From Minisyncoccota bacterium (lineage in GTDB: Bacteria > Patescibacteriota > Minisyncoccia > Phycocordibacterales > JAQTLZ01): a stretch of DNA of 64,000 nucleotides. Below, piece by piece: positions 1-64,000 of this stretch (the stretch's first letter is position 1; the number at the start of each line of letters is the position of its first letter). The notes beneath the pieces were generated by a model. The model did no database searches, had not been told where the DNA came from, and saw only the letters and a list, made by a program, of their open reading frames with translations. A program made the position numbers and the translations under genes. The stretch spans positions 15,650 through 79,649 of the forward strand of contig JAQTLZ010000001.1 of NCBI GenBank assembly GCA_028714635.1, written 5' to 3'.

Positions 1-1027
1 TTCGATGAAGGAATTTCTTTGTAGTTGGAGAAAGCCGCAATTTTTTTGCAATTTTTCTAAAAAGCGATGATACATTTCTGTACTGTTTGACTCTTAACAC
101 ATAACCCTGGAGGCTATTTCTGCGAATATAAATTTTTTCAGGAAGATTTATATTTATTGGAGGATGCGGTTTTTCAAGCACGTCTTTCAAATTAACTACA
201 AAAATATCGCCTAGATTTCTAAGTTCGTCCATAATATTCCTCGTGAAATTTGAACAGTCAAATGCTGTAATAAAATGAAGGGCTTTAGGATTGAAAACAT
301 AGTAATGCTCTAAGAGTATGTCTCTCCAGTTATAATTTACTCTTCCAGCATCGTATTCTCTTAGATAATATGATCTAGTAAAGTGTATTCTGTGCAAATA
401 TTCAGCATCTGGGCATGTATACGCTACGAGCCCAGCGCAAAGAAATCTCCAAGAAAATCCTTGGGTATCGAAGCCGTGTTTGGTTGGATATCCGCCAATC
501 TTTTGAAAAGCGTTTTTCGTGTACATGAACGTGACGTCGAGCGGGCAGAATTCTTCTTCTGGCCTTATAAGTGATTTGAATGGTATTTTTTTGTCCGGAT
601 AAGGGGATACATCTATGTGATCGATGTTTTTTATGTTGTTTCCTCCAAATTTTATCGAGCGATGTATGCTTACGCCATCACATTTTTTTTCCTTTAAATA
701 TTGGTACATTTTCGAAAGAGATCCCGCTGGTAAAAGATCGTCGCTATCAAGGCAAAATATGACTTCACTTAGGGATTTTGCTACCGCAGTATTTCGAGTT
801 GCGCCACCTCCCTGATTTTTTTCATGAAAAAAATATCGAATATTTTTGTGTTCTAGAGCGAGTTGTTTGATAAGCGCGGGCGTACTATCTGTTGAACCAT
901 CATCAACCATTAGTACTTCAAATTCATCATTTTGAAACCCCTGTGTATAGCAAGAATTTACAGCTTCTGCCAATGTCTTTTCGCAGTTATAGCATGGAAT
1001 TATAAGGCTTAATTTGAGGTTGGGCAT
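1..1027 (-). CDS. Glycosyltransferase family 2 (GT-A fold), 3'-partial; runs off the window start
   Basis: My reverse-strand translation from the ATG at 1025-1027 reads MPNLKLSLIIPCYNCEKTLAEAVNSCYTQGFQNDEFEVLMVDDGSTDST...LDSDD (GT2 DxD/DDGSTDST signatures). The frame stays open to position 1; it is absent from the ORF track, presumably because its stop lies outside the window. Confidence 0.7.
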   Translation of the reverse strand, partial: MPNLKLSLIIPCYNCEKTLAEAVNSCYTQGFQNDEFEVLMVDDGSTDSTPALIKQLALEHKNIRYFFHEKNQGGGATRNTAVAKSLSEVIFCLDSDDLLPAGSLSKMYQYLKEKKCDGVSIHRSIKFGGNNIKNIDHIDVSPYPDKKIPFKSLIRPEEEFCPLDVTFMYTKNAFQKIGGYPTKHGFDTQGFSWRFLCAGLVAYTCPDAEYLHRIHFTRSYYLREYDAGRVNYNWRDILLEHYYVFNPKALHFITAFDCSNFTRNIMDELRNLGDIFVVNLKDVLEKPHPPININLPEKIYIRRNSLQGYVLRVKQYRNVSSLFRKIAKKLRLSPTTKKFLHR

Positions 1028-1053
1028 GACAGTATGAGTTTATCTTAAGGAAT

Positions 1054-2019
1054 CTATTGAAGCAATTTTTTCAACAATTTTGTGATCTTGAGAAATACCA
1101 ATATTTGTACAAAGAAATGCAATATCTTATCTCTCTTTCTCCCGCCCATTTTGCCATAAAATTCTTTTAATAATTCAATTGCCCCAACATTTTCTGTGAT
1201 TTTGTCTCCCATTATTATAAGTTCATTCTTATCAAGATCGACTTCGAAAGGACTTTTGCCGAGCAATCGATTGAGAGCAGTAAAATGGGTTCCATTGAAT
1301 AGCCCATTATTTTTTATAAGAGATCTGGGAGAATTCACCGCCAATCCGTTATTCAATGTTATGGCGATGTACCAACAAATGTCCCAGGGAATAGGATGTG
1401 CTTTTAATGAACCCAGGCATCTAAAAGCACCATCCAGCTCAATTTTGTTTTTTTGTTCTTCAGATAAAAGAGAAAGAGCTTCGTGTTCATTTTGGAACCA
1501 GTGAAATTTATCCCAACGATTTTTCCATGTACCCCATCCGCCACCGGTGTTTTCTGAATAGCGCCAAAGAATAGTTTTTCGATAATCATGGGGCATCCGT
1601 ATAAATGTAAAAGACGCTATGTGCATAATTTTTTCCGTATGTTCGTAAAAATCGAGAGCGTCATTCATGAATGTAAGAAAATTCTTTGCAGACACTCCGT
1701 CATCTTCTAAAACTATAATTTTTCCGTATTTGTTTACTATTTCGGTGACCCCCTCGATTATATTTCTTTCGAGATATATATTTTCTCTTCTTTCTGTGAT
1801 GGTTACAGATTTGAATCCTGTAACTGTCTTTAAATACTTTCGAACTTCTTCCACGTCTTTTTTGCTTCGCTCGGTCTTTGGTCCGTCAGAAAAAAAGAAG
1901 ACATCTGTTTTGCTCGCCAAGTAATTTTTTTGAAGCGCCGCAACTACTTCTTGAGTGTTATCTGGACGGTTATAAACAAAAATAGCGACAGGAGCCAATT
2001 TTCTTTGTGAGGTTTCCAT
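1054..2019 (-). CDS. Putative glycosyltransferase (nucleotide-sugar transferase-like, EDD motif)
   Basis: 321-aa ORF with IIVLEDDGVSAKNF (DxD-like) between two other glycan genes; family not confidently recognised. Confidence 0.4.
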   Translation of the reverse strand: METSQRKLAPVAIFVYNRPDNTQEVVAALQKNYLASKTDVFFFSDGPKTERSKKDVEEVRKYLKTVTGFKSVTITERRENIYLERNIIEGVTEIVNKYGKIIVLEDDGVSAKNFLTFMNDALDFYEHTEKIMHIASFTFIRMPHDYRKTILWRYSENTGGGWGTWKNRWDKFHWFQNEHEALSLLSEEQKNKIELDGAFRCLGSLKAHPIPWDICWYIAITLNNGLAVNSPRSLIKNNGLFNGTHFTALNRLLGKSPFEVDLDKNELIIMGDKITENVGAIELLKEFYGKMGGRKRDKILHFFVQILVFLKITKLLKKLLQ

Positions 2020-2024
2020 AAAGA

Positions 2025-2810
2025 TTATTTATGCAATGCTCGCGGGTGATTACAGGGAGTATGGGGAAGGATAGTTTTTGCGTGAACTATCCGCTTTTCA
2101 GGGGTTGGAGGAGTCATATAATTCTTGTATATGACAGATAAATATTCATGAGGCTTTCCTGGTCCGGGGTAGAGCCTGCTCTCGAATTTTATGTCTTTAA
2201 GTGGGTAGAGATATTCGAGAGGTATAGCATACATATAGCCGTTGTCTTCAGGTGTTTGTCCAATTTTGTCGCCCCTGAAGGGTGAAAAGATGAACCAGAT
2301 TAATTTACAAAAAAGATAGGCCGAATAATTTAAAACAACATTTTTTGATTTTACGAAAGTGTTTTCTCGCGTCCTTAAAGTTGCGTAGGTTAGAACTCTC
2401 CGCAACATTCTCGGCATCCTTGGGTATACCACTGAAGGAAAAATATCTATATAGATGCCATGGTGATACGGTTCCGTACCCGTTTCGTGGTGTTCAAGAA
2501 AGGTAGAATAGCAATCACGGAGTTTGGCAAAGTATTGTTTGTATGCTTTGTCAGTTTGGGGGATTTGAAGAAAAACATCCCGTGGCAACTCTTTTCCTCC
2601 GATTTCTATGAATTTTCGGTAATCTGCTATGGGCATTGAGACATCTATGTCATCATCCCACGGAATAAAACCTCCGTGTCGCACAGCGCCGAGTAAAGTA
2701 CCGAAATCGATCCAATACGTTAATTGGTGTTTTTTGCAAATTGCGTCAAGCGCCCCCAAGAGTTTCAACTGTACTTGACGGCATTCCTCTCTCTCTTGTT
2801 CGTTTATCAT
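2025..2810 (-). CDS. licD: LicD-family phosphotransferase (phosphocholine/phospho-head-group transferase fold)
   Basis: LLGAVRHGGFIPWDDDIDVSMP motif typical of LicD/FKTN nucleotidyltransferase-fold proteins. Confidence 0.7.
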   Translation of the reverse strand: MINEQEREECRQVQLKLLGALDAICKKHQLTYWIDFGTLLGAVRHGGFIPWDDDIDVSMPIADYRKFIEIGGKELPRDVFLQIPQTDKAYKQYFAKLRDCYSTFLEHHETGTEPYHHGIYIDIFPSVVYPRMPRMLRRVLTYATLRTRENTFVKSKNVVLNYSAYLFCKLIWFIFSPFRGDKIGQTPEDNGYMYAIPLEYLYPLKDIKFESRLYPGPGKPHEYLSVIYKNYMTPPTPEKRIVHAKTILPHTPCNHPRALHK

Positions 2811-2834
2811 AATTCGATTTTCACTACGGGATAA

Positions 2835-4175
2835 TTATATTTCTCTTGAAATTCCAACTCTAGAAGCGCTTCTCGACTTATGGGCACCCATGAAGCTTAG
2901 TGCTAATATTGGCGCAGCTGAATAAGAGATAAGTGTTGCCCAAGCTGCTCCTGTTAAACCGAATTTACTGATAAGTAAGAAATTTAGAAGAATATTCAGG
3001 ATCATTGGGAAAAGGTACAAGTAGAAAATTACTTTCAATTGGTTTTCGGATAAGAAATATTGCTGCAGGCCCCATAACGTAAACAACCCGATTCCAGACC
3101 AAACGTAAATTCTTAAGATTGGCACGGCTTCCATATAAGCATTACCGAATAAAAGCTTGATTGCCCATGGCGCAAAAAAAGTTGAAGGAACGGCGATTAT
3201 CACTCCTATAAAAGCTAAAAGCATGTACAATTTTTGCAGACGATCTTTATATATTTTTTCGCTAACTTTTTTTGCGTTTACAATTGCAGGCAAAAGCGAT
3301 GAGCAGATAATTCCAGGAATAAAGTACCATATTTCAACTAATCGTACTGCAGCTGCATAGAAACCCACCGATGTCTCGCCCAAGTACCATTTGATCATTA
3401 TTTGATCGACTTTTAAGAATAAGAAACTGGCACCAGCTGCAAGCATAAGAAAAAGTCCTCCCCATAACATATCTCTTGCTATTTCTCTTTCAAAATTCCA
3501 GTGTCGGAAATTGTATCCATTCTTCCTGTAGATGTAAAAACTCATGGCCGCATTCAGCAAAGATTCAAAAACGAGGATAAATATAAGCCAGGTAACTCCC
3601 TTCCCGTATACAATAAGCATAACTTTTAACACTGACGCTGCCGTGGTTGATATCATGGATACGCTGACGTTTTTTTTCGCCTGAACTGATGATTGGAAAA
3701 AGGTAGAGATAATTACGAATCCTGACCAGATGAAGGTGGAAGAGTATAGAATTATCAGATTTCTAAGGAAAAAAGACGGTTCAAAGATAAAGGCCGATAT
3801 GACGACCGATAAAAAAGCAATAATTCCCCCGCAAAATAAAAGAATGAAGCTGGTTCCCATGAGAGCCTCTCTTTTTTCTGGGTGTTTTACTAAATCACGA
3901 GCTAAAATGGTTCCGATGCCTAAATTTGCGATGAATCCGAAGATCCCAACAAAGGCAAAAACATAGTTTGCAATGCCGTAATTGGTTGGTCCGAGATATC
4001 TTGCCACCCATGCTCCGATGAAAAAGGTCATCAGTAAATAAAACATTTGTCCGAAGAACATCCAGCTGGTATTCATAAAATATTTCTTAAAGCCATCTCC
4101 CCATTGTCCAATGAGGCGTTCATACATCCACTCCGGCATAAGATGTTTTATGATTTTGAGCAAATAGTTAAACAT
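2835..4175 (-). CDS. Polysaccharide biosynthesis protein / Wzx-like oligosaccharide flippase (MOP superfamily)
   Basis: 446-aa highly hydrophobic multi-TM protein in a glycan locus. Confidence 0.6.
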   Translation of the reverse strand: MFNYLLKIIKHLMPEWMYERLIGQWGDGFKKYFMNTSWMFFGQMFYLLMTFFIGAWVARYLGPTNYGIANYVFAFVGIFGFIANLGIGTILARDLVKHPEKREALMGTSFILLFCGGIIAFLSVVISAFIFEPSFFLRNLIILYSSTFIWSGFVIISTFFQSSVQAKKNVSVSMISTTAASVLKVMLIVYGKGVTWLIFILVFESLLNAAMSFYIYRKNGYNFRHWNFEREIARDMLWGGLFLMLAAGASFLFLKVDQIMIKWYLGETSVGFYAAAVRLVEIWYFIPGIICSSLLPAIVNAKKVSEKIYKDRLQKLYMLLAFIGVIIAVPSTFFAPWAIKLLFGNAYMEAVPILRIYVWSGIGLFTLWGLQQYFLSENQLKVIFYLYLFPMILNILLNFLLISKFGLTGAAWATLISYSAAPILALSFMGAHKSRSASRVGISREI

Positions 4176-4194
4176 TTTTTTTGAAGTCCACTTT

Positions 4195-5352
4195 CTAGTA
4201 TATATTTTTTACGATCTCTGCAAGTTCACTGTCCTCGATTTTTCTAGGATTATTTCGTAGGCGCTCCTGGTTCGTTTCTCGTATGATCGTACTCCTTACT
4301 TCTTCAAGATTATATTTTTTTTCAGTAAACCATTTTCTAGGCAAACCAATTTTGTCCATCAATTTTTCCAGGAAAGCAGCTACGTCATCTGCCTCATGGT
4401 GTATTCCAAAAAAAGAATAAAGGTTTTGCATTCTTTGTCGAAAGGAATAAAGCTCGAGACGAGTATCGATATTTTGTGAAGTTATTTTACCGTTCATTCT
4501 AAACATTGTTGGTAAAGTGAGGCTAACAGCATGGCCATGCGGTAGGCCATAGTGGGCGGTCATGGCATATGAAAACGCATGAGGTGCTGTAGTTCTCGCG
4601 ATGTTTATTGCTTTGCCTGACAAGTGTGCAGCATTTAACATCTCTTTTCTCTCTGTTTTGTTTGGATTCACAACAGCTTTCTCTAGATGCTTTAAACAGG
4701 TCCGTATGCATTCTTCGCTGTATCGCAGGGATTCATTAGTCGCGTTAACTGCCCAGTATGATTCAATTCCTTGAGCAAAGGCATCCATTCCAGCACACGC
4801 TGTCAGGTAAGGAGATTGTGATTCTGTGAATTTTGCATTTAAAAGTACATGCGAGGGTAAGACTGAACTATGATCAACTGATTTTTTGATCATTCCATCG
4901 TACAGTACAGCAAATTGGGTAGTCTCACTTCCAGTGCCGGCCGTTGTTGGTACAGCCATAAGAGGCATGCAGGATTGGGCCGGGATTTTCTCCTCCGGGC
5001 TATATTTCTTGGGAGCAATTTTATGGGATACGAAAAAATTGATTGATTTTGCGATATCGATAGCGCTTCCTCCGCCCACACCTATGATAAGACTGTGGGG
5101 CAGACTTCTGAACACTTCTATTCCTCTTTCTACATCCTCCATCTTTGGATTAGAGGAGAAATCATGAAAAAAAGTCATAGGAATATTGGGTATCGTTTCG
5201 AAAAATGCTTTTGCTCCAGACAATTTAAAAGAAGACTCTCCAGCAACGACAAATACTGATGAATTTTTTTCTCGTCCATCTAAGAATTTTTCAACGAACT
5301 CTAAAGACCCCTTTTCTCCGGAGTGAACATTTTGGATTTTTGTATCATTCAT
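4195..5352 (-). CDS. Iron-containing alcohol dehydrogenase family; putative phosphonoacetaldehyde reductase
   Basis: GVGGGSAIDIAKS Fe-ADH signature; adjacent to ppd/pepM, which suggests phosphonoacetaldehyde reduction. Confidence 0.6.
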   Translation of the reverse strand: MNDTKIQNVHSGEKGSLEFVEKFLDGREKNSSVFVVAGESSFKLSGAKAFFETIPNIPMTFFHDFSSNPKMEDVERGIEVFRSLPHSLIIGVGGGSAIDIAKSINFFVSHKIAPKKYSPEEKIPAQSCMPLMAVPTTAGTGSETTQFAVLYDGMIKKSVDHSSVLPSHVLLNAKFTESQSPYLTACAGMDAFAQGIESYWAVNATNESLRYSEECIRTCLKHLEKAVVNPNKTERKEMLNAAHLSGKAINIARTTAPHAFSYAMTAHYGLPHGHAVSLTLPTMFRMNGKITSQNIDTRLELYSFRQRMQNLYSFFGIHHEADDVAAFLEKLMDKIGLPRKWFTEKKYNLEEVRSTIIRETNQERLRNNPRKIEDSELAEIVKNIY

Positions 5353-6469
5353 TTTTTCCGTTCAGGAAGCTCATAAGCATATCCTTATTTTCTACGGGGG
5401 TAGAAGTTGGTCGACCCAAATCATTGCGTACTTCTAAAGAAACTTTGATCTCGAGAAGATTTTTTCCTTTTGTTTTTAAAAGTACTGGCATGATTTTTTT
5501 GACTTCTCTCCTTGTGTGAACTGATTTCACAAATGTGTAACCGCAAGCTTTTGCTATTTTGGGGAAATCTATTTTAAAACCAACAGTCGGTTGTCCTCCA
5601 ACTGAACCATGGGCTCCATTGTTTAATATAATATGCTTAAAATTTTTTAAAGAGGATTGGCCAATGATTGCTAATGATCCAAGATGCATAAGCGCTGCGC
5701 CGTCTCCATCCAAACAGACTACTGTACGTTTCGGATGGCGCATCGCAATTCCCATTGCAATCTGTGAAGCGTGTCCCATCGAACCTACAGTCAGAAAATC
5801 TTTTCGGTGGTCATCTTTGCGAAGCTCAAAGAGTTCGCGAGAGATATGCCCAGTGGAAGAGATGACTGCTGCATGATGAGGAAGTGATGACACTATCTCT
5901 CGAATCGCATCTTCTCTTGAGAGAAGAAAAGAAGATTTTTTTGTCGAGACAGCATATTTCTCAAACGTATCTTTTTTTGCGATGAGTGCAACGGGGCAGC
6001 TATGTTTAATTGCATAAGTAATTATCTCTGAAATCACTTTTCGAGCGTCTAGTTCGTTTTCAGGTATTATTTTCCAGGCTATTCCCATTGCATCTAGTAA
6101 AGGCAAAGTTACTTTGCCTTGTTTGATATGCTGGGGCTCATCTTGTACTCCCGGTTCTCCTCGCCAACCAATGAGAAGAATCATGGGGATTCCATACACT
6201 TCTGGATCGGCAAGTGAAAGAAGGGGATTGACTGCGTTTCCTTGTCCAGCATTCTGCATATATACAAGAGCGGGTTTGCCTGTGGCGAGATAGTGTCCTG
6301 TGGCTAACCCAACAGCGCCACCTTCGTTTGCCGCAATAACATGTTTTTCACTTGGTACATTGACGGAAAGGAAGGCACAAAAATCTTTTAGGAGTGAATC
6401 AGGAATACCCGTAAAGAATGAAATCCCTTGCTGGTCAAGCCAATTATAGAATTTTTTAGAGCCGATCAT
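5345..6469 (-). CDS. ppd: Phosphonopyruvate decarboxylase (TPP-dependent)
   Basis: N-terminal LDQQGISFFTGIPDSLLKDF and the GDGAALMHLGS TPP-binding motif. Confidence 0.75.
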   Translation of the reverse strand: MIGSKKFYNWLDQQGISFFTGIPDSLLKDFCAFLSVNVPSEKHVIAANEGGAVGLATGHYLATGKPALVYMQNAGQGNAVNPLLSLADPEVYGIPMILLIGWRGEPGVQDEPQHIKQGKVTLPLLDAMGIAWKIIPENELDARKVISEIITYAIKHSCPVALIAKKDTFEKYAVSTKKSSFLLSREDAIREIVSSLPHHAAVISSTGHISRELFELRKDDHRKDFLTVGSMGHASQIAMGIAMRHPKRTVVCLDGDGAALMHLGSLAIIGQSSLKNFKHIILNNGAHGSVGGQPTVGFKIDFPKIAKACGYTFVKSVHTRREVKKIMPVLLKTKGKNLLEIKVSLEVRNDLGRPTSTPVENKDMLMSFLNGKNE

Positions 6470-6481
6470 AATTCTGTGGAT

Positions 6482-7774
6482 TTATATTAAATCGATTATT
6501 TCTTTAATGGAGACGCATAATTTATCGGCCTCCTTCGCCCTTCCGTTCATAAGTATTGTCTCTGCTGTTTTCAGCATTGCTGGGTATGAGCTTCTCAGTA
6601 GCTGATTCGCGTATATGACGATCTGCACACCATGTTTATGCAGTTCGGTTTCCGTTACTTGTGAATAGGTACTTGGTGCGACAACTAAAGGCACATGACG
6701 GGAGAGAGGAAGTTTTGCATAAGCTTTACAAAAAGCGAATATTTCATCGGGTGTTTTTTCTTTACTATGAATCATGATGGCGTCAGCGCCAGCTTTTATG
6801 TAAGAGGTGACTCGTTTTAACGCATCTTCGAGGCCAGCTCCTATGATCAAGCTTTCGCATCGCGCAATTATCATAAAATCTTCCGTTACTTGTGCATGTT
6901 TTCCCGCTTTAATTTTCTCGCTCATTTTTTCTATTGTTTCTTGCGGTTGGATGTTTCCTTGATCTAGCAGAGAATTCTGTTTCAATCCCGTTTTATCTTC
7001 TATAATGATGGCAGATACTCCTAGCCGTTCCAATGTCCGAGCAGTAAATACGAATTGTTCTGGATGCCCGCCGCTGTCTCCGTCGTAGATTATTGGTTTT
7101 GTGGTTACCTCTAAAATATCGTTGACCGTATGCAATCTGGAAGTCAGATCCACGCATTCAATATCTGGTTTGCCTTTTGATGTCGAATCTGTGAGACTGC
7201 TAAGCCACATTGCATCAAACTCTTTGTCCTTGCCTTTTTGAGATACTTTGCAATTTTCAACGATTAAACCTCCTAATCCGCTGTGCACCTCCATAACGCT
7301 GATAATGTTTTTGGCATTTAGTAATCTGCGCAGTCTCAATCTGCGAATATCTGGCGTGGTGCCGATCTCTTTTATAGCATTATGAAGCTGGCTTGAAGAA
7401 ATGCCCGAAGTATATTTTGGTTCTATCAATTTACCACCCCACGCTTTTAGTGCATTAATGACTCCTTGTCGAGTCTCTTTTTGTACTCCTTCCCGCCAGT
7501 CATCTCCGTGTACAACATAATCAGGTCTGATTTTTTTCAGATTGGGAACATAGTCTAATGTATCCTGCGGGATTACTTTGGATACGTTTTTCAATCCCTT
7601 CACTATTTCACTCCGCTGTTCGTAAGTCATGTAAGGCAAGCGTTTATAACTAGCGATAGCTTTGTCAGTTAAGATCCCAACTATAACTTCTCCGTATTGG
7701 GATGCAGTGTTTATGATATTCAAATGGCCCGGATGAATTATGTCTGCACTCATTGCTACGTAGACCTTTTTCAT
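6482..7774 (-). CDS. pepM: Cytidylyltransferase - phosphoenolpyruvate phosphomutase fusion protein
   Basis: N-terminal HxGH nucleotidyltransferase domain ([13 protein letters not shown]); C-terminal ICL/PEP-mutase-family domain (IIIEDK..., [10 protein letters not shown]). Confidence 0.75.
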
Positions 7775-7814
7775 GATTTTTTAAGAATTACTAGATAATT
7801 CGTAATAAATATTC

Positions 7815-8069
7815 TTACCACTCGCTCATTTTATCAGTGACTTTCTTTTTAAGCGAAAGGTAGGAGCGGACAGCTTTCTCTTCGGCTTCGGGAGATATGA
7901 GCCGTATGATTTCCTTTCCGAGTATTCGATATTGCCCACCCACTTTATTAGCACGAATAAGACCCTTTTTGAGAAGCCTTTTCATGGTGCTTGTGCTTAC
8001 ACGGAGAACTTTCTCTGTTTCCGCAGTAGTATAGACGCCATGAGGCTTGATCTCTTCCATACTTGCCAT
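7815..8069 (-). CDS. HTH DNA-binding protein (excisionase/MerR-type HTH_17)
   Basis: 84 aa with VYTTAETEKVLRVSTSTMKRLLKKGLI. Confidence 0.45.
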   Translation of the reverse strand: MASMEEIKPHGVYTTAETEKVLRVSTSTMKRLLKKGLIRANKVGGQYRILGKEIIRLISPEAEEKAVRSYLSLKKKVTDKMSEW

Positions 8070-8100
8070 TATAGCAAGGTGTCAGAAGGTGTCAAAAGGT

Positions 8101-9030
8101 TCACTTGGTATTTTCTTTGTACCAGAGATAAGTTTTCTTGATTCCATCCTCAAGCGAGACACTATGTTTCCAACCAAGAGTGTGAAGACGAGTTACGTCG
8201 AGAAGTTTTCGAGGAGTGCCATCGGGAATTCCGGCATTCCATTTTATTTCTCCCTCAAATTTGATTTCTTCCTTAATAAGATTAGCCAGAGATTCTATAG
8301 TGAGGTCTTCTCCCGTGCCTATGTTTAGATGATCTTTTCCGTCGTAGGTGTTCATAAGAAATATGCATGCAGAGGCAAGATCATCTACGAAGAGGAATTC
8401 TCGACGGGGTTTTCCCGTTCCCCAAAGCGTCACTGATTCTGCGCCAGCTTTTTTCGCATCATCAAATTTTTTGATGAGGGCGGGGATGACGTGAGCGGTT
8501 TCCGGGTTGAAATTGTCATTCGGGCCGTAGAGATTTGTCGGCATTGCAGAGATGAAATTTGTTCCGTATTGCCGATTGTATGATTGACACATTATGATTC
8601 CTGCAATTTTCGCGATCGCGTATGCCTCGTTCGTCTCTTCAAGTTTTCCCGTCAAGAGACTTTCTTCTCGTATCGGTTGGGGAGCGAGTTTCGGATAGAT
8701 GCATGAACTGCCGAGGAAAAGGAGCTTTTTCACTTTGACTCGGTAGCTTTCGTGGATGACATTGCTTTCAATAAGAAGATTCTCGCGGATAAAATCGGCG
8801 GGATAGGTTTGGTTTGCCATTATCCCTCCCACTTTTGCCGCTGCTAAAAATACGTACTCTGGTTTTTCTTTCTCGAAAAAATCGGAAACCGCTCGCGGAT
8901 CGATAAGATCGAGTTCTTTGTGTGTTTTTAAAATGAGATTCTTGTAGCCTTCCGCTTCCAGAGCGCGAGTTATTGCGCTTCCGACAAGACCGGTATGTCC
9001 TGCTACAAATATTTTTGATTCTTTGTCCAT
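8101..9030 (-). CDS. fcl: GDP-L-fucose synthase
   Basis: SDR fold with [10 protein letters not shown] and the SSCIYPK motif; highly similar across its length to Fcl/WcaG. Confidence 0.85.
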
Positions 9031-9034
9031 CTTT

Positions 9035-10069
9035 TTATTTTTCTTCCGCGAGTTTGAGATCAGCTTCAGCCATAATTTTTACGAGTTCCTTAAATCCCAC
9101 TTTTGGCTTCCATCCGAATGTTTTGAATGCTTTGGTCGCATCCCCGAGGAGCACATCCACTTCTGCGGGACGAAAATATCTCGGATCGATTTCGATAATA
9201 GTTTTTCCTGTTTTTTTATCCATCCCTTTTTCTTCGAGTCCCTTTCCTTTCCACTCGATTTCAAAGCCGAGGAGCTTTGCCGATTCTTCGACAAACTCTC
9301 GTACAGTATGTGTTTCGCCTGTAGCCAAGAGATAATCATCAGGCTTTTCTTCTTGAAGCATTTGCCACATTCCATAGACGAAGTCCTTTGCGTAGCCCCA
9401 GTCTCTTTTGGCATCCAAATTTCCGAGAAAAAGTTTTTCATCTTTTCCGACCTTAATTCTCGAAAGCCCTCGGGTGATTTTTCTGGTAACAAATGTTTCT
9501 CCTCGGCGAGGGGATTCGTGGTTGAACAAAATTCCGTTACAAGCGAAAAGGCCGTAACTTTCTCGATAGTTTTTGGTGATCCAGTAGGCGTAAAGTTTTG
9601 CGCACCCATAGGGAGATCGGGGATAGAAGGGGCTGGTTTCCTTGAGCGGGAGTTCAATTGCTTTCCCGAACATTTCGCTTGACGAAGCTTGGTAAAATTT
9701 TGTTTTAATTCCGGTGTCTCTGATTGCGTCGAGAATGCGAAGTGTTCCCAATCCGTCTGTATCTGCCGTATATTCTGGAATATCGAAACTCACGCGGACA
9801 TGGCTTTGCGCTCCGAGATTATAAATTTCATCTGGCTTCACTTCTTCCAGGATTCTGTTTAGATTACTTCCATCTCCGAGATCTCCGTAGTGAAGAAACA
9901 ATTTTACTCCTCGTATGTGAGGATCCTGGTACAAGTGTTCAATTCTCTCTGTATTAAAGGTGCTTGCGCGTCTTATGATGCCATGGACCTCGTATCCTTT
10001 TTCGAGAAGCAGTTCTGCCAAGTATGAGCCATCCTGGCCTGTAATTCCCGTAATGAGAGCGCGTTTCAT
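9035..10069 (-). CDS. gmd: GDP-mannose 4,6-dehydratase
   Basis: [30 protein letters not shown]...; start taken at the internal Met (ATG complement at 10067-10069) rather than the ORF-track start. Confidence 0.85.
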
Positions 10070-10156
10070 CGTCGTTTCATCGTATCCCGCTCTTTTTTTG
10101 ATGTCAATCAATCTCTTCGGTTTTTTGAAGTTGAAGCGTGTGGTATAGTACCTCTC

Positions 10157-12289
10157 ATGGAAACAAATAAAATTCTCCACCGAAGCATTCTGGTCGGCAT
10201 TTTTGCTCTTCTCCTCATTCCCTTTTTGGTTTTCAATTCGATGTTTTTCCCATTTATTACTGGAAAGAATTTTGTGTTCCGCATTATCGTAGAAATCATT
10301 TTTGGCCTTTGGCTCATTCTCATCTTTCGTGACAGACGTTTCCTGCCCAAGCGCTCAGCACTTTTTTATGCCTTTCTGGCTTTCATTGTTGCTATTACTC
10401 TCGCAGATTTTCTTGGAGTTAATCCATATAGGAGTTTTTGGAGCAACTTTGAGCGTATGGAAGGTTTGATCACTCACCTCCATCTTTTCGCGCTCTTTCT
10501 TGTTGGAAGCTCCGTGCTTAACACTAAGAAACTATGGACGCGTTTTTTCAATTCCGCGCTTGTAGTCAGTATGGCAATGGCGTTGTACGGGTTTCTTCAG
10601 CTTTTCGGCGCTCTTGAAATTCATCAAAGCAGTTCTCGTGTAGACGGACCGATTGGAAACTCTGCCTATATGGCGATTTATATGATCTTCCATGTCTTTC
10701 TTGCTCTTTTCCTTCTTTTGCGTTCGAGAGAAAGGCGGATGCAGATTATATATGCCGGGGTGGCGCTTCTTAATACTGTCATTGTTTATTACACAGCAAC
10801 TCGTGGTTCCATCATTGGTCTTATTGGAGGATTTTTCCTCATCGCTATCCTTGTTGGCATTTTTGAGAGAGAACGCAAAACCTTGAGAAAAATATCCATA
10901 ATAGCCAGCGTCGGCGTAGTTGCCATCGTCCTGCTTTTCTTTGCGGCAAAAAACACAAGTTTTGTGAAGAATAGCTCCGTTTTGAATCGTTTCGCGACCA
11001 TTTCTTTAACAGAGCAGACCACCGAATCGCGATTTCTCATTTGGAAGATGGCGTATCAAGGCTTCAAAGAACACCCAATCTTCGGTTGGGGACAGGAGAA
11101 TTTTATCCTCGTCTTTCAGAAATATTATGACGCGAAAATGTGGAATCAGGAGCCTTGGTTTGACCGCACCCATAACGTAGTCCTCGACTGGCTTATTGCG
11201 GGAGGTGCTTTAGCATTTCTCGCTTACCTTTCTCTTTTCGTAGTGTCTCTTTTCTGTATTTGGAAGAAAAGAGGTTTATTTTCTGCGACCGATAAGGCCG
11301 TGTTCACGGGGTTGCTTGCTGCATATTTCTGCCACAACCTTTTCGTGTTCGATAATCTCACAAGCTACCTTCTTTTTATCTTCGTACTTTCTTATTTTCA
11401 TTTTGTATCTATAGAAAATGGAATAGCTGATGCTTCAGAAAAAGAGTTTCCCAAGAAAATTTCAAACGAGCCATCTCAAAGTGTCCAATCTATTCTTATC
11501 CCCGTAGTTATCATCGTTTTACCGATTGCAATTTATTTTCTCAATATTCCCCAAATACTTTCCAACACTTCTCTTATAAATGCGCTACAATGGCAACGAG
11601 TTGATCCTGCAAAGAGTCTCGATTATTTTAAACAATCGCTCTCTTATGACACTTTGGGGAAGCCGGAAATACGTACTCAACTGGTTCAAAGCGCTTCCAG
11701 TGTTGCTGCTTCTTCAGCCTCGGATGAATTAAAAAAGAACTATATTGTATTTGCCAAAGATGAGATGGAGAAACAAATAGAAGAGGAACCGCTTGATGCT
11801 CGGTATCCATTTTTTCTAGGGCAATTTCTTACTCGGTTTAGCGCTATTGACGAGGCAAGGAAAAATATTGAAAAGGCTCTTGCACTTTCACCGAAGAGGC
11901 AGGATATGTTGTCTGCGATCGCAATCACATACTTCGATACTGATCTTAAAGATAAAGGGTTAGAAACTATGAAACAGGCATTCGATATAGAGCCGGAAAA
12001 TGATTCTATCCGGACTCTCTATGCAGTATTCGCGGTTTTTGCTCAAAGGGATGATTTGGTGAAAGAACTCCTATTGCCGAGATATCATACGTATCTCGTT
12101 CCTGATAACAAACTTGTCGGCGCCTATGTACGAACCGGCCAGCTGAAGAAATATATCGACCTCAATACTGTTTTTCTTCAGCAAGAATTAAAGACGGGGC
12201 TTTTGAGTCAGGCGGAAAAAGACGCGATTAGTGCGCTCAATGCGGAATTCGAAAAAAAGCTCGATGTGTACAAAAAGGCGAATCAATAG
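10157..12289 (+). CDS. O-antigen ligase-like (Wzy_C) polytopic membrane protein with C-terminal TPR repeats
   Basis: Multi-TM N-terminal region containing [12 protein letters not shown] (Wzy_C-like); C-terminal ~250 aa TPR-like. Confidence 0.65.
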
Positions 12290-12320
12290 TTTTTTGCGGG
12301 ACTATTTTGGCGTATAAAAA

Positions 12321-12350
12321 CGCAAAACCCCTCCGAGGAGGGGGCTCACG
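12321..12350. terminator. GC-rich hairpin after the ligase-like gene
   Basis: CCCTCC..GGAGGG stem immediately 3' of the gene; T-rich tract on the opposite strand. Confidence 0.35.
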
Positions 12351-12710
12351 TAGACATTCTTTTTGGGAACTAACTTTCGTTAACTCACACGACTGTATCG
12401 TAGCAAACATTAGCTTAAAAGTCAACCCCAGTAGGAGAGCAAAGCTTGCTACGGGGTAAAGTTTTTGGCAGTTTCTTTTGATGTTATAATAAAGTATATT
12501 GTTTCGATATATAGTCGGCGGCTCTGCACTCACATATAAGACATTATTTTGGAGCTAGCATCCGCCGACTATGTATCGACGCAATAATTTAGCGCTCTCC
12601 ATCGTTGCGGATTCCGCTTGTTCCCGCAATGTACTATTAAGTACATTTTGGTCACAATGCTCATCCGCGCCTCGGATAGCATCTAAATTCTTGCATCGAA
12701 AGTACCATCA

Positions 12711-13730
12711 ATGGAGATTCAGGAAAATATTGAGTTAGCACCGCATACAACATTTAAGATCGGGGGCAAAGCCCGGTATTTTTGTCTTGTTCAAAATGAG
12801 AAGGATTTGAAGGAGGCGGTTGCTTTTGCCAAAGAGAAAAAAGTCCCGATGCTTGTGCTTGGTGGGGGTTCGAATGTGCTTATTTCTGAAAAAGGATTTG
12901 ACGGACTGGTTGTAAAAATTGAATTGAAAGGAATTGAATTTGAAGAAATCGCCAAAGGCACGCTTGTCCATGTTGGAGCGGGGGAGAATTGGGATACATT
13001 AGTTTCCGAGACAGTAAAACGAGCTCTCTTCGGACTTGAAAACCTTTCTGGAATTCCCGGAACGGTTGGAGGAGCTCCGGTGCAAAATATCGGCGCCTAC
13101 GGCGCCGAGGTGAAAGATATTTTTGATTCTGTCGAAGTTTTCGATCCCTTAACCGGAGGGATTTTTGCAATGACAAAAAAGGAATGCGAATTTGGCTACC
13201 GCGACAGTATTTTTAAACATGAAGAGGGGAAACATCTCGTTATTTTGAAAGTTACATTTTTTCTCAAAGAGAACGGCGAGCTTAATACGAGCTACAAAGA
13301 TGTAAAGAAATATTTAGAAGAGAAGAAGATTACTGAACCAACGCAGGAAGAAGTTAGAAATGCTGTGATTGAAATCCGCTCGAAGAAATTTCCAGATCTG
13401 AAAAAATTCGGTACAGCTGGTTCATTTTTCAAAAATCCAATTATCCAGAGGGAAGAATTTGAGAAACTTCTCAATGATTATCCTAAACTTCCTTCATTCC
13501 CAGCAGGGGAGGGGCTGGTAAAAATTCCTGCTGGCTATCTTTTCGATGTTATCTGCGGATTCAAAGGCGTGCGGCATGGTGATGCTGGAGTATTTGAAAA
13601 TCAGGCGCTTGTGCTTGTGAACTGGGGCAAAGCTACTGCAGAGGAAATAAAAAAACTCGCGGAAGAAATGCGAGCGAAAGTGAAAGAAAAAACAGGGATT
13701 GAAATTGAATTTGAGGTCAACATTGTGTAG
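12711..13730 (+). CDS. murB: UDP-N-acetylenolpyruvoylglucosamine reductase
   Basis: HTTFKIGGKARYF...LVLGGGSNVL FAD-binding MurB signature. Confidence 0.85.
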   Translation: MEIQENIELAPHTTFKIGGKARYFCLVQNEKDLKEAVAFAKEKKVPMLVLGGGSNVLISEKGFDGLVVKIELKGIEFEEIAKGTLVHVGAGENWDTLVSETVKRALFGLENLSGIPGTVGGAPVQNIGAYGAEVKDIFDSVEVFDPLTGGIFAMTKKECEFGYRDSIFKHEEGKHLVILKVTFFLKENGELNTSYKDVKKYLEEKKITEPTQEEVRNAVIEIRSKKFPDLKKFGTAGSFFKNPIIQREEFEKLLNDYPKLPSFPAGEGLVKIPAGYLFDVICGFKGVRHGDAGVFENQALVLVNWGKATAEEIKKLAEEMRAKVKEKTGIEIEFEVNIV

Positions 13731-13759
13731 TTGACAAAACAGGATATTTATTCTATTCT
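13731..13759 (+). promoter_or_regulatory. Candidate sigma70-like promoter (TTGACA-17-TATTCT)
   Basis: TTGACA at 13731-13736, 17-nt spacer, then TATTCT; AAGGAGG SD at 13802-13808. Confidence 0.3.
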
Positions 13760-13812
13760 CTAGCATAGAGAGCTCATTGTGAGCCTCATTTTTTTCACTG
13801 AAAGGAGGTTGT

Positions 13813-14430
13813 ATGCTTTTCCTCGCGAAACTCATCCTCCCGGAAGTGGGAGATTGGGGGGTGAGTGTCTTTCTTACGCTTCTGGTCGGGTACTGTTACG
13901 GTACTCAATTAGAGTGGAAGCATTTCCTGTGGGCATTTGTTTTTGTCATTGCTCCCGATCTTATCCCGAATCCACTTTGGGTCTGGAATAAGATTTTCAG
14001 CGCTGGCAGTTTCTATGCTTCGGACTCGCACGAACATCGGGAATTTGGTCATTGGCCGCTCTTGCATTTTTTCATCTTTGCCATTATATGGATCAAATAT
14101 GGGAAGATGTTTGGCGCATTGTACGGGGTATGCGTCTTGTGGCACCTCTTCCACGATTCATTCGGAATCGGATGGGGCATCAAACCATTCGCTCCATTCT
14201 CCGACGTCAGCATAAAGCTTTTCACTGATGTGGAGAATAGGGATGCGTTCTGGCCGCCGCGCGCGCAGATTCGTTGGCCAAAGGATGAAGTCCAGGCGGT
14301 AGAGCGGTATGGAAATGATAATTGGTTCGTCGAGACCTACTTTCGGTTAACATGGGTTTCGGTGAGCGAGTACATAGCGTTCGCTGTCGGTATGATAACG
14401 CTGTTGGTAGTGAAGATGCGAAGTAAATGA
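13813..14430 (+). CDS. Membrane-bound metal-dependent hydrolase, YdjM/DUF457-like
   Basis: 205-aa hydrophobic protein with His/Asp-rich motifs (WHLFHDSFGIGWG). Confidence 0.45.
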   Translation: MLFLAKLILPEVGDWGVSVFLTLLVGYCYGTQLEWKHFLWAFVFVIAPDLIPNPLWVWNKIFSAGSFYASDSHEHREFGHWPLLHFFIFAIIWIKYGKMFGALYGVCVLWHLFHDSFGIGWGIKPFAPFSDVSIKLFTDVENRDAFWPPRAQIRWPKDEVQAVERYGNDNWFVETYFRLTWVSVSEYIAFAVGMITLLVVKMRSK

Positions 14431-14446
14431 ATCCTCGGGCTGGCGC

Positions 14447-14482
14447 CAAAACGCCAGCCCGATTTTATTTTAAAAATTTTGG
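14447..14482 (+). terminator. Rho-independent terminator
   Basis: GGGCTGGCG-CCAAAA-CGCCAGCCC stem-loop followed by GATTTTATTTTA. Confidence 0.7.
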
Positions 14483-14539
14483 CAACAGAAAACCGCCAGT
14501 CGAAGCGCGGAAATTCCGTTTACTTCAAATTCTGGCGGT

Positions 14540-14971
14540 TTAGGCCGTGAGGTCCATTTCGTAATCCGGCACAGCCTCCAACCTGCCTTCGTTGACCACC
14601 ACCATGTCGCCTTTCTCTACGTAGCACTTGTCAGTGATTATCGTAAAGACAGTTCTTGGGTCGTCTGCACTTTGCAGGACAACCAGTTCGGAGGCGGTGA
14701 AAGTGAGATCATATACTCCATCTCCCTCAGCGCGTTCGGAACTTGCGCGGGCCAGTACTCGATACTGCTTGTTTCGGTCTAGGCTCCAAACTCCTCCCGG
14801 TTTGCCACTTGTGTGCCCCCAAAGCGCAATAACCACGGTAAGAACCAGCGCGATTCCAAGGCAGAGAATCCCAGGCCAGAGAGTCGGCTGTTCCTTGAAA
14901 AAGACGCCTGCCATCACGAAACAAAAACCCTGTAGAAGAAAAAGGAATGCTACCATCTTATCAACCTCCAA
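14540..14971 (-). CDS. Hypothetical membrane protein
   Basis: 143-aa ORF with two N-terminal TM helices; no recognisable family. Confidence 0.35.
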   Translation of the reverse strand: MEVDKMVAFLFLLQGFCFVMAGVFFKEQPTLWPGILCLGIALVLTVVIALWGHTSGKPGGVWSLDRNKQYRVLARASSERAEGDGVYDLTFTASELVVLQSADDPRTVFTIITDKCYVEKGDMVVVNEGRLEAVPDYEMDLTA

Positions 14972-15131
14972 TCAGTGAGCCTTTTAGGCTCGGTTTGTGT
15001 TCAAAGTTCGTTTTCTAACCCAGGTTATATTATACCATATATAAAGAAAATTACAAGTTTTTTTCTCCGTATTTCAAGCTACAAGCTAAAAACTACCAGC
15101 TACAAGCTGTTTTGTGCTAGAATGGCCTCCT

Positions 15132-17636
15132 ATGTTTGAATCATTAAAGAAACTCTTTGGAGACCATTCCGGCAAGGCTTTGCAGGCTATTTCTCCTTTG
15201 GTCGCTCAAATCAATGGCTTTGAGGCTGAAATTAAGGCTCTATCCGACGAACAATTGAAGGCGAAAACGGAAGAATTCAGAAAGCGCCTCGCTGAAGGCG
15301 AGGCGCTCGACGATCTTCTTCCTGAAGCATTCGCTTGCGTCCGCGAAGCATCCCGCCGAACCCTCGGCCAGCGTCATTTTGACGTACAACTTATGGGAGG
15401 CATCATTTTGCATCAGGGTAAAATTGCTGAAATGCGAACTGGAGAAGGAAAGACGCTCGTCGCAACGCTTCCTGCATACTTGAATGCACTGACAGGAAAA
15501 GGTGTAAGTGTCGTTACCGTGAACGATTATCTTTCTCGACGTGATGCCGTCTGGATGGGGCAGATCTATAATGCGCTCGGACTTTCTGTTGGGGTTGTGA
15601 ATCATGAGGCATCTTTTCTTTATGATCCTACTCATCGCGAGCTTGATAAAGAAGTTGATGAAGTCGGTGCGTTCAAAGTTGTCCATGAATTTTTGCGCCC
15701 ATGTACCCGTCACGAAGCGTACATGGCAGACATCACCTATGGAACGAACAATGAATATGGTTTCGATTATCTTCGCGACAATATTGAATATGAAACAGAC
15801 AAGCTTCGACAGCGAGAATTTAATTACGCGATTGTTGACGAGATAGACTCAATTCTTATTGATGAGGCTCGAACTCCGCTTATTATTTCCGCTCCCACTC
15901 AAGAATCAGAAAATTTGTATGCAAAGTTTGCTCAGATTGCTGGTATGCTTCAAAAAGATACTGACTACACAGTGGACGAAAAATTAAAAGCAGCGACGCT
16001 TACTGACGAAGGAATTACCAAGGCAGAAAAAGTACTTGGTATCGAAAATATTTACACGGAAAAGGGAATTAAATTTGTACATCATCTCGAGACTGCTGTC
16101 CGGGCGAAAGCGCTTTTCGAACGCGACAAAGAATATGTGGTGAAGGATGGCGAGGTCATTATTGTGGATGAATTTACTGGACGCATGCAGCCGGGAAGGC
16201 GCTGGTCAGAAGGACTTCATCAGGCTGTGGAGGCGAAAGAGGGAGTAGCTGTACAGAAAGAATCTCGCACTTTTGCTTCGATCACATTCCAAAATTATTT
16301 CCGTCTCTACAAAAAACTTTCCGGTATGACTGGAACCGCTCTCACTTCAGGCGAAGAATTCTATAAAGTATACGGACTTGAAGTGGTTTCTATCCCGACG
16401 AATAAGCCACTCGCAAGAAAAGATTTGAACGATCTCATTTTCCAGACCGAAACGGGGAAATTTAAAGCGGTTGCGAAAGTGGTCAAAGAGCTCCACGCGA
16501 AAGGCCAACCGGTGCTTGTTGGTACTGTTTCAATTGAAAAAAACGAAGTGCTGTCGCAATATCTCAAACACGAGGGGGTTCCTCATGAAATGTTGAATGC
16601 CAAAAATCACGAACGCGAAGGAGAAATTATCGCTCAAGCGGGACGCCGCGGAGCGGTGACTGTGGCGACAAACATGGCAGGCCGAGGCGTGGATATTAAA
16701 CTTGGCGGTGCGCCAGCGACGGCAGAGGCGTATGAAGCAGTGAAAGCTCTTGATGGCGTCTATGTCATCGGTACGGAAAGACATGAAGCGCGACGAATCG
16801 ATAACCAGCTTCGAGGACGTTCGGGACGACAGGGAGATCCTGGGGCGACGCAGTTTTTTGTCTCGCTCGAGGATTCGCTCATGAGAATTTTCGCATCCGA
16901 TACTATTAAAAAGATGATGGGAAGACTTGGCGTGAAAGAAGATGAGCCGATCGAGAACTCTCTCATTACTCGCTCGCTTGAGTCTGCACAGAAAAAAATT
17001 GAGGGGTTCAATTTTGACGCCCGAAAACACGTGCTTGAATACGATGATGTGCTGAACCTCCAAAGAAAAACTGTCTATGAAAGACGGCGAAAAATTCTTA
17101 TGGGCAAGCGGGAAGATATTGAAGCGGAATTAGCGACACTGATTGCCGGAGATGAAAAATTGATCGCGCTCGTGGAGGAAAAGAAAAAATCATTTGCTGA
17201 AGATGAATTTTATACTGTAGTGCGAAGAATGTTCCTTCAGACTATCGATATGTTTTGGGTGGAGCATTTGGAAGTAATGGAATATACGCGCGGTTCGGTA
17301 AATCTCCGAGCATATGGCCAGCGCGATCCGCTCGTGGAATATAAAAAAGAGGGACTTCGCCTTTTCAAAGAAATGCAGGAGGCGATCAATGCACAAATTA
17401 TTTCTCTTCTCGGTTCTCTTCAAACCGGCGCATTTTCAAAAGAAGAAGCAGAGCTCCGGGCGATTCAGAAACAAGCGAAAGAGCTCGGCGGTTCGGATTC
17501 GGCTGGAGTAGGAACAGCTTTCACCTCTGCAAAGCCTGTCATAAAAAATGCTGAAGGCAAGAAAATTGGCAGGAATGATCCATGCTATTGCGGAAGTGGA
17601 AAGAAATATAAAAATTGCCATGGTAAAGGGAAATAA
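15132..17636 (+). CDS. secA: Preprotein translocase ATPase SecA
   Basis: Full-length SecA (DEAD motor, MAGRGVDIKLGG) with the C-terminal CYCGSGKKYKNCHG zinc-binding tail; start at MFESLKK. Confidence 0.9.
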   Translation: MFESLKKLFGDHSGKALQAISPLVAQINGFEAEIKALSDEQLKAKTEEFRKRLAEGEALDDLLPEAFACVREASRRTLGQRHFDVQLMGGIILHQGKIAEMRTGEGKTLVATLPAYLNALTGKGVSVVTVNDYLSRRDAVWMGQIYNALGLSVGVVNHEASFLYDPTHRELDKEVDEVGAFKVVHEFLRPCTRHEAYMADITYGTNNEYGFDYLRDNIEYETDKLRQREFNYAIVDEIDSILIDEARTPLIISAPTQESENLYAKFAQIAGMLQKDTDYTVDEKLKAATLTDEGITKAEKVLGIENIYTEKGIKFVHHLETAVRAKALFERDKEYVVKDGEVIIVDEFTGRMQPGRRWSEGLHQAVEAKEGVAVQKESRTFASITFQNYFRLYKKLSGMTGTALTSGEEFYKVYGLEVVSIPTNKPLARKDLNDLIFQTETGKFKAVAKVVKELHAKGQPVLVGTVSIEKNEVLSQYLKHEGVPHEMLNAKNHEREGEIIAQAGRRGAVTVATNMAGRGVDIKLGGAPATAEAYEAVKALDGVYVIGTERHEARRIDNQLRGRSGRQGDPGATQFFVSLEDSLMRIFASDTIKKMMGRLGVKEDEPIENSLITRSLESAQKKIEGFNFDARKHVLEYDDVLNLQRKTVYERRRKILMGKREDIEAELATLIAGDEKLIALVEEKKKSFAEDEFYTVVRRMFLQTIDMFWVEHLEVMEYTRGSVNLRAYGQRDPLVEYKKEGLRLFKEMQEAINAQIISLLGSLQTGAFSKEEAELRAIQKQAKELGGSDSAGVGTAFTSAKPVIKNAEGKKIGRNDPCYCGSGKKYKNCHGKGK

Positions 17637-17643
17637 TCTTTCT

Positions 17644-18132
17644 ATGAAAATCACATTCATTCAAACAGGAGGTACTATCGATAAAGATCTGCCCAAAGTC
17701 TCGAAGGGGTATGCTTTTGAGATTGGTGCTCCCGCTGTTATAAAAATCCTTGGAAGAATAAAACCAAATTTTCAGTATGAAATTGTTCCGCTTCTTCAGA
17801 AAGACAGCCTGGATCTCGATGCAAAAGATCGTGAAAAAATTCTGAAAGCTTGCCAAAATGTTAAGGGCGACAAAATAGTGGTGACGCATGGCACGGATAC
17901 CATGACAAAAACTGCCAAAGTTCTTTCGAAGATTAAAAACAAGACGATTGTCTTTACCGGAGCATCGCGGCCTGAAAAATTCGCTGATTCTGACGCAATG
18001 TTTAATGTCGGTGCGGCGATTATGGCAGCGGAGCTTCTCCCGTATGGCGTGTATATCGCAATGAATGGAAAAGTACATGAGTGGAACAAGACCCGAAAGG
18101 ATACAAAGACGGGCCAATTTGTAGAAATCTAG
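17644..18132 (+). CDS. Asparaginase-family protein, N-terminal catalytic domain only
   Basis: MKITFIQTGGTIDK (TGGTI catalytic-Thr motif) and VVTHGTDTM; only ~162 aa. Confidence 0.55.
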   Translation: MKITFIQTGGTIDKDLPKVSKGYAFEIGAPAVIKILGRIKPNFQYEIVPLLQKDSLDLDAKDREKILKACQNVKGDKIVVTHGTDTMTKTAKVLSKIKNKTIVFTGASRPEKFADSDAMFNVGAAIMAAELLPYGVYIAMNGKVHEWNKTRKDTKTGQFVEI

Positions 18133-18227
18133 AAGCTTGCCCTGTAGTCAGCTTCGCTGTACTACGGGGTGGATTAGTCGGTTTGCCCGAGGAAAGAGGG
18201 GTTGTATAATTATAAATAAGCTTTCTT

Positions 18228-18596
18228 TTGTCGAAGAAAGAATCACTATTCATAAATTCATTATTCATGGAACCAAATCAAACACAGAGTACACAGGGTC
18301 CTGATCAGGACAAGACAATGGCGATCATTGCCTACATTATTTTCTTCGTGCCGCTTCTTATGGGGAATCGAAGCCAATTTGTAAACTATCATACGAATCA
18401 GGGGACCGTGCTCTTCATTTTTATGATCATTCTTCAGGTTGTCCTTTCTTTTCTCGTTTTCATTCCTCTCATCGGACTTCTCCTCCAAATCGCAAGACTG
18501 CTTCCTTTTGTGCTTATGGTCATCGGAATAATGAATGCGGCAAAGGGTGCAATGAATCCGCTTCCCATCATTGGCGGGTTTACTATCATCAAATAA
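18228..18596 (+). CDS. DUF4870-family small membrane protein
   Basis: IIAYIIFFVPLL...NYHTNQG motif; alternative starts at 18267 and 18318. Confidence 0.5.
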   Translation: MSKKESLFINSLFMEPNQTQSTQGPDQDKTMAIIAYIIFFVPLLMGNRSQFVNYHTNQGTVLFIFMIILQVVLSFLVFIPLIGLLLQIARLLPFVLMVIGIMNAAKGAMNPLPIIGGFTIIK

Positions 18597-18610
18597 TTTC
18601 TGTTCTCAAA

Positions 18611-18654
18611 CAGCAGACGAAAAATCTCCCGAAAGGGAGATTTTTCGTCTGCTG
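18611..18654. terminator. Perfect 20-bp stem / GAAA tetraloop hairpin
   Basis: CAGCAGACGAAAAATCTCCC-GAAA-GGGAGATTTTTCGTCTGCTG in the intergenic gap. Confidence 0.45.
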
Positions 18655-18669
18655 TGCTACTATAAAAAT

Positions 18670-19332
18670 ATGATGACCGAAAAAGAAATCGATGTGCTAG
18701 CGAAAAGGATTTGGGATTACCATTTTTTAAATCAGCCTCTTCGGAAAGCAGATATTATTTTCGGCTTGAGTAGTAATGATCTTCGTATCGCAGAGTGGTC
18801 GGCACATCTTTTCTTGGAAGGATATGCTCCGCTTATTGTCTTTTCCGGAGGAATTTCTCATATTGGCGATCTCTTAGAGGCGAAATGGAAATGCACTGAT
18901 GCAGAAATCTTTGCCGAGACGGCAATAAAATTAGGAGTTCCCAAAGAAAAAATCCTTCTTGAGTCAAAAGCAACCAATACCGGAGAAAATGTCGTTTTTA
19001 CTAGAAAACTTCTGGAGGATAAGGGGATCGATCCCAAAAGTTTCATTCTTGTTCAAAAGCCCCATATGCAAAGGAGAGTGTGCGCTACGTTCAAAAAACT
19101 TTGGCCGGGAAAGGATTTTGTCGTGAGCTCGCCTCCACTTTCTTTTGAGGAATTTTCTAATGAGGATATTTCCAAAGAAGATGCAATTAATCTCATGGTG
19201 GGAGATTTGCAACGTATCAAAGAATATCCCCAAAAAGGTTTTGCGATAGAACAGGAAATTCCAAAAGAGGTTTGGGAAGCGTATGAACAACTAGTGAAGG
19301 CTGGATTTACAAAACACCTTATAAAATTCTAA
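18670..19332 (+). CDS. DUF218 / YdcF-ElyC-like protein
   Basis: ADIIFGLSSNDLRIAEW...LIVFSGG pattern. Confidence 0.5.
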   Translation: MMTEKEIDVLAKRIWDYHFLNQPLRKADIIFGLSSNDLRIAEWSAHLFLEGYAPLIVFSGGISHIGDLLEAKWKCTDAEIFAETAIKLGVPKEKILLESKATNTGENVVFTRKLLEDKGIDPKSFILVQKPHMQRRVCATFKKLWPGKDFVVSSPPLSFEEFSNEDISKEDAINLMVGDLQRIKEYPQKGFAIEQEIPKEVWEAYEQLVKAGFTKHLIKF

Positions 19333-19979
19333 TGGAGATATCAACGATTTATAAAAAATATAAAATAGTATCGTTTCTGGAGATGCATATGTACCGAGTT
19401 GCCGGAGTGGCTTTGTACATTTGCCAGAATGCAAAAGAAAAAGTGCTGACCGACAATATTGTCTCTGCATGCCTGCTTCATGATATGGGAAATATTTTGA
19501 AATTCGATTTTACTATTTTCCCTGAAGTGTTCGAACCGGAGGGGATTCCATATTGGCAGAAAGTGAGGGTGGAATTTGCGGAAAAATATGGTGAAGATGA
19601 ACATAACGCTACTCTTGCCATCGCAAAAGAGATTGGGGTTAGCGAGAAAACCTATGAATATATTCTGTCAATTGGATTTTCTAAGATTGCTGAAACCTTC
19701 GCTTCAGCTGATTTAGGAAAGTATATCTCAACCTATGCAGATATGCGGGTCTCTCCGTACGGCGTAGTTTCAATGGAAGAGAGACTTGCGGAAGGCCACA
19801 AGCGTTATGAGAATAGCAAACGCATCTTTGTGAATAAGGAATTCTTTAAAGAAAACAAGGCTTGCTTATGTGAGATGGAAAAGAGCATTTTCTCAAAAAC
19901 GAGCCTTACGCCCGAATCAATTACATCTGAAGTCATACATCCGCTTTTGGATGATCTGAAGAAGTTTAAAATTGTCTAG
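19332..19979 (+). CDS. HD-domain phosphohydrolase
   Basis: H...LLHDMGN HD motif. Confidence 0.55.
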   Translation: MEISTIYKKYKIVSFLEMHMYRVAGVALYICQNAKEKVLTDNIVSACLLHDMGNILKFDFTIFPEVFEPEGIPYWQKVRVEFAEKYGEDEHNATLAIAKEIGVSEKTYEYILSIGFSKIAETFASADLGKYISTYADMRVSPYGVVSMEERLAEGHKRYENSKRIFVNKEFFKENKACLCEMEKSIFSKTSLTPESITSEVIHPLLDDLKKFKIV

Positions 19980-20015
19980 TTTGTCTCGAGGTATGAATTT
20001 TGGTATCCTGTAGCT

Positions 20016-20456
20016 ATGGATTCATCACAAAAAACAACAGTTATTGTTATTGTTGCAATGGTCATTATTGTCGCCGGTCTTATCGGTGTTTCTGTTTTTT
20101 ATTCGAATCAGCCTGGGACTCATGATGTCTTTGCGCAGTGTCTCACCGAAAAAGGCGCGACATTTTATGGAGCATTTTGGTGTCCGCATTGCCAAGCAAC
20201 GAAAGCACTTTTCGGAAAAAGCATTAAATATGTGAAATATGTAGAATGTTCCACTCCTGATGGAAGCGGTCAACTTCAGGTGTGTAAGGATAAAAATATA
20301 GAAACATATCCTACCTGGGAATTCGCCGACGGATCAAGGCTTACTGGCGAACTTTCACTTCAGGAACTTTCAGACAAAACAAGCTGTCCTCTAACAGAGG
20401 GCCAACAGCCTGTTGCCAGTAATCAGCCACTGGCGACTAGCTCACCAATACAATGA
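20016..20456 (+). CDS. Membrane-anchored thioredoxin-fold thiol-disulfide oxidoreductase (DsbA-like)
   Basis: N-terminal TM helix then a WCPHC CxxC active site. Confidence 0.55.
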   Translation: MDSSQKTTVIVIVAMVIIVAGLIGVSVFYSNQPGTHDVFAQCLTEKGATFYGAFWCPHCQATKALFGKSIKYVKYVECSTPDGSGQLQVCKDKNIETYPTWEFADGSRLTGELSLQELSDKTSCPLTEGQQPVASNQPLATSSPIQ

Positions 20457-20983
20457 CTTTCTCTGATTTTTTGACATTCGTCTTTTCGATTCTGACTTTG
20501 GTTGGAATCGTCCTCGTTGTCGTGCTTCTTGTTTTTCTCACCGCCAAAAATACGAGAAATAACAAAGTATTTGCTCACATTGATCAGTATGCGCACCACC
20601 ATGTTTTTTTTGTAGTATTTCTTTCTGTTTTAGGAAGTCTTCTCTATTCAAATGTTATTGGTTTCGAGCCCTGTACGCTCTGTTGGATTCAGCGGATCTT
20701 TATGTATCCGATGCTTGTGCTTCTCATTGTTTCGTTTGTAAGAAATGAATCGAAACTTATGCGTCCCTATCTGCTCTGGCTTTCAGGGCTTGGTGGACTT
20801 GTTGCTGTCTATCAGTACCTTCTTCAGTTTGGAATTGTCCCGAGCGTTGTCTGCAGCGCAACGGCAGTTTCCTGCGCGAAACTTTATGTTCTTGGTTTTG
20901 GCTTTGTGACGATTCCGCTCATGTCGCTCACGGTATTTGCCCTCGTTTTTCTCACCCTCTTGCTTCAAGGCTCTCGAAAATAA
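20453..20983 (+). CDS. Disulfide bond formation protein B-like (DsbB/BdbC)
   Basis: Four-TM protein with EPCTLCWIQR and a second Cys pair; translationally coupled to the DsbA-like gene. Confidence 0.55.
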   Translation: MTFSDFLTFVFSILTLVGIVLVVVLLVFLTAKNTRNNKVFAHIDQYAHHHVFFVVFLSVLGSLLYSNVIGFEPCTLCWIQRIFMYPMLVLLIVSFVRNESKLMRPYLLWLSGLGGLVAVYQYLLQFGIVPSVVCSATAVSCAKLYVLGFGFVTIPLMSLTVFALVFLTLLLQGSRK

Positions 20984-20998
20984 GTTTGCGCTCCTTCT

Positions 20999-21460
20999 AT
21001 GAAACGGAAATTGCTTACCGTGTGTCTTTTTCGGAAGGACGGAGAAGTTCTTTTGGGCATGAAGAAGCGTGGGTTTGGTATGGGACGCTGGAATGGGTTT
21101 GGTGGAAAAGTGGAAGTTGGGGAAACTATAGAAGAGGCCGCAATGCGTGAGGTGCTCGAAGAAATTAGCGTTTCCGTTTCTGAGATAGAAAAATTTGCAG
21201 AAATCCTTTTTTCGTTCGAGGGGAAAGAAGAAGTGCTCGATGTTCATTTTTTCAGTGCGTTGAAATGGACAGGGGAACCGAAAGAAAGTGAAGAAATGAA
21301 GCCTAAGTGGTTTCCTGTGGACAAAATTCCGTATAAAAAAATGTGGTCAGATGATGAGTACTGGTTTCCTCTTTTTTTGGCAGGTAAAAAATTCAAAGGC
21401 AAATTCCACTTTGACACGCGGGATAAAGTGTTAGAATATGAGCTCAATGAAGAAAAATAA
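20999..21460 (+). CDS. NUDIX hydrolase
   Basis: Nudix box GGKVEVGETIEEAAMREVLEEISV. Confidence 0.75.
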   Translation: MKRKLLTVCLFRKDGEVLLGMKKRGFGMGRWNGFGGKVEVGETIEEAAMREVLEEISVSVSEIEKFAEILFSFEGKEEVLDVHFFSALKWTGEPKESEEMKPKWFPVDKIPYKKMWSDDEYWFPLFLAGKKFKGKFHFDTRDKVLEYELNEEK

Positions 21461-21920
21461 AAAAGAAATTGTAGTTGTGACAAGCGGAGGCTTTGATCCG
21501 CTTCATATCGGCCATATAAGGCTTTTTGAGGAATCAAAAAAACTCGGAGATAAACTTATCATTATCTTAAACAATGATAACTGGCTTTTAAAGAAGAAAG
21601 GCTGTGTTTTTATGCCGGAGACTGAACGGAAAGAGATTATCGAAGCGCTTAGGATGGTTGATGAAGTTGTTCTCACCAAGCATCCAGAAAATCCTAACGA
21701 TATGAGCATTTGTCATATGCTCGAAGAAATTCGTCCGGATATTCTTTCGAAAGGGGGTGATCGCGACCAAAAAGATGCTAATAAAGCGAGCTCTTCCTTA
21801 AATCCAGAACAAAAGCTCTGCAAGCGTCTAGGAATCAAGCTGGTATTCAATGTAGGTCGTGGAGGTAAAGTTCAATCAAGCTCTTGGCTTATAGCGAAGG
21901 TGAAAGATAGTAAGAAATAG
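21438..21920 (+). CDS. Cytidylyltransferase-like nucleotidyltransferase (HxGH)
   Basis: VVTSGGFDPLHIGHIRLF motif. Confidence 0.55.
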   Translation: MSSMKKNKKEIVVVTSGGFDPLHIGHIRLFEESKKLGDKLIIILNNDNWLLKKKGCVFMPETERKEIIEALRMVDEVVLTKHPENPNDMSICHMLEEIRPDILSKGGDRDQKDANKASSSLNPEQKLCKRLGIKLVFNVGRGGKVQSSSWLIAKVKDSKK

Positions 21921-21943
21921 GAATAAAATTTTCGATATTCTGG

Positions 21944-21987
21944 TATACCCCCACACCAACTTCTGAAAAAGTTGGTGTGGGGGTATA
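21944..21987. terminator. Perfect 17-bp hairpin overlapping a TATAAT box
   Basis: TATACCCCCACACCAAC-TTCTGAAAAA-GTTGGTGTGGGGGTATA; the 3' arm runs into GGGTATAAT 10 nt before the next ATG. Confidence 0.45.
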
Positions 21988-21996
21988 ATAGGACGC

Positions 21997-22422
21997 ATGC
22001 TCAGCTTCTTCAAGAAAATCCAAAATCTGTTCGATAAATTCGAAGATAAAATCCGTTTTAATTTCAGCAGGCATCCTGTTCCGTATAGTCTCGTGGCGGG
22101 CGTGTTTATTGTTCTTTTTTGGAAAGGAATTGAGGATACAGCCAGCATGTTTCCTTCTATCACTGGCCCGCACCTCATTCTTATCAGTGTGCCGGTACTT
22201 CTCATGACGGGTGTCTTTGTATCCTTCTTTGTCACTGACGGAGTTATTTTGTCAGGACTCAAGAAAGAACAGAAGGTTGTGCAGGAAGCAGAAATACAAA
22301 TTAAAGAAGAAAAAGCCGAAATTAAACAAGAGGATATTCTTTTGAAAAAAGTTGCTGAAAAGCTCGACGAAATCGATAGGGAAGTCCATCATATTGAAGA
22401 ACGTCTCGATAAGCAGAAATAA
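21997..22422 (+). CDS. Hypothetical membrane / coiled-coil protein
   Basis: 141-aa ORF with two TM segments and a charged coiled-coil tail. Confidence 0.3.
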   Translation: MLSFFKKIQNLFDKFEDKIRFNFSRHPVPYSLVAGVFIVLFWKGIEDTASMFPSITGPHLILISVPVLLMTGVFVSFFVTDGVILSGLKKEQKVVQEAEIQIKEEKAEIKQEDILLKKVAEKLDEIDREVHHIEERLDKQK

Positions 22423-22508
22423 AATGGATCCCGTTAGAAGCAATCAATATTTATATCACATGCTTTATTCTAAACATTATCAATTAATCGAAGGTAGCTT
22501 CTAACGGG

Positions 22509-23075
22509 ATGGAAAAACTCTCTATACCAGTAATACTTGGAACTGCCCGCGAGGGGCGATGGTCTGAAAAGGTCGCGCATTTGATGTTCAAGGAAATAAA
22601 AAAACGTTCGGAAGTCGATTCCGTGTTTATTGATGTCAAAGATTATATTTTAGGAAAAACGGCGCGATTTGGTTCTGAACAAAATGAGAAAAATGAAGCG
22701 TGGCATGAAGTGGCAGAAAAGGCGGACGGATTTCTTTTTGTTATCCCGGAGTACAATCACTCCTTTCCTGGGGAATTTAAAATGTTCATCGATTCTCTTT
22801 TTAAAGAATACGCGAAAAAACCAGTAGCGATTTGCGGGGTATCGGACGGAGCATTTGGCGGGACGAGAATGATCGACGCGGTAAGGCCGGTTTTAAGTTA
22901 TCTCGGAATGATCCCCGTTAATCCTCCTGTCCAATTTATGAAGGTGAATACGATCTTTGATGCAAGCGGTGTGCTTCTTGACGAATCTTATAATAAAAAA
23001 ATTGCCACGACATTGGACGAGCTTATTCAATACACGAAAGCAATGAAAGAGGTTAGAAAAACCCTAAAAAAATGA
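22509..23075 (+). CDS. NAD(P)H-dependent FMN reductase-like flavoprotein
   Basis: Flavodoxin-like fold; ILGTAREGRWSEKVA...FVIPEYNHSFPG. Confidence 0.55.
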   Translation: MEKLSIPVILGTAREGRWSEKVAHLMFKEIKKRSEVDSVFIDVKDYILGKTARFGSEQNEKNEAWHEVAEKADGFLFVIPEYNHSFPGEFKMFIDSLFKEYAKKPVAICGVSDGAFGGTRMIDAVRPVLSYLGMIPVNPPVQFMKVNTIFDASGVLLDESYNKKIATTLDELIQYTKAMKEVRKTLKK

Positions 23076-23968
23076 TATTCAAGAAAAAAATCAAAGCAGT
23101 AACGCATAATGGCTATTTTCACGCTGACGACGTGTTCTCGGCCGCGCTACTCCTTATCGTGCTTGGAGAAAATATTTCTTTCACTCGAACACGCAACGAA
23201 AAAGAAATTCAAGACGCTGATTATACTTTTGATGTTGGGGGGGTGTATAATCCGTCGAAACATCGGTACGACCATCATCAAACTGGAGGCGCTGGCAAAA
23301 GAGAAAATGGCATTCCATACGCGGCGTTCGGACTTTTTTGGAAACAATATGGAGAAAAAATGTGCGGCTCTATTGGAGTTGCGGAAAAAATTGAAAAGAA
23401 ATTAGTGATGCCGATTGATGCGAATGATGTTGGCGTTGATATTGTAAAATCAATTTACCCTGAAATTTCTTCTTATACAGTAAACGATATTGTCTCTTCT
23501 TTCAGGCCATCGTGGAAGGAAGACGACGATACTATGGATGCATGCTTTATGGAAGCCGTAAGGTGGGCAAAGACAATTCTTTCTCGAGAAATTAAAAAAG
23601 CAAAAGACGCGGAAGAGGCGCAGCAATTTGTGGAGAAAGCGTACGAGGAAGCGAGCGATAAACGTCTCATTATTCTTTCCAGAAAATACCCATGGGGAGA
23701 TACACTTCGAAAACATCCAGAACCGCTTTTTGTTGTTCAAGAAAATACTATTGATAATACCTGGCGTGCCTACGCTGTTTCGAAAGACAAAAATACCTTT
23801 GAGAATAGGAAAAATTTTCCTGCGAGTTGGGCCGGAAAAAAAGACGCGGAATTGGCTTCGATCACTGGAGTGCCAGATGCGAGATTTTGTCATAATGGGT
23901 TATTTTTAGCAGTTGCAAAATCAAAAGAGGGAGCTCTCAAACTTGCTGATATCGCTCTAAAAAGCTAG
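23072..23968 (+). CDS. MYG1/UPF0160-family metal-dependent hydrolase
   Basis: VTHNGYFHADDVFSAALL signature. Confidence 0.7.
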   Translation: MIFKKKIKAVTHNGYFHADDVFSAALLLIVLGENISFTRTRNEKEIQDADYTFDVGGVYNPSKHRYDHHQTGGAGKRENGIPYAAFGLFWKQYGEKMCGSIGVAEKIEKKLVMPIDANDVGVDIVKSIYPEISSYTVNDIVSSFRPSWKEDDDTMDACFMEAVRWAKTILSREIKKAKDAEEAQQFVEKAYEEASDKRLIILSRKYPWGDTLRKHPEPLFVVQENTIDNTWRAYAVSKDKNTFENRKNFPASWAGKKDAELASITGVPDARFCHNGLFLAVAKSKEGALKLADIALKS

Positions 23969-23980
23969 GCTTGTAGCACT

Positions 23981-25087
23981 ATGGCTTTTATCGACGAAAT
24001 CACGCTTCATATGAAAGCCGGAAAGGGCGGGGACGGCTATGTTGGCTGGCGCAATGAAAAGGGGCGCGAATTCGGCGGGCCTGCAGGAGGGAATGGCGGC
24101 CGCGGAGGCGACGTGTATGTTCGGGGTGTTCGTGATTACACGATTCTTCTCAAATATCGAAATATAAAAGATTTTGCCGCAAAAAATGGTCAGAATGGAA
24201 TGGGAGGAAATGTGTGGGGCAAAAACGGGCAGGATCTCATTTTGGATGTACCGATTGGTTCGGTACTCACTAATGAGACGACTGGAGAAAAATTCGAGGT
24301 GTTGAAAGAGGGCGAGCTCATTTTCCTTTTGAAAGGCGGAAAGGCGGGGCTTGGAAATGCAGAATTTAAAGGACCGAAAAATGTTGCGCCAGAGCAATTC
24401 ACGCTTGGAAATGAAGGGGAGAGGGCAGATTTCTTTCTCGAACTTCAGCTTGTCGTGGATCTCGGGTTTGTCGGATTTCCCAATGCTGGGAAATCATCTC
24501 TTTTGAATGAACTTACCCGAGCGCACGCAAAAGTTGCTGCGTATCAATTTACGACTCTCGAGCCGAACTTGGGAGATTTGCACGGCTACATTCTTGCCGA
24601 TATTCCAGGGCTCATCGAAGGCGCGTCGGAAGGAAAAGGACTTGGTTTTAAATTTTTGCGTCACGTCAATCGCACCAAAGCGATTTTGCATCTCGTTTCT
24701 CTCGAAAATGAAAATATTACGGAAGCGTACAAAACGATTCGCGGAGAACTTGCGACGTATAGCAAGGAGCTTTCGGAAAAGAAAGAAATTTTACTCCTTA
24801 CAAAAACAGATTTGGTAACGCCGGCAGTTTTGAAAAAGAAAATTGCGGAAGCGAAGAAACTCAACAAACTTGTCTTCACGCTTTCAATCATTGATGACAA
24901 ATCTATAAAGGAATTCAAAGATTCGCTCATAAAAATCCTGCGAGAACTCGAAAAAGAATCCGGTGTAAAGAAGAAATCTAAAAAGGAGGAAGATGAAGCT
25001 GTAGTATTTAAAACAGACACGGCCCCCACGAAATTTCTTGAAGAAAGAGCAGAACGAGCGGCGAAAAAAATAAAGGGAAAGAAATAA
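23981..25087 (+). CDS. obg: GTPase Obg
   Basis: Gly-rich Obg fold (GGDGGRGGDVYV) and G-domain motifs (GFPNAGKSSLL). Confidence 0.9.
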   Translation: MAFIDEITLHMKAGKGGDGYVGWRNEKGREFGGPAGGNGGRGGDVYVRGVRDYTILLKYRNIKDFAAKNGQNGMGGNVWGKNGQDLILDVPIGSVLTNETTGEKFEVLKEGELIFLLKGGKAGLGNAEFKGPKNVAPEQFTLGNEGERADFFLELQLVVDLGFVGFPNAGKSSLLNELTRAHAKVAAYQFTTLEPNLGDLHGYILADIPGLIEGASEGKGLGFKFLRHVNRTKAILHLVSLENENITEAYKTIRGELATYSKELSEKKEILLLTKTDLVTPAVLKKKIAEAKKLNKLVFTLSIIDDKSIKEFKDSLIKILRELEKESGVKKKSKKEEDEAVVFKTDTAPTKFLEERAERAAKKIKGKK

Positions 25088-25089
25088 TT

Positions 25090-25953
25090 TTGTATATCTC
25101 TAGGCCGAGTGATATAGTGCAATTGGAACGGCCAAGCCTGTATCGGGTCCTTCGACTCGATCAAGAGGCTCATGCCATAGATAAAGGAGCTTTCTCGATG
25201 CAGAAGGCAACGTTAGAAGAAGCAGGACCAATCCTGAAATTTTTCGAGGATATGTCCAAGGAGGAACTCTGCGAGTTGCGCAAAAGCGGAGCGCTTGCAG
25301 AACTGGTAACTGCGGGAAGGTCGAAGCGGATTTCACCGGATGCGAGGGACAAGATCCGGGGAGCGCTTGGACTTCTTCCTCGCACGTTGAGTCTTTCGGC
25401 ATGCAAACACCCACTCTTCGAGTTGGTGAAGGAGAATATTTTTGTTCCTGAATGCAAGAAGTATACACCGATCACTTGTTTCTTTGGTATGAAGAGCGGT
25501 GTCATGTACGATACCCATCTTCTGCATGATAACCGATTGTGGCCGGGAAAAGAGAAAATTGCTCTTTCCGCCTATGAGGCATGCGTCGAATCCGGAGATT
25601 TAAGACTCGACACCAAAAGTGCGGTAGAAGCGATCATTGGCAAATCATTACCTGGCGATGGGGCCAAAGAATGGCTCTTGGAAAGTGACAAGCTTATGGC
25701 TCTGCCACAGGTTCAGTCTCTGCTCTTACGCGATGACGCGGGGGAGGGACTGCTTCTGGGTCAACGGCCGGATAATGTATATAAAGACGGAAAGAATTTT
25801 TTTCTGGTACGCGGGCCAGAGGATACTGTCATTTCCGTCTGCGTCGGACGGTCAGGAGATTTTAAATTGAAATGGTCTGTAACAAAGCAGGATGGACTCG
25901 GGGGAATTGGCCCGTATTTCCATCATGGTGATTATTTCTGGGTTCCGTCGTAG
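25090..25953 (+). CDS. Hypothetical protein, higher GC than its neighbours
   Basis: 287-aa ORF with no recognised family; alternative start near 25198; followed by a strong terminator. Confidence 0.35.
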   Translation: MYISRPSDIVQLERPSLYRVLRLDQEAHAIDKGAFSMQKATLEEAGPILKFFEDMSKEELCELRKSGALAELVTAGRSKRISPDARDKIRGALGLLPRTLSLSACKHPLFELVKENIFVPECKKYTPITCFFGMKSGVMYDTHLLHDNRLWPGKEKIALSAYEACVESGDLRLDTKSAVEAIIGKSLPGDGAKEWLLESDKLMALPQVQSLLLRDDAGEGLLLGQRPDNVYKDGKNFFLVRGPEDTVISVCVGRSGDFKLKWSVTKQDGLGGIGPYFHHGDYFWVPS

Positions 25954-25963
25954 GTGAAAATTT

Positions 25964-26000
25964 GGCGTCGCGCGTACTCGCGCGACGCCTTTTCTTTTTG
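25964..26000 (+). terminator. Rho-independent terminator
   Basis: GGCGTCGCGCG-TACTC-CGCGCGACGCC followed by TTTTCTTTTTG. Confidence 0.75.
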
Positions 26001-26035
26001 TTTCAAAAGAGCGTGCAGAAAGAGCAGCAAAAAAA

Positions 26036-26071
26036 TTGAAAAAATAAACGACTTCCACTCGGAAGTCGTTT
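26036..26071 (-). terminator. Rho-independent terminator for the minus-strand gene
   Basis: AAACGACTTCC-ACTC-GGAAGTCGTTT with a T-run on the minus strand. Confidence 0.6.
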
Positions 26072-26101
26072 CACTCATGAAATTCTGCGGTCATTTCGGC
26101 A

Positions 26102-26470
26102 CTACATTCTCTGCGTGATAGCAGTGAGTGTCACCTTACGGCATCGAACCATGCCGGTCTTTCTCATCTCCAGCCAGTAAATCACTCCGCTGACCGGGGT
26201 CTGTTTCTCGTCCATGTCGCCACCCCCGGGCCTGACCTCGATATTGAAGGTGCGGAGGTAGTTCCGGATTCCCTTGTTGTTGTAGAGCGAATCGTGCCCC
26301 CATGCGCCTTCTTTGACGAGAGCGTCAATTGCTTCCCGGAGGGGGACCTTCTCAATCGAAATGTGTGCCCCCTGCTCCGCCGTCAAGGCGAACATTTTAT
26401 GGTGGAGACTCGCCGTCACAATGCAGTCTTTTTCGCCCGCGAGACCGCCACCAACCGCTATTTTTCTCAT
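26102..26470 (-). CDS. Hypothetical protein
   Basis: 122-aa ORF of moderately elevated GC; no recognised family. Confidence 0.35.
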   Translation of the reverse strand: MRKIAVGGGLAGEKDCIVTASLHHKMFALTAEQGAHISIEKVPLREAIDALVKEGAWGHDSLYNNKGIRNYLRTFNIEVRPGGGDMDEKQTPVSGVIYWLEMRKTGMVRCRKVTLTAITQRM

Positions 26471-26609
26471 TCCTTTTTTCCTCCTAGTGAACTGGGTTTA
26501 ATTGCACCGGGTCCAATTATATGACATATATTGTGCTATTGTCAAGCACTGTATTTGTTTTCTCAAGTCTCTCTGTTTTTAGGACATATTTTCTGCTATA
26601 GTTTCTCTT

Positions 26610-28058
26610 ATGTCAGAGAAGAAATACTACACAACCGTTGGACTTGAGGTGCATGCTGAACTTAAAACGCAGACCAAAATGTTCTGTAATTCTAAGAACG
26701 ACCCCGACGAGGAACGTCCGAATGTGAATATTTGCCCAGTATGTATGGGGCATCCTGGGACGCTTCCCGTAGTAAACAAAGAAGCTGTGAAGCATGTTTT
26801 GAAAGTTGGTGTCGCTGTCGGCGGAGAACTTGCAGATTTTACTGAATTTGACCGCAAAAATTATTTCTATCCGGATATTCCAAAAGGTTATCAGATTTCT
26901 CAATACAAATATCCGCTTGTTTCTGGTGGGGAACTCGCCGGGGTGAAATTAACACGTGTGCATCTTGAGGAAGATACAGGGACATCCAAACACGAGGAAG
27001 GAGATTTCAGTTTGGTTGATTTTAATCGCGCGGGAGTGCCACTTATGGAACTTGTGACCGAGCCGGTGATTCATTCAGCCGAAGAAGCGACAAATTTCGC
27101 GAAAGAATTGCAACTCCTTTTACGAACTCTCGGTGCAGGCGAAGCGAATATGGAAAAAGGCGAGATGCGCGTTGAAGCGAACATCTCTGTTTCGGACGAC
27201 CCAAAAAAATTTGGTACGAAAGTTGAAGTAAAAAACTTAAATTCATTTCGTTCTGTTGGGCGGGCTATTGAATATGAAGTGGAACGTCATATTCGGATGA
27301 TCGAAAAGGGAGAAAAAATCGAACAAGAGACTCGTGGGTGGGACGAGACAAAAGAGACGACTTACTCACAGCGAAAGAAAGAAGATTCTCACGATTATCG
27401 CTATTTTCCAGACCCAGATATTCCGAAACTTTGGATTTCTGAAATTCCGGAATTTTCTGCTGAAAATCTGAAAAAAGAAATGCCAGAATTGCCGTGGATA
27501 AAACGAGAGAAATATAAAAAATATAAACTCAAACCAGAAGAAATTGAAGTGTCTCTCCAGCACCCCACTTTGGGAGACTATATAGAAGAACTTTCTCGAG
27601 AATTCAAGGAAGATATTGAACATGTGAGGCTCGCGGCGAATTATTTGTACTCGGATATCTTGGGAATTTTGAAATCTGCTACCAAAGCGGGAGAGACTTT
27701 CGATTTTTCGAAATCTGAAAAAATGATTACGCCGAAACAGCTTGCCGAGATCACCAGAATGCTCAAATCCGGAGAAATTTCATCTCGCGGAGCAAAAGAT
27801 ATCTTGGCAGTTATTATGAAAGATGGAGGAGATCCGAAAAAGATTGCAGACGAGAAGGGTTTAATCCAAAAAAGCGACCCGGAAGCGCTGAAAAAAATTA
27901 TTGAGAAAATTATTGCCGATAATCCGAAAGCTGTCTCTGAATACAAAGCCGGTAAGCTCAACAATCTCCAATTTCTCATCGGCCAAGCGATGAAAGAGAC
28001 AAAAGGCTCGGCAAATCCAGCGCTGCTCAAAGAACTTTTTGAAGGTGCACTCAAGTAG
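26610..28058 (+). CDS. gatB: Asp-tRNA(Asn)/Glu-tRNA(Gln) amidotransferase subunit B
   Basis: YYTTVGLEVHAELKTQTKMFC... and a C-terminal GatB_Yqey domain. Confidence 0.9.
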   Translation: MSEKKYYTTVGLEVHAELKTQTKMFCNSKNDPDEERPNVNICPVCMGHPGTLPVVNKEAVKHVLKVGVAVGGELADFTEFDRKNYFYPDIPKGYQISQYKYPLVSGGELAGVKLTRVHLEEDTGTSKHEEGDFSLVDFNRAGVPLMELVTEPVIHSAEEATNFAKELQLLLRTLGAGEANMEKGEMRVEANISVSDDPKKFGTKVEVKNLNSFRSVGRAIEYEVERHIRMIEKGEKIEQETRGWDETKETTYSQRKKEDSHDYRYFPDPDIPKLWISEIPEFSAENLKKEMPELPWIKREKYKKYKLKPEEIEVSLQHPTLGDYIEELSREFKEDIEHVRLAANYLYSDILGILKSATKAGETFDFSKSEKMITPKQLAEITRMLKSGEISSRGAKDILAVIMKDGGDPKKIADEKGLIQKSDPEALKKIIEKIIADNPKAVSEYKAGKLNNLQFLIGQAMKETKGSANPALLKELFEGALK

Positions 28059-28125
28059 CTTTCTTTTCACTTTGGGCGTATTCTTTCACGGGAGTAGTTT
28101 TTTCTTTTTTCACTGGAGGTGACAC

Positions 28126-28377
28126 ATGGACACGGACCACCCGAGTTCACATGAACCTTTTCACAGGAGTTGGCCAACGACCGGCTCAATTGCTCACCGT
28201 AGGCCAAACTTTCCGTGGCCACACCGAAGGCGCGAACCTTTGGAGGAACCTGGACCGGCGACCGTGATACCGACACCGGATCGCTGCGGCCGGTGTAGCA
28301 CTGTTTTGACCACGCCACTTCCTGCCACTTGCCCGCACTGTGGCAGAAACCTTGGGATCCAAGGAAAGCACAACTGA
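28126..28377 (+). CDS. Putative small zinc-ribbon protein (83 aa); could instead be a structured RNA
   Basis: Strong GGAGGTG SD 4 nt before the ATG; CGRCS...CPHCG double CxxC; followed by a terminator. The segment is high-GC and open on both strands, so an RNA gene cannot be excluded. Confidence 0.3.
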   Translation: MDTDHPSSHEPFHRSWPTTGSIAHRRPNFPWPHRRREPLEEPGPATVIPTPDRCGRCSTVLTTPLPATCPHCGRNLGIQGKHN

Positions 28378-28391
28378 TTGTGAAGACTGCA

Positions 28392-28420
28392 AGACCGCCG
28401 AAAGACGGTCTTTTTTGTTT
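28392..28420 (+). terminator. Rho-independent terminator
   Basis: AGACCG-CCGAAAGA-CGGTCT followed by TTTTTTGTTT. Confidence 0.6.
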
Positions 28421-28440
28421 CCCGAGAATCTTGCTATAAT
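28405..28440 (+). promoter_or_regulatory. Candidate extended -10 promoter for gap (TGCTATAAT)
   Basis: TGnTATAAT at 28432-28440, ~35 nt before the gap ATG. Confidence 0.3.
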
Positions 28441-28474
28441 AACTCTATCTTTTATAAAAAATAATTTTTACTTT

Positions 28475-29512
28475 ATGGCGAAAATTCGAGTTGCGATTAA
28501 TGGGTTTGGCAGAATTGGACGGGCGTTTCTCAAAGTCTCTCTTGAACACAAGGAATTGGAGGTGGTGGCGGTGAATGACCTCACTTCGATCGAAAATATC
28601 GCGTATCTTTTAAAATATGACACTGCATATGGCACTTCGCCGTTTGAAGTGAAAATCAAAGACCCAACGACACTTCTTGTGGCGGGGAAAGAAATCGCCT
28701 ACATTTCCGAAAAAGATGCGACCAAATTACCCTGGAAGGCTCACGACATCGATGTAGTAGTAGAATCCACTGGACTTTTCACAGAATTTGCAAAAGCGAA
28801 AGTGCACCTCGACGCTGGTGCAAAAAAAGTGGTTATTACTGCTCCCGCAAAAGATGAGCCTCTCGCTGACACTCCATCCGGCACGTTCCTTCTTGGAATC
28901 AATAGCGACAAAATTAAATCCTGTTCAATTACCTCGAACGCTTCTTGCACCACAAACGCAGCAAGCCCGCTTATCGCAATCCTTCACGAAACAATTGGAA
29001 TTGAAAAGGCAATTTTGAATACGGTGCATGGATATACTGCGAGCCAGTCTCTCGTTGACGGCCCAAGTAAGAAAGATTTCCGAGAGGGAAGAGCAGCAGC
29101 AATGAACATCGTGCCTTCTTCCACAGGTGCAGCAATTGCTGTGACGAAAGCATTACCAGAGCTCGCTGGGAAATTTGATGGCATATCAGTGCGAGTGCCC
29201 GTCGTTACCGGCTCTATAGTGGACGTAACATTTATTGCAAAACGAAATACGACGAAAGAAGAAATAAACGACATCTTGAAAAAAGCCGCAACTGATAAAC
29301 GATGGTCAAAGACCTTCTCTGTAACAGAAGAACAGCTTGTATCAAGGGACATCGTCGGAAGCCCATTTGCTTCCATTGCCGACCTTAATTTCACCCGAGT
29401 TGTAGACGGAAATTTAGTAAAAGTAATGGCATGGTACGACAACGAAATGGGGTATACGCATACCCTGGTGGAGCATGTGGTACTTGCTGGGAAAGCAGAG
29501 ATTGACCAATGA
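28475..29512 (+). CDS. gap: Glyceraldehyde-3-phosphate dehydrogenase, type I
   Basis: MAKIRVAINGFGRIGR...SCTTN...AWYDNEMGYT; start at the internal Met, not the ORF-track start; the last ~20 codons look element-supplied. Confidence 0.9.
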   Translation: MAKIRVAINGFGRIGRAFLKVSLEHKELEVVAVNDLTSIENIAYLLKYDTAYGTSPFEVKIKDPTTLLVAGKEIAYISEKDATKLPWKAHDIDVVVESTGLFTEFAKAKVHLDAGAKKVVITAPAKDEPLADTPSGTFLLGINSDKIKSCSITSNASCTTNAASPLIAILHETIGIEKAILNTVHGYTASQSLVDGPSKKDFREGRAAAMNIVPSSTGAAIAVTKALPELAGKFDGISVRVPVVTGSIVDVTFIAKRNTTKEEINDILKKAATDKRWSKTFSVTEEQLVSRDIVGSPFASIADLNFTRVVDGNLVKVMAWYDNEMGYTHTLVEHVVLAGKAEIDQ

Positions 29513-29572
29513 ATTAGTAGCTTCGCTTGTCGGTCGAATTATCAGAATCGCTTTTCGCTATTCGTTCAACAG

Positions 29573-30148
29573 TTGTTTCCTCAACCGCGTTACCAGATTA
29601 TTTACGCCGATCCGCCCTGGCGCTACTCGAAGTTCCGTCATTGGCGCGTCATGGGCAAAGGCATCGCTGCCTATTACGAAACACTGACGACCTCGGAAAT
29701 CGCGGCACTGCCAGTTTCCAAAATTGCGGCCGGCGACTGCATCCTGTTTCTGTGGACGACGTTTCCGCGCTTGCCCGATGCTCTGGCCGTGATCGCGGCC
29801 TGGGGCTTCACGTACAAAACGGTGGGATTCACCTGGCTCAAACTCAATGCTCGGAACGGCAAACCGTTCTTCGGCATGGGCCACTACACCCGGAGCAATT
29901 GCGAAGTCTGCCTCATCGGCGTCAAAGGCAGGTCGCTGCGCGTGAGCAACCGCGTCTCGTCGGTGGTCTTTGCTCCCCGGCAGGAGCACAGTCGCAAGCC
30001 GGATGAAGTTCGGGAGCGGATTGTCACGCTCTGCGGCAACCGGCCCCGCATTGAACTGTTCGCCCGTGAACGGGTGTCCGGCTGGGATGCCTGGGGAGAC
30101 GAAGTGAAAAGCGACATTGAACTTGCGCCGCCATCGGAAGCGTCCTGA
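29573..30148 (+). CDS. MT-A70-family N6-adenine DNA methyltransferase (orphan)
   Basis: IIYADPPW motif; TTG start; first gene inside the element's left end. Confidence 0.75.
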   Translation: MFPQPRYQIIYADPPWRYSKFRHWRVMGKGIAAYYETLTTSEIAALPVSKIAAGDCILFLWTTFPRLPDALAVIAAWGFTYKTVGFTWLKLNARNGKPFFGMGHYTRSNCEVCLIGVKGRSLRVSNRVSSVVFAPRQEHSRKPDEVRERIVTLCGNRPRIELFARERVSGWDAWGDEVKSDIELAPPSEAS

Positions 30149-30211
30149 TCGTTATGTCTCTTTTCTCCAACCCTAAATTTTGGTTCCTTACTCATAACGA
30201 GGGGAACGCAT

Positions 30212-30808
30212 TTGTCGCTTTGTCGAAAGCGGAAGGGTTGGGGAAAAGGGAAGCTGGCGCTTCCATGGCCGTGCTTCATTACCATGTATTATTTCATCGT
30301 CTCGAAGGGCCTCCTCGATGCCAAGCACCGCAGAAGGATGGGCGTTGCAGTTTGGGAATTTCTTTGGTGCTTGGACCGCGTGACTAAAATCAATGCAGAT
30401 GGCCTGGGCCTTGTCCTCGGCGGCAAGCCGGTCAACCTCTGCGATTTCACCGGCAGCCTGGGGACTTCAGAGGTCACAGTCAGCCGCAACCTGCAAAAAC
30501 TGGCCCGCTGGAATTATCTCACGCTCGTCCATGCGCCCTACGGCATCGTCATCCAGGTGCCAAAAGCCAAGAAGAGGTTTGTCAAAAATGCTAATCCACA
30601 CGGAATCCACAGGTTTAGCGGAAATGATCGGCCTGGATTTATCAAATCTGCTCAACCTCCCTTCAGAAATGATAAACCTGACTTCAGAAGTGATAAACCT
30701 AATAAGAGAAGTAAGGATGAGAATGAAGATGAGAAAGGGCTTATCGCCATGAATGCACTCATCGAGGAAAGAAAACTGGAGATTTCACGCCTCGTAAAAT
30801 CACTATGA
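30212..30808 (+). CDS. Winged-helix DNA-binding protein (putative replication initiator or regulator) with a Lys/Asp-rich tandem-repeat tail
   Basis: GVAVWEFLWCLDRV...GTSEVTVSRNLQKLARWNYL wHTH-like region; TTG start with a GAGGGG SD, alternative ATG at 30284; C-terminal FRNDKPDFRSDKPNKR tail encoded by tandem 21-bp repeats. Confidence 0.45.
   Translation: MSLCRKRKGWGKGKLALPWPCFITMYYFIVSKGLLDAKHRRRMGVAVWEFLWCLDRVTKINADGLGLVLGGKPVNLCDFTGSLGTSEVTVSRNLQKLARWNYLTLVHAPYGIVIQVPKAKKRFVKNANPHGIHRFSGNDRPGFIKSAQPPFRNDKPDFRSDKPNKRSKDENEDEKGLIAMNALIEERKLEISRLVKSL
30654..30738. repeat. Repeat R1a: two tandem 21-bp units (TTCAGAARTGATAAACCT...) at the 3' end of the wHTH gene; copy of R1b
   Basis: ~90% identical by eye to 58052-58135. 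Confidence 0.7.
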
Positions 30809-31023
30809 CTGAAATTGAACAAATCCAAAATATTATGCTCGCCAAAGCCGTGTACGCCCTGAGCGAGATTCAGCGCACCGTTGGCCGGTTCAAAAACCAG
30901 AAACGCGCGCTCAACCGAATTGAAGCCGTAGCCAGCCGGTCCCTCCACGAGATTGACGTGCTCAAGGAGACGGTTGGCATGAAAATCAGGAACAGGGAAG
31001 GTCTCGGCACGATCAAATTCTGA
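30805..31023 (+). CDS. Hypothetical small protein (72 aa)
   Basis: 4-bp overlap with the upstream gene; its 3' end is duplicated downstream of the giant protease gene. Confidence 0.4.
   Translation: MTEIEQIQNIMLAKAVYALSEIQRTVGRFKNQKRALNRIEAVASRSLHEIDVLKETVGMKIRNREGLGTIKF
30931..31023. repeat. Repeat R2a (~93 bp), 3' end of the small ORF; copy of R2b
   Basis: ~88% identical by eye to 35651-35743. Confidence 0.7.
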
Positions 31024-31198
31024 CCTGTGGTTTTCTGGTTGTCGCTCAAGAGTCACACGAAGCATGTGCCTCACAACTTATTTGAAACCCCCATCCTCGC
31101 GTTCGCGAGAGCGGGGTTTCTTGTCCACATTGTCCCCCTTCCTTCACCGGTAGTGGATGCTGTATACTACATACTGATATTATTTCAATTCGAGAGGC

Positions 31199-34100
31199 AT
31201 GAAAACAATCCACGAGAAACTTCAGAACGGAAGCCAAGCCTACGCCGACTGGCACAACAAGCCGGCGCATCCGTATGTTCATGGAGCGATCTATGTAGCC
31301 GTCCTCTTTTTTGCTATTCAAGCGGTAGCTATCGACACGAATTCTCTTATTGACAGTTATTTTAGCTCAACATCTTTTGTTACAATTGCCGTCCGCTCGC
31401 TTGCCACTAATGTCAAAGCCCTGACAGACAAAGCGGTCTTCCTGGCTGAAGCGTTGCGTTCGTATCCGGAAAATCAAAGACCGGCGCTTTCCGCCGAACT
31501 TGAACAGACTCTCGCGAATCGCTTTGCCGCGCTCTCACGTCTTGCCGACAGCAACTCGCAGAGTTTCCTTTCCTCGATCTTTACGGCGGAACAGAGAGCG
31601 CTCATGCCCGCATCGGTTGCTTCCGCAATAGAGACGCCTGTCAATCCGAATGATACCTATACCTATCTGGTGAAGCATTCTGATGAAGGTCTTTGTGAAT
31701 CTCCGGCGCACTCCGACAATCCCAAAGCTCCTCCGCCTGCCGAAAAGCACTGCGATGCCCGCGGCATTTTCCAAGACCGCTTGAAAGGCAAAGACGGCAA
31801 CATTTTTGAAGCTCATTTTGGGGGCAAGAAACCGCGCCTCGGCGAACAAATCAAAATCAAGAAAGGCCAGAGAGTGGGCCAGCAGATTGTTGTATCGGCA
31901 GATGCCGATGCTACTGAAGTGGTTGCTCCGATAAAGGCGCAGTTGGGCGCAGGTGGCGCAGGCGCAGGCGGGTCAACCTCAAGCATGCCGACGACGGGTG
32001 TTAAAACCGTGCTCTACATGCTCGTCGGTTTTCCCGATGTCGTTGATACCACAGGATCAATTACGGGTACGGTAGGTGGAATACTTGCTCCGGGATTGCC
32101 GGGATCGTCTGGATCGTCACAGGTTAGCGAAGCTCAGGCTATGACTGACGCTCAATCAGAAATGGGAAAGGTGAATCAATTCCTGTCGGATAATTCCCAC
32201 GGTTTGACTTCATTTTCAACGGTCGTCACTCCGCTTCTTGTTTTGCCCAACACCTCAACTTATTATGCGAGCCATACATCCTTCCCATACGGTGATGACC
32301 TGATCCAGGCCGATGCCCGCGCTGCCGCCCTCGCCAAAGGGTATAACTATCTGGATTACACTCTTGATGCCGTCCGTTACAACGGCAGTTACGGCAATTT
32401 CGGCGGCGAAGCATACATTGGCAGCCGAGGCGTGTGGCTCAAGTCATCCCGCTTTACCGTGGCGGCTCATGAATTCGGCCACAACTATGGTCTTTTCCAC
32501 GCCAACACATGGGTTACTACTGATGGGACGACGCTTGGAGCTGGCGCGAATCAAGAGTATGGTGACTTATTCGACAGCATGAGCAGCAGTTCGTTGGGAG
32601 GATATTTCAACGCATTTGAAAAATATTGGTTGCAATGGCTTCCTCCTGCAAACACTACGTCAGTCACCACAAGTGGCACGTATGCTGTCAGTTCCTTCGA
32701 CCAGCCCGCTTTCAGTGCTGGACTCAAATATGCTCTCAAAATTACCAAAGATACCGATCGCGATTATTGGATCGGTTTTCGGCAGGGTTTCCCGGCAAAT
32801 ATCTGGGAGACGAATGGCGCTGAAGTGCTTTGGGATCCTTGGACAAATAGCAACGGCGGCAGCCAGCTTTTGGACACGAACCCTGGCGGTACGAATGGCT
32901 GGAATGACGCCGCACTTGTTGTTGGTCGCACTCTTGCGGATACCAGCGCAGGAATATATATAACACCGATACGTAAAAATCCGGCAAATGGGACAGTCCC
33001 CTCATCAATAGATGTGGTGGTAAATCTCGGCGCATTTTCCGGAAATGTCGCCCCAACCCTTTCTGTGGCGCCAAGCGCGACTTCCATTCCGATGTATCAG
33101 CCTGTTACTTTTACCCTGAACGCAAATGACGGGAACGGGGATGCTTTGGCATACTACTGCGATTTCGGAGACAAAACATTCAGCAACATGAGCGCTGGTG
33201 TTCTTTCTAAGGTATACGTTGCGCCCGGCACATTCACGGTTATGTGTGAAGTTTCCGACATGAAAGGCGGAAAAGCGACAGCGGCAACGAGTCTTACGGT
33301 AACGGCTGCTGCCCCTCTCAACAATATGTTCGCCAATGCTTTTGTTCTCACAGGCTCAGCAGCGAATGCGACCGGCGCGAATAATTACGCTACGAAGGAA
33401 TCCGGCGAACCGACTATCGCCAGCACGATCGGCGGCAAGTCGGTCTGGTGGACGTGGACCGCGCCCGCTTCAGGAGCGACCACCATCGCTCTCGCGGGAA
33501 GCAATTTTGATACGCTCCTCGGCGTCTATACCGGTACGGCAGTCAACGCTCTCACCCTCGTCGCTTCAAATGATGATAATGGAACTTCGCCTCGAAGCAG
33601 GGTTGTCTTTAATGCTACGGCGGGAACGACATACCACATTGCAGTAGATGGATATGGCGGGTCATGGGGAAACATTGCTCTTTCTGTGTCCGGGCCTTCC
33701 GCCACTGTCAATACAGCGCCGACTGTCGCCACTTCCGCCAGCGTTTCCCCAAGTCCTGTGACGGGAACCACCGCTACACTTTCTGCTCTTGGCACTGATG
33801 ATGGGGGAGAATCCGCACTCACCTATACTTGGGCTGTTACGGGCACACCTCCTGGTCCTGTCGTCTTTAGTACAAATGCAACCAATGCCGCAAAGATAAC
33901 CACTGCTACTTTCGACAAAGCCGGTACTTACAACCTCCAAGTTACTGTCAAAGATGCTGGTAATCTATCAGTCACAAGTTCTGTTACGGCAACAGTCAAT
34001 CAAACACTCTCCACTCTTTCTGTCACACCAGCTACGGCAACGGTTTTGACTTCCGGAACGCAACAATTTAGCGCGGTTGCAAAAGACCAGTTTGGAAATC

Positions 34101-35632
34101 TGCTCACCGTGGCGCCCGCCCTCACCTGGGCGGTTTCGGGCGGCGGATCGATCAATTCCGCCGGCCTCTTCACTGCTGGTTCCACCGCGGGCGGGTCGTT
34201 CACGGTCACGGCCACCAGTGGCGCGGTGTCGGGCACAGCCACAGTTACGGTAGGCGCCGTGCCAATTCTCACGACAATTTCCGTGTTCCCAAGCTCCACG
34301 CTGGTCGCGACTAACGGAACCAAGCAGTTTACCGCAACGGCCAAGGATCAGTTTGGTGTTGCGCTTTCACTTCAGCCAACATTCACTTGGAGCGTTACTG
34401 GCGGAGGTACTATTTCTTCCACCGGCCTTTTCACTGCGGGGTCCACTTCAGGCGGGCCTTACACTGTGGCGGCGTCAAGTGGTGGTGTCAGTGGCACGAC
34501 TACTCTCTCGGTCATCGTCATTCCGGTGCTAACGACAATTACCGTTTCTCCTTCCAATCCAACTGTTCAGCCGGGAGGAACCCAACAATTCACCGCGACT
34601 GGAAAAGATCAGAATGGCAGCACTCTCACGTCCCAACCGACATTCACCTGGAGCGTCTCGGGTGGTGGCACGATGAGCGCAAGTGGTCTCTTTACCGCAA
34701 GCGCCACCGCGAAGGGTTCGTACACGGTTACTGCGACAAGCGGCAGCGTTTCTGGAACTGCTTCCGTCAGTGTTCCTGCCGTCCTAAAATCCATCACTCT
34801 TTCTCCTTCCAGCGCTTCAGTGCAGACAAACGGAACACAGCAATTTACAGCCCAAGGTGTTGATCAGACCGGCGCATCCATGACCTTCGCCCCGGTTTGG
34901 ACGGTAAATGGGGGAGGCACGCTCTCTTCGAGCGGCCTCTTCACTGCCGGAGGCACAGCGGGTGGTCCATACACGGTGACCGTCACCAACAATCCTGTTA
35001 CCGCAACCGCCAGCGCTTCTGTCACAATCACCGCGCCAGCTCCTGTTCTCACATCGATCACTCTTTCTCCGATCTCCGCTTCGCTTGTTTCCGGAGCGAC
35101 ACAAACATTTACCGCTACCGCAAAAGATCAAAATGGAACTGCGATGTCTCCACAACCAAGTTTCACTTGGACAGCAACTGGCCAATCATCACTTGCACCG
35201 AGCGGTTCTACAGCGACCTACACAGCGGGCAACACGGCAGGCGCTTCCTTTGGAATAACAGCTTCTTCGGGAGGGAAAAGCGCCACCGCTCCTATTAGTA
35301 TCACGGTGCCTGTGACACCGTCTCCCCCGCCACCAACAGGGGGAGATGTCACTCCGCCTACGGTCAGCTTGAAACCTCCGCCTTCTAATGGTGACATCAT
35401 ACAGAGAAGTACAAGGACTCTTTGGGCCAACGCCTCTGACAATGCAAAAATTGCCAAAGTGGAATTCTACGCCAACACCACTTTGCTTTGCACTGTCAAA
35501 CGCTCCGCCAATTTTTACTGCAATTGGGATCCGACCGGTAGCAGCGTCACCTACAATCTCACGGCAAAAGCCTACGACACGTCGAATAATTCCGCCGTCT
35601 CTCCTGTGGTCACAGTGACGACAGTTCCCTAA
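31199..35632 (+). CDS. Giant secreted/membrane-anchored zinc metalloprotease (HExxH) with PKD, pre-peptidase C-terminal (PPC) and ~12 Big_2 Ig-like repeats
   Basis: N-terminal TM helix; AAHEFGHNYGLFH zincin motif; PKD-like YYCDFGDKTF; PPC-like domain (TTYHIAVDGYGGSWGNIALSVSG); repeated ~85-aa Big_2 units (GLFTAGSTAGGSFTVTATSG...TATVTV). Confidence 0.7.
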   Translation: MKTIHEKLQNGSQAYADWHNKPAHPYVHGAIYVAVLFFAIQAVAIDTNSLIDSYFSSTSFVTIAVRSLATNVKALTDKAVFLAEALRSYPENQRPALSAELEQTLANRFAALSRLADSNSQSFLSSIFTAEQRALMPASVASAIETPVNPNDTYTYLVKHSDEGLCESPAHSDNPKAPPPAEKHCDARGIFQDRLKGKDGNIFEAHFGGKKPRLGEQIKIKKGQRVGQQIVVSADADATEVVAPIKAQLGAGGAGAGGSTSSMPTTGVKTVLYMLVGFPDVVDTTGSITGTVGGILAPGLPGSSGSSQVSEAQAMTDAQSEMGKVNQFLSDNSHGLTSFSTVVTPLLVLPNTSTYYASHTSFPYGDDLIQADARAAALAKGYNYLDYTLDAVRYNGSYGNFGGEAYIGSRGVWLKSSRFTVAAHEFGHNYGLFHANTWVTTDGTTLGAGANQEYGDLFDSMSSSSLGGYFNAFEKYWLQWLPPANTTSVTTSGTYAVSSFDQPAFSAGLKYALKITKDTDRDYWIGFRQGFPANIWETNGAEVLWDPWTNSNGGSQLLDTNPGGTNGWNDAALVVGRTLADTSAGIYITPIRKNPANGTVPSSIDVVVNLGAFSGNVAPTLSVAPSATSIPMYQPVTFTLNANDGNGDALAYYCDFGDKTFSNMSAGVLSKVYVAPGTFTVMCEVSDMKGGKATAATSLTVTAAAPLNNMFANAFVLTGSAANATGANNYATKESGEPTIASTIGGKSVWWTWTAPASGATTIALAGSNFDTLLGVYTGTAVNALTLVASNDDNGTSPRSRVVFNATAGTTYHIAVDGYGGSWGNIALSVSGPSATVNTAPTVATSASVSPSPVTGTTATLSALGTDDGGESALTYTWAVTGTPPGPVVFSTNATNAAKITTATFDKAGTYNLQVTVKDAGNLSVTSSVTATVNQTLSTLSVTPATATVLTSGTQQFSAVAKDQFGNLLTVAPALTWAVSGGGSINSAGLFTAGSTAGGSFTVTATSGAVSGTATVTVGAVPILTTISVFPSSTLVATNGTKQFTATAKDQFGVALSLQPTFTWSVTGGGTISSTGLFTAGSTSGGPYTVAASSGGVSGTTTLSVIVIPVLTTITVSPSNPTVQPGGTQQFTATGKDQNGSTLTSQPTFTWSVSGGGTMSASGLFTASATAKGSYTVTATSGSVSGTASVSVPAVLKSITLSPSSASVQTNGTQQFTAQGVDQTGASMTFAPVWTVNGGGTLSSSGLFTAGGTAGGPYTVTVTNNPVTATASASVTITAPAPVLTSITLSPISASLVSGATQTFTATAKDQNGTAMSPQPSFTWTATGQSSLAPSGSTATYTAGNTAGASFGITASSGGKSATAPISITVPVTPSPPPPTGGDVTPPTVSLKPPPSNGDIIQRSTRTLWANASDNAKIAKVEFYANTTLLCTVKRSANFYCNWDPTGSSVTYNLTAKAYDTSNNSAVSPVVTVTTVP

Positions 35633-35650
35633 CAAGAAGCGCGCCCAAAA

Positions 35651-35743
35651 GCCAGCCAGTCGCTCCACGAGATTGGTGTTCTCAAGGAGACGGTGGGCAT
35701 GAAAATCAGGAACGGGGAAGGACTTGGCACGATCAAATTCTAA
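35651..35743. repeat. Repeat R2b (~93 bp) directly after the protease stop codon
   Basis: Continues in frame after the TAA and encodes ...SLHEIGVLKETVGMKIRNGEGLGTIKF*, homologous to the C-terminus of ORF 30805-31023. Confidence 0.7.
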
Positions 35744-35908
35744 CGCTGGTTTTGCGGCCACCCGGCTGCCTCGAAAAGTGGCTGCCAGTGCCGGCGTGCC
35801 CGGCAGAAAAGTCAGAGAAAGTTTTCATTGCGGGGCTGGTGAACTTGCATATACTCGCCATCACCTAAGCAAGTCGGGGCAGACAACAAGGTGAAAGGAG
35901 GAGGGGTC

Positions 35909-36418
35909 ATGCCGGAAGAAGTTCTCGGCGGGATGTGGGAAAGCATCAAGACAGAGTGGGAATCGGCCCGGCCACAGGTGACGGGGCATTGCACGCTCAT
36001 TGAAGATTTCCAAGCTTCGCCCACTCACTTTTACGGCCTCGTCGAAAAGGCAATTGAGCGCCGCAAGATTCCGGGTCTGCGCATGTCGCATGTCCTGCAT
36101 CGGGAAGGCTGGATCATGTCCGCGGCGCGCGAGTACCTGCGCGCCGAGCGCGGCAAGATTTCGTTTGAAATCTGCGGCGCGCCCTTCGGGACCGGGTTTT
36201 TCGTGTCGTGCCGCATGATCGTCATGCCGGAAAAGAATGGCATCTTCGCCCGGATTTGGAAGTTCCTGTTCAATCCCAACACCTTCTACCAAATGGACGT
36301 TGCCGCCATGTACCAATCGGCAATCGAATCAGCGGTGAAGGAAGCGAAGAACGAATTGACGCAGACGAAACTCTCCGTGCCGGGCCTGCGCACCAGCGCT
36401 GTTCCGGTGCTTGCGTGA
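35909..36418 (+). CDS. Hypothetical protein (170 aa), first gene of a three-gene operon
   Basis: Strong GGAGGAGGGG SD; no recognised family; ends 5 nt before the ATPase start. Confidence 0.4.
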   Translation: MPEEVLGGMWESIKTEWESARPQVTGHCTLIEDFQASPTHFYGLVEKAIERRKIPGLRMSHVLHREGWIMSAAREYLRAERGKISFEICGAPFGTGFFVSCRMIVMPEKNGIFARIWKFLFNPNTFYQMDVAAMYQSAIESAVKEAKNELTQTKLSVPGLRTSAVPVLA

Positions 36419-36423
36419 CGGCC

Positions 36424-39400
36424 ATGAGCGCAAACGAATACGCCCTGGCCCGGCCTCAAGCGCACGGCAGCACCGCCGATTTGGTCGCGAGCGAATTCTC
36501 CCGCTGGCTTGCCTTGGGGCAAGGCACGCGGGAATGGGATTTCCCTGTCTTTATCGAGCCGCCCTACAGTCCGATCATCGTCGCTCCCGCTGTTATCGAG
36601 GACGACGGCAGGCAGCCGACGATTCTCAGCGCTCTGGCGGATACCGTCGGCAACTGGCTGAGTCCGAAAAAGAGACCCGCGCCTAAAGCGAACACGGTCG
36701 TTGCCGGCGATCTCAATTGGCTGGCATTTCCCAATTGCAGCACGCCCGTTGAATTTCAAGCGCTCATTCCTCCGCACATCAGCATCCGCAAGGACAGCTT
36801 CGAGCAATTCTTAATGAGCGTCAGGTACTGCCACTTTCCGCTCTGTTTCGAATTGATCGGCCGCGCGGATTCGATCACGGTTCAACTGGTCGCGCAGCAA
36901 GATGACGTGGCGCACGTCGAACCGCAACTCGCGGCGCACTTTCCGGACATTGTCTTCGCTAAACGCACGGGGCATCTGGAAAAAGTCTGGCAGGAGACGG
37001 AAGGCGAGCATCGCTTTCTTTTTGGGTTCAGCCTGTTGCAGCCGTTTCTCCTGCCGCTCGAATCCTATCGGGGTTTTCCCGTCGATCCGCTCGTTGGCCT
37101 GGCTGGCGCACTTTCCGACATCCGCAAGGACGAGGCCGCCGTCTTCCAAGTGCTCTTTGAACCGGCGCGCAATCCGTGGCTTGAGACGCTGGCTCAAGTC
37201 GCCGAGTTCGCGCCGGAACTCAGCCCGCATATTCGCAAGAAGATTGCGTATCCGTTTTTTGCGGTGGTGGCGCGGCTGGCTTGCAAGGCCGCGAGTGAAG
37301 AGCGCTTGGTGCAATTGCTCAAGAATCTCGACGGCGCGATGCGCGTATTTTCAACCCCTGCTGGAAACGGATTGACCGTGCTTTCCAACAAGGGCTATTC
37401 GAGTGGCCGGCAGGAAATTGATCTGTTACTGCGACAAACGCACCGCAGCGGCATGTTGCTGAACAGCGACGAACTGCTGGGCCTTGCGCATTGGCCGACA
37501 CCCGCGGTGCGCACGCCGAAGCTGGACCGCGCCACGCGCAAGACAAGGCCGGCGCCCACGCTCTGCCTGAATCATGCGTTGACGCTCGGCACGAACAACC
37601 ACAACGGAGAAGACAGCACCGTGACGCTCGCGCCCGCGCAGCGCGTCAAGCACATGCACGTCGTCGGCGCGTCGGGCACCGGCAAGTCAACGTTTCTACT
37701 CAACCTCATCATCCAGGACATTGAAAACGGCGAGGGCGTCGGCGTGCTCGATCCGCATGGCGACCTTGTGGATGAAATTCTCGCCCACATTCCCGCAGAA
37801 CGCCACGACGATGTGGTCCTCGTCGATCCGTCCGATGAAGAATACCCGGTCGGTTTCAATATCCTTTCGGCGCACTCGAATCTCGAAAAGAACCTGCTGG
37901 CTTCGGACCTCGTTTCCGTTTTTCGCCGCCTGTCCACAAGCTGGGGCGATCAAATGACCTCAGTGCTCGGAAACGCCGTGCTCTCGTTTTTGGAAAGCAG
38001 CACTGGCGGCACGCTCTCCGATTTACGGCGGTTTCTGATTGAACCGGGCTTCCGCGCGGAATTTCTTGAAACGGTGCGTGACGAGGAAGTCGTGTATTTC
38101 TGGAAGAAGGAATTTCCGCTCCTCTCCGGCAAGCCGCAAGCATCGCTGTTGACCCGGCTCGATTCCTTCCTGCGCCCCAAGCCGATTCGCCACATGGTTT
38201 GCCAGAAGGAGAACAAGCTCGACTTCGCGAGCATCATGGATTCCAAGAAAATCTTTTTGGCGAAACTCTCGCAAGGATTGATCGGGCAGGAAAACTCATA
38301 CCTGCTTGGCTCGCTGTTCGTCTCGAAATTCCATCAACTTGTCATGGGCCGTCAGGAAGTGCGCCAGTCCGAACGTGAAAACTTCTGGCTCTACCTCGAC
38401 GAATTTCAGAATTTCGTCACCCCGTCGATGGCGGCGATTCTCTCCGGCGCGCGTAAATACCGCCTCGGCCTTATTCTCTCGCACCAGGACATGCACCAAC
38501 TGGTGAGCCGCGATCCCGATGTGGCAAATGCCGTCCTTGCCAACGCCTTTACGCGCGTCTGTTTCCGGCTCGGCGACTCCGACGCGCGGCGCATGACCGA
38601 AGGCTTCTCGAATTTCGATGCTCACGATTTGCAGAGCTTGGGCACCGGCGATGCAATCTGCCGCATTGAGCGTTCCGCCTTCGATTTCAACATGTATACC
38701 GCATTGCCGGAACTCGTTGACGAAGAACTCGCCGAAGAACGGCGGCGGCGCATTCGGGAATTTTCGCGCGCCAAGCACAGCAAGAGGCGGACGGAGCTTG
38801 AGCCGCCGCGAGGCCAGACTCCGGCAGCGCCAGCATTCCCCAAAGCCGAAGATACCACTCCCACGCCAGCGGCGCCGAGGCCCGAACCCGCGCCGCTCCA
38901 AATCGCCAAGTCCACTCCAGGCAAAGGCGGCCACGAGCACAAAGTTTTTCAGCAAGTGCTTTGCGATTGGGCTGGCGATCTCGGCTTTACGGCTGCAATC
39001 GAACAGGAACTTCCGAGCGGACAGGGCAGTGTCGATGTCGAAATCGAAACCGGCTCCGAATCCATCGCCTGCGAAATTTCCGTCACAACCAGTATTGCCG
39101 ATGAACTGAGCAATCTCACGAAATGCCTGACGGCCGGCTACGATCACCTGCTGATGATCTGCACCGATCGCGGCAAACTCGACGCCTTGAAACGCAGTGC
39201 CGCTGCCAAGTTTCCTGCTGACGCGCTTGAGCGGGTCCAGTTTGTGACGCCAACCGAAGCGTTCCAATTCCTGCATAGCTTGATCGACGGCGTCTCAATC
39301 ACGGCGAAAGGCGCGCTGTCAAGTTACGGATGCGACGTGCGCGTAAATTACCCGCCCGCCGCGAGCGCACCTTCCAGCAAGAAAGGCGGCGTGGCGCAAG

Positions 39401-39444
39401 CCGTCAGGAATGCCACCAAGCGTCTTCGCGACGGAAGAAAATAG
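36424..39444 (+). CDS. Large P-loop NTPase of the TraD/VirD4/HerA-FtsK (AAA_10/TraG-D_C-like) class, with a ~430-aa non-membrane N-terminal region and a C-terminal nuclease-like domain
   Basis: Walker A HVVGASGTGKST, VLDPHGD, Walker B LYLDEFQNF, and a LILSHQDMHQL motif; no TM helices. The C-terminal ~150 aa (VDVEIETGSESIACEIS) are acidic and possibly PD-(D/E)xK-like. Confidence 0.55.
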   Translation: MSANEYALARPQAHGSTADLVASEFSRWLALGQGTREWDFPVFIEPPYSPIIVAPAVIEDDGRQPTILSALADTVGNWLSPKKRPAPKANTVVAGDLNWLAFPNCSTPVEFQALIPPHISIRKDSFEQFLMSVRYCHFPLCFELIGRADSITVQLVAQQDDVAHVEPQLAAHFPDIVFAKRTGHLEKVWQETEGEHRFLFGFSLLQPFLLPLESYRGFPVDPLVGLAGALSDIRKDEAAVFQVLFEPARNPWLETLAQVAEFAPELSPHIRKKIAYPFFAVVARLACKAASEERLVQLLKNLDGAMRVFSTPAGNGLTVLSNKGYSSGRQEIDLLLRQTHRSGMLLNSDELLGLAHWPTPAVRTPKLDRATRKTRPAPTLCLNHALTLGTNNHNGEDSTVTLAPAQRVKHMHVVGASGTGKSTFLLNLIIQDIENGEGVGVLDPHGDLVDEILAHIPAERHDDVVLVDPSDEEYPVGFNILSAHSNLEKNLLASDLVSVFRRLSTSWGDQMTSVLGNAVLSFLESSTGGTLSDLRRFLIEPGFRAEFLETVRDEEVVYFWKKEFPLLSGKPQASLLTRLDSFLRPKPIRHMVCQKENKLDFASIMDSKKIFLAKLSQGLIGQENSYLLGSLFVSKFHQLVMGRQEVRQSERENFWLYLDEFQNFVTPSMAAILSGARKYRLGLILSHQDMHQLVSRDPDVANAVLANAFTRVCFRLGDSDARRMTEGFSNFDAHDLQSLGTGDAICRIERSAFDFNMYTALPELVDEELAEERRRRIREFSRAKHSKRRTELEPPRGQTPAAPAFPKAEDTTPTPAAPRPEPAPLQIAKSTPGKGGHEHKVFQQVLCDWAGDLGFTAAIEQELPSGQGSVDVEIETGSESIACEISVTTSIADELSNLTKCLTAGYDHLLMICTDRGKLDALKRSAAAKFPADALERVQFVTPTEAFQFLHSLIDGVSITAKGALSSYGCDVRVNYPPAASAPSSKKGGVAQAVRNATKRLRDGRK

Positions 39445-39455
39445 GTGGTTGCCGC

Positions 39456-40622
39456 ATGTCTCAAACCAACGAGGTCAAACTTTCCAGGCATGTGCCATTC
39501 GGCTATCGGCGCGAACCGGCAGGCGAACTCGTGCCGGACCCCGTCGAGGCTCCCATTCGAAAGGAGCTTTACGAGCTTTTTCTCCGTCATGGCCGCAAAA
39601 AGACAGTCGCCAAATTACTGAACGAAGCTGGCCACCGCACGCGCGACGGGTCGCTTTTTTCAGACGCAACAATCGGCAGGTTGCTCCGCGATCCCATCGT
39701 GACCGGCGCTGCAACCTCGACGTTCAAGATCGAGCCGCTTATTTCGGAAGAAGTTTGGCGGCAGTGCCAGGAATTGCTGCAACATCCCGTTCCGAAAACA
39801 CCGGCACATCTCTTCGCCGGAATCGTCCAGTGCGCGTGTGGCACGAAAATGTACGTGCCAACGAACTCCGACAAATATGTTTGCGCGAACTGCCGGCGAA
39901 AGGTTCCAGCACGTCGTCTTGAAAACATCTTCTTCGACCAGTTCAAAACCTGCTTCCTGGTGCCGCTCGAAACCGGAAGCGAAGGCGGTGAACTGGTCCA
40001 GAATGTTCAAATCTGGCCGCACTTCACGCCTGAAGAGAAACGGCAGGTCGTCGAATCAATGACACAATCGATCGTTGTCGCTGATCGGAGGATCGACATT
40101 AACCTGTATTATTTGCCTTCGGTAAAAGACATGACAAATTGGCAACACGAACAAATTGGCAACAAGTCCGGCGAACGCCAGTCTACGCGCGTCCATGAAA
40201 GTCCGCTGCGGTTCAACGTAGATACCCGTGAACTCCGGCACGGCGAAACGTCATTGACGTACAAGCTCAATGAAACCACCCGCAACTTTCTCACGGTTTT
40301 GGCGCTCAATATCACAAACGGGATACACCTCCCGCTCGAACTCGACCGGCCCTTCGCGGACGGAGCCAGTTGCACAACGCGCAATGCCCTCGATACCCTG
40401 CGTAAACAGATCGGGGCGGTGATCTGCAAGCGCCTCATCAAAACCGAGCGCGGTTCAGCCACAAGGCCCGGCGGCGTCAGGCTTCAGAATGTAGAAATTG
40501 CTGGCGTTGGGAAGCGGGAAATCACTCTCAATCCCGAAGCTGTCCACGCCGCCAAATCCAACCGAACCGGCCAGTCCGCAAGGCAGCGCAAGCCACTTTC
40601 CGGTGAGCATTTTGAGCGTTGA
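39456..40622 (+). CDS. Serine-recombinase paralogue with the recombinase domain and zinc ribbon only (no resolvase catalytic domain)
   Basis: HVPFGYRREP...LVPDPVEAPIRKELYELFL (Recombinase domain) and CACGTKMY...YVCANC zinc beta-ribbon; no N-terminal catalytic Ser domain; AGGTGG SD. Confidence 0.55.
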   Translation: MSQTNEVKLSRHVPFGYRREPAGELVPDPVEAPIRKELYELFLRHGRKKTVAKLLNEAGHRTRDGSLFSDATIGRLLRDPIVTGAATSTFKIEPLISEEVWRQCQELLQHPVPKTPAHLFAGIVQCACGTKMYVPTNSDKYVCANCRRKVPARRLENIFFDQFKTCFLVPLETGSEGGELVQNVQIWPHFTPEEKRQVVESMTQSIVVADRRIDINLYYLPSVKDMTNWQHEQIGNKSGERQSTRVHESPLRFNVDTRELRHGETSLTYKLNETTRNFLTVLALNITNGIHLPLELDRPFADGASCTTRNALDTLRKQIGAVICKRLIKTERGSATRPGGVRLQNVEIAGVGKREITLNPEAVHAAKSNRTGQSARQRKPLSGEHFER

Positions 40623-40706
40623 CCTAGCCGAAGACCGGCGCATCACCGGCGTAAGTCCGGCGTAACACCGATTTTTATATTTTTTAACTCCCTTTCAAAT
40701 CAGGAC

Positions 40707-41120
40707 TTGCGCTTGGCGCCGGACTTCCAGCGAGTGTTTTCCATCAATAGGTATGGGGCGAACATGATTGCTTCGTTGCTCATGCCGCTTTGGAACGCCT
40801 CTGAGGGTCAATCCTCCATGCCGCACTCGCAGTCTCAGCAAATTCCAGCCACAGAAATACAAGAAATCGGCACAGAATCTTTCACAGATTTTACTGGACA
40901 GGATGACGCGGCTCGAGGTAATGTCCCTGTGTCCGCAGGACCGACAAGGCCGCTCGCGTTGAACAGGATTACGGACGAATTGCTCGACGATACGCTGCGG
41001 GTCTGGTCGGGAGCCTACGGCCAAACAATGACCGAAGACGATGGCGTGGAAATCCTGCTCAACGTCAAGCGTCTGGCCGAAGTGCTTATGAAGTCAGGAC
41101 AAAAAGGAGATATGCGATGA
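40707..41120 (+). CDS. Hypothetical protein, 4-bp overlap with the serine recombinase gene
   Basis: TTG start; no recognised family; alternative start at MIASLL. Confidence 0.3.
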   Translation: MRLAPDFQRVFSINRYGANMIASLLMPLWNASEGQSSMPHSQSQQIPATEIQEIGTESFTDFTGQDDAARGNVPVSAGPTRPLALNRITDELLDDTLRVWSGAYGQTMTEDDGVEILLNVKRLAEVLMKSGQKGDMR

Positions 41121-42712
41121 ACGTGATTGTCTGGGCGCGGGTCTCGTCCCGCGAGCAGCGCGAAGGATACTCCCTTGACGCGCAGCTTCGCGCCGCGCGT
41201 GAACGTGCGACAAAGAACGGCTGGACGGTTCTCAAGGAGTTCGTGGTCGCGGAATCGGCCCGGCGTGGTGCCGAGCGGGTGGCTTTCAACGAGATGTTTC
41301 AATGGGTGAAAGCCAACGCCAAACGTGATGGCATCAAAGCAATTCTGAGCCACAAACTGGATCGTGTCTGCCGCAATATGCGCGACGCGGTGCGCTTGCA
41401 AGAACTTGAAGACACCTGCGGCGTGCATCTGGCCTTCGTCGAAAACCAGTTTGGGCCGGGAGCCGCGGGCGCGCTGTCGTTTAACGTCATGGCCGCCGTG
41501 GCTCAGTATTACTCCGACAACCTGCGCAACGAAGTCTTGAAGGGCATGGATGAAAAAGTCCGGCAGGGCTGGCCCACGGGACTTGCGCCGTTCGGATACC
41601 AGAACGTGGAGAACCGCAACGAGCCGGTGGTTCCGCATCCCGTCGAATCCATAGCAGTGGCGCGCATTTTCGAGTTGTACTCGTCTGGCAACTGGACATT
41701 CAAAAGTCTCGGTGACCAGCTTGAGCGGGAGGGCATCATCTACCGTCCAAGCCAGCCGCGCTTTACGTCCTCGGCGCTCTCAAAGATTCTCAACAACCGA
41801 TTCTACATGGGCCAGATTATCCGCCGCGGCCAGGCTTTCCCCGGCAAGTACCGCGCGCTGATTGACCGCAGCGTCTTTGAAGCCTGTCAGCAGTTGCTCC
41901 ACGGCAAGAACCGGCGCACGGGCAATCCCGAAATCATGCTCTCCGGCGGCATCCTGCGCTGCGCGCATTGCGGCCACGCCATCACCGGAGAGTTCATCCG
42001 GCGCAAGCTGAGATGCGGCGGCGTCAATGTCCACACGTACTACAAATGCGGCAATAACAACCAGGCGCCGGAACATCCCAAAGTCCGCTGGCGCGAAGAG
42101 GCTGTTGAAGAAGCGCTCTTGCACGAGTTCCTTGCTCTGAAGCTGCCCACGCCGGAATCGGCGGAGTGGTTCCGAACAGCCTTGCGGGCCGGATTTGCGA
42201 ACGTGGATGAAAACCAGCGCCGCCAAAAGCAAATGTTGGGCAAGCGCACAACTGAATTGGTGAACATGCAGGACCGGTTGTTGAATGGCTATCTGGCTGG
42301 AGCCATTGACGAGGCAGTTTTCAACCGCAAATCCACCGAGTTGAAAGCGCAAGCCGTGGAGACTCAAAGCGCTCTGGAAAAGGCGGATGCGTACGATCCC
42401 GAAGCGGCGGAGCGCGCCCTGTCAGTGTTCGACTTCAGCCAGAATTTGGCCGAGCGCTGGCGCGGTTCGAACTATTCAGTCCGGCGTGAAATCCTGCTCT
42501 GCGTGAGTTCGAACCGGCTCCTTGGCACTACAACTCTTGAACTGCAAAAGAGAAAGCCCTTCGACGCGCTCGCCGAAGATCTCGTTTTGAAGATTGGTCG
42601 GGGCGACTGTACAGACTTCGAACCAACTTCTTTCATTGATTCATTCCTTCGTCCACCCGAACCGCACATTCTAACCGCTGCGCGATTGGAACGGGAGAAC
42701 ACTTTCTGTTAA
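41117..42712 (+). CDS. Large serine recombinase (integrase)
   Basis: N-terminal resolvase domain MNVIVWARVSSREQ...; recombinase domain (GLAPFGYQ); zinc ribbon (CAHCGHAI...YYKCGN); coiled-coil C-terminus. Confidence 0.85.
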   Translation: MNVIVWARVSSREQREGYSLDAQLRAARERATKNGWTVLKEFVVAESARRGAERVAFNEMFQWVKANAKRDGIKAILSHKLDRVCRNMRDAVRLQELEDTCGVHLAFVENQFGPGAAGALSFNVMAAVAQYYSDNLRNEVLKGMDEKVRQGWPTGLAPFGYQNVENRNEPVVPHPVESIAVARIFELYSSGNWTFKSLGDQLEREGIIYRPSQPRFTSSALSKILNNRFYMGQIIRRGQAFPGKYRALIDRSVFEACQQLLHGKNRRTGNPEIMLSGGILRCAHCGHAITGEFIRRKLRCGGVNVHTYYKCGNNNQAPEHPKVRWREEAVEEALLHEFLALKLPTPESAEWFRTALRAGFANVDENQRRQKQMLGKRTTELVNMQDRLLNGYLAGAIDEAVFNRKSTELKAQAVETQSALEKADAYDPEAAERALSVFDFSQNLAERWRGSNYSVRREILLCVSSNRLLGTTTLELQKRKPFDALAEDLVLKIGRGDCTDFEPTSFIDSFLRPPEPHILTAARLERENTFC

Positions 42713-42736
42713 ACGCTCATGCGAAAATGGCGCGGC

Positions 42737-43000
42737 TCATTTGAGGTACGCATGCACGATGTCAATCAACTCCGAGGCGGACTCTTTCTGTTTCTGCGAA
42801 CCAGTATCGGAAAGTTGATGAATGTGAGCTTCGATGATCTCCGCCATGAGACCGTTGAGCGCGCCACGGCAAGCCGCCGCGTTCTGGAGAATTTTGAACG
42901 TGTGCCGGTCTTGCGCAAGCATGTTTTCCACGCCGTTAAGCTGTCCCCGGATCCGGCTGATGCGTTGGAGCAGTTTCTTTTTGTGGCGCGGGTCAAGCAT
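42737..43000 (-). CDS. CsoR/RcnR/FrmR-family metal- or formaldehyde-sensing transcriptional repressor
   Basis: LLQRISRIRGQLNGVENM...C...H.H pattern; start taken at the internal Met; AT-rich, lower-GC segment. Confidence 0.55.
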   Translation of the reverse strand: MLDPRHKKKLLQRISRIRGQLNGVENMLAQDRHTFKILQNAAACRGALNGLMAEIIEAHIHQLSDTGSQKQKESASELIDIVHAYLK

Positions 43001-43118
43001 GAACGATATTACAATACACCAGTATAGTATTATCAAGGGCAGAAATCTGTTAAAAAGCAGCGCTTATGCACACCTCTATTCAAGAATTTCTGTTATACTT
43101 GAGGCGTTGTAAATTTAA

Positions 43119-46100
43119 TTGAAATCAATGACGAGAAAGGGCCTGAGTCAGTTTTCCATTGGGATGTCAGCTCTTTTGCTGTTGGCAATTTTCCTTGCTG
43201 CCGGGTCCGTTCTCGCCGTCCCGCCGGATTCACCGTACGCGCCGGGAGAGACACTTGATCCCGCGTGTGCTCCTGGGGAACCGAATTGCACGGTGAGCAC
43301 AATTTCCCCCTGGGGAAGCATTACGGGCACGCTTTCCAACCAAACTGATTTGCAGTCCGCGCTGGACGCGAAGGCATCGACCACCGCGAATATTTCCGGC
43401 TTCACCAACGACATCGGTTATCAAACCGCCGCAAATGTTTCCACGTACGTCACGGGGCTTCCCATTTCAACATTCACAAACGATGCCGGCTTCATCACCA
43501 ATTCTTCTTTGAGCGGGTATGTTCCGTACACGGGCGCCACGGGGAATGTCAATTTGGGCGCAAACAATCTCACAACGTCTGGCACGCTCTCCGCCGCTAA
43601 TCTTTCCGGCGTCAACACCGGAGACCTCACCTTGAGTGACGTAACGGGTCTTTCTCTTTCCGGACAAGTGCTTTCCGTTACCTCTGGCTATGCCATTCCG
43701 CTTACCGCTTCGACCACGAACTGGAACAGCTTCTTAGACACGCCGTCCACCCGTATCAGCGCGGGTACTGGCCTTTCATGGAGCGGGAATACGCTCAATG
43801 CTACAGGCGGTGCCGGCTCCGTCACCTCCGTTGACGCCTCCGGCGGCGCGACCGGCCTTTCCTTCAGCGGCGGCCCGATCACTACATCCGGCACGTTGAC
43901 GCTTTCAGGCATTCTTGGTGTGGGAAGCGGAGGCACGGGAACTTCCACCGCTCCGTCATTCGGTCAGGTTCTCCTCGGCAACAATTCGGGAGGGTATGAT
44001 TTGGTGGCCACTTCTTCCCTCGGATTTAGCGGTGGTCCCATTTTCGCTGACAGCCCTCTCACCGGAGACGGCACATCAGGAAATCACTTAACGATCCCCG
44101 GTCTTTTCATCAATGTTCCGAATAATGTCTATGGAATCGGGGATTCTGCGAATACGTTGGTTGGAAATACCGGAACTGATGTCAATGCACTCGGACCATT
44201 GGCCGCCCAAAGCAACATCGGCAACGATGTCAACGCTTTCGGAGGAAATGCCGCATACCAAAACATCGGGGCGAATGTAAACGCTTTGGGAAACAACGCC
44301 GGGAACGGCAATACTTCCGGCGACGTCAACGCCTTTGGTTCTTCTGCAGGTCAAGGCAACTCTGGCACCTCTCTCAATGCTTTGGGAAGCGGAGCAGGTC
44401 AAGGAAACTCCGGAGGAAACGTCAATGCTTTCGGTTCTGCTGCGGCAAACGGAAACACAGCAAACAATTTGAACGCTTTTGGAAGTGGGGCAGGCCTTTC
44501 CAACACAGGGACAGATGTAAACGCTTTCGGACAGTCTGCTGGATTCTCAAACACCGGTACCAATTCTAACTTCATGGGAAATCTGGCGGGCATAGGTAAT
44601 TCTGGAAACAATGTCAATGCTTTCGGAAATGGAGCTCTTAACAGCAACACCGGCAATGACATCGTTGCCATAGGCAACGGAGCGGGAAGTTTCAACACCT
44701 ACAACAACCTGGCTTTGTTTGGAATTGGCGCCACCGCATCTTCGAGCAATCAGGCACAGTTGGGAACAGACTCAAACCCTCTCGATACCTATATCCACGG
44801 CAACCTCTCTTTCACTGGAGGCTTGTATGACAGTGCTTCTTCACTGGGAACTTCCGGCTATGTCCTTTCCTCTACCGGTTCGCAGGTGCAGTGGGTGGCG
44901 ACCTCAACTCTCGGACTTGGAGGCTCGAGCGGGACGGTGAGTTCTGTAGATGCTTCCGGCGGTACAACAGGACTCACTTTCTCTGGTGGTCCTATTACCA
45001 CTTCAGGCACACTGACGCTTGGCGGGGTTCTGGGAACGGCAAATGGCGGGACGGGAACATCAACCACAGCGAACAACAGCATTTTTGTTACCAATGGTTC
45101 CGGCACACCATCATGGCGCACGACGCTCCCTGCCTTCACCCTCGGCGGAACAGTCACCGGCAACTCCCAAAATCTCACCGGCCTCAATCAACTCACGGTG
45201 ACCGGCGCTACTGCCACCTCCACGTTCTCGACCGGAGGCTTCACCATCGGCGGCAATCAGTTTGTGGTGCAGCAGACTTCGGGAAACATCGGCATCGGCA
45301 CTTCGGTTCCGGGATCGAGATTTCATGTTCTGTCCTCTTTCGGAAATTCATCCAATTCTATTTTCACCACAAATGATTTTGTCAGCGGTTCTACGGGAAG
45401 TGACTTATCAATTAGTTTTGGAGCAACCAGTGGCAATACATCTTCTGTCTTAACCGCCGCAACTGCAGGGGGCAGTTTATTTGGCGCAATGGAATTCGAT
45501 GCAAGCAAGTTTGCATTCATGAACGGCAACGTCGGCGTCGGCACCACTACTCCAGCGACGAAGCTCCACATCCTCGGCACCACCGAACAGCTCCGCCTCG
45601 GCTACGACGCGTCCGACTATGCTTCCTTCACGGTCGGCTCTGACGGCGCGTTTTCTATCACTCCAACAAATAGCGCCACTACTACCGTCACCAACGCGCT
45701 CGTAGCGTCAAACCTCTCTGGCACGAACACGGGAAATGTCACTCTGACAGGAGAAAATTATCTTTCGCTTTCCGGCCAGCAGATTACGGCGAGCGCAATC
45801 AATTTGAGCGGCTCGAACGTGACCGGCACATTGGCGGTCAACAAAGGCGGCACCGGAACCACCACCTTCGGCGGCGCCAACACCCTTCTTTATACCACCG
45901 CCGCCGATGCGCTTTCCTCCATCGCCACCGGCAACAACGGCGTGCTCATCACGTCCTCTGGCGGTGTACCCTCAATTTCTTCAACCCTTCCCGCTGCCGT
46001 GCAGGGCAACATCACCTCGCTTGGCACGCTCACAAGCGGCGTGTGGAACGGTTCGGCAATCGGCCCGACCTATGGCGGCACGGGCCTCACCTCCTACGCA

Positions 46101-47912
46101 ACCGGCGATCTCATCTATGCTTCAGGGTCGAATACGCTTGCAAATCGGATAATCGGAAATGCCGGTGACGTTCTTTCGGTTTCGGGCGGAGTGCCGACAT
46201 GGATGGCGACCTCGACGCTCGGTATTATCTCGTCACAATGGATCACCAATGGCCCGGATATTTATTTCAACACCGGCAACGCCGGGATCGGCATTGCGTC
46301 TCCCTCCGCCAAGCTTGATATTCTAGGCGCCACCGAACAGCTTCGCCTGCGCTACGATACGAGCGACTATTCATCACTCACTGTTGATTCAGGCGGAGGC
46401 TTGACCATTTCCGGTTCTGGCGCAAACAGCGGGAAATTATCTGCCGGAATATTTGCCGCCACCTCAAGCACAACCCCTTCAACCTTCAACGATGTTACGC
46501 TCGGAAGCCAGGTGGAAGGCGATGCCCCGGTTCAATTCGGCATTGATGGGAACGCCTGGACCATCGGCTATTTATCGGCGGACAAGTCATTCAGGATTGC
46601 GTCGTCAACAACACTCACGAGCAATGTCGCCCTTGCGGTTTTGAAAGGCGGATTGGTCGGGATTGGGACGGTCGCCCCCACTCAAACGCTCACGGTGCAG
46701 GGCGGAGTATGTGTTACGGCAGGCAACGCCTGCCCTTCGGAAGTCTCCGGCAAGATCGTGGCCCAGGGACTCATCGTCCAGAGCGCTTTTGACCTTGCGG
46801 AAAATTATCCGACGGCCGACGAGACGCTTTCCGCCGGGGAAATCGTTTCTCTCGATCCCGCAAACCCCGGATTTATCTTGCGGGCGGAACAATCAACGAT
46901 GACGCCGCTTCTCGGAATTGTCTCGACAGCTCCCGGTCTTACCCTGGGAGATTCGGCAAAGAGCAAGCCTATCGCGCTCTCCGGCCGCGTGCCCGTTAAG
47001 GTCAATCTCGAAGGCGGCGCTATCGCCGTCGGGGACAGGATCGCGCTCTCGTCCGTCCCCGGCGTCGGCAAAAAGGCCGCTCTGGCGGAAGAGTCGGTCG
47101 GCATTGCCCTGAGCGCGCTTTCTTCGCCGAATGGCACTGTCGTGGTCTTTGTCCAAAGCCGTGAGGCTGCTTCTCCGTCAATTTCTTCGCCGGGCGCTGA
47201 GACGGTTTCCTCGCTATTCTCGACACTCGCTCAACCTGTCGCGGCTGCTTTTAGATCTCTCGGCGTTGCGCTAACCGACACGGTCACTTATTTCAAAAAT
47301 CTTGTGGTCGAAAAGATTACCGCGCTCACCGGAGTGTTCGAAAGCGTGGATACGTATAATGCTCATATTAAAAATGATCTTGAGGTTGGCGGGAATGTTC
47401 AGGCCGGCGGGAATGTTTCGATTGACGGCGGGCTGCAACTCAAAGACGAGGCCACGGGCGAAACCTATTGCGTAAAAATCCGCAACGGCGACTGGAACAA
47501 AGAGAAAGGACTTTGTACGGCGGCAACCTCAACGCCTGTCCTTGCGACACCGCTGGTTGAAGCCCAAACCCCAACTCCATCTCCATCCCCGGCTCCTTCT
47601 TCTGGTGTGGGAGCGGAAGCGCCGGCACCGGCTGTTTCTCCGGAGGCAACCTCCACGCCAGATGCTTCCCCGGCTCCTTCCGCAACTTCTTCGCCGACGC
47701 CCTCCGCTTCACCTGCTTCAGATATTTCTCCAAGCCCGACTCCTTCTCCAACGAGTCCCGAACCAAGTCCTGAAATAACTTCATCGCCCGCGCCGGAAGC
47801 CACGACAACTCCTTCGCCTGAAGTGGCGCCGCCACCCGATGAACCGGCCGCGACACCAACTCCCGCGCAAGACAGCGCTCCAACTTCGGATGAACCTCCC
47901 GCAACGCCATAA
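43119..47912 (+). CDS. Giant (1597 aa) secreted surface protein with Hep_Hag/YadA-head-like short repeats and a Pro/Ser/Thr-rich C-terminal tail
   Basis: Signal peptide; ~25 tandem ~14-15-aa repeats (G.DVNAFG..AG.GNTG); a duplicated ~33-aa motif (TGLSFSGGPITTSGTLTL.G.LG..GGTGTST); C-terminal SPSPTPSPTSPEPSPE low-complexity tail. Confidence 0.6.
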   Translation: MKSMTRKGLSQFSIGMSALLLLAIFLAAGSVLAVPPDSPYAPGETLDPACAPGEPNCTVSTISPWGSITGTLSNQTDLQSALDAKASTTANISGFTNDIGYQTAANVSTYVTGLPISTFTNDAGFITNSSLSGYVPYTGATGNVNLGANNLTTSGTLSAANLSGVNTGDLTLSDVTGLSLSGQVLSVTSGYAIPLTASTTNWNSFLDTPSTRISAGTGLSWSGNTLNATGGAGSVTSVDASGGATGLSFSGGPITTSGTLTLSGILGVGSGGTGTSTAPSFGQVLLGNNSGGYDLVATSSLGFSGGPIFADSPLTGDGTSGNHLTIPGLFINVPNNVYGIGDSANTLVGNTGTDVNALGPLAAQSNIGNDVNAFGGNAAYQNIGANVNALGNNAGNGNTSGDVNAFGSSAGQGNSGTSLNALGSGAGQGNSGGNVNAFGSAAANGNTANNLNAFGSGAGLSNTGTDVNAFGQSAGFSNTGTNSNFMGNLAGIGNSGNNVNAFGNGALNSNTGNDIVAIGNGAGSFNTYNNLALFGIGATASSSNQAQLGTDSNPLDTYIHGNLSFTGGLYDSASSLGTSGYVLSSTGSQVQWVATSTLGLGGSSGTVSSVDASGGTTGLTFSGGPITTSGTLTLGGVLGTANGGTGTSTTANNSIFVTNGSGTPSWRTTLPAFTLGGTVTGNSQNLTGLNQLTVTGATATSTFSTGGFTIGGNQFVVQQTSGNIGIGTSVPGSRFHVLSSFGNSSNSIFTTNDFVSGSTGSDLSISFGATSGNTSSVLTAATAGGSLFGAMEFDASKFAFMNGNVGVGTTTPATKLHILGTTEQLRLGYDASDYASFTVGSDGAFSITPTNSATTTVTNALVASNLSGTNTGNVTLTGENYLSLSGQQITASAINLSGSNVTGTLAVNKGGTGTTTFGGANTLLYTTAADALSSIATGNNGVLITSSGGVPSISSTLPAAVQGNITSLGTLTSGVWNGSAIGPTYGGTGLTSYATGDLIYASGSNTLANRIIGNAGDVLSVSGGVPTWMATSTLGIISSQWITNGPDIYFNTGNAGIGIASPSAKLDILGATEQLRLRYDTSDYSSLTVDSGGGLTISGSGANSGKLSAGIFAATSSTTPSTFNDVTLGSQVEGDAPVQFGIDGNAWTIGYLSADKSFRIASSTTLTSNVALAVLKGGLVGIGTVAPTQTLTVQGGVCVTAGNACPSEVSGKIVAQGLIVQSAFDLAENYPTADETLSAGEIVSLDPANPGFILRAEQSTMTPLLGIVSTAPGLTLGDSAKSKPIALSGRVPVKVNLEGGAIAVGDRIALSSVPGVGKKAALAEESVGIALSALSSPNGTVVVFVQSREAASPSISSPGAETVSSLFSTLAQPVAAAFRSLGVALTDTVTYFKNLVVEKITALTGVFESVDTYNAHIKNDLEVGGNVQAGGNVSIDGGLQLKDEATGETYCVKIRNGDWNKEKGLCTAATSTPVLATPLVEAQTPTPSPSPAPSSGVGAEAPAPAVSPEATSTPDASPAPSATSSPTPSASPASDISPSPTPSPTSPEPSPEITSSPAPEATTTPSPEVAPPPDEPAATPTPAQDSAPTSDEPPATP
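44150..44720 (+). repeat. Tandem Hep_Hag-like coding repeats inside the 1597-aa gene
   Basis: Recurrent GTCAA(C/T)GC(T/A)TT(C/T)GG units. Confidence 0.6.
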
Positions 47913-47969
47913 TCCGTTTCTTTTGCCATCGTCATGCCCAGAGCGATTATCGCTTCTTAAAAACAACCC

Positions 47970-50900
47970 ATGAAAAAACTACTGCTCACACTATCTCTTG
48001 TTTCTTTCATCTTTCTTTTCAGCCCGCGGCTGGCTTTTGCCGCCACCAAATACTGGTCCGGCACCGGCACATGGAACGCCGCCAATACCAACTGGGGCAC
48101 CAGTCCGGGCGGTCCTTACAACGCCGCAACTTTCAATACCGGCGACGATGCCGTATTTGAAGGAAGCGCCGGTACTGTAACCGTATCTGCGCCGAATCAT
48201 CCCAATTCCATAACGTTCAACAAGACTGGATACACATTAAACAGCGGCACGCTGACTCTCGATGGCCCCTCAATCGCCGTAAGCTCCGGCGCCGCCACCA
48301 TCAATTCAAGCATTGCCGGCTCCGCCGGCCTTGCCAAGAGCGGTGGCGGAACGCTCACGCTATCCGGCAACAACTCCTTTACCGGCGGCTTGACCGTGAA
48401 GTCGGGCACACTCGAGGGCACGGGGAGCGTGAATGCCTTTGGCGGCTCTGGAACCGGCGCCATCACCCTCGGTGATTCCAGCGGCAGCGCCAACGCCACG
48501 CTGAGCGGCGGCGCCGGTCCATTTGCCAATCCGATCTCCGTGGCCTCCGGCAACACGGGCGCCGCCACCATCATCAGAAACGGTGTCGGCGGCAATAGCA
48601 CTTTCAGCGGCGCGGTCACGCTCAACTCGCATAACCTCGTCCTCAATCCCGGCGGCAATGCGCTCAGCATGAGCGGCGGCTTCACGGGCGCCGGAAATCT
48701 TGCATTCAATTCCTCGTTCAACTCGATCACTATTCAAACCGGCAGCGTCAACAACACGGGCACGATCACGCAATCTGGCGCCGGCGCGGTGACGGTGAGC
48801 GGCGGTGTCGGCGCCAACGTCACGGACATTATTCAAAACGGCACGGCGTCTCTCACCATCAGCACGACGGCGCTCACCGTCAATAGCGGCGGCACTACCT
48901 TGACCAACACCAGCAGTAACGGATCTCTATTGACCGTCTCCGGCGGCGTGAACGGCACGGGCAACCTCATTATCAAGAACAATACCGGCACGGCCAACGC
49001 TGTCACGCTCTCGACAAATAGCGTCAACAACACCGGCGCGGTCACCAACTCCGGCGCCGGCAGCGGCGGCGCCACCATCAGCGCGGTTGTTGGCGTCAAC
49101 GTCACTGGAGTGGTTCAAAACAGCGCCAGCTCAAGTTTGACACTCAGCGGCGCCAACACGTACACCGGCCCGACAACGGTCAGCGCCGGCACGCTTCAAG
49201 CGGGCGTGGCCTCGGTGGCAAACGTCAGCGGCGCATTTGGCAAAAACTCTACTGTGACGATGGCGAACGTTGCGGGCGCCGCCTTGAATATCACCGGCTT
49301 CAATACACAGATCGGCTCTCTCACCGGCGGCGGAGCGGCGGGCGGCAACGTGACGCTCGGATCCGCGACGCTGACGGTTGGCGGAGACAACACCAGTCCG
49401 GCGGCGTACGCGGGCGTGCTCTCCGGCGCGGGCGGCCTGACCAAGATTGGCGCCGGAACGTTGACGCTGACGGGGATAAATACCTATGCCGGCGCGACGA
49501 CCATTGCCGCGGGAACATTGAACGCAAATTCCACCTCGGCGCTCGGCAGCGGCGGCGCGGCCAACACGCTCATCTTCAGCGGCGGCGCCTTGCAAGCCTC
49601 CGGCGCCATTACTTCACCGGGCACCCGGACACTGACGCTGACCAGCACCGGCCTCATTGACACCAACGGCCAGAGCGTGAGCATTGCCGGAGTCATGAGC
49701 GGCGCGGGCGGTCTTACCAAATCCGGCGCGGGCACGCTCACCCTCTCCGCCGCCAATACCTTCACGGGCAAAACCAGCATTACCGGCGGCGCCCTGAGCG
49801 TTACCAACAATGGCAATCTCGGCGCAACCCCTGGTTCTGTCACTCCAGACAGCATCACGCTTAACGGCGGCACTCTTCAATTCACGGGCGGCACGACCGG
49901 CCAAACTGCCACGCTCGCCACCAACCGCGGCATCACGCTCGGCAGCCTGGGCGGAACCCTCAAAATCACGTACACGGTAGCGAGCGGCTCTTTCAACGCG
50001 CTGACGGACACTCCCTCATTCGTTTACTCGGGCATTATCGCCGGCACAAGCGGCGGTAACCTGGCCATCCAGGGCGGCGCTGGCACGAATAACGGATCCA
50101 ATCCGTACCTCTTTAAGTTTAATGGCGCTTCCACCTACAATGGCAACACTACCATTGATAACGCTACTCTGACCTATTTCAATTCCGGGTCGGCGGGCGA
50201 CAATCGCCTGCCTGCGAGCACAGTCCTTACTATTATCAATAATGGGGCGTTCAATATTTGCGGTCAGGCTTCCGGCACAAGGACCCAGACTCTCGCGGGT
50301 CTCATCGGTGACTCGACGGCTAAAGTCGGCGGCACGAACCAGGTAAATCCCGCTGTGCTGGCGCTCAATCCCTCTGCTTCCAGTTTCACCTGGAGCGGCG
50401 TTATTGGTGTCACCACCGTAGTCGACAAGACCGGCATAAACAGCTTGCAATCGGTGGTTAAATCCGGCGCAGGCACGGAGATTTTTGCCGGTCAAAATAC
50501 GTACGCGGGCGCGACGAACGTGAATGCCGGAGTGCTTCGGGCGGGCGTGGCTTCGGTGGCAAACGTCAGCGGCGCGTTTGGCAATAATTCAGCCGTGACC
50601 CTGGCAAATGCCGCGAGCGCCGTTTTGGACCTTGCGGACTTCAATACGCAGATTGGGTCTTTGACCGGCGGCGGCGGAACGGGCGGTAACGTGACGCTCG
50701 GATCCGCGACCCTCACGGTTGGCGGCGACAACACCAGCCCGGCGGCGTACGCGGGCGTGCTCTCCGGCGCAGGTTCTCTGGCCAAGATCGGAACAGGCGC
50801 TTTTTCAATCTCGAACACTGTCACTCTCGGCGGCGATTTTACGATTTCCGCCGGAACCGTCTCGGCTAATAGCTCTATGATGAACGTAGCTGGCAACTGG

Positions 50901-51362
50901 AGCAACTCGGGAACATTTTCTGCCGGAACGAGTATGGTCACCCTTAATGGAGCGGGCGCGCAGACAATGAGCGGGGCCAACACTTTTTACGGATTGGCGA
51001 TCACTGGCGGCGGCCGGACCGTCTCTTTTCAAAGCGGCGCGGCTCAGTCAATCGCGGCAAACGGCTCGCTGGCCCTGAGCGGCTCTGCCGGCCACCTGCT
51101 CACGCTCGCTCCGTTGACTCCCGCTTCCGAGTGGCAGCTTCACCTTGATGCCGCCGCCGCTCAAGCTGTTTCGTATGTTTCAGTTTCGTATTCAAATGCG
51201 GGCGGTTTTGCCGAGGTGAATGCCGCCAACGGGACAAACAGCGATGGCGGCAATACCACAAACTGGAATTTCGGCGCAATCATCAATCATGCGGCGCGGC
51301 TGAAGATTTGGAATGCCTCCCTGCGAATATCAGGCGGTTCCCGCTTGCGCATCACACGCTAA
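47970..51362 (+). CDS. Giant (1130 aa) secreted protein built from autotransporter-associated beta-strand (PATR) repeats
   Basis: Signal peptide MKKLLLTLSLVSFIFLFSPRLAFA; many GAGTLTLSG.NT(F/Y)TG.T.(V/I).(S/A)GTL units; two near-identical ~40-aa segments (GVASVANVSGAFG.NS.VT.ANAA). Confidence 0.65.
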   Translation: MKKLLLTLSLVSFIFLFSPRLAFAATKYWSGTGTWNAANTNWGTSPGGPYNAATFNTGDDAVFEGSAGTVTVSAPNHPNSITFNKTGYTLNSGTLTLDGPSIAVSSGAATINSSIAGSAGLAKSGGGTLTLSGNNSFTGGLTVKSGTLEGTGSVNAFGGSGTGAITLGDSSGSANATLSGGAGPFANPISVASGNTGAATIIRNGVGGNSTFSGAVTLNSHNLVLNPGGNALSMSGGFTGAGNLAFNSSFNSITIQTGSVNNTGTITQSGAGAVTVSGGVGANVTDIIQNGTASLTISTTALTVNSGGTTLTNTSSNGSLLTVSGGVNGTGNLIIKNNTGTANAVTLSTNSVNNTGAVTNSGAGSGGATISAVVGVNVTGVVQNSASSSLTLSGANTYTGPTTVSAGTLQAGVASVANVSGAFGKNSTVTMANVAGAALNITGFNTQIGSLTGGGAAGGNVTLGSATLTVGGDNTSPAAYAGVLSGAGGLTKIGAGTLTLTGINTYAGATTIAAGTLNANSTSALGSGGAANTLIFSGGALQASGAITSPGTRTLTLTSTGLIDTNGQSVSIAGVMSGAGGLTKSGAGTLTLSAANTFTGKTSITGGALSVTNNGNLGATPGSVTPDSITLNGGTLQFTGGTTGQTATLATNRGITLGSLGGTLKITYTVASGSFNALTDTPSFVYSGIIAGTSGGNLAIQGGAGTNNGSNPYLFKFNGASTYNGNTTIDNATLTYFNSGSAGDNRLPASTVLTIINNGAFNICGQASGTRTQTLAGLIGDSTAKVGGTNQVNPAVLALNPSASSFTWSGVIGVTTVVDKTGINSLQSVVKSGAGTEIFAGQNTYAGATNVNAGVLRAGVASVANVSGAFGNNSAVTLANAASAVLDLADFNTQIGSLTGGGGTGGNVTLGSATLTVGGDNTSPAAYAGVLSGAGSLAKIGTGAFSISNTVTLGGDFTISAGTVSANSSMMNVAGNWSNSGTFSAGTSMVTLNGAGAQTMSGANTFYGLAITGGGRTVSFQSGAAQSIAANGSLALSGSAGHLLTLAPLTPASEWQLHLDAAAAQAVSYVSVSYSNAGGFAEVNAANGTNSDGGNTTNWNFGAIINHAARLKIWNASLRISGGSRLRITR

Positions 51363-51433
51363 ATTCCCTCACACATAGCTGCTTTGTCTTGGCGGATTGC
51401 TCGTCCGCAAGCTGTGGCGGCGCGATAAAAGAT

Positions 51434-51462
51434 AAAGCCCTTCTTTTTCAAAGAAGGGCTTG
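51434..51462. terminator. Terminator hairpin between convergent genes
   Basis: AAAGCCCTTCTTT-TTCAA-AGAAGGGCTT perfect stem; A/T tracts on the minus-strand side. Confidence 0.6.
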
Positions 51463-51492
51463 TGAAAGAACAAAAATACCAGTGAACGGTTG

Positions 51493-52452
51493 CTATTTTT
51501 CTTGTGCCGAAGGCTGAGACTGACCGGGGGTGTTGATGGTTTCCAGTTTGGCGGGTTGCGACAACGTGAGTTTCCCGGCCTCCGCCAAAAGCAAGTTGAC
51601 GGCATCGCACGTTCGCTTCAACACGTCCAGGCACGCCTGCATCGGCGCGATGTCCGCTGCTTCGGCATAGCGCTCAATATATTTGAAGCAGCCTCCGCGG
51701 TCGGATTCCTGCTCGAAGCCCAAAGCTTCAAGCAGGACCGCGCCGCCCAATTCGGCAACGGTCTCCGAGCGCCAGTGCTGGCCGCGTTCGATAAGGTGGC
51801 CGAGGCGGTCATCGGCGGCATGAATGAGCTCATGCGCCCATGTGGATAGATTTTTCACCCCAAGGGCGATCTGCTGGCCGCGAACGTACTTGCCCAGCGC
51901 CCCGCCCTCCTTCCCATTAAACGCTTCCACATTCAAACCCCATGCGCGGGCTACGTCGAGGAGCGGCAGAGAATTGATCCACTGTAACACTTCGGGGTCT
52001 GCGGGCGGGATTGCCGCCCCCTCCGTGACTTCGATGGCGAACACTGGCGCGGTTCTCACACCGAAGAGAACCGGCACTTCCTTTTCCTCGCCGGTTTCTT
52101 CATCCTTGACCTTGACGGCTTTGGTCATGGGCACGAGGATATCGAACGATTTTGCGCCTTTCTTCACCGTGCGTTCAACCGCGTTCCACTGCCTCATGCC
52201 GCGAGCATCGTTCGTATTGTTGAGGGCGCAGAGCAACTGATTGCCCCACGACCATGAGCGGCAGGGCACACAGTCTTTCCGGCGCACGAAGATGGGAGCG
52301 ATGGCTTTGGCGACATCGCCCCGCATGAATGCGTCCAGTATCTTTTGGGCGGTCTCTTCCGCCCGTCCGTAGTATTTCACGGACACCTCCTTTCTATTGG
52401 GTGTTAAGTGTGTTGGGAAGAAAATGACCCCGGCGGGGTCATTGAACTGCAA
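51493..52452 (-). CDS. ArdC-like antirestriction protein (ssDNA-binding N-domain plus zincin-like metalloprotease)
   Basis: ArdC_N-like W...N.LL...ARG...W...TVKKGAKSF; C-terminal HELIHA HExxH. Confidence 0.6.
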   Translation of the reverse strand: MQFNDPAGVIFFPTHLTPNRKEVSVKYYGRAEETAQKILDAFMRGDVAKAIAPIFVRRKDCVPCRSWSWGNQLLCALNNTNDARGMRQWNAVERTVKKGAKSFDILVPMTKAVKVKDEETGEEKEVPVLFGVRTAPVFAIEVTEGAAIPPADPEVLQWINSLPLLDVARAWGLNVEAFNGKEGGALGKYVRGQQIALGVKNLSTWAHELIHAADDRLGHLIERGQHWRSETVAELGGAVLLEALGFEQESDRGGCFKYIERYAEAADIAPMQACLDVLKRTCDAVNLLLAEAGKLTLSQPAKLETINTPGQSQPSAQEK

Positions 52453-52467
52453 TAGAAAAGAACTGAG

Positions 52468-52800
52468 TCAATAATCCTCAGGCAGGAGCACCGTCGTATA
52501 CATGCGGTTCCACTCGGTGATGACATAGAACTTCGTGCGCTTCATCGAATGGTAAATCGAGACGATCCGCTCGCCGTTTACGAGCGCCCGTTTGTTGGCG
52601 CTGCGGTCCTCAGCATCCAGATCGCCCCAGTCTCCATAAGCATGGCGGCTGATGGCACGCAGGACTTCTTCCGGTGACAGCACGGCGTTTGCGGCGGCGG
52701 TGATGACGACTTGTCCGAGTTCAAGCGGCTCCGGCTGGGAAGCCGCACGATGTTGTTTGGCTACTGGCATGCGACCTCCTTTCGATGTGATGCCGCTCAC
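52468..52800 (-). CDS. Hypothetical small protein (plasmid-associated context)
   Basis: 110 aa; 4-bp overlap with the primase gene; family not recognised. Confidence 0.3.
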   Translation of the reverse strand: MSGITSKGGRMPVAKQHRAASQPEPLELGQVVITAAANAVLSPEEVLRAISRHAYGDWGDLDAEDRSANKRALVNGERIVSIYHSMKRTKFYVITEWNRMYTTVLLPEDY

Positions 52801-53852
52801 TGCAAGAGTTCAAGAATTTCGGTGGGGGAAAGCTGGTCGGGCTGCGGCCGTTCCGGCTTTAAGGCGACCGTCTGGACAAAAACCTTCGATGCCAGCTTAA
52901 CGAGCGCCTGCTCCTGGCCGGCTTGCCCGACTTTGCCGGCGTCGAGCATGAAGATAACTCTGCCATTCTTGCCAACCACCTGGGCAATCAAAGCGGCTTG
53001 CACGTCCGAAAGAAACCAGCCGGTGATGGCTACTACTCTGTGAATGCCGGCTTGCCATACTGTGAAGCATCCGAAATATCCTTCGACCACGACCAGCGGC
53101 GCACCCGGTTCCGCCTTGGCTGCGCGGTGCAGATTGAAGACTTCCACGTTCTTCCTGAATCCTTTGGGGAGCTTGTACTTCGGTGTGTCGTCCGACGGCG
53201 TGCCAGGAAAGCGTCCGGCATAACCGACAAGCTCGCCACCGATATTGTGAATCGGAATGACGATCCGCCCGGTCATGGTGCCTTTCTCACAGAAGCCGAG
53301 GCCAAACGTTTCAACGGTCTCTTTCGTGAGTCCGCGTTCTTGCAAATACGGATGCGCCGTGTTGAGATTCTTCAATGCAAATCCGAGCGGCTTGTTGGGC
53401 GCGTCGGATTCTTCCTGCTGCTTTGGTGTCTCCGCTGGCGGACTTGTTGGCTCCGGCTTTTCGACCGGCGGGCATGCTGGCTTCTGTGGTTCTGACGTGG
53501 CCGGTGCCTTCGGCGTATTCTCCGCGGGCTTTTTCCCCTTGGATGAATCGACCGAAAACCACTTCTGAATCAAGAGCGCGGCATTACGGATGTTCACGTT
53601 CTCTTTCTTTGCCACGAAATCCAGAATGTTGCCGCCTGCTTGGCATTCCCCGAAACAGTTGTAGCAGTTCTTCGCTACGCTCACTCGAAACTGCGTCGGG
53701 TTGTGTCCGCCATGCAGCGGACACGGGCCGTTCAACGTATCGCCGGTTCGCTTGAGGCTCGCCGTGATGCCGTAATGATCCAAAATCTGCAGGATCGTCA
53801 CGGACTGCTTGACCTGCTTGAAATCGACAAACTCTCCCTTGCCTTTTGGCAT
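52797..53852 (-). CDS. DNA primase (CHC2 zinc finger plus Toprim), plasmid/phage type
   Basis: CPLHGGHNPTQFRV...CFGEC..GGN CHC2 finger; Toprim-like VVVVEGYFG...IFMLDAG. Confidence 0.7.
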   Translation of the reverse strand: MPKGKGEFVDFKQVKQSVTILQILDHYGITASLKRTGDTLNGPCPLHGGHNPTQFRVSVAKNCYNCFGECQAGGNILDFVAKKENVNIRNAALLIQKWFSVDSSKGKKPAENTPKAPATSEPQKPACPPVEKPEPTSPPAETPKQQEESDAPNKPLGFALKNLNTAHPYLQERGLTKETVETFGLGFCEKGTMTGRIVIPIHNIGGELVGYAGRFPGTPSDDTPKYKLPKGFRKNVEVFNLHRAAKAEPGAPLVVVEGYFGCFTVWQAGIHRVVAITGWFLSDVQAALIAQVVGKNGRVIFMLDAGKVGQAGQEQALVKLASKVFVQTVALKPERPQPDQLSPTEILELLQ

Positions 53853-53876
53853 GACTGTTCTCCTTTCTGTTGTGGG

Positions 53877-54671
53877 CTATTCGAATGGAAGTAAGAGCTG
53901 CACGGGCCAATTAGGAAATTCTATGAACTCCTTGCCGCGTGCAACTCGCCAGAACTGACCTAACGGCATTCTGAAGGTGCGCTCGATGATTTCTGCCGTG
54001 GCGCCGTGGTCCCGGATGAACTCGCTCTTGCTGTTGCGCATAGCGAGCGCCACAAGCGTCCGATGCTTCTTCAGTTTCTCTTTAAGGTACGCGCGTTGTT
54101 CCACGCGCCGGTTATATGGACTGGTACGACGATACAGGTAGAGGATGCGCTCGTGATCGCATGGCGTCTCAACATCAAGCGGACTCAAACCAATACAGCG
54201 CCCGAACGAATTCTTCGTTCCACTGCATGACACGCAGGTTCCCAGGTCAGAGACAGAAGCCGCGTGCTCAAATTCCAATGCGATTGGAGTATGCCTGTAG
54301 ATTTCCGTGACAGTCATTAACCGCCGTTCGATTGCCCGCTGCACGTCTGCGTTGGAAAACGCCGCTGCAATGCACTTTCGGGCCAGAGCGACTGTATTTT
54401 CGATTGCACTCCGTTCGCTCTGTGCAAACCAGCTTGGAGCGGAATAGAAGAGCAACTGCTTGGCGAGCGCGGGAACGTTGTTTTCAGCATATCCATTTCG
54501 TTCAAGCGCGCTCTTTATCATGCGAATGCGCAGCAATGCGCAGCGATAGCGGGCCAGGGTAATGAGCCGCTTGGCGCGCTCATGCTCCTCTCTTTCCTTG
54601 CGTGACTTCATGCAATCCCTCCTTTGAATGCGGCGGTTGTCACGCGCCTTTTGCCGAAACTGAATTGTCAA
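53877..54671 (-). CDS. Hypothetical protein
   Basis: 264-aa ORF (possible start at 54611); no recognised family. Confidence 0.3.
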   Translation of the reverse strand: MTIQFRQKARDNRRIQRRDCMKSRKEREEHERAKRLITLARYRCALLRIRMIKSALERNGYAENNVPALAKQLLFYSAPSWFAQSERSAIENTVALARKCIAAAFSNADVQRAIERRLMTVTEIYRHTPIALEFEHAASVSDLGTCVSCSGTKNSFGRCIGLSPLDVETPCDHERILYLYRRTSPYNRRVEQRAYLKEKLKKHRTLVALAMRNSKSEFIRDHGATAEIIERTFRMPLGQFWRVARGKEFIEFPNWPVQLLLPFE

Positions 54672-54743
54672 ATGAACTGAACTGAAAAAAGGGTAACATT
54701 GAAATCGTTTTTAATGTCAATGTTGGCACGCAATGCACAACAA

Positions 54744-55706
54744 CTATTGAATAATGTCCAGGAGCGTGGTGCTTTCCGATGCGCCATTGAGCAGTGGGGC
54801 GGTCAAAGTATTCTCCGAATTTAGAAACGATGTATCGGCAAAGAGGAAAAGCCGTGAGCCTTTGCCCTGGCTGAATTGCCGGTTCGCTTCGAGCAAGGTC
54901 TTGATGCGCGCCTGGCTTGTAGTCACGATCAAGACGCAAAAGCGCCTGATGTTGAAGTGGCGTTCGTGCAGCCCTTGTTTCCACGATTCCTGATACGCAA
55001 GCATTTTGCGAAAGAGGGAAGTTCGTTCAAAGCCTTCGCGCGCGACGGGCATCGTGGCCCGGTCGGCTTCCAAAAAGAAATATGCAGGGTTGTTTTGGTC
55101 CTGAAAGTGAAGTCCGAAAACCTTGTCCGGGTGGACGCCAAGCGACAGCGGAACGCCGTTGTAACTGCACCGCACATTCCATTTGAACGGGTTGTGCCTA
55201 TGTTTTGTTTCTTCGGGACATTGGGCAAGAATTTCTTCACTGTCGATGATCCGTACATTGGCGCGCTTGCTTCCCGTTTCCAATTTCAGCATTACTTCGG
55301 CAACCAGGAGCGTATGCTGCAAGAAAGGCCGCTTCGCCGAGTGGTTTTTGGCCTGCCAGTCGATCTTGCGGCGGGGGATTGAGAAGCGCGCGGACAGAAC
55401 ATCCGCGCCACGGTTTCCAAGAGCGTAGACCATTGTCTGATTGCCGTTCTGCCTATAGTAGTCGATCTGCGCGCGCGGGCGGTCAAGGAAGCGGGCGTGA
55501 TAGAGAAGCTGAAGGCGGCGCAAAATGTTCCGCGGACTGCCGCCGCAAAGCGCGGCGATTTGGTCGGAGCGTAGAAAGCGGTGCTTGTAGACCTGCTTGA
55601 TAATTTCCATGTCTCGCTCCGTAATATGAAAGGCGGGCGCTTCATGGGATCGCTCGAAACGCGGCCTGCGCGAAGATGCTTCAGTCATGGCGGAGGAATT
55701 ATACAA
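54744..55706 (-). CDS. Replication-relaxation family protein (Replic_Relax)
   Basis: ITERDMEIIKQVYKHRFLRSDQIAALCG...RRLQLLYHARFLDR matches the N-terminal wHTH of the plasmid replication-relaxation family. Confidence 0.6.
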   Translation of the reverse strand: MYNSSAMTEASSRRPRFERSHEAPAFHITERDMEIIKQVYKHRFLRSDQIAALCGGSPRNILRRLQLLYHARFLDRPRAQIDYYRQNGNQTMVYALGNRGADVLSARFSIPRRKIDWQAKNHSAKRPFLQHTLLVAEVMLKLETGSKRANVRIIDSEEILAQCPEETKHRHNPFKWNVRCSYNGVPLSLGVHPDKVFGLHFQDQNNPAYFFLEADRATMPVAREGFERTSLFRKMLAYQESWKQGLHERHFNIRRFCVLIVTTSQARIKTLLEANRQFSQGKGSRLFLFADTSFLNSENTLTAPLLNGASESTTLLDIIQ

Positions 55707-55736
55707 GCAAAAACAGCATGGCTATCTTCTCGCCGG

Positions 55737-56279
55737 TTACTTCATACCATTTTTGCTCCAGCGCTCGATTTTATCTTCAATCACTGCCCGTGGCATGGCG
55801 TAGCGCTCCCGCGAACGCCGAATCATGTTTTCCTTTTTGCCGTAGCGCGTGCCGGACGGGGGATAGGTCGTGGCGAGAAATGGCTCGCCGTGAACTCCGC
55901 CGTCAAGGATCTTCATGTACGTGTCATAGTTGTTCAAATCCATAAACTGAGTTGAGCGGAACGCGTTGCCGAATTCTTTTTCCAAAATCTCGGCGTCAGT
56001 GCTTCCAACCCGGAAAGAAATGATGCTGCCGACATTGCCAAGAATCGCCGTGCGGACTTCATTGGTAAGCTGGTCCATGTACTGGTGACTGAGCGTCAAA
56101 CAGAGCCGGTATTTGCGGGCCTCGGCAAGAATAGCCGCGAAACTATCCGTGGTGAAGTTGTGGTATACCCATTCTTTAATCTGGCATGTTTTGGAGATGG
56201 GACAATAGAAATTCGTGCAGGATGTGAAGGCGATGCAAAGCTTATCAACAGGAGTCGAACTTGTTGTCAGGCTTTGCAT
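55737..56279 (-). pseudogene. Truncated paralogue of the TraD/HerA-like ATPase (C-terminal fragment, no Walker A)
   Basis: ARKYRLCLTLSHQYMDQL... aligns with ARKYRLGLILSHQDMHQL... of 36424-39444; the reading frame begins just after the Walker B position; intermediate GC; abuts the AT-rich boundary. Confidence 0.55.
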
Positions 56280-56381
56280 TGGAAATAAGGAGCTCCGCTT
56301 GTTTGTAATTACAATTTGATGTCACAGAACGTGATCTCATACGTTGTAATAATTATAAAGTGTGGTAATATAATAAATACT

Positions 56382-56576
56382 ATGATAATCAACTGGACAC
56401 ATTTGATTGAGAAATATAAGGGAATGTGGGTAGCTCTCAAGGATGACGAGACCTCTGTCGTCGCCAGCGGCAAGACCGCAAAAGAGGCATTCCAAGCTGC
56501 TCTCAAAAAGGGCTATTCTCACCCGCTCCTTACTCGCGTACCGGACAAACTGACCGCGTTTGTCGGTGCTCTCTAG
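56382..56576 (+). CDS. DUF5678-family small protein
   Basis: MIINWTHLIEKYKGMWVALKDDETSVVASGKTAKEAFQAALKKGY pattern. Confidence 0.5.
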   Translation: MIINWTHLIEKYKGMWVALKDDETSVVASGKTAKEAFQAALKKGYSHPLLTRVPDKLTAFVGAL

Positions 56577-56589
56577 TACCTGCTCTAAA

Positions 56590-57009
56590 ATGAAATTCTC
56601 GTACAAGAAGTTGGCGACGGGACACGTTCGCCCGATTATTCAGGTAGAGGTAAGTCATAACGGAGGGCAAGCAATCAACTACTTTGCGCTTATAGATTCT
56701 GGCGCTGATATTTGTATCTTTCACGCAGAAATCGCCGAATTGATTGGAATCGAAGATATTACAACTGGAAGAAAAGGAACTGTTGGAGGCATTACGCAAG
56801 GCGAACAGCAGGACTACTGGATACATCCGGTCAGCATCAATGTCGGCGGCTGGAAATATGATCTGGAAGTGGCCTTCATGCCGACACTGTCACGGTTGGG
56901 GTATGGTGTCTTTGGTCAGAAAGGATTTTTCGATTCGTTTGCGATAAAATTTCGAAAAGTGAAGGGGGAGATTGAACTGGTTGACGAAACACAAAAGACA
57001 AAGGAGTAA
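56590..57009 (+). CDS. Retropepsin-like aspartic protease
   Basis: ALIDSGADICIF (D-S/T-G-A motif) and single-domain size; overlaps the 3' end of the DUF5678 gene. Confidence 0.65.
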   Translation: MKFSYKKLATGHVRPIIQVEVSHNGGQAINYFALIDSGADICIFHAEIAELIGIEDITTGRKGTVGGITQGEQQDYWIHPVSINVGGWKYDLEVAFMPTLSRLGYGVFGQKGFFDSFAIKFRKVKGEIELVDETQKTKE

Positions 57010-57700
57010 GCCTCGGGTTTATCGGCTTAAATCAAGACACACTGTTCCGGGACAGAATCCGGAGAAATGCGTCTTTCCTTTTCACTCGGAATGATATTAC
57101 ACGCTTGATAGTAGAGAGAATCTTGATATTTCCCGAAGATTGTTTCGTAACGAGTATCCTATCACAAATACTGTTGCAATGAAAATAGGTAATGCGGTAT
57201 AATTCTCCTTGTAGGAGTGTTATGGTGAACAGTCATTAGTAAGAGAAAAACCGATATTGTAAAAGTAAAAACTCTCGTTTTGAATCGGGGTATCAGGATA
57301 AAACCTTATACTCCTACAAGTTGAGGCGCATTCTTTCTACGAAATGAGTGTTCCTTGATACTCCGATTCAGGATAAGAGTTTTTTATTTTGGGTGGATTT
57401 AAATAGCTCTAGCTAATTCAGCAAGCTCCAAAATAAAGCTCAAAAAAATAACAATGAAAACTTTCATTGTCGGCGGATGTATAGCACTTGAGTGCTGTAT
57501 TGATGCCCGAGGCCAGAGAATTTGCTGGCCACTGGGGAAGAAACAGAAAACGCCCCCACCTATTAAGGTTAAGAGCGTTTTCATTCAAACGTCAGTGAAA
57601 GCTTAAGCTTTCAACGCATTACATCTTTAGCGGGATGTAATGTGTTTTTATTATACCCTTCGGTACGGGCAGATACCATATCAAAAAAGTGGATAGAAAG

Positions 57701-57913
57701 TCAAACCTTTTCCTTCTTTATCCATACATAAACCCGTATACCACGAATCCAAATCCAGACTAAAATACATAACAACGCGACAAGAAACCACCAGATTTGC
57801 GCGGGGGTATCTGGACTACTTATTACAAGCCAAAGAAGACCAAGAAAAAATAACAGAATGAAGGTAAATGCAATTATACTCTTTCCTTTTCTGCCTACTA
57901 ACCAGAATAACAT
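57701..57913 (-). CDS. Small hypothetical membrane protein (70 aa)
   Basis: Two predicted TM helices; low confidence that it is a real gene. Confidence 0.3.
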   Translation of the reverse strand: MLFWLVGRKGKSIIAFTFILLFFLGLLWLVISSPDTPAQIWWFLVALLCILVWIWIRGIRVYVWIKKEKV

Positions 57914-58051
57914 ATTTGAATCATAGTTCTTTCTGTGTTTTCAATCAAGTGGATAAATCAATTATGCCGTAAAGGGAGACGTGTGTGCTAATCCTCAAGA
58001 AATCCACAGGTTCAACAGATTTGCTAATCCACAGCTTTATCATTTCCGCCG

Positions 58052-58135
58052 AACCTCCCTTCAAAAGTGATAAACCTCGCTTCAGAAATGATAAACCTAA
58101 TAAGAGAATTAAGTAGAGAATGAAGATGAGAAAGG
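58052..58135. repeat. Repeat R1b: degenerate copy of the wHTH gene 3' end with two tandem 21-bp units
   Basis: ~90% identical by eye to 30654-30738; reads ...PPFKSDKPRFRNDKPNKRIK* in one frame. Confidence 0.7.
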
Positions 58136-58408
58136 AAATGAATTTGCAAACTTGGAAAGATTTGTTGGAGTCGCCCGCAGACGCCAGACATATTGACGAA
58201 CGTGTCCTGCGATTGTGTGCTGTCACTTTGTCTCTTGCCAAAAACTAAGACCAAGTAAATAATTCCAGCAGAGATAAATGTTCGTTGAAAAAAGAATATT
58301 CGCTCGTCTGCAAAGGTCACAATAAGAATTGCGAATTTTGTAGACAAGCGAGCGGAGGTAATTCAAACAACGCGGGATTTGTGTTAATCTAAAGCAATGG
58401 CAATATCA

Positions 58409-58477
58409 GCATGGCACCACAATGAAGTCGGGTATACGCACTCTCTTATTTGGCATGTGCTTGAGATGGGGAAGTAA
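58409..58477 (+). pseudogene. Displaced remnant of the gap 3' end (23 codons) at the right attachment site
   Basis: Translates to AWHHNEVGYTHSLIWHVLEMGK*, versus AWYDNEMGYTHTLVEHVVLAGK in the intact gene; shared GGGTATACGCA core. Confidence 0.6.
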
Positions 58478-58482
58478 ATTTT

Positions 58483-59355
58483 ATGCAGAGATATATTTTT
58501 CTTTTATTTTTCGCTCTATCCGCTTGTATTTTCTTACCAAAGATTGTAAACGCGGATATGTTTCCTATGCCTCCAGGAACACAAACTGTTTATGTCACAT
58601 ATGGTCAGAAAGCCATTCCCGATCAGAAATTTCATGAGGAAGTATTACTTTGCGGTAATTTTAAACAGTCATACAACGAGAAATCGTATCAGATTTTATA
58701 TTTTGCAAAGCCAATCCCCCAGTTATTGAATATCTCACAATTTGACTCTGCAAGGAAGTGCTCTTGGGAGCCTTATTATCCAATGAGACTTTGCTCAAAT
58801 AGTAAATGTGGGATGGAAAGTTTCGGCTATCCTAGCGAATTCAAATTAGCTATTTTTATTCCCAGTCTTAATAAGGTCTTTATTACGAATGAAATCTTAA
58901 GGTCAAATTTCAATGCTGATTATAAGGCTGAATTATACACGGATGGCTCAGCTAAGCTTACTGATACAACATTCTTTTTCGAAAGAGATCAGGTATCGTC
59001 ATTCACTCTGGCATTTCTTATAACGATAGCTTTGGAGTTACTGACCACGTGGTTGCTTATTTCCAGATGGCAGAAACCAAAAAAAATCCTCCTTATTGTT
59101 CTTTTCGCAAACATAATATCTTTACCTTTCGTCTGGTTTTTCTTTCCTTTACTAGCATCAATACTGGGTTTTATGAGTATACTAATCTCAGAAATTTTTG
59201 CAGTATTTTTTGAAGCATATTTTATCTATTTTGTCGGAAGAAAGACACTGACTCTAGGACAATCAATGAGGTTGAGCTTAATAAACAATCTTGTAAGCGT
59301 AATTATAGGTATGCCTATTTTTCTAATCCTGACTCTTTTTACTTATATTTTTTAG
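58483..59355 (+). CDS. Hypothetical secreted/membrane protein
   Basis: Signal peptide and C-terminal TM helices; Cys-rich middle region. Confidence 0.4.
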   Translation: MQRYIFLLFFALSACIFLPKIVNADMFPMPPGTQTVYVTYGQKAIPDQKFHEEVLLCGNFKQSYNEKSYQILYFAKPIPQLLNISQFDSARKCSWEPYYPMRLCSNSKCGMESFGYPSEFKLAIFIPSLNKVFITNEILRSNFNADYKAELYTDGSAKLTDTTFFFERDQVSSFTLAFLITIALELLTTWLLISRWQKPKKILLIVLFANIISLPFVWFFFPLLASILGFMSILISEIFAVFFEAYFIYFVGRKTLTLGQSMRLSLINNLVSVIIGMPIFLILTLFTYIF

Positions 59356-59364
59356 TTTTTAAAA

Positions 59365-59814
59365 ATGAAAATCTACATTGGTTCCGATCATGCAGGGTTT
59401 GAATTAAAAAATACGCTTATTCCCTTTGTAGAAAAATTAGGCTATGAAGTGATTGATTGCGGGGCGAAGACACTGGATCTAAAAGATGATTTTCCTGATT
59501 ATATTTTGCCTGTCGCTAAGGCTGTCAGCGCAGATTTAAAAGATTCAAAAGGCATTGTTATTGGGGGTTCTGGTGAAGGCGAAGCTATTGTTGCAAATAA
59601 AATCGGGGGCATCAGAGCCGCGGAATATTACGGCGGGAATTTGGAAATTGTAAAACTTTCACGCGAGCATAATGATGCAAATATTTTCTCCCTCGGTGCA
59701 CGATTTATTAGTGAGAAAGACGCAAAAGAAGCAGTGAAGCTCTGGCTCTCAACTCCATTTTCCGGAGACGCTCGACATGTGCGTAGAATTAAGGAAATTG
59801 ACGACCAAACATGA
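59365..59814 (+). CDS. rpiB: Ribose-5-phosphate isomerase B
   Basis: MKIYIGSDHAGFELKN...GIVIGGSGEGEAI RpiB/LacAB signature. Confidence 0.8.
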   Translation: MKIYIGSDHAGFELKNTLIPFVEKLGYEVIDCGAKTLDLKDDFPDYILPVAKAVSADLKDSKGIVIGGSGEGEAIVANKIGGIRAAEYYGGNLEIVKLSREHNDANIFSLGARFISEKDAKEAVKLWLSTPFSGDARHVRRIKEIDDQT

Positions 59815-60527
59815 CTGAAATAATTCCCGCAGTTTTAGCAAAAGACTACGTGTCTCTTTCCGAGACGCTTTCTCGATTGGCTGGAATTACATCTCTCGCA
59901 CAAATAGATATTTGCGATGGGAAATTTGTACCATCATCTACTTGGCCATACGGAAAGGAAGACATGCATTTCAAAGCGATGCTCGAAGAGAAAGAGGGAA
60001 TGCCGAACTGGGAAGAAATGGATTTTGAATTTGATCTTATGATCGAGAATCCGGAAGAAAGAATTGATGACTTTGTGCAGATAGGTGCCGCGCGAATTGT
60101 GGTGCACATTGAAAGTACGAAAGATTTCGGTGCGATCTTAAAAAAATTTGATGAAAAGTATGGCAGAAGCAGTGAATTTTCTGTCGCGCCAGAGCTTGGC
60201 ATTGCACTGAACGTCTCTACTCCAAACGAAGCAATCGAGCCATTTGTAGATAGCGTTGATTTTGTTCAGTTTATGGGAATCCGAAAAGTGGGCTATCAAG
60301 GCCAGTCTTTTGATGAACGAGTGCTCGAAAAGATATCAACATTAAGAAAAAGCCACGAGGACGTTATAATAAGTGTTGACGGGGGTGTCAATTTAACAAC
60401 CGCACAGGCACTTGTAAAAGCCGGAGCAGACAGACTTATAGCCGGTTCGGTTATTTTGAATAGCGAAAATCCCGCCGAAATAATCCGAGAGCTGAAAAAA
60501 TTAGCTCACGATGCAAAAAATGTCTGA
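59811..60527 (+). CDS. Ribulose-phosphate 3-epimerase-like protein
   Basis: TIM-barrel Rpe-like pattern (IDICDGKFVP...HIE...VDGG). Confidence 0.55.
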   Translation: MTEIIPAVLAKDYVSLSETLSRLAGITSLAQIDICDGKFVPSSTWPYGKEDMHFKAMLEEKEGMPNWEEMDFEFDLMIENPEERIDDFVQIGAARIVVHIESTKDFGAILKKFDEKYGRSSEFSVAPELGIALNVSTPNEAIEPFVDSVDFVQFMGIRKVGYQGQSFDERVLEKISTLRKSHEDVIISVDGGVNLTTAQALVKAGADRLIAGSVILNSENPAEIIRELKKLAHDAKNV

Positions 60528-60627
60528 TCTTTCTGACCAAAAAGTAAAAGAGCTCGAGCTTCAGGCGAATTCCCCCGGTACCACAGCAAAGCTGGCTACG
60601 GGGCGAGAGGTGGTAATATAAATTTCT

Positions 60628-61497
60628 ATGAGTACTTTAACTGACAGCAGAATAAAGGAGTTAGAGTTGCAAGCTAACCTCATTCGCATAAGTATTATTG
60701 AAATGCTTGTTGAAGCGGGGAGCGGGCATACTGCAGGGCCGCTTGGCATGGCAGATATTTTTACCGCTTTATATTTTCATATTCTTAAACATGATCCGAA
60801 AAAACCGGATTGGGCAGAACGCGACCGGCTTGTGCTCTCAAACGGTCACATTTGCCCAGTCTACTATTCGACACTCGCTCATGCCGGATATTTTCCAGTC
60901 AAAGAGCTCCTCACACTTCGCAAATTTGGAACGCGACTTCAAGGTCATCCACATCGGGAATATCTGCCGATTGTCGAGACAAGCTCTGGCCCGCTCGGCG
61001 CTGGGTTATCGCAAGCTGTTGGTATGGCTCTCGCAGATAGAATGGACAAAGGTGTCTCAGGCGACCGATTTATCTATGCATTAACATCCGACGGCGAGCA
61101 CGACGAAGGAAATACCTGGGAAGCGGTGCTTATGGCTGGCAAAGAAAAGCTCCACAATCTCATCGCCATAATGGACAGAAACAATATCCAGATCGACGGC
61201 TTTACCGAGGACATCATGCCGCTTGAAAGCGTGCGGGCGAAATACGAAGCGTTCAACTGGCACGTCATCGAAATTGACGGGCACGATATGCGAGAAATTG
61301 TGGATGCGGTGGAACAAGCAAAAGCGATCTTTGAGAAACCAAAGATGATCATTGCTCACACGATTCCCGGAAAAGGCGTTAAAGAATTCGAGCGAAAATA
61401 CGAATGGCACGGCAAACCGCCGAATAAAGAGGAGGCTGCGATGGCTTTGAAGGAATTACGAACGTTGGGAGGGAAAATTAAGAGTGAGCATGAATAA
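60628..61497 (+). CDS. Transketolase, N-terminal subunit
   Basis: EAGSGHTAGPLGMADIFTALYF...DRLVLSNGH TPP-binding region. Confidence 0.8.
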   Translation: MSTLTDSRIKELELQANLIRISIIEMLVEAGSGHTAGPLGMADIFTALYFHILKHDPKKPDWAERDRLVLSNGHICPVYYSTLAHAGYFPVKELLTLRKFGTRLQGHPHREYLPIVETSSGPLGAGLSQAVGMALADRMDKGVSGDRFIYALTSDGEHDEGNTWEAVLMAGKEKLHNLIAIMDRNNIQIDGFTEDIMPLESVRAKYEAFNWHVIEIDGHDMREIVDAVEQAKAIFEKPKMIIAHTIPGKGVKEFERKYEWHGKPPNKEEAAMALKELRTLGGKIKSEHE

Positions 61498-61520
61498 AAT
61501 TATTATTTTATAGATTAAAA

Positions 61521-61892
61521 ATGGCAATACCAATAAATCGTCAATTTTTGAAAGGATTGCGAGGGTTATTGATGGCAGTAAATATAGTTGCTCTGCTTAT
61601 TGTAGCGCCATTTTTGCTACTCATTCTTTTTAGGGTGGATCTCCTTTCTTCTGATTCGTCTTCATTCGTATTTTATGAAAAAATCGTAGCACTCCTCTTG
61701 ATTCTTTGTTCTTTTGGCGACTTGATTTTGGTTCCACTTTTTTTGTTTTTACGAGGTCGGGGGAGATTGCAAGGTGTTGTGCTAGAACCTGCTCAAAAAT
61801 CCATGATTATTTTAAAAGGATTGTTTTTGATTTATTTCTTATCTTTTTTCTTGGGCGTGTTTATCTTACTTTCAACTGGTTTTCATCATTGA
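61521..61892 (+). CDS. Hypothetical membrane protein
   Basis: 123 aa with three TM helices, between the split tkt halves. Confidence 0.3.
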   Translation: MAIPINRQFLKGLRGLLMAVNIVALLIVAPFLLLILFRVDLLSSDSSSFVFYEKIVALLLILCSFGDLILVPLFLFLRGRGRLQGVVLEPAQKSMIILKGLFLIYFLSFFLGVFILLSTGFHH

Positions 61893-61896
61893 TTAA

Positions 61897-62892
61897 ATGT
61901 TAAACCAAACTGCAAAACTAAATAGTAAAATATTCGATAAAGATGTCGAGCAAGCTCCAATACGCAAGGGGTTCGGAGAGGGTTTGCTTATTGCTGGAAA
62001 AGCGGATGAGCAAGTTGTTGCGCTTTGCGCTGACCTTACCGAATCCACCAAGATGGATCTCTTTGCCAAGGAATTTCCAAAGCGATTTATCGAAGTTGGG
62101 GTAGCGGAGCAGAATTTGGTGACTGTAGCATCAGGAATGGCAGCGATGGGAAAGATTCCATTTGTCAGCTCATACGCCATGTTTTCTCCGGGGCGAAATT
62201 GGGAACAGATCCGCACCACAATCACCTATAATGATCGACCGGTAAAAATCGTCGGTTCTCATGCGGGAATTTCTGTTGGTCCAGACGGTGGAACACATCA
62301 AGCCATCGAAGATATCGCTCTGATGCGCGTCATGCCCCGAATGGTAGTGCTTTCTCCGTGCGATGCTATTGAGGCCAAAAAAGCGACCATTGCGGCGGCA
62401 AAAAACGGCACGCCAGTCTATTTGCGGCTTGCTCGAGAAAAAACTCCGATCATCACAACCGAAGACACTCCGTTCGAAATAGGGAAGGCGCAAGTTTTCT
62501 TCGCTCCGGAGAAAAAAGCTCAAGTGGGGATTATTGCAACGGGTGCCCTTGTTGCCCGCGCACTTCGGGTTGCTCACACACTTTCCGATAAAGGAATTTC
62601 GGTCAAAGTAGTAAATCTCGCAACAATCAAGCCCCTCGATACTGAAGCAATTTTGAATTTAGCAAAAGAAACCGGTGCGATTGTAACTGTTGAAGAGCAT
62701 CAAATTGCCGGAGGAATGGGTTCGGCAGTAGCAGAATGTCTGGCAAAATGGCTTCCAACTCCGCAAGAATTTATCGGTGTTCACGACCAATTCGGCCAAT
62801 CAGGAACGATGGAGGAACTCATTAAACACTATGGGATGGACGAGGTCGCAATTGAGAACGCAGTTAAAGAAGTTCTCCAGAGAAAAAAATAA
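61897..62892 (+). CDS. Transketolase, C-terminal subunit
   Basis: Pyrimidine-binding and C-terminal domains (GMAAMGKIPFVSSYAMF, VEEHQIAGGMGSAV). Confidence 0.8.
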   Translation: MLNQTAKLNSKIFDKDVEQAPIRKGFGEGLLIAGKADEQVVALCADLTESTKMDLFAKEFPKRFIEVGVAEQNLVTVASGMAAMGKIPFVSSYAMFSPGRNWEQIRTTITYNDRPVKIVGSHAGISVGPDGGTHQAIEDIALMRVMPRMVVLSPCDAIEAKKATIAAAKNGTPVYLRLAREKTPIITTEDTPFEIGKAQVFFAPEKKAQVGIIATGALVARALRVAHTLSDKGISVKVVNLATIKPLDTEAILNLAKETGAIVTVEEHQIAGGMGSAVAECLAKWLPTPQEFIGVHDQFGQSGTMEELIKHYGMDEVAIENAVKEVLQRKK

Positions 62893-62899
62893 AATTATT

Positions 62900-63532
62900 A
62901 TGAAATATTTCAAAATAAAGAAGAGAGAAGTTGTCTTGATAGTATTAATCTTAGCTATTGTTTTTGGGGGAATAGTTGCATCGAAGTTTTCCCAGAAAAT
63001 AAACACGCATTCCCTCGCTTCAGGTGGATTTGATATTTTTGAATGGTTTAAAAATAGAACCAAGTCGCCCCCGAGACCTCCTGTGGCTGTAAGGAATCTG
63101 CTGGCGACAAAGCCTCGGAGTCTCACCTGCTATGCAAATCCGACAACCATAAAACCTGGAAATTCGTCCACTCTTGTAGCAGTCATTCAAGACGACAGTC
63201 TATTAAGTAAGGGACATATTTACGAATGGTATGACATTACCAACGGTTCTCGCTTAAATACAAGTTATTCAAGCACTAAATATGATGCGATACCGGTAAC
63301 ACCGAATAGACTTGGTGTAAATTATTACAAATTTACAATATTTGTTAATAATGCACCCAATGGGCCATCAGCTCTCGTTACGTCTTGCATGACGTCGGTA
63401 TTAGTGGAAGATTCTGATACTGTATCTTCAGGCGTTGTTAGGCCAACTCCGGAATCCCTAGACGGGAGCCTTAGATCCAATAGTGCTGGCTATTACGAAC
63501 TTCCAGTCTCCCAACAGCCGACAAACTACTGA
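62900..63532 (+). CDS. Hypothetical membrane-anchored protein
   Basis: Start taken at MKYFKIKK; N-terminal TM helix. Confidence 0.35.
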   Translation: MKYFKIKKREVVLIVLILAIVFGGIVASKFSQKINTHSLASGGFDIFEWFKNRTKSPPRPPVAVRNLLATKPRSLTCYANPTTIKPGNSSTLVAVIQDDSLLSKGHIYEWYDITNGSRLNTSYSSTKYDAIPVTPNRLGVNYYKFTIFVNNAPNGPSALVTSCMTSVLVEDSDTVSSGVVRPTPESLDGSLRSNSAGYYELPVSQQPTNY

Positions 63533-63536
63533 CACT

Positions 63537-64000
63537 TCATTTTTTAGGCGCATCTTTTAGTTCTCCGCTTCGGAAAAGCTGAATAAGTTCCATAAATGCT
63601 TTTACAATTACGCTTGGTTTTGCTCCACTCATTTTCCCCCGCATTCGCATTCTGTGGCTCACAGCCACTTCTTTTATTTTGTAACCTTTCTGTTTTAGTT
63701 TGATGAGAATTTCAGCGCTGATCATTGCTCCGTGGGAGGTGATTGTGATATCTTCGAGCGCCATTCGTCTGAAAAGTTTGAACGCGCAGTCGATATCCTT
63801 GACCTTGAGCCCAAACATTACTCGATTCAAGATATTCCATCCCTTCGCGTTCACTAGGCGCATAAAATGATCCATCCGCTTTTCTCGGTATCCGATCACC
63901 ACATCGTATGCGGGTATGAAAGGTATAAGCCTCTTTATTTCTTCCATATAAAATTGGAGATCTGCGTCCGTGAAAAATACATATTCGAGAGCTGATGACT
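63537..64000 (-). CDS. GT2-family glycosyltransferase (DPM1-like), 5'-partial; runs off the window end
   Basis: IDCAFKLFRR motif typical of dolichyl-phosphate-sugar-type GT2; the ORF continues past 64000. Confidence 0.55.
   Translation of the reverse strand, partial: SSALEYVFFTDADLQFYMEEIKRLIPFIPAYDVVIGYREKRMDHFMRLVNAKGWNILNRVMFGLKVKDIDCAFKLFRRMALEDITITSHGAMISAEILIKLKQKGYKIKEVAVSHRMRMRGKMSGAKPSVIVKAFMELIQLFRSGELKDAPKK

Follow-up and report, generated by a model that had tools for sequence, protein, structure and literature searches.

The locus raises the question of how an ultrasmall bacterium of Candidatus Paceibacterota (CPR/Patescibacteria; GC about 42%) came to carry three giant genes for secreted proteins, P1, P2, and P3. 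An earlier note on the window (the whole stretch of 64,000 nucleotides that was analysed) had placed these genes on a mobile element, and this context was borne out and could be sharpened to a defined att-flanked insertion in the host gene gap. The block is a site-specifically integrated, compositionally foreign element carrying three intact giant secreted proteins, and the region is probably best explained as cargo, with roles as proposed below, of a composite mobile element that integrated into the Candidatus Paceibacterota chromosome.

Insertion at the 3' end of gap

The GAPDH encoded by the host gene is 97% and 93% identical in amino acid sequence to those of the Ca. Paceibacterota MAGs STB_28 and STB_34, in which rpiB-rpe-tkt are located directly 3' of gap and the insertion is absent; the flanks of the insertion are syntenic with both. 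Two exact copies of a 10-nt core, GGTATACGCA, found only at 29451 and 58431, are separated by 28,980 bp, a GC-rich block of about 29 kb within the gap 3' end. The features of the site are as follows.

28472..29512, + strand: gap (GAPDH, glycolysis), host gene (Pfam Gp_dh_N/Gp_dh_C)
29451..29460, + strand: attL core GGTATACGCA, with a host-like left arm and an element-derived right arm
56162..56171, + strand: middle att-like core GGTATACCCA, with one mismatch, followed by an arm resembling the gap 3' end
56172..58430, strand not applicable: remnant of 2,259 bp, low in GC (40.9%) and without a recombinase
58431..58477, + strand: attR core and the displaced native gap 3' end (…HSLIWHVLEMGK, then stop), from arm comparison and independent assemblies

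The 45-nt left arm of attL was 91% identical to L002 and 56% identical to attR, and its 36-nt right arm was 53% identical to L002; the att arms are reciprocal hybrids (left 91%/56%, right 53%/89%). The outer arms, when joined, gave a reconstructed attB that encodes MAWYDNEMGYTHSLIWHVLEMGK and a stop, identical to the C-terminus of L002 GAPDH, while the reconstructed attP contains the dyad GGGTAT-ACGC-ATACCC. From 29461 onward the last codons of gap are derived from the element, and by C-terminus comparison the protein ends with …YTHTLVEHVVLAGKAEIDQ in place of the native …YTHSLIWHVLEMGK; with this substitute gene end the host gap ORF stays open. Large serine recombinases can usually do without extended identity between att sites.

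The block consists of two parts in tandem, a 26.7-kb element of 56% GC (29461-56161) and the 2.3-kb att-flanked remnant. The right arm of the middle core is 81% identical to the L002 attB (tblastx, KLWYTHSLIWHVLEMGQ), and the remnant includes a DUF5678 gene, an aspartyl-protease-like gene, and a 70-aa membrane ORF. The step in GC from 42% to 56% is abrupt at both ends of the block. Most genes of the element backbone have a GC3 of 0.62-0.72 and two small ones have 0.57-0.58, compared with 0.33-0.49 in host genes; the values of P1 (0.52) and P2 (0.58) are below most of the backbone, indicating that the history of the cargo may differ from that of the backbone.

Logan assemblies of run SRR22315509 were 100% identical to the window over 29556-42051 and 50741-59935. 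Since P1 and the P3 3' end (from 50741) lie within the identical stretches, frameshift artefacts are unlikely there. The attR site was present in three independent assemblies (L091-L093), all with the insertion. The left junction (29451-29555) was covered only by the MAG contig.

Backbone genes and related loci

The genes of the element other than P1-P3 are as follows.

29573..30148, + strand: MT-A70 family DNA methyltransferase (Pfam MT-A70, E=6e-30; GC3 0.72)
30284..30808, + strand: DnaD-like helicase-loader protein, 174 aa (PHROG 7498, E=6.9e-24)
35909..36418, + strand: conserved 169-aa partner gene upstream of the large ATPase (40-59% aa identity, seven loci)
36424..39444, + strand: T4CP-like ATPase, 1006 aa (DUF8128, TrwB_AAD_bind, and TraG-D_C)
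39456..40622, + strand: Rec388, 388-aa serine-recombinase-family protein without the catalytic N-terminal domain (Pfam Recombinase only)
41117..42712, + strand: large serine recombinase, 531 aa, candidate integrase (Resolvase, Recombinase, and Zn ribbon)
51493..52452, - strand: ArdC-like anti-restriction protein (Pfam ArdcN 4e-4, sub-threshold; PHROG 7245, 2.6e-8)
52797..53852, - strand: DnaG-type primase (Pfam Zn_ribbon_DnaG 2e-15, DNAG_N, Toprim_2)
54744..55706, - strand: Replic_Relax (replication-relaxation) protein, candidate relaxase or nicking initiator (Pfam 1.8e-24; PHROG 9381, 5.4e-11)
55737..56165, - strand: second, small T4CP-like ATPase (about 400-436 aa), only the C-terminal 140 aa or so

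The enzyme behind the integration is most likely the 531-aa recombinase (Pfam Resolvase E=2.7e-20, Recombinase 1.7e-12, Zn ribbon 1e-8), which matched XisF and CcrA/B/C only weakly (about 1e-23), far under the cut-offs. Rec388 covers positions 243-435 of the 651 of the PHROG integrase and has a 390-aa counterpart of 59% identity in L084; its identity to the full-length integrases of L085, L088, and L090 is 38-44%. The small ATPase is 49-51% identical to its counterparts in L088 and L090 at their C-termini. This homology breaks off at 56165, where the middle att core lies, and the window contains no N-terminal part of the ATPase. The 3' part of the DnaD-like gene (30589-30738) recurs at 57986-58135 with 81% identity. 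Together, the DnaD-like loader, primase, Replic_Relax nickase, 1006-aa ATPase with its two partner genes, ArdC-like protein, and MT-A70 enzyme would make up an integrative, probably mobilisable, plasmid-like element without a mating channel of its own.

A total of 325 relatives of the 1006-aa ATPase were detected at E<=1e-10, and those with organism names span several phyla; in the literature searched, no mention of the DUF8128 domain was found. The 169-aa gene was compared with its positional counterparts in L082-L085 and L088-L090, and the module of this gene followed by the T4CP-like ATPase is kept in all these seven loci, with a serine-recombinase-family gene downstream in four of them. 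When cargo was compared among these homologues, as the earlier note had suggested, each ATPase module was found to be surrounded by different genes, including those for FG-GAP giants, a 1150-aa repetitive protein, an nSTAND NTPase, and restriction or defence functions. This comparison supports the view that P1, P2, and P3 are accessory, cargo-like genes, as judged from sequence.

As to the earlier proposal that such an arsenal is being moved, an integrated element with accessory genes was confirmed; movement itself is inferred. VirB4 or other mating-channel genes were not found among the element ORFs checked, and the assemblies examined showed no empty site, excision product, or circular junction. 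Given the truncated small ATPase and Rec388 without a catalytic domain, the element may be immobile now.

The three giant proteins

The three ORFs are uninterrupted, with 4204 aa in total, and each product contains exactly one hydrophobic segment, located at the N-terminus.

31199..35632, + strand: P1, 1477 aa, uninterrupted ORF
43119..47912, + strand: P2, 1597 aa as counted from the first possible start
46791..47153, + strand: P2 aa 1225-1345, C-terminal autochaperone of phi29 gp12 type (profile, AF2, Foldseek)
47970..51362, + strand: P3, 1130 aa, with signal peptide, PATR units, and C-terminal domain
49155..49450 and 50496-50791, + strand: internal direct repeat of P3, in frame, 1341 nt apart

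The signal peptides described for all three look classical in P2 and P3, while P1, in which 24 polar residues precede a hydrophobic stretch from about aa 25 to 52, reads as carrying a signal anchor. In P1 this anchor is followed by a catalytic domain (about aa 306-620), PKD, a weak PPC, a PKD-like domain, five Big_2 units, a Pro-rich linker, and Big_7. The predicted HExxH motif was recognised as HEFGHNYGLFH and the PKD domain as a Pfam match (3.4e-12); PKD, K319L-like PKD, Big_2, and Big_7 all exceeded the Pfam cut-offs. Instead of about 12 Big_2 domains, only five units were detected (aa 939-1367), making eight Ig-like domains together with two of PKD type and one Big_7, and PPC stayed sub-threshold (21.0 bits against a cut-off of 25.9).

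Among 13 aligned P1 homologues, both His of HExxH, the Gly, and the third His of HExxHxxGxxH are invariant, and the Glu is conserved in at least 90%. This motif is shared with metzincins (M66 StcE, M11 gametolysin, M6 InhA, M10/M12), and a sub-threshold match to InhA was found in PDB. P1 differs from them in reaching several metzincin models only below threshold (M66, 17.5-19.2 bits against 20.6; M11, 19.2 against 21), with no curated peptidase cut-off reached, and in belonging to a large unnamed family, with 3754 representatives at E<=0.001, mostly in giant multi-Ig proteins; its nearest named homologues, of about 57% identity, are from Planctomycetota. P1 may thus be a membrane-anchored zinc protease of metzincin motif on a stalk of eight Ig-like domains. 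A 95-nt direct repeat (family D7; 89% identity) surrounds its gene at 30930..31024 (+ strand) and 35650-35744, the first copy being the 3' end of a 72-aa gene.

P2, for which an ATG is present at 43128 and the NCBI call is at 43164, consists of a classical-looking Sec-type signal peptide (…LLLLAIFLAAGSVLA|VPPD), mosaic fibre modules, 16-aa repeats, a gp12-type autochaperone, and an S/T/P-rich tail. The SPTP-rich stretch noted before was confirmed as the C-terminal 114 aa (31% Pro, 20% Ser, 17% Ala, 14% Thr). The proposed 25 or so Hep_Hag/YadA-head repeats, however, gave no Pfam match for the whole protein or its pieces even at E<=10. An identity as YadA/Hep_Hag is therefore not supported, and 12 copies of a 16-aa G/N-rich repeat (aa 335-535) and the gp12-type autochaperone were found instead. 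The P2 sequence by itself had no match in PDB; a profile of 16 sequences matched 6qz9 (E=4.8e-7), and the AF2 model of the autochaperone domain (pLDDT 83.4) gave 3gqh_A as its best Foldseek match (E=8e-5, probability 1.0). P2 therefore resembles a phage tailspike rather than YadA.

P2 aa 1225-1345 agree in fold as well as in sequence profile with the phi29 gp12 pre-neck appendage (tailspike; PDB 3gqh, 3suc, 6qz9). In the alignment, the conserved D-x-A-E motif of P2 falls on the residue with which the released gp12 fragment opens, 3gqh starts exactly at the Asp aligned with D1225, and self-cleavage is predicted at F1224/D1225 (…SAF/DLAENYP…). P2 would probably trimerise with the help of this autochaperone, which might then be cut off there, taking the S/T/P-rich tail with it. 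Unlike virion-borne gp12, the 1597-aa P2 is a cellular protein with predicted export by Sec; its upstream modules are mosaic and CPR-specific, and the domain is followed by about 250 more residues, the S/T/P-rich tail among them. Relatives of P2 are nearly all from Patescibacteria, are likewise mosaic, and carry the phage-fibre domains Peptidase_S74 and Collar (precomputed Pfam).

P3 has a classical-looking signal peptide (…FSPRLAFA/ATKY). It had been described as all PATR; such repeats are indeed present (Pfam E=6.9e-37; TIGR02601 1.5e-36), but as only 7-8 units between aa 121 and 1015. Named relatives belong to Verrucomicrobiota, Planctomycetota, Proteobacteria, Elusimicrobiota, and others. 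PATR/TIGR02601 repeats are also known from type V autotransporter passengers and PATR adhesins of diderms. Unlike these, P3 has no autotransporter barrel, nor a PEP-CTERM or TPS domain (Pfam), and a protein encoded on the chromosome of the Paceibacteria MAG STB_34 matches it in signal peptide and C-terminal domain and shares the terminal motif (…LRISGGSRLRITR). P3 would be an exported PATR-repeat protein without an outer-membrane barrel. In STB_34, P0002, a relative of P2, is followed by genes with a P3-like signal peptide and a terminal …LRITx motif; this counterpart lies between secG and groES, with native GC3 (0.33-0.38) and no element genes nearby. P2 and both ends of P3 are of Paceibacteria type, and the two genes form a cassette with a chromosomal counterpart in the sister species.

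The internal repeats had been taken as near-identical substrates of recombination and phase variation. In P2, 43820-43960 and 44936-45076 agree at only 91 of 141 bases, as expected of a protein-level repeat, and the P3 copies share 80% identity across 296 nt, their longest exact match being 32 nt (49398/50739). Recombination is plausible for one internal repeat and not for the others; an independent contig, L091, begins at 50741, 2 nt into this 32-nt match in its second copy. Tracts as phase variation would employ, whether homopolymers or short tandem repeats, were found neither in the three genes nor upstream of them.

The likely role of P1-P3, as far as established knowledge of such proteins can be applied, would be contact with and processing of the surface of another cell. 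Cultivated CPR bacteria are epibiotic, and the proposed role fits this lifestyle.

Alternative readings and comparison with known elements

It is most improbable that the GC-rich block was misjoined to a low-GC CPR contig in metagenome assembly or binning. The abrupt GC step at both ends is what such a chimera would produce, and the left junction rests on one assembly because L087 starts at 29556; on the other hand, the hybrid att arms rebuild the gap 3' end of the relatives exactly, which is not expected of a chance misjoin, the right junction is 100% identical in L091 with attR in two more assemblies, the flanks are syntenic with sister genomes, and P2 and the ends of P3 are of Paceibacteria type. 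Just as hard to accept is a degraded prophage with P2 as its tailspike. The gp12-type domain and the Peptidase_S74 and Collar domains of relatives point in this direction, but the island ORFs include no capsid, portal, terminase, or tail genes, PHROG matches are limited to replication, integrase, and anti-restriction with none for P2 itself, P2 carries a Sec-type signal peptide, and P2-type genes stand in a chromosomal, non-phage context in the sister MAG.

An improbable but somewhat better reading takes P1-P3 as the transfer apparatus of the element, holding donor and recipient together like PrgB, the enterococcal aggregation substance, rather than as host-adaptive cargo. Surface adhesins are needed in monoderm conjugation, and no PrgB type was found in Patescibacteria (PMC12102498); furthermore, two of the seven related ATPase loci have large repeat proteins beside the ATPase, namely FG-GAP proteins in L082 and a 1150-aa repetitive protein with an N-terminal hydrophobic segment in L090. 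The protein families differ, however, at each related locus, with defence genes taking this position in other relatives, the P2-P3 cassette of STB_34 is located away from element genes, and P1 is a separate insertion within the 95-nt repeat. A fixed, decaying remnant, which arrived by integration, no longer excises or transfers, and has left P1-P3 as ordinary chromosomal genes, is a real though minority prospect. It agrees with the small ATPase cut at the att junction, the absence of a catalytic domain in Rec388, the lack of mating-channel genes among the ORFs checked, the recombinase-less remnant in tandem, and the insertion in every independent assembly reaching attR, with no empty site seen. 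Against decay, the 531-aa recombinase, large ATPase, relaxase-like protein, and primase are intact ORFs, the short form of Rec388 is kept at 59% in L084, which argues for function, and arrival looks recent from a GC3 still far from that of the host; the sister species, with GAPDH 93-97% identical, lack the insertion.

The cargo of a composite integrated element thus stays the preferred reading, and such elements have known counterparts. Integrative mobilisable elements (IMEs) and the serine-recombinase transposons of Firmicutes (Tn4451/TnpX, Tn5397/TndX) integrate by a serine recombinase and carry a relaxase and a coupling protein, no channel, and variable cargo. The present element shares with them site-specific integration of serine-recombinase type, a relaxase-type protein with a coupling-protein-type ATPase, the lack of a mating channel, and variable cargo, but is different with respect to its ATPase of about 1000 aa and DUF8128 type, with a 169-aa partner and a recombinase-family neighbour, and its relaxase candidate of the Replic_Relax family, with transfer predicted here from its genes. 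SCC and SCC composite islands of Staphylococcus insert at the 3' end of rlmH/orfX by the large serine recombinases CcrAB/CcrC between short att repeats. Similar to these are the large serine recombinase (weak NCBIfam CcrA/B/C matches, about 1e-23), the insertion into a housekeeping gene at its 3' end, the frame being kept open, the short direct att repeats, and the tandem array including a recombinase-less att-flanked remnant. The element differs from SCC in its target, gap instead of rlmH, in its recombinase, which scores 61-81 bits against Ccr cut-offs of 700-900, and in its T4CP-like ATPases, relaxase-like protein, primase, and DnaD-like loader, as well as in its CPR host. The element is of an ordinary kind; what is unusual is its host.

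Insertion at the 3' end of the gap gene

The host flanks (~42% GC) consist of housekeeping genes, SecA, MurB, Obg, GatB and GAPDH on the left and RpiB, Rpe and a split transketolase on the right. In a scan of species-representative genomes, the GAPDH matched only Patescibacteria-type MAGs, the top two being Ca. Paceibacterota MAGs (97% and 93% identity), and in both of these rpiB-rpe-tkt directly follow gap (the GAPDH gene), whereas in the window the same genes are located ~30 kb from gap. The 10-mer GGTATACGCA exists in exactly two exact copies within the 64 kb, at 29451 (attL core) and 58431 (attR core), with a one-mismatch copy at 56162 (middle att-like core). The left arm of the 29451 core is 91-93% identical to the relatives and the right arm 50-53%; at the 58431 core this pattern is reversed, the left arm being 56% and the right arm 89% identical to L002 (the locus of one relative). 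Joining of the two outer arms, left of the 29451 core and right of the 58431 core, gives a GAPDH C-terminus, MAWYDNEMGYTHSLIWHVLEMGK followed by the stop, that is identical to that of L002, and the present gap gene ends with YTHTLVEHVVLAGKAEIDQ and a stop, encoded by the insert. The remaining two arms, when joined, form a site with the perfect dyad GGGTAT-ACGC-ATACCC. The sequence of these arms bears the mark of a site-specific recombination event in which an element attP was joined with a chromosomal attB, which excludes chance misassembly. The att sites and the empty site in the relatives are those of an integrative element (ICE/IME class), with a total of 28,980 bp of inserted DNA. Because the window contains neither tRNA genes nor Rfam families, a tRNA gene was ruled out as the target site. 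Scans for promoters and terminators yielded as many matches as expected by chance. The major features of the insert are as follows.

29461-56161: element A, 26,701 bp, 56.1% GC
31199-35632: P1, 1477 aa, protease-like giant protein
39456-40622: Rec388, 388-aa protein of the serine-recombinase family, catalytic domain missing
41117-42712: 531-aa large serine recombinase, complete (Resolvase, Recombinase and Zn_ribbon_recom domains)
43119-47912: P2, 1597 aa, fibre-like giant protein
47970-51362: P3, 1130 aa, PATR-repeat giant protein
56172-58430: remnant B, 2,259 bp, 40.9% GC, no recombinase, small ORFs only (DUF5678, aspartyl-protease-like gene, membrane peptide)

The middle att-like copy splits the insert into element A and remnant B, and its right arm again mimics the 3' end of gap, with 81% identity to L002; such mimicry is to be expected when two elements integrate in tandem at the same site. 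A 150-nt piece of the DnaD-like gene of element A (30589-30738) recurs with 81% identity in the low-GC remnant B (57986-58135), suggesting that remnant B derived from an element related to A.

In addition to the two serine-recombinase-family genes, the backbone of element A includes genes for an MT-A70 methylase, a DnaD-like loader, a 169-aa protein followed by a 1006-aa T4CP-like ATPase with DUF8128, an ArdC-like protein, a DnaG-type primase and a Replic_Relax protein. Only the C-terminal ~140 residues are present of a second, small T4CP-like ATPase, of which the homology ends at 56165, inside the middle att core. Its N-terminal part, which circularisation might have restored, was sought throughout the window and is absent. 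Most of the backbone genes show GC3 of 0.62-0.72 (0.57-0.58 for two small ones) in comparison with 0.33-0.49 for host genes. The high GC of the three giant genes as a mere consequence of Gly/Ala/Thr-rich composition was rejected, because their GC3 is also raised and the backbone genes are shifted likewise; GC3 of the native P2 relative in STB_34, a sister Ca. Paceibacterota MAG, is 0.33.

A frameshifted pseudogene was rejected as a reading of Rec388, since L084, one of the loci with a related ATPase, retains the same short form. The two proteins without catalytic domain (388-390 aa; 39456-40622 of the window and 3635-4807 of L084) share 59% identity and adjoin the DUF8128 ATPase in both of these unrelated contigs. 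In other relatives, a full-length recombinase is located directly downstream (L085) or two or three genes downstream (L088 and L090). Rec388 may be a DNA-binding accessory or directionality factor.

Several other features were found in the flanks. Between gatB and gap, ~360 nt of GC-rich (~54%) intergenic DNA (28060-28450) is missing in L002, where these genes are ~38 nt apart; this spacer has no Rfam or tRNA match and no repeat elsewhere in the window. A second GC-rich patch (~55%; 26050-26500), upstream of gatB in the low-GC flank, probably contains a small minus-strand ORF and may represent another acquired gene. Between the displaced gap end and rpiB, a gene for a 290-aa membrane protein of low GC (34%; 58483-59355) is missing in L002 and at most fragmentary in L001, another relative's locus, indicating a further variable insertion at the gap-rpiB spot. 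Residues 11-416 of SecA (15114-17636) match the 290-position SecA_DEAD model, indicating an insertion of ~120 residues in the motor domain. The cell-envelope glycan cluster at 1054-12289 includes a phosphonate pathway (PEP mutase/cytidylyltransferase fusion, TPP decarboxylase-like enzyme and Fe-ADH), together with LicD, a flippase, a GDP-mannose dehydratase and an O-antigen-ligase-like protein, and, from its gene content, this CPR bacterium may decorate a surface polymer with phosphonate.

The three giant exported proteins

The three giant genes are present as long ORFs, as had been described in the earlier note, and are uninterrupted. Two independent Logan assemblies (run SRR22315509) agree with the window over 29556-42051 and 50741-59935 with zero differences, and frameshift artefacts are therefore unlikely in the stretches assembled. 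P2, P3 and the neighbouring ATPase each have a 100% identical counterpart at NCBI, annotated as 'Candidatus Pacebacteria bacterium'.

The first 24 residues of P1 form a polar N-terminus and are followed by a single hydrophobic segment (~aa 25-52), the two together reading as a signal anchor. The catalytic region (~aa 306-620, with HEFGHNYGLFH) is followed by a PKD domain (E=3.4e-12), a PPC match of 21 bits (below the 25.9 cut-off), a K319L-like PKD domain, five Big_2 units (aa 939-1367), a Pro-rich linker and a Big_7 domain; the earlier count of about 12 Big_2 domains was too high. Among cluster representatives, the catalytic region has 3754 relatives, of which 620 reach E<=1e-30, and in an alignment of 13 sequences the zinc site HExxHxxGxxH of metzincins is conserved, with H124, H128, G131 and H134 invariant and E125 nearly invariant. 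None of the curated peptidase families matched P1 above the cut-off (M66, 17.5-19.2 bits against 20.6; M11, 19.2 against 21), nor did TIGR03296 (23.7 bits against 110.8). Members of the P1 family gave repeated sub-threshold matches to the M11, M66, M10 and M12 models, the M6 domain model and InhA in PDB. The conserved zinc site and these recurrent matches altogether indicate that P1 is a predicted metzincin-motif protease of an unnamed family. Its closest named relatives (~57% identity) belong to Planctomycetota.

Whole P2 gave no matches in Pfam, NCBIfam, PHROGs and PDB. The Hep_Hag/YadA-head repeats proposed for this protein were not recovered, since neither the whole protein nor its pieces matched Pfam Hep_Hag or YadA_head even at E<=10. 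A repeat does exist, but is smaller than claimed, consisting of 12 copies of a 16-residue G/N-rich unit (NTGxDVNAFG) within aa 335-535; a single-sequence AF2 model of this region is of low confidence (pLDDT 58), and the fold search gave only non-significant beta-solenoid matches. No match was found in P2 to the C-terminal membrane anchor barrel of YadA type, the C-terminus being composed of an autochaperone domain and an S/T/P-rich tail (31% Pro, 20% Ser). Almost all the organism-named relatives of P2 are Patescibacteria, and different pieces of P2 are common to each, in a mosaic fashion.

The profile of 16 relatives for aa 1225-1345 matched, in PDB, the autochaperone of the phi29 pre-neck appendage gp12 (6qz9, E=4.8e-7; 3gqh, 1.3e-6), and the first residue of 3gqh, the crystallised released fragment of gp12, aligns exactly with the invariant Asp of the D-x-A-E motif. 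Upon modelling with AlphaFold from the alignment of relatives (pLDDT 83.4), the top Foldseek match was 3gqh_A (E=8e-5, probability 1.0, TM 0.54), and thus both sequence profile and fold are of the gp12 autochaperone type. The trimeric fold and self-cleavage of phi29 gp12 are established by structural work. By analogy, P2 is expected to form a trimeric fibre or spike and to cleave itself between F1224 and D1225. This cleavage would shed the C-terminal 373 residues including the S/T/P-rich tail. This tail is the 'SPTP-rich stalk' of the earlier note.

P3 carries a classical signal peptide and 7-8 PATR units (PF12951, 6.9e-37; TIGR02601, 1.5e-36), the passenger repeats known from type Va autotransporters. 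The C-terminal beta-barrel translocator (PF03797), present in many relatives, is absent from P3, and PEP-CTERM and TPS domains are likewise absent; a sequence search of PDB with whole P3 gave no match. Its named relatives belong to diderm phyla. In STB_34, a P2 relative (P0002; 46% identity over the C-terminal half) is located between secG and groES and followed by two ORFs, of which the first begins with MKKILLVLSLFFLVYLFNPVSAFAAT, in comparison with MKKLLLTLSLVSFIFLFSPRLAFAAT at the start of P3, and the second ends with ARIKISNATLKILGGNRLRITQ, in comparison with ARLKIWNASLRISGGSRLRITR at the end of P3. The second ORF shares with P3 a C-terminal domain of 180 residues (36% identity). Since these chromosomal counterparts in STB_34 show native GC3 (0.33-0.38), P2-P3 is best described, at the level of gene comparison, as a lineage-typical two-gene surface cassette, of which the element copy is a diverged, GC-richer version. 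The motif A-R-[LI]-K-I-x-N-A-[ST]-L-[RK]-I-x-G-G-x-R-L-R-I-T-x ends both P3 (51290-51362) and the chromosomal giant protein of STB_34 (18700-18777 of contig L081), and could be a lineage-specific sorting or anchoring signal.

Internal near-identical segments of P2 and P3 had been proposed as substrates of recombination and phase variation. The P2 pair is a protein-level repeat with synonymous divergence (91 of 141 bases in common). The P3 pair extends over 296 nt at 80% identity, with a core of ~90 nt of higher identity and 32 nt as its longest exact run, and the in-frame deletion of 1341 nt by recombination is possible but marginal. Homopolymer and short tandem tracts are absent, leaving phase variation unsupported. 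The independent contig L091 begins at 50741, 2 nt into the second copy of the 32-nt run, indicating that the P3 repeat matters at least for short-read assembly.

Accessory cargo and the related ATPase loci

The 169-aa gene and the large ATPase were identified together, as a unit, in seven other loci (43-56% ATPase identity; GC of 34-58%), and a serine-recombinase-family gene is located downstream in four of the seven. Members of the ATPase family are labelled Hydrogenedentota, Limnocylindria, Deltaproteobacteria and Sumerlaeota. The gene content beside this module is different in each locus described: two FG-GAP-repeat giants (955 and 562 aa) and an 885-aa unknown protein in L082; a 1150-aa protein with repetitive sequence and an N-terminal hydrophobic segment in L090; a 1283-aa nSTAND NTPase in L085; and genes for a type III restriction enzyme, a methylase and UvrD/AAA_21 proteins downstream and a DruA gene upstream in L089. 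In L082, a metagenome contig of 34% GC, the FG-GAP proteins and the 885-aa unknown are located directly upstream of the related module (868-9369).

Besides accessory cargo, the giant proteins might represent a conserved part of the transfer machine. The differing neighbours of the ATPase module, together with a 95-nt direct repeat (30930-31024 and 35650-35744; 89% identical) that brackets P1 and its upstream region, favour accessory cargo. Specific observations contradict each of three other readings, in which the giant proteins are transfer adhesins, or the block is an assembly chimera or a degraded prophage. Surface-protein cargo on a mobile element, as proposed in the earlier note, is confirmed in part as an observation and supported in part as an interpretation: both the element and the cargo exist, with clear limits, but the domain labels of P2, the Big_2 count and the phase variation were wrong.

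As an integrative element that carries surface proteins, the locus is of a familiar kind, and its host group has been little explored. Adhesin-type cargo on integrated elements is commonplace in cultivated bacteria. The less ordinary aspect is the host, Patescibacteria having small genomes with few recognised relaxases and with orphan T4CP genes that number in the thousands and whose context is not known. In a survey of this group, a total of 5,713 T4CP homologues, mostly distant from virB4, were recorded together with only 109 relaxases and no PrgB-type adhesins (PMC12102498). The locus fits this picture and supplies the context for one such T4CP, revealing its position and travelling companions. 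It is a cleanly delimited example, with hybrid att arms, unameliorated composition and sister species in which the site is empty, and offers three concrete candidates for cell-surface interaction (P1-P3), as well as the prediction, by analogy, of gp12-type self-cleavage and maturation of a cellular fibre protein. The literature search gave nothing specific on integrative elements or surface-protein islands in CPR, nor on DUF8128, and the recurrent module (169-aa gene and DUF8128 ATPase, often with a serine-recombinase-family gene nearby) is without literature in the library searched.

As a wider reading, which we regard as conceivable and rather unlikely, the cell-contact hardware of ultrasmall epibiotic bacteria would be exchanged as cassettes on integrative elements. 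The element would then deliver a diverged allele of the lineage-specific P2-P3 fibre cassette, chromosomal in the sister species, accompanied by a protease with its nearest named relatives in Planctomycetota, on a backbone of which the ATPase family spans many phyla. If so, one integration event could shift the partner range of a CPR bacterium, and such events could be sought at the 3' end of gap, as a predictable landing site.

Mobility and comparison with SCC elements

Element A carries its own recombinase gene (the 531-aa protein), a candidate relaxase (Replic_Relax, 1.8e-24) and T4CP-like ATPase domains; no oriT was identified. No VirB4 or channel proteins as in a self-transmissible ICE were found among the island ORFs scanned, the sole VirB4-related match being a 15-bit P-loop match inside the T4CP-like ATPase. 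From this gene content, element A appears to be integrative, plasmid-like and at best mobilisable, with signs of rearrangement. Continued movement is favoured by the intact recombinase, large ATPase, nickase and primase and by the unameliorated composition; against it are the truncation of one ATPase gene, the lack of a channel and the presence of the insertion in every assembly reaching attR.

In the best-supported account, a serine recombinase would have inserted the element at the 3' end of gap, the ORF being preserved, and tandem accretion would have occurred. In these respects element A is reminiscent of SCC elements. It differs from them in the recombinase, which scored 61-81 bits against Ccr cut-offs of 700-900 and thus falls outside Ccr at the equivalog level, and in the target, which is gap in element A but the 3' end of rlmH in SCC.

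Follow-up and report, generated by a model that had tools for sequence, protein, structure and literature searches.

A widespread ATPase module of mobile elements and its version with a recombinase-derived DNA-binding protein in a Minisyncoccota bacterium

The three genes at positions 35909-40622 of the window, which is the whole stretch of 64,000 nucleotides from a Minisyncoccota contig that was analyzed, are real, intact, and tightly packed. They encode a small partner protein (g1), an ATPase with a nuclease-fold domain (g2), and a protein derived from a large serine recombinase (LSR) (g3). The trio is a derived form of a mobile-element module of very wide distribution, in which g1 and the ATPase are accompanied by a full-length cognate LSR. 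Its gene order is found again in dozens of unrelated genomes, so that the arrangement is more than chance. An earlier note on this DNA had listed the trio as a candidate novel module, but an isolated novelty it is not; the g1-g2 pair is represented by more than 2,600 proteins in at least 576 species from many phyla, always on integrated mobile elements. No published function was found for the g1-ATPase module. The evidence leans towards a coupling to site-specific recombination on the mobile element, and the module is tentatively interpreted as a recombinase-coupled DNA translocase/nuclease acting on the element's own DNA, an assignment made with somewhat less than even confidence.

The features of the locus are compiled in Table 1. 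The gaps of 5 nt between g1 and g2 and of 11 nt between g2 and g3 are as described previously. Of the Shine-Dalgarno sequences, all of which had been termed strong, that of g1 (AAGGAGGAGG) deserves this description and that of g3 (AGGTGG) is decent; the one of g2 is weak, and translation of g2 is probably coupled to that of g1.

Table 1. Coordinates of the module and of neighboring features in the window.
Feature	Position	Strand	Remarks
174-aa and 72-aa proteins	30284-31023	+	homologues directly upstream of g1 in locus L094
1477-aa PKD/Big_2 surface-protein gene	31199-35632		separates the 174-aa/72-aa genes from g1 in the window
95-nt direct repeat, second copy	35650-35744	+	first copy at 30930-31024
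g1	35909-36418	+	169 aa; ORF with Shine-Dalgarno sequence
g2	36424-39444	+	1006 aa; ORF; multidomain ATPase
g2, N-terminal domain DUF8128	36424-37608	+	residues 1-395; PF26449 (precomputed Pfam assignment)
g2, P-loop ATPase, type IV coupling-protein (TrwB/VirD4/TraD) type	37618-38592	+	residues 399-723
g2, C-terminal PD-(D/E)xK (restriction-endonuclease) fold domain	38926-39288	+	residues ~835-955
g2, basic tail	to 39444	+	after the PD-(D/E)xK-fold domain
g3	39456-40622	+	388 aa; ORF; LSR-derived DNA-binding protein
Intergenic inverted repeat	40630-40727	.	between g3 and the next gene; three (G)AAG(A/T)CCGGCG copies around an AT-rich stretch
118-aa acidic ORF	40764-41120	+	only gene between g3 and the LSR; overlaps the LSR start codon by 4 nt
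Complete LSR	41117-42712	+	531 aa; Pfam Resolvase (E 2.7e-20), Recombinase, and Zn_ribbon_recom
Replic_Relax gene	54744-55706		in the window island

For g1, a generic alpha/beta sandwich with a five-stranded sheet plus helices is predicted, and there is no match in Pfam, NCBIfam, or PADLOC. Its 54 homologues, which are devoid of Pfam domains and bear no informative names, fall into a short (~160-185 aa) and a long (~205-255 aa) size class, with the short forms being common throughout the family. One or two strongly hydrophobic segments are found in the long forms and none in the window copy, which is also missing an insert of ~65 aa present in many homologues. The membrane anchor that is absent from the ATPase sits on g1 in most relatives. 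In each of the 75 loci for which upstream DNA is available, the ATPase gene is preceded by a g1 homologue in the same orientation, and in 70 of them the two are at most 40 nt apart.

The N-terminal domain of g2, DUF8128, for which a local Pfam scan of the region gave no match, is known only from the N-terminus of the g2 family; a search of 1.84 billion representatives returned 944 clusters, in all of which the domain is N-terminal. Proteins of this family measure ~1000-1100 aa at full length, and the shorter matches look truncated. Homology between DUF8128 and g1 was not detectable. No segment of g2 reaches transmembrane-level hydrophobicity (Kyte-Doolittle maximum, 1.38), which bears out the soluble N-terminus and the missing membrane anchor noted before and leaves the protein without the transmembrane helices of an ordinary VirD4 or TraD. 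The ATPase domain matches Pfam TrwB_AAD_bind (E 2e-10) as well as TraG-D_C (E 6e-6), and the previously recognized Walker A (GASGTGKS, G415-S422) and Walker B (DE, D659-E660) motifs are invariant in 26 homologues. Its nearest solved relatives are TrwB (E 4e-6), DotL, and DptH; in PADLOC, it is matched by mad8 (E 4e-18) and weakly by DndH and HerA, while the NCBIfam scores of 38-40 bits compare with family cut-offs of 250-650. The C-terminal PD-(D/E)xK-like fold, which had been suspected from the sequence, is substantiated by AlphaFold2 (alpha-beta-beta-beta-alpha-beta topology; block-mean pLDDT >90) and by weak Pfam REase-ARP matches in three of 20 homologues. Residues E860, D871, E884, and K900 are invariant, and the position of the canonical catalytic lysine is occupied by serine both in g2 (E884-I-S886) and in the family consensus. 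Among the structural matches of this domain are the defence proteins Upx, Can2, HamA, and Hna; 2okf matches no better than many other nuclease-fold proteins do and is a lead only. In the tail, an FtsK-gamma-like winged helix was not detected. With its homologues g2 aligns end to end, at 93-100% coverage for nearly all matches listed.

The third protein, g3, retains the recombinase domain and the four-Cys zinc ribbon of an LSR. Its Pfam matches are confined to Recombinase (PF07508) and, below threshold, Zn_ribbon_recom; the catalytic Resolvase domain was not found, and in NCBIfam weak matches to XisF and CcrC were obtained. Alignment with an LSR reveals three deletions in g3, which remove the resolvase domain, a 21-aa segment of the recombinase domain, and the coiled coil; the N-terminal loss amounts to ~165 residues, and a clade-specific C-terminal domain of ~150 aa has been gained. 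Having neither the catalytic serine domain nor the coiled coil, g3 can neither recombine DNA nor be under the usual regulation. In locus L004, the ATPase is followed by a full LSR of 649 aa, and with residues 169-383 of this LSR g3 shares 43% identity (E 7e-52), a second, weaker match being located at residues 429-497; the identity to the downstream 531-aa LSR is 29% over the recombinase domain (E 4e-6). Judged from these alignments, g3 stems from the LSR clade that usually follows this ATPase, and the 531-aa LSR is not its source. Its description as a recombinase devoid of a catalytic domain is correct, but a close paralogue of the downstream LSR it is not. Five members of the g3 clade are known (369-390 aa, 51-64% identity, full-length), and g3-type proteins follow the ATPase in four loci, namely, the window, L009, L093, and L094, which constitute the window subclade; stops or frameshifts were found in none of these five proteins. 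The dN/dS ratio of g3, at saturated dS, is 0.14-0.23 and similar to that of the ATPase, which points to purifying selection with a constraint like that on the ATPase. In three loci of the subclade, one of them only probable, g3 is followed by a different recombinase; in L093 this is a partial serine recombinase distinct from g3, and downstream of g3 in L009 there is an HTH_17 gene and then a 578-aa protein without a Pfam match.

In the window, the full LSR reported before two genes downstream of g3 is indeed present. It belongs to a clade other than that of g3, matches XisF and Ccr recombinase models of NCBIfam below threshold (E ~1e-23), and presumably is the working integrase of the element. 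The 118-aa ORF preceding it has no Pfam match and no homologue in 92 related loci, and the inverted repeat behind g3 could be an operator or binding site. The 174-aa and 72-aa proteins share 68% (E 1e-88) and 47% (E 8e-20) identity, respectively, with those of L094, and the surface-protein gene is bracketed by the two copies of the 95-nt repeat, which are 89% identical. The window island holds the same mobile-element gene set as related loci, including Replic_Relax; mating-pair-formation genes were seen neither there nor among the recurrent neighbors of the relatives.

Across genomes, the co-occurrence that had been put forward for checking is complete for g1 and the ATPase and partial for the recombinase; of 67 complete loci, 22 have an LSR of a single clade immediately behind the ATPase and 37 have one at a distance of at most 8 kb, and ORFs of the LSR family, with fragments counted, are found at such a distance in 57 of 80 loci. 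The ATPase-LSR gaps in L004, L010, and L012 are 10-11 nt. Identity matrices of ATPase and LSR co-vary (Mantel r = 0.51, p <= 0.0005), with a coefficient not far from that for ATPase and g1 (r = 0.62). No LSR is present within 8 kb of 26 out of 62 ATPases without an HTH fusion, and the recombinase is therefore not obligatory. In one ATPase subclade, the usual tail is replaced by a C-terminal HTH_17 domain of the excisionase/AlpA type; an adjacent LSR is absent from all five such loci, a contrast to other loci that is not statistically significant, and a tyrosine integrase is nearby in three of six. The recurrent neighbors represent the mobile-element backbone, that is, Replic_Relax, DnaG-like primase, RadC, ArdC, Cas4-like nuclease, and methyltransferases, the DNA methyltransferases being frequent immediate neighbors. 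In 28 loci, a second, small coupling-protein-like ATPase is encoded, often beside or near Replic_Relax, and some neighborhoods contain type I restriction-modification, AAA_15/21, nSTAND, AbiEii, ParE, or Mrr genes. A truncated comM is located at most 8 kb downstream of the module in 15-17 loci; in about seven of them, 1.5-1.65 kb separate the ATPase from the start of comM, which is just beyond the LSR. This suggests that the module is placed at the element end. Full-length homologues were found in none of 72,556 plasmids and 50,697 phages, in agreement with a function linked to integrative elements.

The module shares traits with several known systems. With FtsK acting together with XerCD-dif, a likeness of logic only, it has in common the FtsK/HerA superfamily, the genetic tie to a site-specific recombinase, and an available membrane tether, contributed by g1 in most relatives. 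Unlike there, however, the recombinase is of the serine and not the tyrosine type, the tether resides on a protein of its own, a nuclease fold is present, no FtsK-gamma-like winged helix is evident, and the functional link is a proposed one. From LSRs such as the phiC31, Bxb1, and A118 integrases, XisF, and CcrC, g3 shares the recombinase domain and zinc ribbon and differs in its missing catalytic and coiled-coil parts; the XisF element additionally requires XisH and XisI. TraB of Streptomyces is a lone FtsK-like motor that moves double-stranded DNA of integrative elements after recognition of short repeats. Here, too, one large FtsK/HerA-class motor resides on an integrative element with an integrase and a replication/relaxase-type protein, and a sequence-specific DNA-binding part appears to be required; yet the g2 ATPase is of a different clade, lacks a transmembrane domain and winged helix, carries a nuclease fold, and is found mostly in diderm phyla.

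According to the favored scenario, the ATPase, like others of the FtsK/HerA/coupling-protein kind, would form a ring-shaped motor on double-stranded DNA. It would be recruited to a specific site on the element DNA by a recombinase-type DNA-binding protein; this role would fall to the complete LSR in most relatives, to g3 in the window, and to the fused excisionase-type HTH in the subclade that has no LSR adjacent. The motor would then translocate and/or cut or remodel the DNA, timed with excision, integration, or transfer. In most relatives, g1 would tether or regulate the motor at the membrane, and in the window subclade it would do so in the cytoplasm. By analogy, this logic would resemble that of FtsK on XerCD-dif or of a recombination-directionality/processing factor rather than that of a classical conjugative coupling protein. 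In favor of it are the strict g1-ATPase pairing, the LSR linkage, the kept DNA-binding half of the LSR, the HTH_17 fusions, the mobile-element context, and the distribution. Against it, the co-divergence of ATPase and LSR could be mere shared inheritance on one element, the recombinase is not obligatory, the HTH_17 contrast comes from five loci, many elements have a second, small coupling-protein-like ATPase, and the conserved nuclease fold is superfluous for an FtsK/Xer-like scheme and more typical of restriction-like defence.

The main alternative, which is somewhat less probable, is that g1 and g2 are a defence or exclusion cargo beside the integrase, in which the ring ATPase would move on the DNA of an invading phage, plasmid, or competing element, the PD-(D/E)xK domain would cut it, and g1 would be a sensor or regulator at the membrane; linkage to the LSR would then reflect only an integrase-proximal spot often taken by such cargo. 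The combination of motor and nuclease is typical of restriction-like immunity and recurs in HerA-NurA, HerA-DUF4297, DptH/DndH of Dnd, and mad8 of MADS. The PADLOC matches of the ATPase, DptH among its solved relatives, the defence proteins matching the nuclease fold, the invariance of acidic residues in what may be the active site, the defence genes and methyltransferases in the neighborhoods, the spread over many phyla, and the loci without a nearby LSR are all in line with it. However, the PADLOC matches are limited to the ATPase core, no PADLOC system model is matched, the partner genes of the known systems are absent, neither g1 nor g3 matches a defence family, and the nuclease fold is fused in g2 and separate in those systems, for none of which is LSR linkage known to us. 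Serine replaces the canonical catalytic lysine, the recurrent neighbors are backbone and not defence genes, and linkage to and co-divergence with one LSR clade, a selected DNA-binding half, and HTH fusions are unexpected for free-standing cargo.

That g2 is an ordinary, albeit split, type IV coupling protein, which would pass relaxase-bound element DNA on to a type IV secretion system acting as helper and would have its membrane anchor in g1, is improbable. The TrwB, TraD, and VirD4 families do provide the best Pfam and NCBIfam matches, the P-loop core and the carriage on mobile elements are shared with TrwB of R388, VirD4, TraD, and DotL, long g1 homologues have the one- or two-helix hydrophobic insert, and Replic_Relax resides on the same elements, the window included. 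But the NCBIfam scores are far under the cut-offs, neither the ATPase nor g1 of the window subclade has a transmembrane domain, coupling proteins carry neither nuclease-fold domains nor DUF8128, no secretion-system genes are near the module, full-length homologues are absent from the plasmids searched, and Replic_Relax elements often have their own small coupling-protein-like ATPase; the earlier judgment that the arrangement differs from that of a standard coupling protein is upheld. Decay of the locus, with g1 deprived of its membrane segment, g3 a 5'-truncated LSR pseudogene, and the trio non-functional, would be compatible with the missing g1 insert and the losses in g3. This is largely refuted and highly improbable given the common short g1 forms, the end-to-end coverage of the ATPase, the recurrent, frameshift-free g3 form with its shared new C-terminal domain, and the low dN/dS at saturated dS.

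Summarizing, the parent g1-ATPase module is already widespread across phyla, often with a cognate, co-diverging LSR directly downstream. What is new is the subclade represented by the window, in which only the two sequence-specific DNA-binding domains of this LSR are left, supplemented with a new C-terminal domain.

The three co-oriented genes g1, g2, and g3 follow each other as tightly as the earlier note had described, with gaps of 5 nt between g1 and g2 and of 11 nt between g2 and g3. The strong SD sequences that had been claimed for all three are found for g1 and, in decent form, for g3, but the ribosome-binding site of g2 is weak; translation of g2 is probably coupled to that of g1. A scan for promoters and terminators returned sites no more numerous than expected by chance. 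Between g3 and an ORF of 118 amino acids, which has no match in Pfam, NCBIfam, or PADLOC, the motif (G)AAG(A/T)CCGGCG occurs three times (two direct copies, one inverted) around an AT-rich stretch. Judged by its sequence, this repeat could be an operator or binding site.

Features of the window around the three genes, and two truncated comM genes from related loci (window positions unless a locus is named)
Feature	Position	Length	Strand	Remark
MT-A70-family DNA methyltransferase	29573-30148			left island edge
Direct repeat, first copy	30930-31024	95 nt
PKD/Big_2 surface-protein gene	31199-35632	1477 aa		between the two 95-nt repeat copies
Direct repeat, second copy	35650-35744	95 nt
g1	35909-36418	169 aa		ORF listing and sequence reading
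g2	36424-39444	1006 aa		ORF listing and sequence reading
g3	39456-40622	388 aa		ORF listing and sequence reading
Threefold repeat	40630-40727			candidate operator or binding site
118-aa ORF	40764-41120	118 aa		overlaps start of downstream LSR
Complete large serine recombinase (LSR)	41117-42712			downstream of 118-aa ORF
CsoR-type metal-sensing repressor	42737-43036		minus	immediately after LSR
Very large repeat-rich protein	43119-47912	1597 aa		inside island
Very large repeat-rich protein	47970-51362	1130 aa		PATR autotransporter-type repeats
ArdC-N-like protein, DnaG-like primase, 264-aa protein, Replic_Relax protein	51493-55706		minus
Truncated comM, locus L012	14561-15664
Truncated comM, locus L049	12621-13679

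The product of g2 contains a P-loop nucleotide-binding domain with both Walker motifs, as in type IV coupling proteins; the Walker A sequence GASGTGKS and the DE of Walker B are invariant in 26 homologues. The Pfam domain TrwB_AAD_bind covers residues 399-723 (E = 2e-10) and TraG-D_C is matched as well, with the NCBIfam models TraD, CD1115, and TrbC remaining far below family threshold (16-40 bits vs. cut-offs of 250-800). Among solved structures, TrwB (E = 4e-6), DotL, and DptH come nearest in sequence profile. The absence of a membrane anchor, already remarked upon before, is shared by the homologues: no segment of theirs or of g2 is convincing as a transmembrane helix, the Kyte-Doolittle maximum over 19 residues being 1.38 in g2 and at most 1.79 across 26 homologues, which is borderline at best. 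The N-terminal 395 residues gave nothing in a local Pfam scan, NCBIfam, or PADLOC, and are assigned to DUF8128 (PF26449) in precomputed annotation. When 1.84 billion representatives were searched for this domain, it was found in 944 clusters at 50% identity, with full-length proteins of ~1000-1100 amino acids; since DUF8128 is always located at the N-terminus of this same protein type, it is no promiscuous domain. Homology between g1 and part of DUF8128 was tested for and not found.

For the C-terminal 181 residues of g2, an AlphaFold2 model was obtained from an alignment of 20 sequences. Block-mean pLDDT is above 90 for modelled residues ~11-130, and the topology is alpha-beta-beta-beta-alpha-beta; in this model, the predicted PD-(D/E)xK core fold of the domain (g2 residues ~835-955) is confirmed. 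The residues E860, D871, E884, and K900 are invariant among 26 homologues, D871 being placed on strand 2 and E884 on strand 3. The canonical Lys position is occupied by Ser (E884-I-S886) in g2 as well as in the family consensus, and the invariant K900 lies on the helix after strand 3. Thus, of the PD-(D/E)xK-like C-terminus proposed earlier, the core fold is retained, but the catalytic motif of the putative nuclease domain appears canonical in part only. A profile search of PDB sequences with this domain gave chance-level matches at most.

The window trio fits a DUF8128-ATPase module, a family defined here by its architecture, in which a g1 homologue is found directly upstream of a ~1000-amino acid protein composed of DUF8128, the ATPase, and the nuclease-fold domain. 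Relatives of the ATPase number more than 2,600; the best 120 are full-length with 45-57% identity and, for the most part, a query coverage of 92-100%; g2 is 47-57% identical to 25 aligned homologues. With each species represented by one genome, at least 576 genomes were found to encode the ATPase, among them members of the Acidobacteriota, Verrucomicrobiota, Planctomycetota, Bacteroidota, Binatia, Nitrospirota, Firmicutes, and candidate-phyla-radiation lineages. Full-length ATPase homologues are absent from the PLSDB plasmids and the INPHARED phages, and a single one is present in IMG/VR. The co-occurrence check proposed in the earlier note revealed that the order of g1 and ATPase genes recurs across genomes: an upstream g1 homologue on the same strand is present in all 75 loci with upstream DNA, in 70 of them at a distance of at most 40 nt. 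The core of the module consists of g1 and the ATPase, a pair that ranks with the more widely distributed mobile-element modules still uncharacterised. The parts of the module can be placed in known superfamilies; a literature search found no description of the module itself.

No family match was obtained for g1 in Pfam, NCBIfam, or PADLOC, and a fold search against predicted viral structures gave TM-scores of at most 0.39. The homologues of g1 occur in a long (~205-255 amino acids) and a short form (~160-185 amino acids), the latter including the window copy. In long forms, an insert with one or two strongly hydrophobic segments separates the sheet from the last helix; short forms are devoid of this insert. 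Since short g1 is a common variant, absence of the insert from the window copy does not represent decay.

The module is often linked, and co-diverges, with one LSR clade. Among 67 complete loci, an LSR with catalytic domain directly follows the ATPase (same strand, gap of at most 450 nt) in 22 and lies within 8 kb in 37; the ATPase-LSR gap is as small as 10-11 nt in loci L004, L010, and L012. If fragments are counted, LSR-family ORFs are found at most 8 kb from the module in 57 of 80 loci. These cognate LSRs form a single clade and share 40-49% identity with g3 in the DNA-binding domains of the latter. In a comparison of 20 loci, pairwise ATPase identity is correlated with pairwise LSR identity (Mantel r = 0.51, p <= 0.0005), nearly as strongly as with that of g1 (r = 0.62). 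Many loci have a small antisense gene of the XRE-type HTH family between ATPase and LSR. In one ATPase subclade (homologues P0040, P0078, P0098, and P0114; loci L007, L014, L016, L026, L030, and L033), the basic tail is replaced by a C-terminal HTH_17 domain of the excisionase/AlpA type. The species set includes five such loci, all of them lacking an adjacent LSR, and a tyrosine integrase is located 2-3 kb away in three of six; because only five loci are concerned, the contrast with the loci that have an adjacent LSR is not significant. The pattern hints at a motor that would need a recombination-type site-specific DNA-binding module.

Pfam analysis and alignment to cognate LSRs bear out that g3 keeps the recombinase domain and zinc ribbon of an LSR and is devoid of the catalytic domain. 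It matches PF07508 (recombinase domain; E = 2.3e-10) and, short of the cut-off, PF13408 (E = 1.8e-3), and its zinc-ribbon residues C126, C128, C143, and C146 are invariant. There is no match to PF00239, the resolvase catalytic domain with the nucleophilic Ser being missing, and the start of g3 aligns to residue ~157 of cognate LSRs. Also missing are a 21-amino acid segment of the recombinase domain and, from all five g3-clade proteins, the coiled coil of ~87 amino acids that is inserted into the zinc-ribbon domain of cognate full LSRs. Although called a paralogue before, g3 is not closely related to the window LSR two genes downstream; their identity over the recombinase domain is only 29%, compared with 43% to the 649-amino acid LSR behind the L004 ATPase (E = 7e-52 over residues 169-383; weaker match at 429-497). 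The C-terminal region of g3 (~150 amino acids) is conserved; it has no relatives in Pfam, NCBIfam, or PADLOC, and a PDB profile search yielded nothing beyond chance. As a candidate OmpR/PhoB-type winged helix, it reached only 15% probability in hhalign against approximate PhoB and OmpR sequences.

The five g3-type proteins comprise 369-390 amino acids and share 51-64% mutual identity; in loci L009, L093, and L094, they follow the ATPases closest to that of the window. The dN/dS values of g3 (0.14-0.23) and of the ATPase (0.14-0.20) are approximate because dS is saturated. From these comparisons, g3 is shown as a predicted LSR-derived DNA-binding protein under purifying selection. Behind the g3-type gene, an unrelated complete LSR follows in the window and a partial serine recombinase in L093; in L009, it is an HTH_17 gene and then a 578-amino acid protein without Pfam match, the N-terminus of which, we presume, resembles a tyrosine recombinase. 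A possible reading is that the integrase function was displaced and that the DNA-binding half of the old integrase was selectively kept. The motor-attached LSR derivative lacking catalytic domain and coiled coil is the most unusual feature of the module.

The module resides in a mobile-element context. Recurrent neighbours in 80 loci are Replic_Relax, a DnaG-like primase, RadC, a Cas4-like PDDEXK_1 nuclease, and a SWIM protein, as well as tyrosine integrases, DNA methyltransferases, and ArdC. Some neighbourhoods contain defence genes (type I restriction-modification, AAA_15/21, nSTAND, AbiEii, ParE, Mrr); mad2 matches among the neighbours were considered as a MADS system and rejected, these genes being ordinary N6 methyltransferases. 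In 28 loci, including L014, L019, L024, L027, L049, and L062, a second, small coupling-protein-like ATPase (~390-460 amino acids) is encoded at most 8 kb from the module, often directly upstream of g1 or beside Replic_Relax; the window island has none. In 15-17 loci, the 8 kb downstream of the ATPase include a truncated comM gene (Mg-chelatase-like). In ~7 of these, comM begins 1.5-1.65 kb after the ATPase, immediately behind the LSR, a position suggesting that the module occupies the end of an element that has inserted into comM and that comM is a preferred insertion site of this element family.

In the window, the module is carried by an island at ~29.5-56.4 kb (~27 kb; 52-66% GC), with flanks of ~40% GC that contain gatB and a GAPDH gene. 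In an independent assembly (Logan) of SRR22315509, window positions 29556-42051 are reproduced with 100% identity by a contig of 12,496 nt; since this contig ends on the left exactly at the GC shift, 44 nt past the GAPDH stop codon, the left island border could be an assembly-graph branch point, i.e., a variable insertion or a chimeric join. Direct repeats common to both borders do not exceed 10 nt. The island encodes an MT-A70 methyltransferase, three very large surface-type proteins, a CsoR-like repressor, an ArdC-N-like protein, a DnaG-like primase, and, 15 kb from the module, a Replic_Relax protein; its backbone set matches that of the other loci. Secretion-system genes are found neither among the island genes scanned nor among the recurrent neighbours. 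In other genomes, too, DNA methyltransferases are often encoded right beside the module, and the backbone genes on the minus strand recur near it in other phyla. The 1597- and 1130-amino acid proteins look like cargo. The 95-nt direct repeat flanking the PKD/Big_2 gene (89% identity between copies) is the 3' end of a 72-amino acid gene. In L094, homologues of the 174- and 72-amino acid genes are situated directly upstream of g1, and from this order the 1477-amino acid surface-protein gene looks like a later insertion.

Summarizing, the genes are intact and conserved, and the ATPase is of the coupling-protein type with a nuclease-fold domain. The best reading, to be taken as tentative, is that of a recombinase-linked DNA motor acting on element DNA. 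The ATPase would be a ring-shaped dsDNA motor, which would be brought to the element DNA by the LSR, by g3, or by the HTH_17 domain, and would serve to excise, integrate, process, or export the element; g1 would act as tether or regulator of the motor. The main rival, a motor-nuclease system for defence or exclusion, is possible, albeit on balance doubtful. It is favoured by the conservation of the nuclease-fold domain, by those loci that have no LSR, and by the matches of the ATPase to defence profiles in PADLOC (mad8, E = 4e-18; DndH and HerA weakly). These matches cover the ATPase core alone; PADLOC v2.0 found no described defence system with all components, and g1 and g3 remained without any match.

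An ordinary split coupling protein would account for the type of ATPase, yet the missing anchor, the extra domains, the lack of secretion genes, and the absence of the ATPase from plasmids make this quite improbable. Decay of the trio, raised in the earlier note as a disrupted remnant, can hardly be credited, being contradicted by the intactness of the genes and by the conservation (51-64%) and dN/dS (0.14-0.23) of the g3 clade. Whatever probability remains belongs to functions outside those considered here. Extending the recombinase-linked motor, an unrecognised class of recombinase-coupled motors is conceivable, if rather unlikely, in which a serine recombinase would, through its DNA-binding half, direct a coupling-protein-like ring ATPase carrying a nuclease fold to its target, for control of element directionality, post-excision processing, or export.

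If this were true, phyla with few known conjugation systems, including bacteria of the candidate phyla radiation, would have their own route to move integrative elements, and g3 would be the first serine integrase turned into a pure targeting subunit. Serine integrases are an enzyme family in heavy use for genome engineering; should the motor cooperate with the one encoded next to it, these enzymes would gain a control or processing factor of a new kind. In the case of a defence system, a new motor-nuclease type would be at hand. The g3 clade, devoid of the catalytic domain, amounts to a dissection made by nature, from which one may learn how the DNA-binding half of an integrase serves the motor.
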